Shown here in pieces: positions 1 to 64,000 of a stretch of DNA of 64,000 bases; within the stretch, counting starts at the first letter, position 1; each line of letters begins with the position of its first letter. Origin of the DNA: Hemiscyllium ocellatum (Eukaryota); the NCBI RefSeq assembly GCF_020745735.1, contig NC_083409.1, forward strand, positions 13,391,259-13,455,258, read 5' to 3'. A program made the position numbers and the translations under genes. A model generated the notes under the pieces. It was given only the letters and a program-made list of their open reading frames with translations, was not told the origin of the DNA and searched no databases.

Positions 1-1529
1 CAGGTGCAGCCTCTGTGGGGAAAGGAGGAATTAACTTTTTGAGGTTCAGTGATGTTTTATCAAAAAAGCAGCAGCATTTTATTTTTTTCCATTTTAAGTT
101 GTTTTATTTATCTTATTTAAATTTTGTTTATCAAATTTTAGCCCGCTTGATTGGCACCACTTCTACACACATCCATTCCCTCCACACCAACACTCAGTAA
201 CATCTGTGTGTTCTATTTACAAGATGCACTCCAATAAATTCATCAAAAGTCCTGAGGGAACACCTTCTAAACCCATGATTACTTGAATCAAGATGGACAA
301 GGGCAGAAGATACAATGGGAACATCACCCCAGCAAGTTCCCTCTAAGCTATTCACCAGTTTAACTTGGAAATATCATCACTGGGTCAGAATTCTGGAATT
401 CCCTTCCTCAGGACATTGTGGGTCTACCTACAGCACAGGACAAGTAAAGATGGACAGTAAAAAGGCTTGTAAAAGTAACAGTAGGTGTGATTTGGGACCA
501 GAAAGTGAGACTGTGATGTTTCAGTTATTCCTGGACATTGGTGTGATCACATCTCAAATACTGTATTGTGTGTAGTTTTGGTCTCCTTATTGAAGGAAGA
601 ATATAAATGCATTGGAGGTGGTTCACAGGAGTTTTACCAGATTGATCCCTGGTATGAGTGGGCTGTGTGATGAGGAAGGATTGGAAAGGCTGGCCTTGTT
701 CTCAGTGGGGTTTAGAAGAGTGGGGGGTTTTTCTGTCCCACTGTATTCTCCAACCCCCATCTGCCTCCCTCGTGAGTCATACCCTCCTGCCCCTTACTAC
801 ACGAGGAATTGAACTGTTTAGTCTTGAGGCCTATAACTTCCTTCTGGAACTAATCCTCCAGGTATCTCCGGCACTCCCTGATGTATCACTGCTTTTTCAA
901 TTCAGCCTTCATTCCAAACACCCTGCGTGGGAGCTCCTGTAGTTTTATACATTCACTGCAGATGTATTTACCCTGAATCATTTCAATGCAATAAAGAAAT
1001 GTTGATCTCACTTACAAATGAAAAATATCCATTCCTTCATTAGAGCAGTAATTGTCTTCAGTCTGTTTCAGTCTACTTTCCATTTATTAAACTTCCCTAA
1101 TGGACATGTCCTGAAGCAGTCTATTTATACAGCCCCTCAAACTAAACAAATCCAGATTCCTATTTTCTTGTTTATCATTTTGTTTCATTCAAACCAAGTG
1201 CATGTGCAGGCTCCCATCAGCTGAAGTGACAGTTCCAAATCAGGTTGGAAAAGCAAAGGTAGACTCCTTCTCTGAGTTCACCAAACTACCACACTGACCA
1301 GCATTCCCCTCTGTGCTGGCTGCACCTAGTGCGAGCTGCAGTATATAGGCTGCCCTGTACTTATACTGTTTCTGATTTATATTACTCCATTCTGTTGTGC
1401 TGTTGTTCAGGATATGGGTTAAGCTCACTCATTTCTCAATCGAAGGCTTCCTTCTTTCAGCCTGAGAGAGACTTTACATTTGCAAACAGGAAATATGACT
1501 TCAATGCTGGAATCTGTTCTCAGGATTGA

Positions 1530-1990
1530 TGCGCTCGATGATTTGATTCAGTGAAATAACCTCGTCGAATCTCTTCAGGGGCCGACATTTTAGGCGTAAC
1601 TCTTCTTCAGGAAGAGGGGAATAGGTGTGAGGGGAGTTGCAGATAAAGGGGTGGGTTGGAGTGAGGTAGTGAGGTGGTGAGGTGGGGATAGGTTGAGAAA
1701 GATAGAGAGAATTACCTGATTTGTTGATGGGAGAAATGAATCCAGAATCATCCCTCCCCTCGACCAACCAGGTCCTATCCTCTACCTGTCTCCACCTATC
1801 CCCACCTAACCACCCTGGCCCCACCACTCCCTTTATCTGCAGCTCCCCCAACACCCACCCACCCCACTTCCTGAAGAAAGGTTACACCAAAAACGTCAAC
1901 ATCTCCACCTCCGGAGGTTTCCTGGTTTGCTGTGTTCTCCCAGCCTCCTGCTTGTTAACCTTGGATTCTAGCATTTGCAGTTTTTTTTGT
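1530..1990. mobile_element. Penelope-like element terminal remnants in inverted (fold-back) arrangement
   Basis: cctttatctgca(g/a)ctcccc...cttcctgaagaa occurs on both strands (about 1580-1700 and 1785-1900), with a degenerate CTGAAGA...AAACGTC hammerhead-like core. Confidence 0.55.
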
Positions 1991-3464
1991 CTCTAATCTC
2001 CTCAGGGGCCAGGATGGGTGTGAGGAGATTGGGCTTTGATGGAATTGCCCACAGACTGACGTCAAAAGAAGCAAAGCAAGAAAGGCACGTGGATCAAATA
2101 CAAGAGAGCAAGTTGTGAGGGAAAACCAATTATTACCAGTTTGACAATTAAAAAGGAGAGAGTGACAACATTGAATTGCTTCTGGTGTCATCCTCTGTGC
2201 CCTAACATTTCACAGAGCCAGCTCCACATCCTTCCATTGGCTTTGTCATTGAGAGTCAACAGTTCCCTTCCCACAGCCCTTTTTAAAAAGTCCTGTACCA
2301 GAGAGGCAGAGAATATTTCACCTTTTCTGGGAAAGATAGAGAAATATAGGATGTCAAGGAGCAGTTTCTCTGTCTGACAGAAGGATGTGTACCGGCTGTG
2401 GATTCTGGAGACAGATCACTGAGATATTCCTCACTCCCATCAACACCTAACTTTATTCTGACGTCAGTTTCTATTCTTCATTATAAAGTACCCCCACCAG
2501 TTTCAGACTAGACATTTCACACCCAGCCCCCATTTCCTCACATTGGAATCAAGAACCAAACTTGCCCCATCTCAGGATTGCCCTCTGAATGTGGTGTCAG
2601 TGTGCTAATGCTGTGTTTGATGAAAGAGCCACAGTGGAATCTGGGACTGAATCCAAGGGGTTTCTGAGCCACCAGCAGCCTCCCCGCTGTGTGAGGGTCT
2701 GTTTGGATAAGATTTCAGCCCCATGGTTCCCATTGATACCAAAACCATGGAGTGAGATTGCTGGAGCCACGTGTGGACTGAGGAACACAACAGTCAGGAC
2801 AATGAGCTGCTCTGGAATCCACCCTGAGCCCTGGGTGATCCTCACTGAGATGGCCCAGGGGCTACAGAATATGACAGCAGAAGGTTTATCATTGATGATC
2901 CTCCCCAGCCGTGACTCCCAGATGCCCCCGCATTGGACATTCTCAATCTGACCCCATGGACACACGGGGCAATTCCATCCCATTTGAAGAGGAAAGAAAA
3001 CCCAGGTCTAATTTATGGAATATGTATTTCTCAAACCCTGTAGAATTGTTATTCTGAGTAACAAGAGCCTGCTGGTCATATTCATAAATACAGGGTTCCC
3101 AATGGCACTGGCTCACAAACAGTTGAGTTGAATTTCTTGACCTGGCATCTTGCTGTGCCTAAGGGATGGGTGAGGGAATTTCCATCAGATTATTGTGTTC
3201 CCCAGTGTCCCTTCCTGCCTTCCTTCTTTTCTCCATTTATTGGGAAAGAATTCCTTGGGGCCCTGCATTCCTTCTGAAAGAACCCCTCTGGACACAGTTG
3301 TAGAATTGCCCTCCTTCTCCAGGGACCCCATTAACTCCTCGATTCTCCCCCTTTTGTTCCAGGCCTTGAAGTTGGAGGTTAACACTTCACACACCTTTCC
3401 CTGAAGTTTCAGCTCTGGCCATTCCCAAAGCACACACAGAGACAGAGACTGAATCTTCTTCATC

Positions 3465-3470
3465 TTTATT
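3465..3470 (-). terminator. Candidate polyadenylation signal of the light-chain mRNA
   Basis: AATAAA on the minus strand about 530 bp after the C stop, followed by a GT-rich tract (tctctgtctctgtgtgtgc). An alternative AATAAA is at 3236-3241. Confidence 0.55.
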
Positions 3471-3995
3471 CCCATTTCCAGATTAACATGAACAGAAAAC
3501 AGACTGCAACTAACAGCCCAGACAGAGGAAGCTGCTCAAATTCACAGCCACAATGGAGCTTAAGGAAAACACTTGTGGAGATTTTCTCAATAACATGGGA
3601 ATCCTGTCCCTTTAAACAGTGACAAAACCTTAAATTGGAACTGGCGGCTGAGCAGGAAGGAGACCTGGTTTACTGAAACAGAGACTTCTGAGGTTCACAT
3701 TGTTTTGAACAGCTGACAGTTTTCAGCATCTTCGAGAGGTTTTACTTGGCATCACTAGTCTTCACTGTCCAATCAAACACTCCTAGAACAGGGTCAGCAT
3801 GGGGTATGATACAGAGTAAAGCTTATTTTTGATGATCCCAAAGACCTGCCTTAACCCTTGAACCTCAGACGTGTCTCTGAGCCAGTCCTGAGAAGGAAGA
3901 GAATTGAAATTCTGTGCTGGCAATGACCTTTGTCCTGGCAGCTCAGCCCTGTCCTATTTAAAGTTGTGTCTCCTCTGTGGACTGTCTCAAACACT

Positions 3996-4324
3996 CTACA
4001 CACATTCTGATCTCCTGATGCTCTTGCTGAGGGGAGACGGGAGGGTCATGTGGGTGAGGGCACAGGAGAAGCGAGCATTGGACTCCCAGTCAGATCCAGA
4101 GAGGGTCAGCAGGCTGCTGACACTGTAGGTGCTGTCCGAAGCTCGCAGGTAGTTGCTGGTCTGAACCCCGTCCGAAATGACTGCACCATCCTTCTTCCAC
4201 TGCACCTCCAGCTCATCGGGATAGAAGTGATTGGCAAGGCACACCAGGGTGGCAGTGCCCTTGGCATTGATCTGCTCCGGGGAGGGGGGCAGCAGGGTCA
4301 GCTTGGGCTGAGAGTTCTCACGGC
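3996..4324 (-). CDS. IGKC: Ig light chain constant exon, kappa-type (C1-set domain)
   Basis: Acceptor ttctcttgtctttcag| at 4326-4325, phase 1. Reads (S)RENSQPKLTLLPPSPEQINAKGTATLVCLANHFYPDELEVQWKKDG...YSVSSLLTLSGSDWESNARFSCALTHMTLPSPLSKSIRRSECV*, with both domain Cys, the core Trp and the penultimate inter-chain Cys. TAG at 3998-3996. Confidence 0.96.
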
Positions 4325-5664
4325 CTGAAAGACAAGAGAAACAATTTTAATCCCTGCCATTCAAAGGGATTTCAACTCTGAACCTTCACTGGCAAAACAA
4401 TCAATTTGAACATTTGTATTCAATACCTAATAAGCCCCATAAAAGGACAGGGCCGTTTAAAATTGGGATGTGAGTGTCAGTGGAAGGGCCAGCATTTATT
4501 GCCCATCCCTAATCGCCGCTGAGAAAGTGATGGTGAAAGAGAAGGGACAGTTTTGGACCATCATTTATGGAATGAATGTGAGCAGCTGGAAGGGTTATCA
4601 ATGGGGGAGCATTTCAGTGACAGTGATCAGAACTCAGTGAGATTGAGAGTAGGGATGGAAATAGAGAACCACGGAACAAATGTAAATGTTTTTATTTGGG
4701 AACAAACCATTTTACTAAACTGGGCAGTGATTTGATAAAAGTAGGCTGAAAGACAAAATGCAGGGGTGAGATTTACCAAGACCTGAGGAAAGCAAAGAGC
4801 TGACAGGATGAAATGTGTCCAAATGAAGTCAGGGAAATCCCAGTGATGTTTTATAATCACAGAAAGAACAAGAGAATGAAGGAATGTATGAGGCCCATTC
4901 GAGAGCAGGAAGGGAACTTGTGTGTGGGGGTGGAAGATGGAGCAATTGTTCCTCATGAAAACTTCCGGTCTGTTTTCACAAAAGAGAGGGACAAAGCAGG
5001 AACTGTAATTCAGGAGGAGGACTGTGCAACATTGGAACGGAATCTTTCACATCTGAAAGACTCCCAGTTCATCCAAAGAAAAGAAAGATCCATGCTGTCC
5101 CCAAGACATTTGCAGACAGTGTGGAACTTGTTTGGAATGTGCTCACTGTAGGAATGCAGGAAATGTGAAAGCCAGATTGTACACAGCAAGATCCCACAAG
5201 TAACAATGAACCAAGGAACATTTTGAGTGATGTTTGTTCAGGGATAAATATCAGCCTGAATATGATTCAAAGAAAAAGTAACTGGAACAGTTGGATGGAA
5301 AATGAGAAAATGAAAGTTAAAGGAGAAGGGAGAGTTACTGGATAGTGATGGGATTGATTGTTACCAGAAAATAAAAGGAAAGGACAGAGTATTGTGAATG
5401 TCTTATTGTACTAAGGAAACTTAAAAGTGCAGGGAAGCTCAATACTAGAACAAACTCAAAGGCTTTGTCTCTTAATGCATGACCGATTCGGAATAATGTA
5501 GACAAAGTGGTACCACACAAACCAAGGTAAATCAAGCTTCGAGGAATTTAAACTGTTTGAAGAAGGTAGGGGCTCAGGACACTTTATTAAAGTATCCAGA
5601 CCAAGTACTAGGATAGAGAGTATGGAAAGGATGAGGAATCGAACTTGAGGCCCCGCAGGGTGGA

Positions 5665-5895
5665 ATGGTGGATCAGTGGTTAGCACTGCTGTCTCACAGC
5701 TCCGGAGACACAGACTCAATTCCAACTGACTATCTGTGTGTTGTTTATACATTCTCCCCGTGTCTACTTGGGTTTCCTCCCATTGTCACAAAGATGTGTA
5801 GGTTAGGAGGATTATCCATGGGAATGGTAGGGTGGGTGGGATGCTATTTCGAGTGTCAGGCTGGGCTGAATGGCCTGCTTCCACACTGTAGGAAT
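5665..5895 (+). mobile_element. tRNA-derived SINE (HE1-like shark family)
   Basis: Head tggatcagtggttagcactgctgtctcacagc (A box) and body shared with the other copies in the window. Confidence 0.7.
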
Positions 5896-5935
5896 ACTAT
5901 GAATTCTAAAAGAGATAACTATGAGAAGGAGTAAA

Positions 5936-6145
5936 AAGTGAGGTCTGCAGATGCTGGAGATCAGAGCTGAAAATGTGTTGCTGGTTAAAGCGCAGCAGGT
6001 CAGGCAGCATCCAAGGAACAGGGAATTCGACGTTTCGGGTACAAGCCCTTCATCAGATGAAAGGCTTGTGCCCGAAACGTCGAATTTCCTGTTCCTTGGA
6101 TGTTGCCTGACCTTCTGCGCTTTAACCAGCAACACATTTTCAACT
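5936..6145. mobile_element. Fold-back Penelope-like terminal repeat (long hairpin) in the J-C intron
   Basis: 5969-6054 is the near-perfect reverse complement of 6056-6144; hammerhead core on the minus strand at 6029-6056. Confidence 0.7.
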
Positions 6146-6329
6146 ATGACAAGGAGGCAGTCAATGCATGACTGAGGGTGTTGTACTTCGATGTATGGAG
6201 TATGTGAAACAAGGTAAATGAGCCTGTAGCGCAGGGACGTGGCTGCAAGGGGATCAGGGCTGGGGACTAAATATCCAAGGATGCACATCCTATTGAAAGG
6301 AAATGCAAGGGGATAGAGGGTCAAGTGTG

Positions 6330-9300
6330 AAGGAAGGACTGAAGATAATCCTTATTAGTCAGGATATGGTCTTGGGGAGACTGATGGTATCAAAACTTGG
6401 TAAGTCCCCAGGGCCTGATGCTCTGCAACTCAGAGTCCTTAAGAAAGTGGGTGTAGAAATAATGGGCACATTTGTGATCATTTTCTGGCATTCTGTCGAT
6501 TCTGACAGAGTTCCAATGGACTGGACAGTATCCAATATAACCCCACTTTTTACTAAAAGGAGGGAGAGTGAAAATGAGGAATTATACATGAGGAAAACAC
6601 CAGAGTCAGTTATTAAAGATACAATAACCGAGCATTTGGAAAGCAGTGACAGGATCGGTCCAAGTCAGCATGGATTTACGAAAGGGAAATCAGGCCTGAC
6701 ACATCTTCCGGAAGGTTTTGAGGATGTGATCAGCTGAGAGTGGACAAGGCTGAATCAGTGGACAACAAAACAAAAAAAAAATGATGAAACATTTTAGCAA
6801 ATCTGGCAGCATCTGTGGAGAACAATCGAAGTTAGAGTTTCGAATTGAGTGACCCTCCCTCAGAACTCAGTGGATATTGTGTATCTGGAATTTCAAAAGG
6901 CTTTTGACAAGGTCCCATACATGAGATTAGTGAGTTACATTAAACCACATGGTATTGGATGTAATGTATTGACATGGAGAGAGAACTCGTTGCCAGATAG
7001 AAAGCAGAGAGTTGGAATAAATGGGTCCTTCTCAGAGTGGCAGGCAGTGGTGAGTGGGGTACTGCAGGGGTTCAGTGCTGGGACCCCAGCTGTTCACAAT
7101 ATACATAAATGACATGGACAAAGGTATTGAATGCAATCCATGCAAACTTGCAGATGACATGAAGCTGGGTGACAGTGTGTGGTGTGAGGAGGATGCTAAG
7201 AGGCTGCAGCGTTACTTGGACAGGCTGGCTAAGTGGACAAATGCTTGGCAAATGCAATATAATGTGGGTAAATGTGAGATCATCCACTTTGGTGGTAAAC
7301 AGGAAGTCAAATTATTAATAAATGGTGAAAGTTTAGGAAAACGTGAGGTGCAATGAGAGCTGGGTGTCATGGTGGAACAGTCACTGAAAGGGGGCACGCA
7401 CGTGCAGCAGGCAGTGAGGAAAGCTAATGGCATGTTGGCCTTCACAGTGAGAGGATTTGTGTATTGGAGTAAGGACTTCTTGCAGAATTAAACAGGGCCT
7501 TGGTGAGGCCTCACCTTGAGTATTGTGCGCAGTTTTAGTCTCCTAGTCTGAGGAAGGACATTCTTGCTATTGAGGGAGCCCGGCGAAGGTGCATGAGACT
7601 GATTCCTGGGACAGCAGGACTGACATATGATTGACTGGGCTTGTACTCACTGGGATTTAGAAGAATGAGGGGAATCTCACAGAAACATGTAAAATCCTGA
7701 TGGGACTTGACAGGCTCGATGCTGGAAGAATGTTCCCGATATTAGAGAAATCCAAAACTCGGCTTCAAAGATCACAAATAAGGTTAGGTTATTCAGATGT
7801 TGTGAACCTGTGGAATTCTCTACCACAGAAAGCTCATGGGGGCAGTTTGTTAGACATATATCAAGAGGAATGTGGCACTTGCAGCTAAAAGGATCAAGGG
7901 ATATTGGGGAGAGTGGGAATGGGAATCGGAGATTGCATAATCAGTAATGATCATATTGAACGGTGGTGCAGGCTCTCAGGGCTAAATAGCCTGTTCCTGC
8001 AGCTATTTTCTATGTTTTTACGTTCCTCGTGATCAGTAGATGGGCAAGTTGGGGAGTGGGTTTACTCTGTCAGTTAGAATTGAAATTACATCGACAGCAA
8101 GAGGAAATATAATGTTAGAGTGCATAGAATCTGTGTGAGTCAATTTAAGAAACCACAAAGGAACAAAGAACCTGATGGGAATTATGTACAAACCTCCTTG
8201 CAGTAATCGGGACGTGGATCAGAAAATAAATCAGGAGACAGAAAAGGCATGTAAGAAAGGGATTATTACAATAGTTGTGGGGACTGCAATATGCAGGTGA
8301 ACTGGGAAAGTCAGGTTGGGAATGGATCTCAAGGAAGGGAATTCATGGAATGTCTACGAGAGGCTTTTTCGGAATAGTTTGTGGTAGATCCCCTAGGAAA
8401 CAGGTAATTCTGGATTCGGTGATGTGTAATGAGGCAGCTCTGATTGGGGAACTGAAGGTGAATGAACCCTGAGGGGGCAGTGACCATAATGTGTTAGAAT
8501 TCACCCTGCAGTTCGAGAGGGAGATGCTGGAATTCTATGTAATAAGAGGAGTTAATGACAAGTTAGACAAAGGAGAACCAATCAACATGATCTATTTGGA
8601 TTTCTAGAAGGCCTTTGACAAGTTGCCACACAGGAGGCTGCTAAATAACATAAGAGCCCATGGGGTTTGGGGCCCGGTACTGACATGGATAGAGAGCGGG
8701 AATAAATGGGTCTTTTGCAGGATGGCAGCTGGTGCCTCGTGCAGTTCAGCAGGGGGCAGTGTTGGGACTTCAGCTGATCATGTAACAATTAATTATATAT
8801 CAACGATCTGGGAAAAGGAACTGAGGGCATTGTTCCTAAATTTGCTGATGACACAAAGATGAGGTGAGGGACAGGGAGAGTTGAGGAAGCAGGGAGGCTG
8901 CAGAAGGACTTGGAAAGGCTCAGAGAGTGGGCAACGAAGTGGCAGATGGAATACAATATGGGAATGTGTGAGGTTATGCAGCTTGGTTGGAAGAACAGAA
9001 GCTCAAACTGTTTTCTAAATGGGGAAATTCAGAATTCTCAAGTACAAAGGGACTTGGAAGTCCTCTTTCAGGTTACTCTGAAGGTGAACATTTTGGTTCA
9101 GTTAGCAATTAGGAAGACAAATGCAATGTTATCATTCATTTCAACTGAGTTAGAATACAAGAACAGGTATGTCCTGCTGAGGCTGTATGAGACTCTGGTC
9201 AGACTGCATTTGGAATATTGTGAACAGTTTTGGGACCTGTATCTAAGGAGGGATGTGCTTGTATTAGAGGAGATCCAGAGGAGGTTTATAAGAATGACCC

Positions 9301-9680
9301 TGGGGGTGACAGCCTGGTCTGATGAGGAGCGGTTGAGGACTCTGGATGTGTACTTGATGGAGTTCAGAAGGACATGGGGAGATCACATTGACACTTACAG
9401 AATACTGAGAGGCCTGGATAGAATGGACGTGGAGAAGATGTTTCCACAAGGAAGAGAAAATTGGACCAGTGGGCACAGCCACAGAGTTAAAGGATAACCA
9501 GTTGCTGTGGTGGTGAAGTCATTGAGTGCATTTAGGACAGGCATTGGTAGGTTCTTGACTGGAAAGGCAATCAAACATAATGGTAAGAAGGGAAGACAAT
9601 GGTCGTGAGAAACACATCAGCCATGACCAAATGGCACAGCAGACTTGATGGGGCGAATGGCCTAATTCTGATATTTTTGA
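6330..9680 (+). mobile_element. Decayed CR1-type LINE ORF2 fragments (several pieces)
   Basis: RT motifs in short ORFs: VDIVYLEFQKAFDKVP, SVLGPQLFTIYINDMD, KLADDMKL, LYETLVRLHLEYC; many stops and frameshifts. Confidence 0.9.
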
Positions 9681-9739
9681 AGAGACTCTGCAAAACCCAA
9701 GAACACTGAGAGCACTGGATTGTGAGCCCTGCTGGAGCT

Positions 9740-10900
9740 GTTTGTCATCAGAACTTTGCCAAGAGGTAATCAGGGAATGGAGAAAAGTTCATCTTGTTCC
9801 ATGTGGGAACTTCAGAATGCTTCCCCGGTCTTGGAATACCATGATTACAGGAAGTGTGATCAGTGACAGCAGTTGGAGCTCCGGGTTTCGGAGCTTGAGC
9901 AGCAGCTGGTGTCAGTGCGGAGCGTCCGTGAGGCTGAGAGGTCCGTGAAGAGCACGTTTCTAGATGTGGTCACTCTGCAGCTTCAGAGTATGCAGGGAGA
10001 GAGGGAATGGGGGAGCAGCAGACAGTCCAAAAGGACCAGGCAGCTAGTACAGGGATACCCTGAGTGCATTCCTCTCTCCAATTAGGATTCAGTTCAGAAT
10101 CCTGATGAGAATGATGGTTCATCTGGGTAATGCAGCCAGAGTCAAGTCTATGGCACCACTGTGGTGGTGGGGGGCTCAGCTGTACCAGGGGGAGGGCACA
10201 AGGAAGACTGGAAGAGCGATAGTGAGAAGAGATTCGAGAGTGAGGACAATCGATAGGTGTTTGTCCAGCTGCAGATGGGAATCCAGGATGGCGTGTTGTC
10301 TCCCTGGTGCCAGGGTCAAGGATGTCACTGAGCTGCTGTAGAGCATCCTGAGGGGAGAGGGGGAACAGACAACAGTCTTGGTCCACATCGGTCCCAGTGA
10401 CAGAGGGAGGAAAGGGATGTGGTCCTGCAGTCAGAATTTAGGGAGCTCGGGAGGAAATTAGCAGCAGGAGCTCAAAAGTAGGAATCTCTGGATTACTCCC
10501 AGCAACCAATGCAAGTGAGAATAGGAATAGGAGGATAAGACAGGTGAATGTGAGGCTGAAAAGATGGTCCAGGAGGGAGGGTTTGAGATATTGGACATTG
10601 GGAATGATTCCAGGGGAGATGCGACCTCTATAGACTGGATGGGTTGCTCCTGAACAGAGCAGGAATTGAGCTTCTTGAGGTGTGACTTGCTTGTGCTGTT
10701 GGGGAGGGATTAAACCAATTTGGCAGGTCTGAGTGAACCAGGAGGTAATATCAGGGAGGAACACCAAGGAAGACAGAATCCTGGGAGATAGATACACGAG
10801 AATAAGGAATAGTAACTTCTTGGGCAAGGTCAGAGTGAGGGAGAGAGTAATAAATTCTAAATCCGGTTGACTGTATGGGACTGCACACATGGACAACTGG
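9740..10900 (+). mobile_element. CR1-type LINE ORF1 remnant (leucine zipper + SGNH esterase-like region)
   Basis: ELRVSELEQQL and AIVRRDSRVR...RMACCLPGARVKDV, the typical CR1 ORF1 esterase motif region. Confidence 0.75.
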
Positions 10901-13730
10901 TTAGTAAGGTTAGATCAAATGGGATCCAGGGCAAGCAAGCCAATTGGTACAAAATTGGTTTGATGGTTGGAGACAGAGAGTGGTGGTAGAAAGTTATTAT
11001 TCAGACTGGAAGACTGTGACCAGCGGTGTGGCAAAAGGATTGGTTCGGGGTTCATCATTGTTCATCATTTAAAGAAACAAATAAGATTGGAGAGTTACAG
11101 ACACAGATATTCCTGGATACAAAGCATTTAGGAAAGATAGGAAAGTGGGGGAAGAGTGAGAGGTGTGGGATTGGTTAAGGAGATCGGTGCAGAGCTGGAG
11201 AAAGAGGATGTCCCAGAGCGGTCAAGGACAGAACCGATTTGGTTCAAGATCAGAAACAAAATGTGCAATCAGTTTTTTCAGTGCAGTCTGTAGGTCACTG
11301 ACTAGTGGGAAGGATGGAGAGGAACAAACCTGGAAGGAATTTACAGTGAAGTGCAAACATTAGGGGGACTTTAGTTATCAGAATATAGAATGGGATAGGA
11401 GCAGTGTGAAGGACAAAGAGGGCCAGAGTTGTGAGATTGTGCTCAGTGATTTTTCTTCAGCCGTATGTTTCCTGGTGAATGGGAGTGGATGCTCTGCTAG
11501 ACCTGGATCTTGGGAGTGAGGAGGCTCAAGTGGATCAAGTGTCAGTGAGAGGACATTTAGAGAAGAGTGATCATTGTATCACAAGGTTTAGGGAGACAGT
11601 GGAAAAGGACAAAGGACAATCCAGAGTAAAGTCAGGACCATGGATCATATCCCACGTATCACCTCCAAATGTCTCACACTTAGAAATTTTCATTTCTTTT
11701 TCAAACAAAATATGGATGAGTCACAAATCTAATATTTTACCGCAATATTTACAGTTGAGAAAGACATGGAAGTGAAGAAATTTGGGAAATAACTGTTGAT
11801 GTCTTGAGAAGAGTCCATATTACAGACGAAGAGGTGCTGTAATCTGTTCTTAAAACTCATTAAAGTAGATAAATCCCCAGGACCGGATCAGGTCTATCCC
11901 AGCAGTTTCTGGGAAACTTGGGAAGAGACAGCGATGCCCCTTGCAGAGATGTTTGTATCATCAATAGCCACGGGTGATGTGCTGGAAGACTGGAGCTTGA
12001 ATGATGTTGTGCTGTTAGTTAATAAAGTCTGCAAGGTGAGTCTGATACCAGTGGTGAGTAAGTTATTGAAGGGATTTTGAAAGATAGGATCTACACACAT
12101 TTGAAAAGACAAGGATCGATTAGGAATAATCCACATGGCTTTGTAAGTGGGAAATTGTGTCACAAATTTGATTGAGTTTTTTGAAGACATGACCAAGTTA
12201 ATAACTGAAGGCAGAGTGGTAGACATTGTCTACATGGACTTTAGCAAGGCCTTTGACAAGTTCCCGCAAGGTTACATCAAATGGAATCCAGGGAGAGCAA
12301 GCCAATTGGTAAAAATTGGTTTGATGGTTGGAGACAGAGAGTGGTGGTAGAAGGTTATTGTTCAGACTGGAACCCTGTGACCAGCGGTGTGGTAAAAAGT
12401 TGGTTCGGGGTTCATCATTGTTCGTCATTTATAGAAAATATTTGAATGAAAATATAGGAAGTATGGTTTGTGAGTTTGCAGATGACACCAAAATTGGTGG
12501 CATAGCGGGCAGTGACGAAGGCTATTTGAGAGCATATTTACATTCCATATTGAGATAATAGGCAGGTGTTAAATTTTGGTACAAAAACTAGGCCAGGGTT
12601 TACACAGTTAATTATGGGGCAATGGGGAGTGTTGTCAAACAGGGAAATCAAGGGGTGGAGGCATATAATGCCTTGAAACTGGAGTCACATGTCGGCAGGG
12701 TGGTGAAGAAAGCATTTGGTTACACTTGCCAGTCAGAGCATTGGGTATAGGAGTTGGTCAGGCCACATTTCTGGTCACGCTGCTATTGGAAGGCTGTCAT
12801 TAAACTGGAGAGGGTGTAAAAAGGATGACAAGGATGTCACCGAGACTGGAGGGTTTGAGTTATAAGGAGAGGCTGGTTAGGCCTGGGCTATTTTCTTGGA
12901 AGGTCAGAGGCTACGGGGTGACATTTTAAAGGTTTATAAAATCATAATGGGCATAGATAAGGTGACCAGTCAAGGTCTTTTCCCCAGGATAGGGGAGTCC
13001 AAAACTAGAGGACAGACATTTAAGGTTAGAGGGGAAAGATTCAAAAGGGACCTGAGGTGCATCTCTTTCACTTAGAGGGCAGTGCGTGTATGAATGAACT
13101 GTGAGAGGAGGTTGTAGAGGCGAGTCTGATTATAACATGGATAGGAAAGGTCGACAGAAATTTTAGCCACATGCAGGCAAACAGGACTATAGGGAATAGA
13201 TAAGGTGAATATTTCACGAAGGAAGTGAATATTTTGCAGATATGTTAAAAAAAACCGTGGAAGTTTCAAGGATGAGTAATGCCAGTTATGAAAATACAAC
13301 GGAGAAATTTGGACTGTCTTCCTTGGAGAAGAGAAGGCTGAGAGGAGATGTATTTGAGGAATTCAACATCAGGAGGGGTCTGGACAGAGTAAACAGGGAG
13401 AAAATGTTCCCAATTGAGAAAGGATTGAGAGGAGAGACCACAGATTGAAAGTAATTGGTAAAAGAAACAAAAGTGGGATGAAGAAAAATATTTTCAGCCA
13501 GTGGGTGGTTAAGGTGTGGAATGCGCTGCCTGAGAGTGTGGTGGAGGCAGCTTCAATGAAACATTCCGAAGGGAATGAGACTGTTATCTGAAAAGGAACA
13601 ATGTGCAGGGTGACAGGGAGAAGGCAGGAGAATGACACTCAGTGTATTGCTCATTCGGAGAGCTGGTGCAGACAGGATGGGTGGAATGGCCTCCGTGTGC
13701 ACTGTTACAATTCTGTGATTGTGTGATTGA
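10900..13730 (+). mobile_element. Decayed CR1-type LINE ORF2 fragments
   Basis: TNLIEFFEDMTK...VDIVYMDFSKAFDK, EFADDTKIGG, LEKRRLRGD and CR1 3' tails. Confidence 0.88.
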
Positions 13731-14170
13731 GCAGAGTTAAAGCTGGGAGAGGTGGGAGCTCAGTGTCTCACTGTGCTGCTGCTGCTGCTGCTGCTGAGGT
13801 CAGTGAGATCAGAGACTGGGACAGGGAGCCAGAGCTCACATCAAACTCTGCCCCGTGTCCGTCACACTGAGACTGGCAGGAGGCTACTCACTGATTTCAC
13901 TCCATGCTGCAGGAATGGGACCACAGGCTGCAAATGGACAGAGCTCCTCCACACGGTGAGTAAAACTTACTGACTTATATCTTGCTGCTTAAAGAGAGCA
14001 ATGGAACTAAATAAATACAGCTAGACACCCTGTTAGACACAGTGCTCCTCAATCAATTATTTCATTCACTGCAGCTTCTCACTAACACCTTGAACAATTC
14101 AGCATTTGTATTTTAGAAATTGTGTTTCAGTATTGACAGGGTTAATAACAGAGGATTGAGGTTTACTTAC

Positions 14171-14205
14171 TCAGTCTGAGCTTGGTTCCTTTACCGAACG
14201 TGTAC
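14171..14205 (-). CDS. IGKJ: Ig light chain J segment
   Basis: G TAC ACG TTC GGT AAA GGA ACC AAG CTC AGA CTG A = YTFGKGTKLRL (FGxG motif), followed by donor GTAAGT (14170-14165). Phase 1, matching the C exon. Confidence 0.97.
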
Positions 14206-14244
14206 CACAGTGAGAGCACCCAGTGCAGAGGCTGTACAAAAACC
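14206..14244 (+). promoter_or_regulatory. 23-bp-spacer recombination signal sequence of J
   Basis: CACAGTG (14206-14212) + 23 bp + ACAAAAACC (14236-14244); perfect consensus, abutting J. Confidence 0.98.
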
Positions 14245-14778
14245 TTAGCTCTCTGCTTCCCTCTGTCACTCTCACCCTCTTCCTTTCTCTCTCTGTCACT
14301 CATTCACTTTCACCTTCTCCCTGTCCCCCTTTGTCTGTCACTTACTCTCACCTTCTCACTGTCTTTCTCACTGTCACCTATGTCTTTTATCTCTGTTTTT
14401 CTCAAACTGTTTCTCTCTTTCTGTTGAGTCCCTGTCTCTCTGTCTGGGCTGTGTCCAGCTGGGTTTGGGAGGTTTGTGAACTTTATTTTTCACAGTTCAC
14501 CCTTGCAGTTGCTCTTCACATGTGCTTATATGTTTAATAAGGAAACTCGAGGCTTTAAGTGAGCAGTGAATACCACAGGGACTGAATAGTGACAAGCCTG
14601 GCATGGAGCTAATTTGTTAAGTTTTGTTTATATATAACTGTGACTGTGTGTTCATTATTATATATTATGTATGGTGGTGGGATGTGTCAGGGCAGGAGGT
14701 GGGACTTTGTGTCCATTATTATATATTATATATAGCAGTGGGATGTGTCAGTACAGGCAGTGGTGCTGTGTGTATTGA

Positions 14779-14806
14779 GGTTTTTGTATGGCTCTGTATC
14801 ACTGTG
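14779..14806 (-). promoter_or_regulatory. 12-bp-spacer recombination signal sequence of V
   Basis: Minus strand CACAGTG + ATACAGAGCCAT + ACAAAAACC; perfect consensus. V-12/J-23 is the kappa-type arrangement. Confidence 0.98.
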
Positions 14807-15108
14807 CCAAGGCCAGCTCCTACTTTGCTGACAGTAATAGTCAGCAACATCCTCATTCTGAACGTTGGTGATTGTCAGGGTGAAGTGTGTGATGGACACT
14901 TCTGTCCCGGTGAATCTGTCGGAGACTCCTGTGTTTCGTATTACTGCATTGTAGATCAGGAGAGAGGGTTTCTGTCCTTCTCGCTGCTGGAACCATTCAA
15001 CATCAGTCGTGGCACTCTGACTGGATTTACAGGTGAGTGTTGCGGTCTGGCCCAGTCCCACTGACAGCACCGGGGGAGACTGGGTCATGATGATGTCTCC
15101 GCTGATAC
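14807..15108 (-). CDS. IGKV: Ig light chain V exon, kappa-type (shark NS4/type III-like), unrearranged
   Basis: Acceptor ctgacccctcag| then (G)ISGDIIMTQSPPVLSVGLGQTATLTCKSSQSATTDVEWFQQREGQKPSLLIYNAVIRNTGVSDRFTGTEVSITHFTLTITNVQNEDVADYYCQQSRSWPW. Conserved Cys, Trp and DYYC; open frame up to the RSS. Confidence 0.96.
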
Positions 15109-15276
15109 CTGAGGGGTCAGAGAGAAACACAGTGAAATCAGAACTTTCAAAAAAAGAGCATGTCAAATGAGAAATTGTTGAAGACACTGAGCATTTTCCC
15201 TTCAATCACAATCTGTGGAACTGAAGTAAAATGGAGGGCTAAAGATTCAGGTTGGAAGGAGAGATTGCTGATGTAC

Positions 15277-15325
15277 CTGCGATGCAGAATGCCAGGGGCC
15301 AGACCAACTCGATGTGTGAAATCAT
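15277..15325 (-). CDS. IGKV: V leader (signal peptide) exon
   Basis: ATG...MISHIELVWPLAFCIA-G|GTAC; 49 bp, phase 1, with a 168-bp intron to the V exon. Confidence 0.92.
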
Positions 15326-15482
15326 GGTGTGTGCTGCTGTCCCTGTGCCTGGTTCCTGATAAACTCTCCCTTCACTGGGCTCTGCTTTATAAAGCTGCAG
15401 CCTGTGAGAGTCTGACTGGGTGTTCCTCAGTATGTAAATGACATCGGGCAGAGAGAGCCATGTCAGCCCCTCACACTTCCTC
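15326..15482 (-). promoter_or_regulatory. V1 promoter: TATA, octamer variant, ETS site
   Basis: TTTATAAA 15386-15393; ATTTACAT (1 mismatch to ATTTGCAT) 15432-15439; GAGGAAGTG 15474-15482. 5 mismatches in 157 bp versus the V2 promoter. Confidence 0.8.
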
Positions 15483-15483
15483 T

Positions 15484-15520
<37 letters not shown>

Positions 15521-16030
15521 TGCTCATCCTTCCGAACTTTCTCCATCCCTTTTCCATTTTCTCTCTTTCTCCCCTTTCTCTTGTATATATTCTGTCATTC
15601 ATTGACTTACTCCCTCTTTTTCTATTCCATTTCCGACTCTGTCCTCTCCCAATTATATAACCACTTATATCTTTCCCTTTTTCCATGTGTGTTTGACACT
15701 CTGTTTATCTCCCTTTCCTTCTGTGTTGGTTGATCTCTCTCTCTCTGTCTCTTATCATCTGTTGGTCTCCTTCACTTATCTATCTACCTGTTTCCTCACT
15801 TGTTCTCTCCTCATACCCTCAATCTCTCATTCTCTCATTCTCTCTTTGTTTATGTCCCTCCCTCCTGTCACTCTCTAATTGATCTCTATAGCAGGCGCTA
15901 TTCTGGTATATTGGAACACTGAGTCCTGGGGTAGCTGTTAAATGCCTTGTCCTCTCACTCAATCTCACAATGTGAACCTCTCTCTCTCTCTCTCTCTCTT
16001 TCTCTTTGTGTGTTTTCTGTCCCTCTCTCA
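15480..16030. repeat. CT-rich low-complexity tract upstream of the V1 promoter
   Basis: (CT)n-rich polypyrimidine sequence; related tracts at 14260-14440, 16495-16840, 34270-34560 and GA-rich 59330-59840. Confidence 0.85.
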
Positions 16031-16747
16031 ATCAGAAGCTCAATGACATGAACAGCATTAAACAAATCTATCCAGGTCATCAATGATCTAACAATACTAA
16101 TCCCAGCTTGGCATTGAGGGAGACGATCATCCATGATCATATTGAATGATAGAGCAGCCTCACAGGGCGAAACCCCAACCCTAACCCTACTCCTTCTCCC
16201 TGTTTCTATCTTTGTCCGTCTGTGTTATCTTAAATCTGCCCTGGGTATTGATTCCTCTACTTATGGAAAAATTGCCTTCCTGTCCACTCTATCTCTGCCC
16301 CTCATAATCTTATAGCCCTTTAGCAGGTTCCCTCTCAACCTTCACTGCTCCAAGAGAAACAATCCCAGCCTTTCCAATCCTTCCTCATAGCTCAGACCCT
16401 CCAGGCCAGGCAGCATCCTGGGAAATCTGCTCTGCATCCTCTTGAGTACAGTCATATCCTTCTCATAATGTGGTGACCAGAACCTGTCTGTCTGTCTGTC
16501 TGTCTCTCTCACTCGATTCCCTTTACCCCTAGTCTCACACTCACTCTGTCTTTTTCTCTCTCCTTTCTATTCTTCTCTCTCAGTCACACTGTCCCATACC
16601 CTATCTCTCTCTCTCTCTCTCTATTCTTTAACCTTACCATCTCTATCTCCCTCTATTTTGCTCTCTCTCTCCTTTTACTCATCTTACATTGCCTCAGACT
16701 CTCTCTATCCCTTTCTCGCTTTCACACTCTGTCCTTCTATCTCTCTG

Positions 16748-16748
<1 letters not shown>

Positions 16749-16822
<74 letters not shown>
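16749..16822. repeat. (CA)37 microsatellite
   Basis: Uninterrupted CA run. Confidence 0.97.
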
Positions 16823-16826
<4 letters not shown>

Positions 16827-17844
16827 GCCTTTCTCTTTCTCAGAATGTCCCAGTTGGCAACTCTGCCTCACTAATGGATGTTAACTCTTGACCACAGAAG
16901 CATGTCTTTTCCTGGAGTAAGGCCCCATTTCTCACATTGACTACGCATCAGCCTGTCTCAGGAAGATGGACAGATTCTTGTCAAATGAAAGGCATTTCTG
17001 TGCTGTTGGCCCATTCTCACTGGTTTGGACACAAAGCTCATTCCATGAAGGCCCAGCAGAGAGAGGAGATCCTCAGGCCATCAGTGTGAGCTGGACGGAC
17101 AGGACAGACTCTGACCCACTGATCCATCCACAACATTGTCCAATCTCTTCCCTTCTCTTTCCCCTTCCACAATCAGGTTCTGGGATGAAACCAGGACCCA
17201 TCACACAATTACAACATAAAGGAACTGATGCCCACACCTACCATGGTGTCCATGACCTATTGGGAACCTCCAGTAGCGAATAGGAAACATGGAATTCATT
17301 CCAACTGGACCATCAAATACAGACCATTAAACATGGGCCTCTTTGCCACTGAACTCTCTCATGGAGATGAGTAAATATGAGCCTTCTTCCCACTGAATAC
17401 TCCAACAGAGATGAGCGAACATTCCTGTTGGGCCTTCCAATAGAGGCCAGGAAAGAAAGGCCTCTATTTCATTGGACTCTCCAGTAAATATGGACCAGTT
17501 TCAAACTGACCCCTCCAACAGAGACCAGTAAACCTGCGACTTCTTGCAACTGGATCCTCCTGTAGAGACCAGTTACATGGATCACATTGCCGTAGCAAGA
17601 TTGGAACTTCGGAATGAAGAGCAGGAATAGGTAATTCAGCCCTTCAAGCCCATTTGCCATTTAACATAATCATGGCTGGTCTTACCCTCATCTCCACTTT
17701 CCAGACTGCTCCCTATTGCCCTCTATCCTGCTTTTATCTGTTTCTTTCTTCAATCTGTTGATTGATTCTGCCTTCACTGCACTCTGGGGGCAGTGACTTC
17801 TACAGATTCACAACACTCTGAGAGAAGGAGTTACAATAGAACAG

Positions 17845-18190
17845 AATCCCTGCAGTATGAAACAGGCCATTTGGCCCAACAAGTTTACAATGACCCTTGA
17901 AAGAGCATTCCACCCAGACCTGTTCTCCCTACCCTGTCCCTGTCACCTTATATTTGCCATGACTAATGAACCTAACCTACACATCCCTGGACACTATAGG
18001 TAATTTAGTATGGCCAGTCCTCCTAGGTTGTACATCTTTAGACTATGGGAGGAAACTGGAGCCCCCAAGTGAAAGCCAAGCAGACAGGGGGAGAATGTGC
18101 AAACTCCGTACAGTTGCCTGAGGGTGGGATCAAACTGGGGTCCCTCGCAATGTGAGGCAGCAGTGCTCACCACTGTACCCCTGTGCCACC
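17845..18190 (-). mobile_element. tRNA-derived SINE (HE1-like) inside a CR1 fragment
   Basis: Minus strand ggtacagtggtgagcactgctgcctcac head and the shared SINE body. Confidence 0.7.
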
Positions 18191-19711
18191 TGTAGTTTCT
18201 CCTCATCTCAGTTTTGAACCGACCTCCTCTCACTCCATATCTATGACCTATTGTTCGAGTCTGGCCCACAAGAGGGAACATCTGTTCCATGTCTGCCTTA
18301 TCAATCCCCTTTAGCATCTTATATAGCTCACTCAGATCTCTCGTCTTGCGACTGAATTCCAGTGAGTACAAGCCCTAGCTATTCAGCCATTCCCGTACGA
18401 CAGCCCTTTCATCCCGGGAATCAGTCTGGTGAACATCCTTTGAACTGCATCCAGTGCCACCATATCCTTCATCAAGTAAGGAGACCACAACTGGACACAA
18501 TGCTTCAGATGTGGTCTCACCAAAGCCTCACAGAATTGTAACAATATTTCTTTATTTCTGTAATCCAGTCCTTTTATAATAAATACCAAGATTCCAATTG
18601 CTGCAAGAAATGCCAACATTCCAATTCCATGAGACTCAATTGGAACCTCCAACAGAGATCAGGAAACATGGGCCTCCATCCCACTGGAATGTCCAATGGA
18701 GCAGTAAGCCAGGGCCTCTTTCCCACTGGACCCTCCAGTATTGGAGCTTCAAACTCCACTTCCTCTCCATCACATAGGTCTCTTATTTCAATCTCCACAA
18801 CATTGTTTGCCTCTGCACTACATCATCTCTTTGACCACAAAAATCCTTATTCCTGCTCATCCCACCTCCAAACTGTATGGTTCCGATGTCCTTTCCCAGC
18901 TTACTCCATTTCTGTTCCATAAATTCCAAATTGTCTCAAATGGAGTGGCCCCTTCCCTGCCTCACACGTAGGAGGAGATGGACAGATTTTATATAAGTAA
19001 CGAGTTTAAACATTCTGGAAAGTGAATGTGGTCAGAATTGATCAAACTGATGATGGCTCCTGCAATTGAATATCCTGCTGGCAAGCTCCAGCCTTTTACA
19101 CACAGAATGGGGAAGTGTGTATGGTAGGGTATATATTGTAGGGCTCCATGGAACTATCCCTCAGCATCAATTGTCCCTCAGGAGGGGAGAGGGAATGTTC
19201 AGGGTCGTGAGCTCCATTTCCCAGCCCAGGCAGTTTGTCTCCCAGTGAATGAATAAGATGCCAATTTGGAGCCCAGGTTAGGGAACAGTCTCTGCTGTGG
19301 ACCCAGGTCTACAAGAGGCAACTAGAGATTGAGCTGAAAAGGAAAAAATTGCTGGGTTATGGGGAGAGGGAGGGGCAGTGGGATCACTCACAGACATGAT
19401 GGGCTGAATGGCCTCCTCCTGTGCTAGGGGGAGCAGATTTCGGACTGAATTGAGAAGGAACTTCTTCACCCAGAGGGTGGTGAATCTATGGAATTCCCTG
19501 CCCAGCGAAGTCGTTGAGGTTTCCTTAGTAAATGTTTTTGAAGCTAAGACAGATAATTTTTTGAACAGTAAAAGAATTAAGGGTAATGGTGAGGGGGTGG
19601 GTAGAGGGAGCTGAGACCATGAAAAGATCAGCCATGATCTTATTGAATGGCGCGCGGGGTTGAGGGGCCAGATAGGCTGCTCCTGCTCCTGGTTTTAATG
19701 TTCTTATGTGC

Positions 19712-19990
19712 TGTCAGATTCCAGGGAGTGCAGACAGTTCACAGTTTTCTCCCATCTCAGTAACAAACGTCCAGCTGCTCTGAGCTCCTTCTTTCACTTC
19801 CTCTCTCAGTGAAGTTTCAACCTTGCGATCTGACAGTCCTTGCATTTATTTTTTACACTGGGGCTTTCTGCTGTGGTCAGAATCTCTAATAATAAGTGTC
19901 CAATCAGTGACAATCACAGCAGCTAAGAGCAGTCAGGACTGAGGAGCCAGGCTCACAGGGAAACACATTGGGAAGATCAAATCCATCCTT
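19712..19990 (-). promoter_or_regulatory. Conserved non-coding block with EICE (copy 1), candidate B-cell enhancer
   Basis: GGAAGTGAAA on the minus strand at 19792-19801, E-box CAGCTG 19772-19777, RUNX-type TGTGGT 19872-19877. 7 mismatches in 150 bp versus copy 2. Confidence 0.5.
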
Positions 19991-20749
19991 TTCAGATCCC
20001 ACTAAAAACTTCATCCCTCTCCCTGAGCACTCTTTACAAAAACAGAACAGTTCTGAAAAAGGTTCTCTTGACCCAAAATGTTAACTCTGCTTTCTCTCCA
20101 CAGATGGTGCCAGACCTGCTGAGCTTTTCCAGCAATATCTGTTTCTGTTTCTCATTTACAGCAACCACAGCTTTTTCAGCTTTTATTTAGTGTCAGACTC
20201 CTTGCTATCTTGGCCTTATCTTTGAGGATGATCTGAACCCCAAATCTCCACGTCACAGAGATCACTCACTCAAAATCTCTTTGCTTTGGGACTCCAAATG
20301 TGATCAATTCAATGTTGTCCTGTGCCACATCACAGCCACTGCCCTCTGTAAACTTCAGCTCATCCCAAACTCTGCTGCCCGTATCCAAGTTCGCACCAAG
20401 CCCCATCCCCAACCCCCACTGTCCTCACTGACCGACATTGGCTCCCGGTCCAACAACATCATGATTTACAAATTCTCATCCTTATTCTCAAACCCTACCT
20501 GTCCTTCAACCCTCCCTATCTCTGTAACCTCCTTCTAGCTGCCTCATTCTGTGTGGTTAGTAATCTTACATATATGGCTGTCTAATCCTTTATGCACATC
20601 ATTGAGAGATATTGTGAAACACTCAGGTCCCAGCACAGATCCTTGGGGACACGACTATCCACATTTTGCTCATTGGAGAGCACACACATTATCCCTCCTC
20701 TCTGTCTCCTGCCTCCAAACTAATTCCTAACCCAAGGCAAATTTGTGTT

Positions 20750-23290
20750 TTCAATTAATACGTTTCCATATTGATGAATAGTCTCCCAAACAGTGAAGCT
20801 AGGAGCAGGAGTAGCCCTTGGAGCTTGTTCCGCCATTCAATATGACAATGGCTGATCATCCACCACAATCGCCTGTTCCCACTTTGTCCCCGTAACCTTT
20901 GAACCCTTCTACCTTGAGAACTATATCGTGCCCTTTCTCGAAAGCATTCAGTGGTTTGAGCTCAATTTCTTTCAATGTCAGAAACTTCCACAGGCTTCCC
21001 ATTCACTGAATGAAAACATTTCTCTCCATCTCAGCCCTACATGGCCTTTCCCATATCCTTAAATTGTAATCCTTGGTTCTGGACTCCCCAGACATCAGGA
21101 ACATCCTGCCTTATCCTGTTAGGATTTTCGATTTTTCAATGTGACCCCCCTCAATCTTCTAACCTCCAGTGAATATAATCCTAACCAATCCAATTTCTCC
21201 TCAGGTCTAAGTGCTGTCCTCCCAGGAATCAGTCTGGTAAACCCTCGCTGCCCTCCCTCCACAGCCAGAACATTCTTCCTCAGATAAGGAGACCAAAACT
21301 GCACACAACAGAATCATAAAATCAACAGTACAGAAGAGGCCCTTCAGCCCATTAACTGTGTACCCAGCCAAACTACACTCAACCTGCACCAGTCCCACTT
21401 TCCAACACAAGGCCGATAGCTTTAAATGTTACGAAATTTCAAGTGTTCATCCAAGTAGTTTAAAAAGGTTGAGAGATTTGCCACCTCATCTACCATCCCA
21501 GGCAGTGCAAACCAGACCCCCAAGACCCTCTGAATGAAAACCTGCTCTTCAAATCCCCTCTAAAGCTCCTGTCTTTCACAGTGAATGTGTGCCAACTCGG
21601 AGTAAGGGGAAAAGCTGCTTTCTATTCATTCTGCCCATTCCCTTCATACCCTTATGCACCTCTATCAGGTCCCCATTCCACCTTCTCTGCTTCAAAGAAA
21701 ACAACCCGAGTTTATCCAGCCTCTCTTCATCGCTGAAATGCTTCATCCCAAGCAACATCCTGGTGATTATTCTCTGCATCCCCTCCAGTACAATCCTATC
21801 CTTCCGATCGCGTGATGACCAGAACTGCACACAGTACTCCAGCTGTGGCGTAACCAAAGTTCTGTACAGCTCCAACATCTCTTCCCTGGTCTTCTCATCT
21901 ATACCTGAAATGATAAAGGCAAGTGTTCTGTCTACCTTCATAAATACCTTGTTGACCTGTTATATCTTCCAAAGTTCATCACCTCACAGTTATCAGGGGT
22001 AAGTTCTATCTGACTCTGATCTGCCCATCGGACCGATCCAGTTAGATCTTCCTGTAACCTAAGACCTTCTTCCTCACTGTCAACCATCTGCCAAACCTTG
22101 TGTCATCTACAAATTCAGTCATCATCCACTCACCCCCACCCCTCACCTCTCACATTCTCATCTTCATTGTTTCAATACATCCTGAACAATAAGGGACCCA
22201 GCACTGATCCCTGTGGTATCCCACTGCACACTGGACCCAATCACACAAACAACTTTCTGCCTCCACCCACTGTCTCCTGTCTCTGAACCAGTTTTGGTTT
22301 GGATATTCCAGGTGTGGTCTCACTAAGACCCCATACAATTACAGCAAGACATCCCCGATCCTGTACTCAAATCCTCTCACTATGAAGGTAACATATCAGT
22401 TACCTTCTTCACTGCCTGCAGCACCTGCACGCTGACTTTCAGTGACTGGTATACACGGACACCCAGATCTTATTGCATCTCCCCATTCCCAATCTATCAC
22501 CATTCAGATAATAATCTGCTTCCAATTTTTGCTACTAAACTGGGTAACCTCACATTTAACTTCATTGTATTTCATCTGCCATCACTCAACATCTCCAAAT
22601 CACACTGAGGTATCTCTGCATCCTCCTCACAGCTCCCCCTTCCACCCAGCTTTGTGTCATCTGCAAACTTGGAGATATTACTCTTAAGTTCCCTCATCTA
22701 AACCATGAACAAATATCGTGAATAGCTGGATCCAGGCCTGTGGTACCCTTTCAGAAAAGAGGCCAGTTTATTTTTACTCTTTGTTTCCAGCCTGCCAACC
22801 AGTTCTCTATCCATGTCAGTACACTGCCCCCAGTCCCAGGAGTCTTAATTTTTTACGCTCTCTTCTGTGGGACTTATTAAAAACCTTGTAAAATTTCCAA
22901 ATGTACTATGTCAATTGCCTCCTTCTTGTCAAATTTGCTCTTTGCAGACTCAAGCAATTCCAGTCAATTTGTTAAGCATGATTTCCCTTTCCACAAACCA
23001 TGCTGACTCTGTCTAATCCTGTCACTGTCTTTCAGTGATTAAATCTTTCATAATAGACTCGAGTATTTTCAGGCTGATTGGTCTAAGTTGTCCAGTTTCT
23101 CTCTCCCTTCCATTTTAAATAGTGATGTTACATTAGCAACTCTCCAGTCAGTGGGGATTATCCCAGAATGTATAGAATCTTGAACATCAATGTTTCCAAA
23201 CATTTTGGGCATTTCCTGAAGTAATCTGAGGTGTAGACTATTGGATCCTGTGGATTTATTTGAATTTAATCCCATAAATTTTCCAAAACC
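20750..23290 (-). mobile_element. Stacked CR1-type LINE fragments
   Basis: LELYRTLVTPQLEYCVQFWS and LFSLKQRRWNGDLIEV motifs on the minus strand. Confidence 0.85.
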
Positions 23291-23342
23291 ATTTCGTGAA
23301 TAAAACTAGTTTTCTTCAGTGCTGCTATCAGTCTACACCCTG

Positions 23343-23636
23343 TCATCCCAAAATGTTTAGAACGTATTTGAGTTTTCCATTGTATACAAAGATCCAGAAT
23401 GCAGCAAATGCAGAAATTTCCTTTGCGCGTGTTGTCAGTGGTACTTTTAACAAATCACTTTTGGATAAGAATGACACACTACCTACCCTATCAATGCAAT
23501 CTCCTGGCCTGGGAATAGGGTACAAATCCATCTTTGTGACTACATTCACTTTCCAACTGTCTACACAGAATCTAATTGAAACATTTGGTTTCAGAACCAA
23601 CACTACAAGAGAACTCCAATTACTCTTACAGTGCAA
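23343..23636 (-). mobile_element. Ty3/gypsy reverse-transcriptase fragment
   Basis: SNWSSLVVLVLKPNVSIRFCVDSWKVNVVTKMDLYPIPRPGDCIDRVG...SKSDLLK resembles gypsy RT motifs 1-3. Confidence 0.85.
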
Positions 23637-23929
23637 TCAGGGTACCCTGTCCAGTTTATGATCAGTAATTTGCGGATTTTTAGATGGTTTGAATCTAGCC
23701 CAGATCCCTGGTTCTGCTGCTGGATTTACATAAAAATGTCAAATGAAGAGGGCAGTAGATGGGTGTTTCAGGGCAAAGGAATCTCTGGGTTTATTCAATA
23801 CAAAAGGTAAGTATAATACAGGAGCAAATGTAAATGTAATAAACAGTGAAATTACCAGTATCCATTATACAGAGAACAGTAATTAAATACACTATCAAAT
23901 TAAACACTGGTTATACACTACTAGGAGCT

Positions 23930-24330
23930 AGAGTGGAAAAGTGTTGCCCTGGAAAAGCACAGCAGGTCAGGCAGCATCTGAGGGACAGGAGAATCGATGT
24001 TTCGGGCATCAGCTCTTCATCGTGAAGGTTGTGGGAGTGGAATGGGGCTGAGAGATCAATAGGAAGGTGGGGCAGGGGGTGGAGGAAAGTAGCTGGGAAG
24101 GAGATAGGTAGATGCAGGTGGGGGGGAGGTGATAGTGATAGTTCAGAAGGGATGGTGGAGCAGATAGGTGGGATGGATGATGGATAGATTTGGAAGGTTC
24201 AAGAGGGTGGTGTCCAGTTGGAGGATTGGATATTCGTTGGGGGGTGGGGAGGGGAGATAACGAAACTAGTGAAAACAACATTGATGTCGTGTGGTTGGGG
24301 CGTCCCAAGGTGGAAAGTGAGGCATTCTTC
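23930..24330 (-). mobile_element. Penelope-like element 3' remnant
   Basis: Reverse complement of the gatgaag(a/g)gc...cccgaaac...gatgctgcctgacctgctgtgcttttccag terminal motif, plus a purine-rich arm. Confidence 0.65.
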
Positions 24331-24344
24331 TTCCAGACATAGTA

Positions 24345-24830
24345 TCTCAGTGGTTAGCACTGCTGCCTCACAGCACTAGGGACCCAGGTTCGATTCCAGC
24401 CCTCGGCAACTGTCTGTGTGGAGGTTGCACGTTCTCCCCATGTCCGGGTTTTCTCCGGGTGCTCTGGGTGCATAGTCCAAAGATGTGCAGGTCAGGTGAA
24501 TGGGCCGTTCTAAATTGCCCGCAGTGTTAGGTACATTAGTCAGAGTGATATGGGTCTCATTGGGTTACTCTTCAGAGGATCGGTACGAACTGGTTGGGTC
24601 GAAGGGCCTGTTTTCAATTTCTAGGGAACCTAATCTAATCAGAATGTGTAGGTTAGCTGAATTGGCCATACTAAATTGTCATAGTGTTATGTGCATTAGT
24701 CAGGGGTAAATATTAGGTAGGGGAGAGGGTCTGGGTGGGGTTACTCTTCGGAGGGTTGGTATGGACATGTTGGGATGAAGGGCCTGTTTCCATACTGTAG
24801 AGAATCTAATCTAATCTGATCAGATTTTGG
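24345..24830 (+). mobile_element. tRNA-derived SINE (HE1-like) with duplicated 3' half
   Basis: A box tctcagtggttagc and perfect B box GGTTCGATTCC (24387-24397); the tail segment is repeated at about 24640-24830. Confidence 0.8.
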
Positions 24831-24839
24831 GTAGCTTGG

Positions 24840-25493
24840 AGTTGGCAGTGGAGGAGGCCCCGGACTTGTATGTCCTTGGCAGAGTTGGAGGGGGATTTGA
24901 AGTGTCCGGCCACAGGGTGGTGGGGTTGTTTGGTGCATGTGTCCCAGAAATGTTCCGCAAGTCGTCCTTCCCAACATGTCTGATGAAGGGCTTCTGCCCA
25001 AAACATTGATTCTCCTACTCCCCGGATGCTGCCTGACCTGCTGCGCTTTTCCAGAGCCTCACTTTCCGACTCTGACCTCCAGCATCTGCAGTCCTCACTT
25101 TCTACTATTCGAAGCAAAACAGTTTGAGTCACACAAACTTTAATCAGGCTCCCTACCCTTGGGTCCCAATGCACTGCCACCACCCACCATCCCCTCCCTG
25201 CGAGCTCAGAGGGAAACTTTGGGGTCTCAGGGTTTTCAGCTCAGCATCGAGGAAAATACAGGTTTAATATGTGTCCTGTTGGTGAGGTTCTCGCTGTCGG
25301 TTCTCTTGGCTCAGGACAGGTCTGTGAGAAAGTGAGGACGGCAGATGCTGGAGATCAGGGTTGAGAGTGTTGTGCTGGAAAAGCACAGCAGGTCAGGCAG
25401 CATCCGAGGAGCAGGAGAATCAACGTTTTGGGCATAAGCCCTTCATCAAGAATAAGGCCTATGGGCTGAGAGCTGAGAGATAAATGGCTGTGG

Positions 25494-25529
<36 letters not shown>

Positions 25530-25570
25530 GCGGTGGAGAGTGGAGGTAAGACTGGGGCGAAGGAATCTGG
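24840..25570. mobile_element. Penelope-like fragments in opposite orientations, including a G34 run
   Basis: Terminal motif on + at 24979-25105 and on - at 25330-25460; poly-G 25495-25528. Confidence 0.6.
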
Positions 25571-26219
25571 GAATGTGTTCAGAACAGGCCTGACTCTGGA
25601 AGCTTTTGTTCAGATAGCGTTTGGTTGGTGTTCCTGCTCTCGGGTGTCCTTTGTTGCGATGATGCTCTTGGTTTGATTTCTGGATTCGGCTTCTCTGTTC
25701 AGCCTCTGTAGTTCTTGGTTCTGAAGCTGCTTGTTGGGGCTTGCTGAAGCTGTTCCTGCAGAAACTTGTTGTTGAAAAGGCTCATCCTCAGATTAGGGCT
25801 GGCTGTTACACAGGCTGGGTGTCCCTTTATCTCCCCTCAGATCTGTATTGTCCAATGTGTTTCTGGTGTTCCCTTTAGGGTCAGTTGGCTTCCTGACAGT
25901 TAAGAGTATGGATGAATGTATCTTGATTGATGTTGAATGCCCAATATCCCTGTGAGTAAGTATTGATTGTGTTGAATGTCCAGTATCTGTACAGGTTCCA
26001 AAATGTCTGTGTTGTAAAAGTGAGGTTCAGTCTGGAGAATGAGTTCTGGTTGGTGCTCTTTAAGGGTTGAGGTGTGAACTGGAATTCCAGGCAGAACAAT
26101 GGTTCCAGGCAGCCATCTCCGTGTCTCTGTGTTTTTCCCAGAGCTCAGCCCAGCTGTCTCTTTATTTTTAAAAGGTTTTTAAAAATCCAGGGTTTTAGAG
26201 AATAGGGAATTTTGCTCAA

Positions 26220-27130
26220 TCCTACACGGGAGAACTCCAATTACTCTGACAGTTCAGTCAATTGATTTTCCAACAAACATTGAGCTTCCTTTGTCACTTT
26301 GGCCAGTTTCTCTGGGTTTAGCCAAAATGGGTTTTGTTTTATTGGGTCTGAATTATCTATCTCCACATCATGTTCAATTAATGTGGTGCATCCAAGTGTA
26401 TCTTTTAAAGACCATGTATCAGTGCAGAATGTGGCCAAACAGTCCACCAAGTCCACTCTGCCATTCTATCATAGTTGATTTGTTTGTCAACCCCATTCTC
26501 CTGCCTTCTCTGTTACCCTTGATTGGTTTACCAATCAAGAACCTATCTATCTATACACTCAATGACTTGCCCTCCACAGCACTCTGCAGCAATGATTAAT
26601 CCACAGATTAACCACTCTCTGGATGAAAAATCTCCTCCTCATCTCAGTTCCAAAGGATGGCCCCTTCTGGGGCTGTGCCCTCTGGTCCCAGTCTCTCTGC
26701 CAAGTGGAAACATCGTCTCCATGTCTACTCTATCCAGGCCTCTCAGTATACTGTATGTTTCACTGAGATTTTCACTCATCCTTCTCAACTCCATCGAATA
26801 CTGATCGAGTACAGACCTCAACCACTCCTCAGACAAACTTCTTTGTATTCTCTGAGCAATCTCCCTCTGTCCCTCTGTTAATCTTTCTCCAGATACAAAA
26901 ATGCAGTATCTGAATTCTCTAATGCCTCTGAGTCTGTTCACCTCACAGGAGAAAGTTCACTTTGAGAATTGACCAATTCTCTTTGGCTCTCAAACTTTTT
27001 CTCATCCCCTTTCTGCTACACTCAGTGCTGGACACACCTCTACACGACTGAATGGTTCCTCAAAAACTGGGAGAGGAATTAAGGATGCTGCTTTCATAAT
27101 GTGTGGAGGTTGACCTACAACTTGACAAGT
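26220..27130 (-). mobile_element. Ty3/gypsy pol fragments (integrase start, linker, pre-RT) interrupted by a CR1 piece (about 26490-26875)
   Basis: TCQVVGQPPHIMKAASLIPLPVFEEPFSRV (27130 downward) and LGCTTLIEHDVEI...PIKQNPFWLNPEKL...LLENQL (26456-26241). Confidence 0.8.
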
Positions 27131-27140
27131 TTTTTTTTAA

Positions 27141-29220
27141 TGTATTCATTTTGTGGAATGTGAGCATCGCTGGCTGGCCAGCATTTATTGCTCATCCCTA
27201 GTTGCCCTTGAGAAGGCCCTTGAGCTATTCTTGAACTGCTGCAGTACACCTGCTGTGGGTTGACCAACAACACCATTAGGGAGGGAATTCCAGGATCTGG
27301 AGCCAGCAACAGTGAAGGGACACAATACATTTTCAAGTCAAGATGGCTTGGAGGGGAACTTGAAGGTAATGGTGTTCTCATATATCTGGTGCCCTTGTCC
27401 TTCCAGATGGAAATGGTTGTGTTTGGAAGGTGCTGTCTGAGGATCTTTGGTGAATTTCTGCAGTGCATCTTGTAGATAGTGCACACTGCTGCTGCTGAAT
27501 GTCGGCGGTAGAGGGCAAGGTTACATGTGGATGCTGTGCCTATCAAGCGGCTGCTTTGCCCTGAATGGTGTTCAGCTTCTTGAGTGTTGTTGGGGCTTCA
27601 CCAATCCAGGCAAGTGGGGAGTATTCCATCACATTCCTGACTTGTGCCTTGTAGATTGTGGCCAGGCTTTCAGGAGACAAGAGGTGAGGTACTTGCTGCA
27701 GTATTCTTAGCCTCTGACCTGCTTTTGTAGCCACTGTGTTTATTTGGTGAGTTTCAGCTGGCTATCAACTCCCAGGATGTTGATAGTGGGGGACGCATTG
27801 ATGGTAACACCACAGAATGTCAAGGGACACTGGTTAGATTGTTTCTTAAGGAAGGGGCCATCCTTTGGAACTGAGATAAGGAGGAGATTTTTCATCCAGA
27901 GAGTGGTTAATCTGTGGATTAATCATTGCTGCAGAGTGCTGTGGAGGGCAAGTCATTGAGTGTATAGATAGATAGTTTCTTGATTGGTAAACCAATCAAG
28001 GGTAACAGAGAAGGCAGGAGAATGGGGTTGACAAACAAATCAACTATGATAGAATGGCAGAGTGGACTTGAAGAACTGTTTGGCCACATTGTTATTGGTG
28101 ACAGTCAGAGTCTAGCATTTGTATGGCATGAAAGTTATTTATCACTTTTCAGCCCAAGCCTGGATATTATCCAGATCTTATTGCATTTGAACTTGGATTG
28201 CTCCAATCTCTGAGGAGTTGGAAATGGTGCTGAACATCGTGCAATCATCAGTGAACATCACCCCTTCTGACCTTGTGGAGGGAAAGTCATTGATGAAGCA
28301 GCTGAAGATAGTTGGGCGAAGGAGACAACCCTGAGGAGCTCCTCCAGAGATGTCCTGGAGCTGAGATGACTGACCTCTAACAATCATGACCATCTTCCTA
28401 TGTGTCAGGTATGGCTCTAAATACAAAAGATTTTGCCAATGATACCCAGTGATTCCAGTTTTGTTAGGACCTCGAACCATTTGTTGACATCATGTGGGGT
28501 GAATCGAATTGGCTGAAGACTTTTATCTGTAATGCTGGAGACCACTGGAGGAGGCCAAGATGGATCATCCACTTGGCACCTCTGGTTGAAGATTGCTGCA
28601 AAAGCTTCAGCTTTATCTTTTGCACTGCTGTGCTGGGCTCTTCCATCATTGGGGATGTGGATATTTGTGGAGACTCCTCCTCCAGTGAGATGTTTAATCA
28701 TCCAACACCACTCATGACAAGATGTTTCAGGACTGCAGTGCTTAGACCTGATCCGTTGGTTATGGAATTCTTTAATTCTGTCTATCATTTGCTGCTTATG
28801 CTGTTTGGTATGCAAGGAGTCTTCTTTCGTGGCTTCGCCAGGTTAATACCTCATCTTAATGCATGCCTCGTGCTGTTCCTGGCATGCCCTCCTGAATTCT
28901 CCATTGTTGGTCCCCTGGTTTGATGGTAATGGTTGAGTGGGGGATACGCCGGGCTGTTATGTTTCAGATTGTGCTGGAGCAGAATTCTGCTGCTGTTGAT
29001 GGCCCACAGTGCCTCATGGATGCCCAGTCATGAGTTGTGAGATTGGTTGTAAGTCCGTCCCAGTTAGCGTGTTGATAGTGTCACACAACATGATGGATGC
29101 TATTCTCAGTGGAAGGCAGGAGTTGGCTTTCAAAAAGACTGTGCGACACTCACTCTGACTGATACTGCATAGGACAGATGCATCTGCAGCTGGCGGATTC
29201 CGCCAGCTGCAGTATGACAT
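27141..29220 (-). mobile_element. Second LINE family (CR1/L2 superfamily) composite insertion flanked by TTTTTTTTAA
   Basis: RT-tail motif KAGQRLRILQQ...IYKAQVRNVMEYSPLAW; 10-bp duplication at 27131-27140 and 29221-29230; nested CR1 piece at about 27850-28080. Confidence 0.75.
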
Positions 29221-29230
29221 TTTTTTTTAA

Positions 29231-29830
29231 ACTGCACCACATATTTAAACAATTTTTGCTCAGTAAAACACATGATTCAGGATGCCTGTGTTTTCCAAAT
29301 CACTATGGTCCTCTCATGGAAATCTGATGTGCTCCCCACAATATCTCCCTATGATAGCTGGGTGGGACCACCAGCCAATGTCTAACCGACCATTCTGCAT
29401 CTGTGGGTCCATGGTGGGGGTGGGGGGGAGGTCTCCACTTCCTCATCAGCGCTCCATTCTGAAGGTAATAATACCCTGAAACCCCTCCAGCCACGACCTC
29501 AGTATGAGCTGACTGTGTTCATTTAGTTCATTTAGGATCTGCTTCTTGGATCTGCTGTAATTAGGGACATCATACCAAACACTCCACCTGGATTATCTTC
29601 ACCCTTTTGGAATGTTTCAGCGATCCTTTCACTTGCTGTGGTGTCACATCAACCCTTATTGATGGATTTTGTTTAACCATTGCCCTGGTTACCTCACATG
29701 AAGGAGAGAGACCAGGAACCTGTTCCTGTCATTGTTCTGTTTCTTGGATCTCCTTTGGACATTCTGTAATTATTGGGGAAGCTACTGCCTTTAGTCCTGA
29801 CAAACTATTCTCTAGAAGGAAATCGACTCC
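29231..29830 (-). mobile_element. Ty3/gypsy integrase zinc-binding region and upstream pol remnant
   Basis: LMRKWRPP...DAEWSVRHWLVVPPSYHREILWGAH resembles the H2C2-proximal gypsy integrase region. Confidence 0.75.
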
Positions 29831-30983
29831 CTCAACAGGGAATATTTTCCCCACTCCGACAATCCCAGGCAACATCCTGGTGAATCTCCTCTACACCCTC
29901 TCCAGTCCAATCACAACCTTCTCACAGTGTAATGACCAGCACGATACACAATATTTCAGATATGACCTAATCAATGCTCTGTAAAATAACAACGAGACTT
30001 CTTTGTTCCTATATTCTACACCCTGGCTAGTAATGGCAAGCATCCCATATGCCTCCTTCAGCACCCTGCCTAGCAGTGCTGATACCTTCCGGGATTGATG
30101 GACTTGTACACCAAAGTCCCTTTGTTCCTCACTACTCCCAAGGAACATAAGAACAGAAGAACTAGGAGCAGGAGTGGGCATTCTGGCCCTTCAGGCCTGC
30201 TCTGCCATTCAATAAGATCATGGCTCATCATTTCATGGACTCAGCTCCCCTTACCCACGATCTCACTGTAACTCTTAATTCCTTTCCTGTTCAAAAAAAA
30301 TCTTAGCTTTGAAAACGTTTACTGAAGTAGCATCGACTACTTCATTGGACAAGGAATTCCAGAGATTTATGACCTCTGGGTGAAGAAGTTCCTTCTCAAT
30401 TTGGTCCTAAAACTGCTCCCCCTAATTTTGAGACTCTGTCCTCTTGTTTTAGTTTCACCTCCCAGTGGAAACGTCCTATGTCTTATCTATTCTCTTCATA
30501 ATTTTATATGTTTCTATAAGATCCCCCACCGCCCTCATTCTTCTAAGTTCCAATGAATGTATCCCAGTCTACTCAGTTTCTCCTCTCACAGGTCAACCCT
30601 CTCAACCCCAGAATCAACCTAGTGAACCTTCTCTGCACCCCTTTGTGTGCCAGTACACCCTTCCACAAGTAAGGAGACCATAACTGCACGCAGTACTCCA
30701 GGTGTGGCCTCACCAGCACCCTGTACAGCTGCAACATAACCTCTCTGCTTTTTAAACTCAATCCCTTTTGCAATGAAGGACAAAATTCCATTTGCCCTCC
30801 TAATTACTTGTTGTGCCTGCAGATCAGCCCTCTGTGATCCATGCACAAGGACACCCAAGGCATATACCTTGCATTTTGTATATAACTCCCTTATCAGACC
30901 TCCCAAATTGGATCACCTCGTAATTATCAGGATTAAATTCCATCTGCCATTGATCTGCCCAATTTACCAGCTGATCAATATCA

Positions 30984-31742
30984 GACTGTAGCCTGAGACC
31001 CGGTAATCCAAGATGGCAGCAGAGTAGGACTCTTCAAACCGAGTTCACCTGCTCCAACTGTTTCCTTTTCCTGTTTTTCTTCAATCTTTTTTTCTTTTCT
31101 TTTGTGTTTTTCTTTTGTCCTTGTTTCATCTTTTCTCTCCCAGCCACAGACTCGCGGCCTCAGACACCTGGTCTCTGACCAGTGCAACCCAGTGATATGG
31201 CCTCTCAGCTTTGTGTGGCAGTGTCCTGGCCTGGCAGGGAGACATCCCAGCCCAGAAAGGCAGACTCTCGGTATGACATAGAGGCCTCTCAGTTTAATGT
31301 GGTGGCCTCTCAGCCCAGCATGCTGGACTGTCAGCCCAGCGTGATGGACTCTCAGCCTAGCATGGCCATCTCTCAGTGGCCCAGTGTGGTTGTCTCTAGC
31401 CCACAGGGTGATCTTTTGCTGTATTTGGTGTTCTCTCAGCCCAGCACGGCCTCAGCATGGACTTCTGGTCTCAGGGTAACGACTCGCAGTATGATCCCAT
31501 GGTAGCTAAGTGCTTAGGAAAGACTAATGATTGAACTTTCAGATTTGTTACTTTATTTTCTTCTTAAAATTAATCTGTAATGGGTATCTTTTAACTTTAT
31601 TCTTTCTTTCTATCTTGTTCTTAAGATTCTGTACCTAGGTCCTTGTACGTAAGATGGTACCTTGTGATGCGACAATACATACTTTTCACTGCACTCCTAT
31701 ACTTTTGTGCTTGAACACTTGTGACAATAAAATAAAAATCAA
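30984..31742 (+). mobile_element. Non-autonomous retroposon with 10-bp target-site duplication
   Basis: ATCAATATCA at 30974-30983 and 31743-31752; YY1-type CAAGATGGC 31009-31017; about 21-bp degenerate tandem array 31200-31460; AATAAA + (TCAAA)n tail. Confidence 0.7.
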
Positions 31743-32149
31743 ATCAATATCAACAACACCACCAATTTATGTGGCATCTGAAAGCTTTCTAATTATGCAA
31801 TCACAATCAATTTGTTAATGTACATTACAAACAGAAAGGGTCCCAGCCCCAATCCTTGTCTTACACCACTGATCACAGGCTTCCAATCACAAAGACAACC
31901 CTCCATCATGCTTTGTATTTCGAATAGTCCACTTTCTCCCTATCCTTCTCACTCACACTCTCAACTGATTACCCAGACATCGTGGCAGGTCACCGTGTTT
32001 GAGGAGAAATTGACTCAAAATTGAATCAACTGTTGATATTTCATGTGGATATTCAATTAAACAACAAGTATGTTTACATTGGAATTATTACATGATAAAT
32101 GCATAATAATTGGACAGACTAATGTCTTAAACTTTGTGGCATTTGAGGA

Positions 32150-33930
32150 ATATAACTTCTGCCGGTTTGTCAAGAGTGCTAGTTCATAAAGTGCAGGTTA
32201 CAACAAAATTTGCTGCACATCTTTTATAATGGACTCCAGTATTTCTCCCTCTACTGATGTCAAGCTAACCGGTCTCTGCCTCCCTTCTTAAATAGTGGGG
32301 TTATGTTAGCCACCCTCCAATCCATAGGAACTGCTCCAGAGTCTAGAATTCTGAAAGATGACCACAAATGCATCTATTCTTTCTAGTGCCACTTTTTCTT
32401 AAGCATTCTGGGGTGAGGGGCTCAGGCTGCCAAAGATATTTCATGGTTCCACTTTGCCCTCCTATTTTTTTAAGCACCTCCCCACACTTTCTCTCCTCCT
32501 GAAGGGCCTCTCTTGTTTTTGATGCTCTGTCGCTGACAAAGGTTTCCTTCTTTTCCTTTCCCAAACTATCCATATTCCTCGACATCCAGGATCCCAGGAG
32601 TTGCTGCCCTTGCTTTTCTTTCTGAGCTGGCCTTGAATTCTCAATGTCTCACATTAAAAAGCTTCCCACTTTCCAAATGTAGACTGACCTGCAAGTAGCT
32701 GCTCCCAGTCGATATTTGCCAGATCCTGTCTCATAACATTGAAATTGGCTTTGCCTCACTTTAGACAATTACCTTTCTGCACTACCCTTATTCCTTTCCA
32801 TAATAATTATAAAACTTATGGACTTATGTTCAATATCTGCAAAATGCTCACCCACTGACTCTTCAACTATTTGACTGGTTTCATTACCTAGGATTGAGTC
32901 CAGCACTGTCCATGTTTAGAGGGACTATCTACATACTGGCACCCAAAGCTCTCCTGGATGGACTTTAAAAATACCACCATTCACACAAAGGCAATCCCAG
33001 TTCATGTTAGAGAAGTTGAAACTCCTTGCTAACATAACCCTATTCCTCTCACACCTCTCTGTGATTTGCCAACATATCTCCTCCTCTCTCTCCATCTGAC
33101 TATTGGGAGGTCTATAGTACAATCTCAGCAAAGTCATTGTTCTTTTTGTATTTTTAGCTTCACCCAGATGGCCTCGTTTGAAAAGCCTTCCAAGGAATGC
33201 TCCTTAAATCCAGCAGTGATGGTCTCCTTTATCAATACTACATTACACCACCTGTCCTGCATTCCCTCTATCCCACCTGAGACTTCTCTACCCTGGAATG
33301 TTGAGCTGCCAGTCCTATCTTTGTTCAATCATGTCTCAGCATTTGCAGCAATATGATATTCCCACGTGCTGGTCAATGCTCTCAGTTCAACCTCCTTACT
33401 CGTCAAGCTCCTTACATTAAAATAGATACAGTTCAGCTTTCTGGTCCTCCTGCATTCCTGATCCTGTCCTAGTGGTTACCCAGTGATTTTCTGTGTCGCC
33501 CTTATTCTCCCAAGAAGGGAAACATCCAGCATTTCCCTTGTCAATCCCCTTAAGAATTCTATACATTTCAATGAGATTCCCTCTCATTCTTCTAAACTCC
33601 AGGGATCAGATTCCAAACCTGTTTGACCTTTGCCCATAAGACAATCGCTCCGTACCAGGAATCAGTCAAGGGAACTATCACTGAACTACATCCAATGTAG
33701 CTCCTGTCCTTTATTCAATAAGGAGCCTGATACTGGACACCATACTCCAGATGTGCCCACACCAAGCCCCTAACCCTAACCCCTGTACAGCTGCAGTAAA
33801 ATGTCCCTGCTTTTAGATTGCATTCCCTTTACAAGGAGCACCAACACTCCATCTGCCTCCGGATTCACTTGCTGTAGCTGTGTACTAACTTTGTGATTCT
33901 TGTCCCCCACATTACACTCCATTCTGCCAA
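32150..33930 (-). mobile_element. CR1-type LINE fragments (endonuclease and RT-tail regions)
   Basis: LYYRPPNSQMEREEEICWQI-type endonuclease motif; the 32.8-34.0 kb part is duplicated and inverted at 47.46-48.68 kb. Confidence 0.8.
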
Positions 33931-35229
33931 TATTTCTCCAAAGCCCAGCTGTATCTAATATTCAGCAGGATGGACCCCTTCACTGGGAAATAGTTGTTTG
34001 TGACTAGAATAATGACACATCTCTGAGAATCACATTAATAACTGTTTTATTGATGCTTTTATTTCCTACCCACCATATCACAGCCTTGAATAATCTTATA
34101 CCCCTCAATGAGGTTCTTTCTCAACCTTCACTGCTCCACGCAAAACAACCTCAACCTTTCCAATCTTTCCTCATAACTAACTCTCTATTGCAGGCAGCAT
34201 CCTGGTAAATCTCTGCACACTCTTAAGTACAATCAAATCCTTCCCAGAACGTGGTGACCACGACCTGTCCACCTCTCTCTCTATCTTCCTTTTTGACTCA
34301 CATTTGCCACTTCTTTCTCTCTACCTCTCTGTCTCTCTCCCACTTTTCATCTCTTTCATATTCTCTTTCATATTCTCTCTCTCTCTCTCTTTCTCTCCAT
34401 CAACCACACCATTTCTACCTCCCTCTATCTCTCTCAGTCCCCTGCCATATCTCACATCTGTCTCAGATGCTCCTCCCTCTATTCCTCGATTACACACACA
34501 CACTCCCTCTAACTCTCTCTCTCTCTCTGTCTCGCTTCTCTCCCTTTCTCACAGTGTCCCAGGTGATGACAGTTGAATGCAGAATAAATCTCCTTCTGCT
34601 CTGCCCCGATAATGGATGTTAACCTTTGACCCCAGAAGCATTTTTTTTTCCTGGAGTAAGGCCCCATTTCCCACAGTGGCCAAGGTTTAGCATCTCTCAG
34701 GAAGATGGACAGATTCTTGTCAAATGAAGGGCAGTTCTGTGCTGTTGGCCTATTCTCACTGGGGACTGATTTGGACACAAACCTCATTCCATGAAGGCAC
34801 AGCAGAGAGAGGAGATCCTCAGGCCATCAGTGTGAGCTGGAGGGATGGGGCAGGACAGGTTGTGACCCAGTGACCCATCCTGTCCATTCACAACATGTTC
34901 CAAATCCTTCCCCTCTCCTTCCCATTCCATGATCAGTCTCTGAGTCAACGTGTTTCACTGGGATGATGTTCAGAGCATCACAGTTACAACAGAAGGGAAC
35001 TGGCCCCACACCAACCATGGTGTCCATGATATAATGGACACTCCAACAGAGACCAACAAACATTGAATTCAGTTCACGGGGCTGCCCAATGGAGAGACAT
35101 GGACCTCCTTCCCACTGAACCTCCCAATTGAGACCAGAAAACATGGGCCTCCTTCCCACTGAACTTGCTAATTGAGACCAGTAAACATGGGGCTCCGAAG
35201 AACTGGACTTTCCAACAGAGATGAGTGGA

Positions 35230-36460
35230 TGGCTGAGTTTTTGAAGAATTAATCAAGAAGGTAGATAAAGGTAGAGCAGTACACTCTCTCTACATGAACT
35301 TTAGCAAGGCCTTAGACAAGGTTCCCCCCACCATGCTCAGTAAGATTATATCACATAGGATCAAGGGAGAGCGAGCCAATTGGATATAAAATTGGCCTGA
35401 TGGTAGGAGGCCGAGGCTGGTGAGAGACAGTTGTTCTTCAGACTGGAGGCTAGTGACCAGCCGTCTGCCACAAGAAATGATCCTGGATCCACTGTTGGTC
35501 TTCATTTATATGAACAATGTGGATGAGAAAATAGCAGGAATGGTCAGTAAGTTTGTGGCTGACATTAAAATTGTTGGCATCGTCGACAGGGAAGAAGGTT
35601 ATCCAAGAGTGCAATGTCATCTTGATCAACTGGGCCAGTGGGTCAACAAATCCAGATGGAGTTTAATTTCGATAAATGGAAGGAGTTACCTTTTGGTAAG
35701 ACAAACCAGGGCAGGAATTACACAATTCATGGTAGAGCCATGGGGAGTGTTGTTGAACAGAGAGACTGAGGGGTACAGGTACATAGTTCCTTGATAGTGA
35801 TGTCACAGGTAGACAGGGTGGTGAAGAAGGTATTTGACACGCTCACCTTCACTGGTCAAAGCAGGGAGTACAGGAGCTGGGACATCATGTGACAGCTGTA
35901 TAAGACATTGATTTGGCCACATTTGGACACTGTGCACATTTCTGCTCACCCTGCTATAGGAAGGAAGTTATTACACTGGTTTGGATAAAATAAAGATTAA
36001 CAGGGATGTTACCAAGATTGGAGGGTTTGAATTATAAGGCGAGGATGGATAGGCCGAGATGTTCTTCCAGGGAATGCAGAAGATTGAGGGGTGACCAGAT
36101 AGAGGTTTATAGAATCATGAGGGTCATTGATAAGATGAATATTCAACGTCTTTTCCCCAGAGTAGGAGAGTCCAATACTAGAAGGAATAGATTTAAGTTG
36201 AGAGGGGAAAGAGTTAGAAGGGCCCTGAGTGGCAACCTTTTCACACAGAGGATGGCGTGTATGTGCAATGACTGCCAGAGGAAGTGGTAAAGGTGAGTAC
36301 AATTACTACATTTCCGGGACATTTTTACAGGAACATGGATAGGAAGGATTCGGAGAGATTTGGGCCAAACACAGGCAAATGGGACTGGTTCAGTTTTGGA
36401 AACTTGGTCGGCATGGATGAGTAGAGCTGAAGGGCCTGATGCCATGCTGTAAACCTCCAT
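35230..36460 (+). mobile_element. 5'-truncated CR1-type LINE inserted into the minisatellite of module copy 2
   Basis: SKFVADIKIVG and RECRRLRGDQIEVYRIM motifs with a 3' actctatga tail; absent from copies 1 and 3. Confidence 0.85.
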
Positions 36461-38484
36461 AACTCTATGATGATGGTCCATCTTCCCATAGGACCAGTAA
36501 ACATGGACCTCCTTCCCACTGGATGCTTCAGAAGAGACCAGTAAACATGGGCCTCTTTCCCTCGGGACTGTCCAATACGTGAGCTGCAAACCCTACATCC
36601 TCTCCATCACGTAGGTCTCTTATTTCAGTCTTAACGGCATTTTCCATCTCTGCACTACCTCAGCCCCTTGACCACAGAAACCCTAATTCCTGTTTGTCCT
36701 GCCTTCTAACTATATGATTCCAATGTCCTTTCCCAGCTTCCTGATGCCAAATTCCATAAACGCCAGCTTGTCTGATATGGCGTGGTCTCTTCCCTGTCTT
36801 TCCATGTGTTGTTCCAGAATGAACCCTGACCTCACTGCCAGCCAATTGCCTCCATGGCCTCCCTCCTCCATCACTCTGTGCCCTGCTGCAGACTCACATT
36901 CTCTCCCTCCCCCTTCCATCTTCTCTCGCTGGTCTCCTGCGCATTGCTGCTTCCTCCATCCCACCATTGACAGCAGAGCCTTCAGACCCCTAGAGCTCTC
37001 TGACCCCCTGCCCTTCATCCCTCCCCTCTCAATTGTTGTGCTATTGAATATACTGTTGAGTGCCATTACTTTTGGTTCACTGTTCACTTGCCATTGATTT
37101 GCTGATATAGTCCAGTAAATCTAGTCTGGCCTGTTTTCTGAGTTTGTTCAAGAGCGTTTTGCTTGAGAAAACACTTGTCTGTAAACTGGGTTGTCTGTTT
37201 CTCCCAGGTTTTGTGTAAAGGTGAGACTAAGTGTGTGTAAGCTCTTATACAGCACAGACAGAGGTCACTGGGCCTATTGTGACTGTTAGTCAAATTAGTT
37301 CAATGAGTCCCATTTCCCCAGCCCTTCCTGTATAACCTTGTAATGGTTTCCTTTTCAGCTATTTCTCCAAATGCCCTTTTGAAAGTTGCTGTTGAATCCA
37401 CTTCCACTCACCTTGCAGACAGTCATCATGAACTCGCTGGATAAAAAATGTTCCTATCTTCGCTCTTGTTCTTCAGACCCTTTCTGAAATGTGTGCCCTC
37501 TGGTTACTGACCCTCCTGCCTGGAGAAACATTTTTTCCTGTATTTACTGCATCCAAACTCTCTATTTGTGAACCCCTCATTGAGTGAGACCTATTTCCAG
37601 CACAGGGGGAGAACATTCAGCCTGTCAGGTAAATGCTGTCATTTCATGGAGCAATCCAGTCAGTCCCACCCCCTCCCCTACTCGACCCCCAGGGCCTTGC
37701 AGGTTTATTTCCATCAAGAGCCCATCCAATCTGCCATTGCAATCCCTGAGTGTCTTCACTTGCCTCACCTGAATGGGCACTAATTTTGAAGTCATTGCCA
37801 ATTGCTGCTAAAAACAAAGTCCTTCCTGATATCCCATATCTCTTGCCCAACAAAATGCAAGGTATTCTCAATGTGAAGACAGGATTTTGTCTCCACACGG
37901 ACTGTGCAGTGGTCACTCTGACTGATATTGTCATGGACAGCTACACCAGCAGCAGGCAGATTGGTGAGGGTGATAGTGAGTATGTTTTTCCCTCTTGTTG
38001 GTTCCCTCACCACCTGCCCCAGGTCCAGTCTAGCAGCTGAATCAGGTGGAACTTGACCAGCTTGCTCAGTAGTGATGCTTCTGAGAAGCTCTTGATGGTG
38101 GACTTTGAAGTGCTTTACTCAGAGTATATCCTGCATCCTTCCCACCCTCAGTGCTACCTCCAAGTGTTGTTCAACATGGAGGAGGACTGACTGCTCAGTT
38201 GAGGCTGGAGGGATGGGCGGTGCTATGTGGTAATCAGCAGGAGGTTTCCTTCTCCATGTTTGACCTGCTGTCATGAGGCTTCATGGGTTCCATAGTTAAT
38301 GGTGAGGACTCCCAGGGCAACTCCCTTCCGACTGTACACACCACTGTGTTGCCTCCCCTGCTTGGTCTATCCCGCCAGTTAAAAACTGAATGAGGGAACA
38401 ATTCTGTGCAGGTTTCACAGCTTGGAGACAGAGCTGCTGCTGGATTTTGTTTCTGATCTCCGAGTGCAGGTGTGTGTGTTTGTG

Positions 38485-38700
38485 AGCTGCTCCGAGCTCC
38501 TTCTTTCACTTCCTCTTTTGGTGAAGTTTCAACCTTGCGATCTGACAGTCTTTGCAGTTATTTTTTACACTGGGGCTTTCTGCTGTGGTCAGAATCTCTA
38601 ATAATAAGTGTCCGATCAGTGACAATCACAGCAGCTAAAGGACTGAGGAGTCAGGCTCACTGGGAAACACATTGGGAAGGTCACAGCCATCCTCTTCAGC
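38485..38700 (-). promoter_or_regulatory. Conserved non-coding block with EICE (copy 2)
   Basis: TTTCACTTCC at 38504-38513; direct repeat of 19.78-19.99 kb. Confidence 0.45.
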
Positions 38701-39339
38701 TCCCGGTACAAACTCCATCCCTCTCCCTGAGCACTGTCTGCTGCTCAACCAGACTCTTTTCAACCTGGGCCTCATCTTTCCTGCTGATCTGAGTCCCACA
38801 TCTTCCACATCACAAAGATCAGCCACTGAAAATCTCAGCCATCCTGTTGTGACTCCAAACATGGGCATTCTAATGTTGTGCTTGCACACATCACAGCCAC
38901 TGCACTCACTCTTCCCAAAGTCTGCTGCCCATGTCCAGACTTGCACCAACGTCTGTTCCCCCAATCCCCTGCACACCATGTCTACATTGGCTCCTGGACC
39001 AGCAACACTTCGGTCATCAAATTCTCATGCTTGTTTTCAAATCCATCCCTGTCCTTCACTCTCCCTATCTCTGTAACCTCCTCCAAACTGTGTTGCTCAG
39101 TGTGGTCTGCAATCTTGGATTAATGGCTCGCTATTCCTTCATCCATGTCATTGAGAAATATCATGAAATGCTGAGGTCCCAGCGCAGATCCCTGGGGACA
39201 CCAATATTCACATTATTGGAGAGCACACACATTATCCCTCTTCTCTGTCCCCTACATCCAAAAGCCGCCTACACCCAAATGAATTCCTCACCAAAGACAG
39301 ATATTTTTTCTCTCTTTGGCTTAATGGTAGGAAGCAGAG

Positions 39340-40130
39340 GATCATAGTGGAAGGATGCTAGTCTGACTGGGGGCCAGTGACTTGTGGAGTGCCTCAGGGT
39401 TCAGTGCTGGACCCATTACTGTTTGTTATCTCTATCAATAATTTGGATGAGAATCTGCAAAGCATGATTAGTAAGTTTGCAGATGACACTACAAGAAGCG
39501 GTGTCATGGCCTTCATCAGTCAGGGTACTGGGTATAGAATTTGGGAAGTTATATTAAATTGTACAGGACGTTGGTGAGGTCTCACTTGGAGTATTGTGTT
39601 CAGTTTTGTTCACTTTGTTAAAGGAAGGATATTATTAAATCGCAAAGAGTACAGAGGAAATGTACAAGGAGGTTGCCTGGACTCAATGATCTGAGTGACA
39701 GGGAGAGGTTGGACAAAGTAGGATTCATTTCTTAGAGCGGAGGAGACTGAGGGGGATCTTTTAGAAGTAGAAAAGATCATGTGAGACATGGATAGAGTGA
39801 ATGCATTCAGTCTTTTTCCCAGAGTTGGGGAATCAAGGAGTAGAGGGCATCAGTTTAAGGTTAGAATAAAAGAGAACCTGAGGGACAGCATTTGTACAGA
39901 GGGTCATCCGCAAATGGAATGAGCTGCAGTGGAAATGATTGAGGGGGGTACATTAACAACATTTAAAAAGCATTTTGACAAATACATAGATAGGAAAACA
40001 TTTGAAGGATATGGACCAAGTGCAGGGAAATGGGGTTAGTGTGGATGGACATTTTGGTCAGCACGGTCCAGTTTGGGCCAAAGGACCTGTCTTTGTGCTG
40101 TAGGACTCGATGACTCTGTGACTCTATAAT
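39340..40130 (+). mobile_element. CR1-type LINE 3' fragment specific to module copy 2
   Basis: GVPQGSVLDPLLFVISINNLD...SKFADDT, ending in gactctatgactct-type tail repeats. Confidence 0.85.
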
Positions 40131-41439
40131 TCCATTGTTTCCATGTTTATGAACAGTCTCTCAAACATAGAAGCAAAGGAACTAAGAGCAGGAGGAGGCC
40201 ATTCAGTCCTTTGAGTCAGTTCCACCATTCAACATGACCAGGGTTGATTATTCAACTTAGCCCCCGTTCCCATTTTCCCCCATAACTCTTAATCCCTTCA
40301 GTCCCAAGAACTGTACCTATCATCTTCTTGAAAACATTTAATGGTTTGGGCTCAACTGCTTTCTGTGACAGAATATTCCACCAACTTCCCACTCTCTGGC
40401 TAAAGAAATGTCTCCTCATCTCAGTCCAAAATGGCCTTTCCCTTTTCTTTAAACTAATTCCTGGTTCTGGATTCTCCAGTCATTAGGAACATCCTTCCTG
40501 TGTTTTTCCGGTCTTGTCCTGTTCGGATTTTAAAGGTTTCAGTGCGGTTCCTCTCAATCTTCTAACCTCCAGTGAATATAGTCCTAACTGATCCAGTTTC
40601 TCAACAGATATAAGTGCTGTCGTCCCAGGGATCAGTCTGGTAAACCTTCATTTCCCTCCCTCCACAGCCAGAACATCATTTCTCAGATACTGAGCCCAAA
40701 ACTGCACACAATAGAATCATAAAATCACACCGTACAGAGGAGGCCCTTTGGCCCATTAACTGTGTACCAGCCAATTTACACTAAACCTACACCAGTCTCA
40801 TTTTCCAACACAAGGCCCATTGCTTGAATGTTATGACATTTCAACTACTCACCCAAGTACTTTTTAAGGTTTATGAGGTTTCCCACTTCAACTACCTTCC
40901 CACGGTGTGCATTCCAGAACCACATCATCCTCTGGGTGAAAAACAATTTCCTCAAAACATCTTGAAACCTGTTACCTTTCACACTGAATGTGAACCAACT
41001 TGTTATTGAGCCTCCACCCACCCACCCCCCTCGACAAAGGAGAACAGCTGCTTTCTCTCCTCCCTGTCCATTCCCCTCATAACCTTATACACCTCGATCA
41101 GGTCCCCCCTCCACCTTCTCTGCTCTGAAGAAAACAAACCGAGCTGTTCCAATTTCTCTTCATCACTAAGAGGTTCCATCCCACACAACATCCTGGTGAT
41201 TCCCCTCTGCACCCCATCCAGTGCAATCACATCCTTCCTACAGTGTGGCGACCTGAACTGCACACAGTACTCCAGCTGTGGCCTAACCAATGTTCTGCTT
41301 AACTGCAACATATCCTCCTGCTTTTATAGCAATTACCTGAATGACAAATGCAAGTGCCTTCATAACTGCTCTGTTAACCTGTCTTGCCACATTCAGAGAT
41401 CAGTGGGCAAGTACCCCAAGATCACTCTGTGCCACTGAG

Positions 41440-44400
41440 CTTCGTCAGTTCAAAGAACAAAACAAATTACAGCACAGACTCAGACCCTTCGGGCCTCCAC
41501 GTCTGCGCCAATCCAGAACATCTACCTAAACTGGTCATCAATTTTCCAAGGATCTTTATCCCTTTACTCCCTGCCCATTCATGTGTCTGTCTAGATACAT
41601 CTTTAATGGTGTGATCATGCCTGCCTCTATCACCTTGGCTGGCAATACGTTCCAGGTACCAACAACACTCTGTGTAAAGAACTTTCCATGCATTTCTCCC
41701 TTAAACTTTTCTCTCTAACCTTCCTCATGAGCCTGAGTAATTGAGTCCCCCACTCTGGGAAAAAGCTTTGTGCTATCCACTCTGTCTCTCCCTCTCATGA
41801 TTTTGTACATCTCAAGCAGGTCTCCCCTCAAACTTTAACTTTCTCATGAAAATAATCCTGATCTACACAACCTTTCTCCATAGCTAGTGCCCTCCATACC
41901 AGGCAATCCTGGTGAACCTCCTCTGCACCCTCTCCAAAGCATCCACATCCTTCTGGTAATATGACGACCAGAACTGTGGGCAGTATTCCAAATGTGGCCA
42001 AACCAAAGTCCGATACAATTCTAACATGACCTGCCAACTTTTGTACTCAGTTGTCCACCCGATGAAGGAAAGCAGGCCACATACCTTCTTGACCACTCTA
42101 TCGACCTGTGTTGCCACCTTCAGGTTACAATGAACCTGAACACCAAGATCTCTCTGTGCATCTATTTTCTCCAGGACTTTCCATTCACTGTATAGTTCAC
42201 TCTAGAATTGGATCTTCCAAAATTCATCAGCTCGCATTTGTCCAGATTGAACTCCATCTGTCCCATTCTCTGTCCAAATCGCCAATCTATCTATATTCTG
42301 CTGCATTGTCTGACAGTCCCCTTCACTATCTGCTACTCCACCAATCTTAGTGTCATCTGCAAACTTGCCAACCAGACCACCTATACCTTCCTCCAGATCA
42401 TTTATGTATATCGCAAACAACATGGATCCCTGTGGAACACCACAGGTCACAGTTTTCAATTTTGAGAAACTCCCTTCCTCTACCACTGTCAGCCTCCTGT
42501 TGTTCAGCCTATTCTCTATCCATCTGGCGAGTACACTCTGGACCCTATGTGACTTTAATTTCTCCATCAGGCTATCATGGGGAACTTTGTGAAACACCTT
42601 ACTGAAGTCCATGTATATGACACAAAAAGCCCTTTCCTCATCAATCAACTTTGTCACTTCTTCAAAGAATTCTATTAAGTTAGTAAGATATGACATTCCC
42701 TGCACAAAATCATACTGCCTATCACTGATAAGTCAATTTTCTTCCAAATGTAAATAGATCCAATCCCTCAGTATCTTCTCCAGCATCTTCCCTACCACTG
42801 ATGTCAGGCTCACCGGTTGATAATAACCTGGATTATCCTTGCTGCCCTTCTTAAACAAGGGGACAACATTAGCAATTCTCTAGTCCTCTGGGATCTCTGC
42901 CACGTTTAAGGCGGCTACAAAGATATCTGTTAAGGCCCCAGCTATTTCCTCTCTCGGTTCCCTCAGTAACCTGGGATAGATCCCATCCTGACCTGGGGAC
43001 TTGTCCACCTTCATGCCTTTTAGAATACTCAACACTTCCTCCACCCTTAAACCGACTTGACCTAAAGTAATCAAAGATCTATCCCCAATTTCAACATCCA
43101 TCTTTTCCCTCTTCTTGGTGAATACGGAAACAAAGTACTCATTAAGAACTCTCCCATTTTCTCTGACTCTACACCTAACTTTCCTCCTTTGTGCTTGAGT
43201 GGGCTAACCCTTTCACTGGTCACCCACTTGCTTCTTTTATATAAATAAAAGGCTTTGGGATTTTCCTTAACCCTGTTTGCTAATGATATTTCATGACCCC
43301 TTTTATCCCCTTTAATTCCTCATTTCAGATCTGTTCTACTTTTGCGATATTCTTCCAAAGCTTTATATGCTTACAGCCACCGAGACCTTATGTACGCATC
43401 CTTTGTCCTCTTAGCTAGTCTCACAATTTCATCTGTCATCCAGGGTTCCCTAATCTTGCCATCCCTCTGCTACCTTATCTTGAACCTTCCCCAAGAGTAT
43501 GAGCAAAAGTACCCCAGAGGACATTAGTTCCAGTCCTGCCCAGGTGTAGACCATCTGATTTGTAATAGTCCCACCTCCCCCAGAACTGGTCCTCATGTCC
43601 CAAAAATCTGAGCATCTCCCTCCTACACCATCTCTCAGGTCACGCATTCATCCTGCCTTTTTTTTTCATTTCTGCTACGTGGCACTGGTAGCAATCCTGA
43701 GATTACTACCTCTGAGGTTCAACTTTTTAACGTGGTTCCTACCTCCTAAATTCTGCTTGTAGGACCTTATCCCATTTATTACTGATATCATTTGTACCTA
43801 CATTCACCATCACAGCTCGCTGTTCACCTCCCCTTTCAGAATGTCCTGTAGCTGATCTGACACATCCCTGACCTGTGCACCTCGGAGGCAACATGCTATT
43901 CAGAAGTCTCATTTTTGACCACAGAATCATCTGCCTTCCCCCTTTACAAAGTCCAAATAAACCATATCCGTGGGATCCACATGATCACATCCACTTGCTA
44001 CATCCTTGAACAATTCCAGGTGATTTGTTACGCATGATTTCCCTTTCGACAATCCATGCTGACTCTGTCCAATTCTGTCACTGTTTTCAAAGTGCTAAGC
44101 TATAAAATATTTTAGACTGATCTTGAACAGTTTCTCCACTGCTAATGTCCGGTTAATTGGTCTCAAATTCCTTATTTTCCCTCTCTCTCTCTTTTTCAAT
44201 AGTTGTGTTAAATTAGCTGCCCTCCACTCTCTAGAACCTATCCCACAGCCGACAAACAGATAACTGTCAGTGTTTCCAGTATTTTACAACCACTTCCTGA
44301 AGTACTCCCGAAAATAGATTATTTGTCCCTGCTGATTTAACATACTTTAATTTTCCCAGAACCATTTCCCTACAAAAACTGATTCCTTTAGTTCCTTCCT

Positions 44401-46080
44401 CTGATAACAGCCTGGGTTCACCAACATTTTTAAGATATATTTGAGAATTCATTTGTGAAGAAAGATCCAGAATATGTTTATCTGTCATCTCTTTGTTTCA
44501 ATTATAACATTATAACATTTGTGTGTAACTTCCTTGAATGTCATCTGAACTTCCATATAAACAACACATTCCCTTATCTCACACATTAGTGACCTCTTTA
44601 TAGTATGTCACCAGATTAGTTGAAGATGTCTGAACCTTTTTAAATCCATGATGACTTACTCTGATCAGGTTAGATTTGTCAGACATTTTGTCTCTAAAAC
44701 TAGATTCAATCAATTCCCAACAACAGACATTCATCAGAGATGTTCATTGTGAGTGAGGTTAGTAAACAGATAGCACTGACACGAGGGGCTGAACAACCTC
44801 CTCCTGGAGTCATTAAGTCATAGAGATGTTCAGCACAGAAACGGACCCTTCAGTCTAACCCATCCATGCCGACCAAACATCCCACCCCAATCTTGTACAC
44901 CTGCCAACACCCGGCCCATGTCCATCGAAACCCTTCCTATTCATATACCTGTCCAGATGCATTTTAAATGTTGTAATTGTACTAGCTTCCACCACTTCCT
45001 CTGGCAGCACATTTCACACTCACACCACCCTCTGCGTGAAACATTGGCCCCCTCAAGTCTCTTTTATATTTTTCCCCCTCTCACCCTAAACCTATGCCCT
45101 CTAGTTTTGGACTCCCCAACCCCAGGGAAAAGATCTTATCTCTTTATCCTATGCATGCCCCTCATACTTTTATAAACCTCTATAGGGTCACCCCTTAGCC
45201 TCTGATGCTCCAGCGAAAACAGCCCCAACCTGTTCAACTTCTACCTATAACACAAATCCTCCAAACCTGGCAACATCCTTGTAAATCTATTCTGAACCCT
45301 TTCAAGATTCACAACATTCTTCTGATAGGATGGAGACCGCACTTGTGCACAATTTTCCAAAAGTGGTCTATCCAATGTCCTGTATAGCCGCAATATGACC
45401 TCCCAACTCCTGTACTCAGTGCTCTGACCAATAAAGGAAAGCATACCAAATGCCTTCTTCATTATCCTATCTACCTGTGACTCTATTTTCAAGGAGCTAT
45501 GAAACTGCACTCCAAAGTGTCTTTGTTCAGCAGCACTCTCTGGGACCTGACCATTAAGTACATACATCCTGCTAAGATTTACTTAGCTAAAATGCAGCAC
45601 CTCGCATTTCTCTAAATTAAACTCCATCTGCCACTCTTCAGCTCATTGGACCTGTTGATCAAGATCCCATTGTTATCTGAGGAAACCTTCTTCGCTGTGC
45701 ACTACACCACCAATTTTGTTGTCATCTGTAAACTTACTAACTATATCTCCTATATTCACATCCAAATCATTTATATAAATGACGAAAAATAGTGGATTCA
45801 GCACCAACCCTTGTGGCACTCCACTGGTCACAGACCTCCAGTCTGAAAAGCAACCCTCCATCACCATCTGCTGTCTTCTACTTTTCAGCCAGTTCTGCAT
45901 ACAAATGGCTAGTTCTCCCTGTACTCCATAAGACATAACCTTGCTAACCAGTCTCCCATGTGGAACCTTGTTGAATGCCTTATTGAAGTCCACACAGATC
46001 CCGTCTAATACTCTGTCCTCATCAATCCTCTTTGTTACTTCTTCAAAAACTCAATCAAGTTTGTAAGACATGATTTTGCA
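41440..46080 (-). mobile_element. Block of CR1-type LINE remnants (ORF2 RT, endonuclease and ORF1 esterase pieces)
   Basis: 42202-42705 ORF with TNLIEFFEEVT, YMDFSK, GVPQGS, YINDL, KFADDTK; 43739-43930 VNVGTNDI; 45673-45993 RT. Confidence 0.9.
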
Positions 46081-48689
46081 TGCATTAGTGGGGAATACAC
46101 AGTGTACATTGTGTCCAGGAGCATCTTGAAAAGATGTCTTTCTCTGTTTCCATTTTCAGCTCCAGGGCTGTCATGAAGGAGCTGAAAGAATCTTTGGTGA
46201 TGAAGTTTCTGAACGGTGAGGGCTGTGTGAAGGGTTTCAGCAGTGACTGATGATTGCAGCTCCTTGTTCAGTCTGCTCCTCCCCGCCACTGATCAAGCCA
46301 TGTAACCTCCTGTCACACTGAGTGACATTGCAATCCATATCATAGTGTCAGTGCCAGCAAACAGCAGCATCACAGTCTGACCCACTGGGACAGGCATCAC
46401 TGCCTGACATCAAAGAACGGAGCCTGAACCCCCTCCCCCCATGCTCATAAACCCTACAGCATCGAAAATATACTGACACGCAGCCGCTTCTATTAAACAC
46501 TGACCACCAGAGAACCCCTTCAGAGGTAGAAGTCAGCATCGAGACTGAGAAAGAGGGAGAGATGGGGTGATGCGAAGACAAAGAGACGGAAAGGGGGAGA
46601 GAGAGAGAAAAAAAAGAGAGAGAGAAAGAGAGAGACGGAGAGGGAGCCAATTATTGGGAGCCAGCTGTTGTCCATGTCTGAGGGAAGGAGTCTTATTCCA
46701 ATTATGTCAGACCTTGGTGAGGCCGCACCTGCAGCACTGGGTCCAGTTTTGATTTCCTTCCCGATGGAAGGATAGACTCACCCAGACTCTACCTGGAAGG
46801 AGTGCAGCAAAGATTCGTGAAGCTGATTCCTGGCATAAGGGGATACTCTGATGAGGCCAAATGGAGTCTATTTGACATTACTCCCTGGGGTTTAGTGGAG
46901 CAGGTTGGAGGGACTGAATGGCCTCCTGCTGACCCGATTCCTTCTGTTCTGTTGATGGTGTCAGTGTGTGCTGATGAGAAATGGAGTTCCTCTCTGAAAC
47001 TGCTCCTGATTTAATGATGGAGCTGGAAGCCAGGAGAAGCTGCAGAAGCTTCAATTTCTAACCAGAAACTGACCACTCGACCTCTTGGACACCATGAGCT
47101 GGTTTACTGTGCCCAGCACTGACATCCCCCTCCCTCCCTCCCTGACAAGGGTCTGTCTGATTGGATTCTCATTGTTATATTTTCCCAGTTCTGGAAGAGA
47201 CTCCATCCTCTGATCCAGCATCGCCGCACATTCCCAAACCTGAGATCCAGATCCGGAGTGGACCTGTTCCTCTCAAATATCAATTCCAATGATGACATTC
47301 CACTGGGTTCCTTGCTGCAGGGAAAGGATCAGCCAGGGCCATATTCTTCAGCCATGGAGAATAATGATGGGATATTTGGAGTGTGAGTTTGATGATGTAA
47401 ATGTGAACCATTGCAGCAAAGACATTACAGATGGTTTGTACAGACAGCAAAAACCCAAACCAGAGCATTGTTACAAATGACTTTTTCCCAGTGAATGGGG
47501 TCCATCCTGCTGAGTATTCGATAAAGCTGGGCTTTGGAGAAATATTGGGCAGATGGAGTGTAATGTGGGGGATATGAATCACAAAGTTAGAACGCAGCTA
47601 CCGCAAGTGAATCCGGAGGCAGATGGAGTGTTGTTGCTCCTTATAAAGGGAATGCAATCTAAAAGCAGGGACATTTTACTGCAGCTGTTAGGGTTAGGGG
47701 TTTGGTGAGAGCACATCTGGAATATGGTGTCTAGTATCAGGCTCCTTATTGAAGAAAGGACAGGAGCTGCATTGGATGTAGTTCAGAGATGATTCCCTTG
47801 ACTGATTCCTGGTATGGAGCGATTGTCTTATGAGCAAAGGTCAAACAGGTTAGGAATCTGATCCCTGGAATTTAGAAGAATAAGAGGGAATCTTATTGAA
47901 ATGTATCAAATCCTTAAGGGGCTTGACAGGGGAAATGCTGGATGTTTCCCTTCATGGGAGAGTAAGGGCGACACAGAAAACCACTGGGTAACCACTAGGA
48001 CAGGATCAGGAACACATGAAGACCAGAAAGCTGAACTGTATCTATTTTAATGTAAGGAGCTTGACTCGTAAGATGGTTGAACTGAAAGCATTGACCAGCA
48101 CGTGGGAATGTCTGCAATTGTTGCAATTGCTGAGACATGATTGAAGAAAGATAGGACTGGCAGCTCAACATTCCAGGGTAGAGAAGTCTCAGGTGGGATA
48201 GAGGGAATGCAAGAGTGGTGTGTGTATTGCATTATTGATAAAGGAGACCATCACTGCAAGATTGAAGGAGCATTTCTTGGAAGGCTCTTCAAATGAGGCC
48301 ATCTGGGTAAAGGTAGAAATAACAAAAGGACAATCACTTTGCTGAGATTATACTACAGGCCTCCCAATTGTCAGATGGAGAGAAAGGAGCAGATATGTTG
48401 GTAAATCACAGAGAGGTGTGAGAGGAATAGGGTTATATTAGTGGGGAATTTCAACTTCTCTAGCATGAACTGGGATTGCCTTTGTGTGAATGGTAGAAAT
48501 TTTAAAGCCCACAGGAGAGCTTTTGGTGCCAGTACATCGGTAGTCCCTCTAAACATGGGCAGTGCTGGACTCAATCCTTGGTAATGAAGCCAGTCAAATG
48601 GTTGAAGAGTCAGTGGGTGAGCATTTTGGAGATAGTGAACATACGTCCGTAAGATTCATAGTTATTATGGAAAGGAGGAAGGGTCATCC

Positions 48690-49050
48690 CCATCTCCATT
48701 ATACTCACTACTTGACAAATCTGTACATGACACGATGGTTCCTCAAATACTGGGAGAGGAATTAAGGATACTTGTTTTGTATTGAGGTTTACCTACAACT
48801 TGACAAGTAGGACAGGTTTTATAAAACTGCACCACATCTTTATCCAATTGTAGCTCAGTAAAATGCCTGTTTCTGGATGCCAATGTTTTCCAAATCCCCA
48901 TGTGATCTGCCATGGGAGTCTCATGTGCTCCTTGAACTAGTTCCCTCTGATAGCTGGGTGGGACCACTAGCCAATGTCTAACCAACCATTCTTCATCTAG
49001 GGGTCCATGAGGCGGTCTCCACTTCCTCATCAGCACTCTGTTCTGAAGCT
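48690..49050 (-). mobile_element. Ty3/gypsy integrase fragment, paralog of 26.99-27.13 + 29.23-29.47 kb
   Basis: MRKWRPPHGPLDEEWLVRHWLVVPPSYQRELVQGAHETPMADHMGIWKT...FYKTCPTCQVVGKP with HHCC residues. Confidence 0.85.
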
Positions 49051-49199
49051 AACCATGGTGGCACGGGGGCTCAGTGGTTAGCACTGCTACCTCACCGTCT
49101 CAAACTCAGTAGATGTTTGTCCAGGCTGTTTCTGTAAGTTCTGAAACATCTGTCTGTATGTTTCTGGGACTGACACAATAAAAAAAAAACCAACAGAAA

Positions 49200-49570
49200 C
49201 AGGCCAACATAACAAAGGGCTTCCATGTTGGAGAATCAGTTGATTGAACCAAGTCAGAGTAATTGGAGATCTCCTGTAACATTGGTTCCTGAACCAAACT
49301 GTTCAATTTGATTCTGTGTAGACTCTAAGAAAGTGAATATAGTCCCAAAGCCAGATTCATTCCCTATTCACAGACGAGAAGATTGCATAGATAAGATTGG
49401 AAGTGTATTATTCTTTCCTAAAATTGATTTGTGAAACGGGTGTTGATAAGACCTCATTGATAACTAGAACTATGTGAGTTTCTGCCTCTCTTACACCTTC
49501 AGGATTATACCCAATTGCCATTTGAACTTAAGTGTGCGCCAGTCACATTTGAATGATTTTCGTGAAAGTG
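49200..49570 (+). mobile_element. Ty3/gypsy RT fragment
   Basis: MLENQLIEPSQSNWRSPVTLVPEPN...FCVDSKKVN...DSFPIHRREDCIDKIG. Confidence 0.8.
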
Positions 49571-49924
49571 AACAAGGTCACACTTCCCCACATTACACTT
49601 CAAAGCCCAGCTGTATCTAATATTCAGCAGGATGGACCTTCACTGGGAAACAGCCATTTGTAATGAGAATAATGACACATCTCTGAGAATCACATTAATA
49701 ATTGTTTTTATTGAAGCTTTCATTAGTTCTGTGTTGATTGACACAATGCTCTGGTTTGGGCTTTGCTGTCTGTACAAACCATCTGTAATGTCTTTGCTGC
49801 AATGGTTCACATTTACATCATCAAGCTTACACGCCAAATATCCCATCATTGTTCTCTGTGGGATTCACTGGCATTGGCTCAGATTGGGCACCCAGCAGCT
49901 CTGAATGAGGGAGGGATGGAGCTC

Positions 49925-49955
<31 letters not shown>

Positions 49956-50109
49956 TGGGAGCTTTGAGAGAGAGGGAGATGGAGCTTGTAGAGAGAAAAG
50001 AGGGATTAAAATCAGAGTAAGATCCATGCAGCTGAGGTAGAGAGGGAGGAGGAGGATACAGCGAGAGAGAGAGAGATGGAGTTCAAGGAGTTGTATATCA
50101 AAGATAAAT

Positions 50110-53100
50110 TATACTCTGTTAAAGACTGCCCTGGTTGAATGCTGTATGACTCTCTGACTCTGTCGACACTGTCTACAATGCTGCCAAACTTTGTGTTATA
50201 AGCAAACTGAAATATCTGACTTTCTGTGCCATTATCCAAGTCATTGATAAATAATGTAACTAACTGAGTTGTGAGCACACATTCCTATTGGACACGTCAC
50301 ATCCTGCCGATTTCAGCACTTACCCATTATCCCTATTTTCGGTCACCTGTCACTCAACCAGCATTCCAATGTGCCAGTATTTTAGCCTCAATTCTGTGGA
50401 CATTTATCGAAGTTGACGTTTTCTTACATAGGACACTATCAAATGTCTTCTGGAAGTCCCAATAAACAACATCCATTGACATTACTGTGTCCAATACGTT
50501 AGTCTCCTCTTCAAAAAAGTTCAATGAGGTTTTTCACCATGACCACCTTGTCATGAATCCATGCTGACTCTCCCTGAATAACTGACCATTTTCAAAGTCT
50601 TCAGTTACCCCCATCCTTGATTATAGACTTCAACAATTTCCACATTACAAACGCTGGCTGAGTGACCTGTAATTCCCTGGATTTTCTCTCAAATCCTTGT
50701 TAAACGTGAAGTGACGTTTGCAAATTTCCAAGCCAAAGGTACGACTCCTGTATCCAGGGAACTCTGAAAGATTATAGTCAGAGTGTCTACAATGTGGTCT
50801 GTTGCTACCTTTATCACCCTCAGATGGAGAATATCAGATCCTGAGGGATTGTCACTCTTCATTTTCATTATTTTCCTCATTACAGATGTTTTTCTGGCAT
50901 TAATTTTATTCAGTCCCTGTCCCTAATCCCCGTTAATTCTTTTGGGACTTCAGGCAAGTCCTCCTCCTTTTCTACTGCAAATCTTGAGGTAAAGTATTTA
51001 TTTAACATGGCTGTCATTTCCCCATTGTCACTGACAATATCCCCCACTTTCAGTCTTTAATACCAACATTGCTCCTGACCTCCCAGATTCCCTTTTATGG
51101 AACTGAAACATTTCTCCTTATTGATTTTGATATCCCTTACGTGTTTCCTTTCAGAATCCCTTTTGGTAGCTCTTCGAAGCTGCTTTGTGGCCCTTTGTAT
51201 CTTTCCCATTCAGCAGATGATGTCATTTTACTTGCTTTTTTGTAAGCCCTTGTTTTAGTTTTATTCTTTCCCTAATCTCCTTTATTGTCCATTGCTGTTT
51301 GTTCGAAGAAGTGGAGCTTTCCCGTCTCAGGTATAAACTGGTTTTGTTTTATGTTGAATGTTTCTTTAAACATCCCCCACTGTTCTTCAGTTGTTTTACC
51401 CATGAGCAGATTTTCCCAGTTTACTGTGGACAGTCTCTGTCGCATCTCGTTAAAGTCGGCCCTTACCTTAATCTCAAACTCTAGCAGCTGATTCATGCTG
51501 TTTACTTTCAAATGTGACACTGAACTCGATCATGTTATGATCACTATTTGATAAATGTTCATGTACAAGTAGTTACCAACTAAATCTGGTTCATTATTCA
51601 TTACTAATTCCAATATTGTTTGTCCCCTTGTTGTATCCAGGACCTATTGCTTTTGGTAACTATTCCGGATACCCTCCAGAAATTCACTACCTTTCTGACA
51701 GAGGGCTTGTCTCTCTCCTAATCTAAGTTAAAATTAAACTTCCCCATTAATAATACACTGGCTTTGCTGCACACTTGCCTAATTCCTACATTTATACAAT
51801 CCAGCACCTCAGAGCTGCTGCCAGGGGGGGTCTGTATCCAACATCTATTACAGTTTTAGATCCTTTCCTGCTTCTCAGTTCCACTGAATGCTTTCCCCTC
51901 ATTTTAACCTCCCTCACCATTGAAGTAATTTTGTTTCTAATGAATAAAGCTGCTCCACCTCTTCTGTCATTTCCCCAAGTCCATCCTGTGAACCTTCTAA
52001 CCCGATATATTTAGTTCCCAATCTTAACTATTCTGCAAATATGTCTCAGTAATTGATCCTACAGCATAATCTTAAATTTGAATTTGTGCCCGCAGATTAT
52101 TGTATTTATTCCTTACGCTCCGTGCATTCATATATAGAACTCTCATTTGGTCCATTCACTGGAATCTGTTCCTCAGCACTGATACTGTATTCATCTCTTT
52201 CTTATTTCTCTCTATCTGTTTAATCAATATCCTTCTGATAGCTTTCCTGATATTGCCCAAATAGGACCTTTAGCCGATGTTGCCAATGTTGTTGGTCTCA
52301 ACACGACAACAACTGGATCCTCCTCCCCGCCCCCACTCCAATATCCTTTCAAGCTGGTTCGAGATGCCCCTTACCTGAGCACCAGGCAGGCAACACACCA
52401 TGTGGGACTCTCAATCCTGCTCACAAAGGATGCTATCAGTCCCCCTCATTATCAAATCCTCCTCTTTCCTTTGTGCTCCCCCAGTCTGAATGGCCTCCTG
52501 GACCATGATGCATGTTTTCATTCATTCATTCATAGGATATGGGCATCTCTGACCAAGCCAATATTTACTGCCCATAGGGCAGTTAACAGACAACCACATG
52601 GAATCGTACAATCATAGGGGAAATGAGGAAACTGGTGAAGTCGCGTCTCTTTCAGTACATGGTTGAAGAGCTCATTTCCCTCCCTCCACCTTACCCCAGT
52701 TCCAACCTTCCAGATCAGCATTGTCCTCATGACTTGTCCTACCTGCCAATCTCCCTTCCCACCTATCTGCTGCACCCTCCCCTCTGACCTATCACCTCCA
52801 TCCCCACCCCATTCACCTATTGTACTTTTTGCTACCTTCTCCCTAAACACGCCCCTCCCCACCCACCACCTCCATTTATCTCTCCACACTGGAGAGTCCC
52901 TGCCTCTATTCCTGATGAAGGGCTTTTGCTCAAAATGTCAATTTTCTTGCCCTCAGATGCTGCGTGACCTGCAATGCTTTTCCAATACCACTCTGATTTA
53001 AACTCTGGTTTCCAGCATCTGCAGTCCTCACTTTTGCCTAGTTGAAATCGGATATCCCCCAGTTTACACGTTTAATTTTTGCTTCATCTTTATCTCTTTA

Positions 53101-53540
53101 CATGATGACTTTGAAACTTACAGAGTTATGGTCATTATCACCAAAATGCTTACACTAGGTTTGCCCATTCTCCAAACAAACATTTCCCTCACTGACACAG
53201 GGAGCATGTACCTCATTCCTGTTGGAGAATGAGCTGAGACTCCTGCAATACTACATTCAGGCTGCATCGACCTGCTCACTTATCGTCACACCCTCCTGTC
53301 CCTAACCACTGACTATAATTTGAAGTATTTAACCTACAAGGTATGACTGCCTCCCCAAACACAGTGTCCAGGTAACTCGCCTCCTCCCCTATGTGTCGCA
53401 GTGTTTGAAGCTCAGATTCCAGCTCATCAACTCTGAGCTGGAGTGCCTTGAGCAACCAACACTTGCTGTAGATGTGGTCACTCTGAGCTACAATGGGCTC
53501 CACCAGCTTCCCCATCGTACAATTACTACACATCGCCCGG
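50110..53540 (-). mobile_element. Long decayed CR1-type LINE (ORF1 zinc-finger/zipper to ORF2), interrupted by a Penelope-like remnant (about 52640-53040)
   Basis: MCSNC...KCWLLKALQLRVDELESEL (53533-53276), endonuclease and RT remnants at 50.1-52.2 kb; PLE terminal motif cctgatgaagggcttttgc at 52911. Confidence 0.8.
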
Positions 53541-53849
53541 CCCTGTATGTGGGAATTATTTGAGGAGTTTTTAATGTTTTTTAAAAAATTGCTGTTAGTC
53601 TTTAATTTTTAATCTGTAAAATATTCCCATCAATGAGACAGAGAAGGCTCCAGCTCAGAAGGAGGCTCTTCAGCCACTCATGTCAGTGCTAGCGGTTTAG
53701 TAACCTCATTCACAATGAACATCTCCGTTGAATGTTTGTTGTCAGGAAGTGATTGAGTCTGGTTTTAGAGACAGAATAACGGACAAATATGAACTGGTCT
53801 GAGAGAATCAGCATGGATTTACAAAGGTTCAGACATTGAAGGTTCAATA

Positions 53850-54130
53850 TAGTGGCTCAGTGGTTAGCACTGCTGCCTCACAGCACCAGGGGCCCAGGTT
53901 CAATTCCAGCCTCGGATGTGTGTAGAGCTTATACATTCTCCCTGTGTCTGCGTGGGTTTCCTCCCACAGTGTAAAAATGTGCAGGTCAGGTGAATTGGCC
54001 ATTCTAAATTGCCCACCGTGTTAGGTGCATTAGTTCCGAGGGAAATGGGTCTGGGTGGGTTTCTCTTCGGAGGGTCAGCGTGGACTTGTTGGTCCACAGG
54101 GTCTGTTTCCACACTGTAGGGAATCTGATC
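53850..54130 (+). mobile_element. tRNA-derived SINE (HE1-like)
   Basis: gtggctcagtggttagcactgctgcctcacagc head; B-box-like ggttcaattcc. Confidence 0.8.
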
Positions 54131-55069
54131 GAATCTTTAACTAACGAGGTTACACATTGTTAGGAGGTCCCTAATGTGGGATTTAAGGGAATGTCGATGG
54201 CTATTGACCATAGGGAATTCCAGAAGACATTTAAGAACATTCCACAAAAGAAACATGGAATCAGATCTTGCGCTCCACAATTACTTGATGAAGGAGCACC
54301 GCTCAGAAAGCTGGTGTTTCCAAATAAACCTGTTGGACTACAATCTGGTGTTCTGTGATTTTTAACTTTGTACACGACAGTCCAACACTGGCACCTCCAA
54401 ATCATGGAATCGGTTGGAATTTGAGAAATGTATTTACCTTGTGTCAGAAATGGGTCCGTCTAGGAGACAGAGAGGAAGGATAATGTGTATGTGTTCCAAT
54501 GAGCCAGATGTGAGTAGTGGTGTTGCCAGGGATCTGTGCTGGGATCTCATCTTTTCACGATATTTCTCAATGACTTGGATGAAGAAACAGAGAGCCATAT
54601 ATCCAAGATTGCTAACCACACTGAGGTGGCTTGGAGGAGGTCACAGAGATAGGGAGGATGGAAGGACAGGGAGCGGTTTAAGAACAAGGATGAGAATTTG
54701 AAAATCAAGGTGTTGCTGGACCAGGAGCTGATGTCGGTCAGTGAGGATTGTGGTGGTCATGGTGGGACGGAAGATAGGGACGGGGGTGTGGGGTGGACTT
54801 GGTGTGAGTTGGAACAACGATAGCAGAGTTTGGGATGAGCTGATATTTACGGAAGGCAGTGGCTGTGACGTGGGCCTGGATAACATTGGAATTGTCACAT
54901 TTGGAGTCTCAAAAACATGGTTGAGATTTTCAGTGGCTGATAATTGTGATGTGGAGGACTTGGGCCTCAAATCAGCCTCAAAGATGAGGCCAAAGTTATA
55001 AAGAGCCTGGTTGAGCAGCAGACAGTGCTCAGGGAGAGGGATGGAGCTTGTACCAGGAGCTGAAGAGGA

Positions 55070-55350
55070 TGGCTTTGATCTTCCTAATGTGTTTCCCAGT
55101 GAGCCTGGCTCCTCAGTCCTGACTGCTCTTAGCTGCTGTGATTGTCACTGATCGGACACAAATTATTAGAGATTCTGACCACAGCAGAAAGCCCCAGTGT
55201 AAAAAATAACTGCAAAGACTGTCAGATCGCAAGGTTGAAACTTCACCAAGAGAGGAAGTGAAAGAAGGAGCTCGGAGCAGCTGGGTATTTGTTACTGAGA
55301 TGGGAGAAAACTGTGAACCATCTGCTCTCCCTGGAATCTGACAGCACAGG
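55070..55350 (+). promoter_or_regulatory. Conserved non-coding block with EICE (copy 3, inverted)
   Basis: GGAAGTGAAA at 55254-55263; inverted repeat of 19.71-19.99 kb. Confidence 0.5.
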
Positions 55351-55859
55351 AGGCGGCCATTCAGCCCATCATGCCTTGGAATTACTCAATTAGCCCCATT
55401 GCTCTCTCCCCATAACTCAGCAAATCTTTCCTTTACAGCTCAATCTCCAATTCCCTCTTATGGACCTCATGTCCACAGAGTGATACTGCTCTGAAGCTGG
55501 GCTTCAAATTGGCATCTCATACATTCATTGGGAGACAAACTGCCTGGGCTGGGAAATGGAGCTCAGGATCTTGAACATTCCCTCTCCCCTCCTGAGGAAC
55601 ACTTCATTTGGTTTTAAGTATTCACTCATGGGAAGTGTTCCCATGTATCTGCTGCTCTTGTTCTAAATGGACGTGGACGTGGGTTTAGGAGGGAAGCATA
55701 AGGACTGTAAATCTGAGACAAAAATAGAAATTGCTGGAAAAGCTCAGCAGGTCTGGCAGCATCTGTGAAGAGAAATCAATGTTAACATTTTGTGCTCTGA
55801 TTTCTCTCCACAGATGCTGCCAGATCTGCTGAGCTTTTTGTGCAATTTCTATTTTCCCA

Positions 55860-57520
55860 TATGGGTTTGGAAGGTGCTATCTGAGGATCTTTGGTGAGTT
55901 TCTGCTGAGCATCTGATCAATAATACACACTGCTGCTATGGAGCACTGGTGGGAGTGGATGCTTTGTGGATGTGATGCCAATCAAGGAGGCTGCTTGGCT
56001 CTGGATGGTATCAAGCTTTCTGAGTGGATAAGAATGACATAGGATATGATAGACATAGACAGGAATGGATTAGGGGGATATGGGCCAAATGCAGGCAAAT
56101 GAGACTCGTTCACTTCAGAAAACCTGGTCAGAATATAGAAGTTTGGCTTAAGGGTTTGTTTCTGTGCTGCATGATGCTGTGACACCATTATTCTATGAAT
56201 GTTGTTGGAGCTGTACCTATCCAGGCAGGTGGGGAGTATTCGATCACACTCCTGACTTGGTTGACAGGCTTTGGAGGAATCAGGAGGTGAGTTACTCGAT
56301 ACAGTATTCCTCGCCTCTAACCTGCTCATGTAATCACTGTGTTTCTGGGGTGAGTCCAGTTGAGTTTCTGGTCAATAGTACCTCAGAATGTTGATAGTGG
56401 GGATTCAGTGATGGTAATAGCATTGACTGTCAAGGGACGATGGCTAGATTGTCTATTATTGGTGATGGTCATTGGCTGGTATTTGCAAGGCACCAATCGA
56501 AAATATTGCTTCTCAGATGAAATTGGATATTGTGCAGATATTGCTGCAATCGAACATGGACTGTTCAGTATATGAGATGTTGAGATTGTGCACTCATTGG
56601 CAATGCTCCCTATTCATGATCATTGCCTTGAGTTGCAATATCTGTTTGGAGTCTGTCCTATTTAGCACGGTGATAGTACCACACAACACAATGGAGGGTA
56701 TTCTCAATGTGAAGGTCAAACTTTGTTTCTACAAGGACTGTGTTATGGTCACTCTTACCAATACTGTCAAGGACAGATGCATCTACAGCCACAAGATTGG
56801 TGAGGATGGGGGTCAAGTACGTTTTTCCATCTGTTTGGTTCCTTCACCACCAGCTGCAGAGCCAGTCCCTCAGCTACACCCATTAGGAACCAACCAACTC
56901 GATCAGTAATGCTGCTGCCAAGCCACTCTCAGTGGTGGACATTGAAACCGCCCCCACCACCCAAAGTACATTCTGTGCTGTCATCACCCTCAGTGCTTCC
57001 TCCAAATGTTGTTCAACATGGAGGAGAGACTGATTCATCAGCCGAGGGAGCAAGATATCTTGTAATCACCAGGAGGTTTCCTCGCCCATGTTTAGGCTGG
57101 AGTCATGAGACTTCATGGGGTCTGGAATCAACTTTGAGGCCTCTCACTGTAACTCCCTCCTGGCTGTAGACCACTGTGTCATTAGCTCTGCTGGGTTTGC
57201 CTTTCTGTGGGACAGGATACATGCAGGGACAGTAATGGTGGTGTCTGGGACATTGTCTGTAAGGTATGGTTCTGTGAGTATGGCTGTGTCAAGCTGTTGC
57301 TTGACTAGTCTGTGAGACAGCTCTCCTGAATTTGGCACTTCCTCCCAGATGTCAGTAAGGAGGATGGAGCAGGTATGTCAATACCTTTACTGTCTCTGCA
57401 TCGATGCCTGTGGTCCGTCCGGTTTCATTTCTTTGTTGAGAGGTCGTCACAATTGATACAATTGAGAGCCTTGCTGGGCCATTTCACAGGGCAATAGAGA
57501 GTCAACCACATTGCTGGGGG
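55860..57520 (-). mobile_element. Second LINE family fragments (same family as 27141-29220 and about 37600-38390)
   Basis: Shared sequence with 27.4-27.8 kb (ggaaggtgctgtct..ggatctttggtg) and 37.85-38.3 kb. Confidence 0.7.
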
Positions 57521-58179
57521 ACAGTGCCAAGGATCCCAACATCACATTCTGACCTCCCCGACTTTCCCATTCTGTATGTGGAAGGCTGAAGCCTGCCAGC
57601 AGGATATTCAACTACAGGAGCTTTCACAGCCTCTGGACAATTCTGTCCCCACATTAATTCAACACAAATGTTGAATTCACATCGCACCTTCAATATCCAA
57701 AACATTCCAAGATGGTTCACAAAGTTGCAGTAAGAGGGATGGGGGAGAGGGTGGAGGAACATAAGAACTAGGAGCAGGAGCAGGCAATTCAGCCCCTCAA
57801 GCCCACTCCACCATTTAATACAATCATGGCTGATCCCATCTCAGACTCAACTCCACTTTCCTGCTCACTCTCCATCATCCTTTAACCCATTACTCATTAA
57901 ATATCTGTTCATCTCCTCCTTGGTGTGAGACAGGGAAGGGACCACTCCATTTCAGACAGTTGGGCTTTATGGAGCGGGTGGAAGGAAGGTGGGAGAGGAC
58001 ATCAGGATTATGGAGTTAGGAGGTGGGATGAACAGGAATAATGAACAGGAATGTGTACAGGAAGGATGGAGAAAGAAGAAAGAATAGATAAGAAACAAGG
58101 GGCTGACGTAGTGCAGAGAGACAATGTTGTGGAGATAGAAAAGAGGCCCACGTGATGGAGAGGATGTGCGGTTTGAAGC

Positions 58180-58560
58180 TCAGATACTGAAGGGTGCAGT
58201 GGCATGGAAGCCCATGTTGACTGGTCTCTATTGGAGGATCAGTGGGAACAGGATGCATGCCTACTGGTCTCTATTGTAAAGTTCAGGGGAAAGAAGGCCC
58301 TAGTTTACTGGCCTCAACTGAAGTATCTTGTGAGATGGTGACCCATGTTTACTGGAGTCTATTGGAGCATCCAGTGGGCTGTGGGCCTGTGATTACTGGT
58401 GTCTATTGAAAGGCCCAGTGTAATGGAGGTCCATGTTTACTGATATGTATTGGATGATCCAATGGTATGGAGATCCATATATACTGGTCTCTGCTGGACA
58501 TCCATTGGGAAGGAGGCCTATGTTTACTGGTCTCCATTGGAGAGTCCCAGTGGGTCATGG
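58180..58560. repeat. Degenerate 43-44 bp minisatellite (copy 3); also at 17270-17600 + 18630-18750 and 35030-35225 + 36470-36580
   Basis: Unit approximately gagaccagtaaacatgggcctccttcccactggatgctccaata, repeated imperfectly. Confidence 0.7.
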
Positions 58561-58962
58561 ATATCATGGTGGGTGTGGGGTTCAGTTCCTTTCTGGTGTA
58601 ATTGTGTGATGGCCCTGACCTCATCCCAGTAAAACACCTTGACTCAGAGCCTGACTGTGGAAGGGGAAGGAGAGGGGAAGGGATTGGAACATGTTGTGAA
58701 TGGACAGGATGGGTCAGTGGGTCAGAGCCTGTCCTGTCCCCCTAGCTCACACTGATGGCCTGAGGATCTCCTCTCTCTGCTGGGATTTCATGGAATGAGT
58801 GTCCAAACCAGTCCCCAGTGAGAATAGGCCAACAGCACAGAACTGTCTTCGTTTAACAAGAATCTGTCCATCATCTTGAGACAGGCTAATGCCTGGTCAA
58901 TGTGGGAAATGGGGCCTTACTTCAGGAGAAGACATGCTTCTGAGGTTAAGAGTTAATATCCA

Positions 58963-59266
58963 CTGTTGTGGTTCTGTTCGCCGACCTGGGAATTTGTGTT
59001 GCAGACGTTTCGTCCCCTGTCTAAGTGACACCCTCAGTGCTTGGGAGCCTCCTGTGAAGCGCTTCTGTGATCTTTCCTCCGGCATTTATAGTGATTTGTC
59101 TCTGCTGCTTCCAGTTGTCAGTTCCAGCTGTCCACTGCAGTGGCTGGTATATTGGGTCCAGGTCGATGTGCTTATTGATTGAATCTGTGGATGAGTGCCA
59201 TGCCTCTAGGAATTCCTGGCTGTTCTCTGTTTGGCTTGTCCTATAATAGTAGTGCTGTCCCAGTCA
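58963..59266 (-). mobile_element. Penelope-like element 3' end with hammerhead motif, flanked by an 8-bp TSD
   Basis: DWDSTTIIGQAKQRTAR...LEAWHSSTDSINKHIDLDPIYQP resembles the C-terminus of Penelope ORFs; AATATCCA 58955-58962 / AACATCCA 59267-59274; absent from module copies 1 and 2. Confidence 0.75.

Positions 59267-64000: not shown

What the first reader, a model, noticed from the sequence alone, without database searches (positions are those of the whole stretch)
19712..55350. Triplicated, selectively conserved block with a perfect PU.1/IRF composite element upstream of each V
Seen: a block of about 270 bp occurs three times (19.71-19.99, 38.49-38.70, inverted 55.07-55.35 kb). Copies 1 and 2 differ at 7 of 150 bp (about 95%), while co-duplicated LINE flanks are about 83-87% by eye. 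All three keep GGAAGTGAAA (19792-19801, 38504-38513, 55254-55263) and a RUNX-type TGTGGT; copies 1 and 3 keep an E-box CAGCTG. The site reads in the V sense direction, 4.5 and 5.7 kb upstream of the two ATGs. Established: GGAAnnGAAA EICEs bound by PU.1/Spi-B and IRF4/8 are core to the mammalian Ig kappa 3' and lambda enhancers. Inference: a per-cluster enhancer placed 5' of V that travels with cluster duplication.
Basis: partly seen in the sequence, partly recalled or inferred. Interest (0 to 1): 0.7.

Follow-up and report, generated by a model that had tools for sequence, protein, structure and literature searches.

The report
Conserved block upstream of shark kappa genes
A roughly 325-base non-coding block that travels with each shark antibody kappa light-chain mini-gene changes about three to six times more slowly than its flanks and carries binding-site motifs of mammalian light-chain enhancers, so it is a credible but untested gene switch; this window adds that one copy has no gene beside it.

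Summary
The block occurs three times: 19707-20031, 38485-38735 (truncated) and, inverted, 55348-55024. All three copies keep GGAAGTGAAA and TGTGGT. Copies 1 and 3 lie 4.5 and 5.7 kb upstream of two divergently oriented kappa V genes and read in the V sense.

It is not a dispersed transposon. In raw whole-genome reads of a sister species, depth on the block is about 100, against 62 for the V promoter. The true repeats beside it reach 2,000-10,000.

Among close paralogues the block diverges at 0.16-0.42 of the rate of its collinear flanks (p 8e-5 to 3e-13). It sits at the same position and orientation in two Chiloscyllium punctatum kappa clusters. It is absent from one lambda-like locus.

Corrections:
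- Copy 2 has no V, J or C, yet its block is kept as well as the others.
- The flanks are 74-84% identical, not 83-87%.
- Against a distant cluster, conservation of the whole block is weak, and the deepest-conserved part is a 38-bp RUNX/kB-like stretch, not the EICE.
- Constraint specific to the motifs is not demonstrable.

Best reading: a cluster-linked cis-regulatory element, probably an enhancer, whose function is untested. Gene conversion is the main rival. The scan has already reported this same block at five other kappa clusters of this genome.

The parts
19707..20031 (-). Block copy 1 (V-sense is the - strand). It lies 4.5 kb upstream of V1 and carries 12 private substitutions relative to the family consensus.
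   Evidence: reads of three species show the consensus letter at 19839, 19845 and 19957
38485..38735 (-). Block copy 2. It lacks the V-proximal 66 bp and the E-box, and has an 8-bp deletion. It belongs to an orphan upstream fragment (34063-39262) with no V-J-C.
55024..55348 (+). Block copy 3 (V-sense is the + strand), 5.7 kb upstream of V2.
19792..19801 (-). ETS/IRF composite motif GGAAGTGAAA in copy 1, within AGAGGAAGTGAAAG.
   Evidence: identical to the lambda-B core printed in PMC4872103
38504..38513 (-). ETS/IRF composite motif in copy 2.
55254..55263 (+). ETS/IRF composite motif in copy 3.
19860..19895 (-). Deepest-conserved core of copy 1: kB-like GGGGCTTTCT (19860-19869), RUNX-type TGTGGT (19872-19877) and MEF2-like YTAWWWWTAR (19886-19895). 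A 38-bp stretch here is identical in 5 of 6 copies, including the distant cluster L003a.
   Evidence: motif names are from memory of consensus sequences
19772..19777 (.). E-box CAGCTG, 14 bp from the composite motif. The same spacing is seen at 55278-55283 and in L001, L003a and L003b. It is lost in copy 2.
20194..20719 (-). Z, the collinear distal flank of the unit (also 38750-39262 and 54462-54993). It is 76-83% identical between copies. The unit's 5' edge lies at about 20719, 39262 and 54461.
   Evidence: no Pfam family in its ORFs
19425..19709 (.). Y, a high-copy repeat inserted between X and the block in copy 1 and in L001 only.
   Evidence: read depth 1,900-2,400; joint 19419>19707 in reads or contigs of three species shows copies without it
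20043..20161 (.). A very high-copy repeat inserted just distal to the block, in copy 1 only.
   Evidence: depth about 10,100; absent from c2 and c3
16861..17170 (-). Island 2, a second conserved upstream island about 1.6 kb from the ATG (also 34599-34929 and 58657-58962). It is 86-90% identical between copies.
   Evidence: depth 86
15266..15480 (-). V1 promoter (ATTTACAT octamer variant, TATA-like TTTATAAAG) and leader exon. ATG at 15325.
   Evidence: 96% identical to 60835-61015
14807..15112 (-). V1 exon, followed by an RSS (heptamer CACAGTG, nonamer ACAAAAACC).
14166..14205 (-). J1 (YTFGKGTKLRLS), with its RSS upstream.
3999..4322 (-). C kappa exon of cluster 1.
   Evidence: tblastn 95-96% to C. 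punctatum kappa chains
60835..61063 (+). V2 promoter and leader exon (ATG 60990). The gene is cut by the N run at 61064-61263.

Best explanation
The block is a cis-regulatory module that belongs to the shark kappa light-chain minilocus. It sits about 0.7 kb inside the 5' edge of the duplicated unit, 4.5-6.4 kb upstream of V and in a fixed orientation. Most likely it is an enhancer.

**Proposed mechanism (inferred, not shown).** In B-lineage cells a PU.1/Spi-family ETS factor and an IRF4/8-type factor bind the composite AGAGGAAGTGAAAG. An E-protein binds the CAGCTG 14 bp away. RUNX, kB-like and MEF2-like sites lie 58-94 bp further out (the RUNX site at 70 bp). Together they would open the cluster and drive the V promoter.

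**Shown here.** Linkage to the cluster, a copy number close to that of the V promoters, slow divergence, and fixed position, orientation and motif spacing.

**Inferred.** Every step of factor binding and of activity.
For: 1. **Collinearity.** The region from the V promoter to about 5.4 kb upstream is collinear in c1, c2 and c3 and in C. punctatum loci L001 and L003, with the block always V-sense.
2. **Rate.** The block diverges at 0.16-0.42 of the rate of flanks X and Z in all six close pairs (Fisher p 7.7e-5 to 3.2e-13). In the upstream region only the promoter is better kept.
3. **Whole-cluster scan.** Against L001 the block (336 bp at 94%) and a J-C intron island are the longest well-conserved stretches. 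Against L003 (73% overall), 60-bp windows of 90% or more fall on the block, promoter and leader, V FR1, the J-C intron island, the C exon, and three further non-coding spots: one in the leader intron and two 3' of C.
4. **Copy number.** In raw reads of a sister species, depth per position is about 100 on the block, 62 on the promoter, 86 on island 2 and 77-87 on X. Neighbouring repeats reach 540-10,100.
5. **Sharing across species.** The two other species hold 0.31-0.52 of the block's sampled words but only 0.18-0.24 of the words of the 5.5-kb stretch.
6. **Motifs.** The composite 10-mer is exact in 5 of 6 copies. The 14-bp spacing to the E-box is invariant. The 10-mer equals the lambda-B core. 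The only 325-bp windows of the 64 kb with four or more of eight lymphoid motif types are at c1 and c2 (the motif set was chosen after the fact).
7. **What it is not.** It is not coding, not an annotated exon and not a structured RNA.
Against: - There is no functional, chromatin or RNA evidence.
- Orphan copy c2 has no gene, yet it has only 4 private changes. c1, beside an intact V-J-C, has 12.
- Against the distant cluster L003 the whole block is 81-82% identical and the alignable flanks 71-78% (p 0.009-0.43). High similarity within a subfamily and modest similarity between subfamilies is also what gene conversion gives.
- The EICE is no better conserved than neighbouring core positions, and it is degenerate in L003b (GGAAATGAAG).
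- Motif calls were made after seeing the sequence.
- Known Ig light-chain enhancers lie in the J-C intron or 3' of C, not 5' of V.
- A better-placed candidate, the J-C intron island, exists in the same cluster.
Confidence: 0.55

Rival explanations
1. The block is a patch homogenised by gene conversion and has no function of its own. In an array of about 200 copies, conversion keeps some segments near a family consensus. The motifs are then chance content of one ancestral sequence copied many times.
For: - The orphan c2 is kept as well as the gene-linked copies.
- Identity is 92-96% within the subfamily but about 81% to L003, barely above the flanks.
- c2, c3 and L001 all sit within 4-5 changes of one consensus, even though the flanks group c1 with L001 through the shared Y insertion.
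- One chance EICE in a 325-bp ancestor has odds of about 1%, but many other motifs could equally have been noticed.
Against: - Conversion alone does not explain why the same sub-kilobase islands (promoter, block, island 2, J-C island) stand out while the sequence between them drifts.
- A 38-bp run is identical to L003a against a 73-75% background, which has a chance of roughly 1e-3.
- Position, orientation and motif spacing are retained in a distant cluster whose VJ is joined in the germline.
Confidence: 0.22
2. The block is a regulatory element of another class: an upstream promoter of sterile or non-coding transcripts, a silencer, or a boundary at the 5' edge of the cluster unit.
For: - It lies only about 0.7 kb inside the edge of the duplicated unit.
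- It contains an A/T-rich TATA-like stretch, and in c1 and L001 a CCAAT box.
- The conservation data do not say which kind of regulator it is.
Against: - No annotated exon maps to it.
- The CCAAT box is a CpG-to-TpG variant absent from c2 and c3.
- No CTCF-like match was noticed by eye.
- RNA evidence could not be obtained.
Confidence: 0.13
3. The block is a fragment of a transposable element, such as a LINE 3' end or a SINE, that happens to lie near the clusters.
For: - It is flanked on both sides by repeats (Y at 19425-19709 and the insert at 20043-20161).
- A LINE lies 0.7 kb beyond it in c1 and 1.4 kb beyond it in c2.
- Its depth is about 1.6 times that of the V promoter, so some copies may lie outside intact clusters.
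Against: - Its depth is 20 to 100 times lower than that of the adjacent true repeats and matches other single-per-cluster segments.
- The LINE is absent from c3, so the block is not its tail.
- It has no ORF or Pfam domain, and no terminal repeats or tail were seen.
- It is absent from the 39-kb lambda-like locus L005 and occurs in the loci and the window only at collinear kappa positions.
Confidence: 0.05
4. The block encodes a structured non-coding RNA.
For: It is a conserved non-coding sequence of RNA-gene size.
Against: - No Rfam family matches.
- Folding z-scores are -0.80 and -0.65.
- The alignment fold has a positive (penalising) covariation term, and only 4 of 81 pairs are compensated.
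Confidence: 0.02

Closest known systems
Mouse Ig lambda enhancers E-lambda2-4 and E-lambda3-1 (lambda-B PU.1/IRF4 composite, lambda-A MEF2 site, E-boxes)
   Same: The 10-mer GGAAGTGAAA is identical to the lambda-B core (sequence from PMC4872103). An E-box and a MEF2-consensus match lie within about 100 bp. One element serves each J-C or cluster unit. The lambda-A/MEF2 and E-box architecture is recalled from memory.
   Different: The mouse elements lie 3' of C and the shark block lies 5' of V. No sequence homology beyond the motif was tested. Activity and factor binding are unknown in the shark. The PU.1 site lacks the 5' A-tract of lambda-B.
Mammalian Ig kappa 3' enhancer (PU.1/IRF4 EICE plus E2A site)
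   Same: It has a GGAANNGAAA composite next to an E-box, in a kappa-type light-chain locus.
   Different: There is one 3' enhancer for a whole translocon locus, against one block per minilocus. The position relative to V-J-C differs. Homology was not tested.
Per-cluster light-chain enhancers of teleosts (Atlantic cod IgL, recalled from memory; the paper was not found in the library)
   Same: In the cluster-type organisation each V-J-C unit is thought to carry its own regulatory DNA.
   Different: As I recall, these were reported near or downstream of C. No sequence comparison was possible.
The same block at other kappa clusters of this genome (scan notes s1-203484, s1-198111, s1-228462, s1-216793, s1-228455)
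   Same: These describe the same element, position and motif set. It is called a candidate enhancer there too.
   Different: This window adds an orphan, truncated copy without V-J-C, a copy-number estimate from raw reads, a negative lambda-like locus, and the weak result against a distant cluster.

Membership tests
EICE-containing Ig light-chain enhancer | A GGAANNGAAA ETS/IRF composite is present and retained among copies. | tested here: met
   It is exact in c1, c2, c3, L001 and L003a. L003b has GGAAATGAAG.
EICE-containing Ig light-chain enhancer | The composite site is under stronger constraint than the surrounding sequence. | tested here: inconclusive
   No motif-level excess of conservation was found. 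The longest invariant run is the RUNX/kB-like stretch, not the EICE.
EICE-containing Ig light-chain enhancer | Location in the J-C intron or 3' of C. | tested here: not met
   The block is 4.5-6.4 kb 5' of V in c1, c3, L001 and L003.
EICE-containing Ig light-chain enhancer | B-cell-specific, orientation-independent enhancer activity, with cooperative PU.1/IRF4 binding. | not testable with these tools
   This needs a reporter assay, EMSA or ChIP, or ATAC/H3K27ac in shark B cells.
Conserved non-coding element under purifying selection | It diverges more slowly than collinear neutral flanks. | tested here: met
   The divergence ratio is 0.16-0.42 (p 7.7e-5 to 3.2e-13) in six close pairs.
Conserved non-coding element under purifying selection | The conservation persists between distant paralogues or species. 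| tested here: inconclusive
   Against L003 the block is 81-82% and the flanks 71-78% (p 0.009-0.43). However, 60-bp windows of 90% or more and a 38-bp identical run occur within the block.
Dispersed transposable element | High genomic copy number, unlinked to the Ig clusters. | tested here: not met
   Depth is about 100 on the block, 62 on the V promoter and 540-10,100 on the adjacent repeats. The block is absent from L005.
Dispersed transposable element | Element hallmarks: an ORF, terminal repeats, a tail, or continuity with a LINE body. | tested here: not met
   No Pfam hit was found in the block or Z ORFs. The LINE is absent from c3. Only a 9-bp internal inverted repeat exists, which is not conserved in L003a.
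Structured RNA gene | An Rfam match, thermodynamic stability or covariation. | tested here: not met

The most novel reading that the evidence does not exclude
The block is the autonomous B-cell enhancer of every shark kappa minilocus and works through a PU.1/Spi-IRF4/8 composite site. That would mean ETS/IRF-driven light-chain activation already existed in the common ancestor of cartilaginous and bony vertebrates. In cluster-type loci the enhancer would sit 5' of V and be copied with each cluster. Orphan copies such as c2 could then persist as shared or shadow enhancers within the array.
Probability: 0.3. Interest if true: 0.75.

Novelty: new variant of a known kind. Interest (0 to 1): 0.55.

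Why it matters
I found no enhancer described for any cartilaginous-fish immunoglobulin cluster in two full-text searches, and Malecek et al. 2008 (PMC2435157) describes none for shark clusters; it only proposes that a promoter-enhancer complex forms at each gene. How about 200 independent miniloci are switched on one at a time is an open question for allelic and cluster exclusion in sharks.

A defined 325-bp candidate with a mutable 10-bp site makes that question testable by reporter assays and by chromatin profiling. It would also date the PU.1/IRF logic of light-chain enhancers.

The orphan copy is a natural experiment. It can separate selection on the block from gene conversion.

Tried and rejected
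- **Transposon reading.** Rejected on read depth and on the absence of the LINE from c3.
- **Structured RNA.** Rejected.
- **Coding exon.** Rejected. There are stops in all frames, no annotated shark kappa model maps to the block, and the Z-region ORFs have no Pfam family.
- **More clusters from chromosome-level assemblies.** C. punctatum GCA_047496795.1, Hemiscyllium and Scyliorhinus returned no DNA because the files are too large. Only five loci of the older C. punctatum assembly could be read, and two of them (L002, L004) have too little upstream sequence.
- **Motif-level constraint from reads.** The variant table shows only the best-supported differences, so invariance of the EICE across about 100 copies could not be read off.
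- **Summed contig depths (X1, X25, X35).** These are not copy numbers and were not used.
- **Literature.** Searches found no paper on shark light-chain enhancers. This does not prove that none exists.
- **Sequence look-up in the scan's findings.** It returned nothing.


Full report
**Setting**

The window is part of a cartilaginous-fish kappa light-chain array. Cluster 1 lies on the minus strand:
- promoter and leader, ATG at 15325;
- V exon 15112-14807 with a heptamer/nonamer signal;
- J at 14205-14166 with its own signal;
- C exon 4322-3999.

Its J-C intron is 9.8 kb and contains a reverse-transcriptase ORF on the opposite strand.

Cluster 2 lies on the plus strand. Its promoter and leader (ATG 60990) are 96% identical to those of cluster 1. 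The gene is cut by the N run at 61064-61263, and the sequence after the run is unrelated. The two clusters therefore point away from each other and share 45 kb of upstream DNA.

The V region is 85-86% identical in protein to kappa chains of Chiloscyllium punctatum. The runs that hold 0.60-0.73 of the stretch's words belong to a coded 'organism A', taken here as the source species. Two further species hold part of the words.

**The observation**

- c1 is 19707-20031.
- c2 is 38485-38735. It is truncated on the V-proximal side and has an 8-bp deletion.
- c3 is 55348-55024, inverted.

GGAAGTGAAA occurs in the window only at these three places, where about 0.12 occurrences are expected by chance. 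TGTGGT is in all three copies. CAGCTG is in c1 and c3. The motif reads in the V sense, 4,476 and 5,736 bp from the two ATGs.

There are two errors. The flanks are 74-84% identical, not 83-87%. Copy 2 is not upstream of a V.

**What the block belongs to**

A self-comparison and a three-way alignment show collinearity from the V promoter to about 5.4 kb upstream. It holds across c1 (15.2-20.72 kb), c3 (61.06-54.46 kb, inverted) and, from island 2 outward, c2 (34.06-39.26 kb). The block lies about 0.7 kb inside the distal edge of this unit.

The LINE that follows in c1 (20762-21960) and c2 (40137-41382, with reverse transcriptase at 42.2-42.7 kb) is missing from c3. The block is therefore not a LINE tail.

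c1 differs from c3 by two insertions next to the block, Y (19425-19709) and 20043-20161. Both are very high-copy repeats.

c2 has no promoter, V, J, C or J-C island anywhere in 21-34 kb. Its collinearity stops at 34063, beside a repeat (32784-34004) that has a 90% twin at 47470-48684.

**Is it a dispersed repeat?**

Raw whole-genome reads of a sister species were laid on 15200-20750 at 80% likeness or more (about 1.93 Gb read). Per-position depths were as follows.

| Segment | Depth |
|---|---|
| Block | about 100 |
| V promoter | 62 |
| Island 2 | 86 |
| X | 77-87 |
| Unconserved spacers | 10-30 |
| Repeat at 16130-16501 | 540-1,170 |
| Repeat at 17804-18547 | 530-5,500 |
| Y | 1,900-2,400 |
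| Repeat at 20036-20221 | about 10,100 |

The block thus has the copy number of a once-per-cluster segment, about 1.6 times that of the promoter. This fits the three blocks for two promoters seen in this window.

Reads and contigs of three species also carry the direct X-block junction of c3 (joint 19419>19707). That arrangement is therefore common and shared.

**Other clusters**

Five loci of the older C. punctatum assembly could be read.
- L001 is collinear with c1 and includes the Y insertion. Its block is V-sense, 6.4 kb upstream of V.
- L003 is a distant kappa cluster (V 66-70% identical in protein) whose V and J are joined in the germline. Its block is V-sense, 4.8 kb upstream. A second, inverted copy with its Z flank lies 3.7 kb further out.
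- L002 and L004 have too little upstream sequence to reach the block.
- L005, a 39-kb lambda-like locus, has no block, island 2 or promoter match.

**Conservation**

Identities between copies:

| Segment | Close copies (c1, c2, c3, L001) | Against L003 |
|---|---|---|
| Promoter | 93-96% | 84-87% |
| Block | 92-96% | 81-82% |
| Island 2 | 86-90% | 74-76% |
| X | 83-91% | 71-78% |
| Z | 76-83% | no collinear Z match |

Among the close copies, the divergence of the block is 0.16-0.42 of that of X plus Z (Fisher p 7.7e-5 to 3.2e-13). Against L003 the contrast between block and flanks is weak (p 0.009-0.43).

A scan of the whole cluster gives a fuller picture. Against L001, the block (336 bp at 94%) and a J-C intron island (371 bp at 94%) are the longest well-conserved stretches. 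Against L003 (73% overall), 60-bp windows of 90% or more fall on:
- the block;
- the promoter and leader;
- V FR1;
- the J-C island;
- the C exon;
- three further non-coding spots, one in the leader intron (15161-15220) and two 3' of C (3575-3674 and 2515-2579).

Within the block, a 38-bp stretch is identical in five of six copies. It carries a MEF2-consensus match, a RUNX-type site and a kB-like decamer. The composite site is exact in five of six copies, and its 14-bp spacing to the E-box never varies.

The EICE is not better kept than its neighbours, so constraint specific to the motifs is not shown.

**Two observations that cut against a simple reading**

First, the orphan c2 has only 4 private changes in 249 columns. 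c3 and L001 each have 5. c1, next to an intact V-J-C, has 12. In all three species the reads carry the consensus letter where c1 deviates (19839, 19845, 19957). Three explanations are open: c2 lost its gene recently, the block works at a distance, or gene conversion keeps the copies close to a consensus.

Second, the within-subfamily identity is far higher than the between-subfamily identity. This is also the signature of concerted evolution.

**Alternatives tested**

- No Rfam family matches.
- Folding z-scores are -0.80 and -0.65, with no covariation.
- No annotated exon maps to the block.
- The block and Z ORFs have no Pfam domain.

In a post-hoc scan for eight lymphoid motif types, only the c1 and c2 block regions reach four or more types per 325 bp.

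**Comparison with what is known**

The 10-mer equals the core of the mouse lambda-B PU.1 site as printed in PMC4872103. From memory, the lambda enhancers combine this PU.1/IRF4 site with a MEF2 site and E-boxes, and the kappa 3' enhancer combines an EICE with an E2A site. The shark block resembles both in content. It differs in lying 5' of V and in being copied with each minilocus.

I found no paper describing an Ig enhancer in cartilaginous fish.

The scan itself has already reported this block at five other kappa clusters of this genome, with the same interpretation. Those notes agree with this report, but they are not independent evidence.

**Verdict**

The block is a cluster-linked, slowly evolving non-coding module. 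It is most likely regulatory (0.55), and specifically an EICE-dependent B-cell enhancer with a probability of about 0.3. Gene conversion without function is the main rival (0.22). No step of the proposed mechanism has been shown.

Noticed in passing
window 13589-14100 (- strand), J-C intron just downstream of J1: This is a second conserved non-coding island: 371 bp at 94% against L001 and windows of 90% or more against the distant cluster L003. It contains CAGCTG, TGTGGT and an octamer-like CATTTGCAG. Its position matches that of a mammalian intronic kappa enhancer.
   Followed up: partly
window 16861-17170; 34599-34929; 58657-58962: Island 2 is a roughly 300-bp upstream island about 1.6 kb from the ATG. 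It is 86-90% identical among copies and is present in L001, L002, L003 and L004. Its read depth is that of a once-per-cluster segment.
   Followed up: partly
window 34063-39262: This is an orphan upstream fragment of a kappa cluster (island 2, block, Z, then a LINE) with no promoter, V, J or C. Collinearity stops 59 bp from a repeat at 32784-34004, which has a 90% twin, inverted, at 47470-48684.
   Followed up: partly
L003 10232-10585 (C. punctatum BEZZ01000502.1): The V and J of this kappa cluster are fused in the germline, with no recombination signals between them and a splice donor directly after J. The upstream block is still present.
   Followed up: partly
window 4400-14100: The J-C intron of cluster 1 is 9.8 kb, against about 3.5 kb in L003. 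It contains antisense retroelement sequence (RVT_1 ORF at 7054-7356, + strand).
   Followed up: partly
window 26428-26667 and 28090-27851: A 240-bp inverted repeat pair, 97.9% identical and 1.2 kb apart, encloses a weak reverse-transcriptase ORF (28178-28480). Its nature was not determined.
   Followed up: no
window 15440-15455 and 60875-60890: Both V promoters carry ATTTACAT, a one-mismatch variant of the octamer ATTTGCAT. It lies upstream of a TATA-like TTTATAAAG.
   Followed up: no
window 61064-61263: A 200-N run cuts cluster 2 just after its leader exon, and the sequence beyond it is unrelated to a V gene. It was left as is.
   Followed up: no
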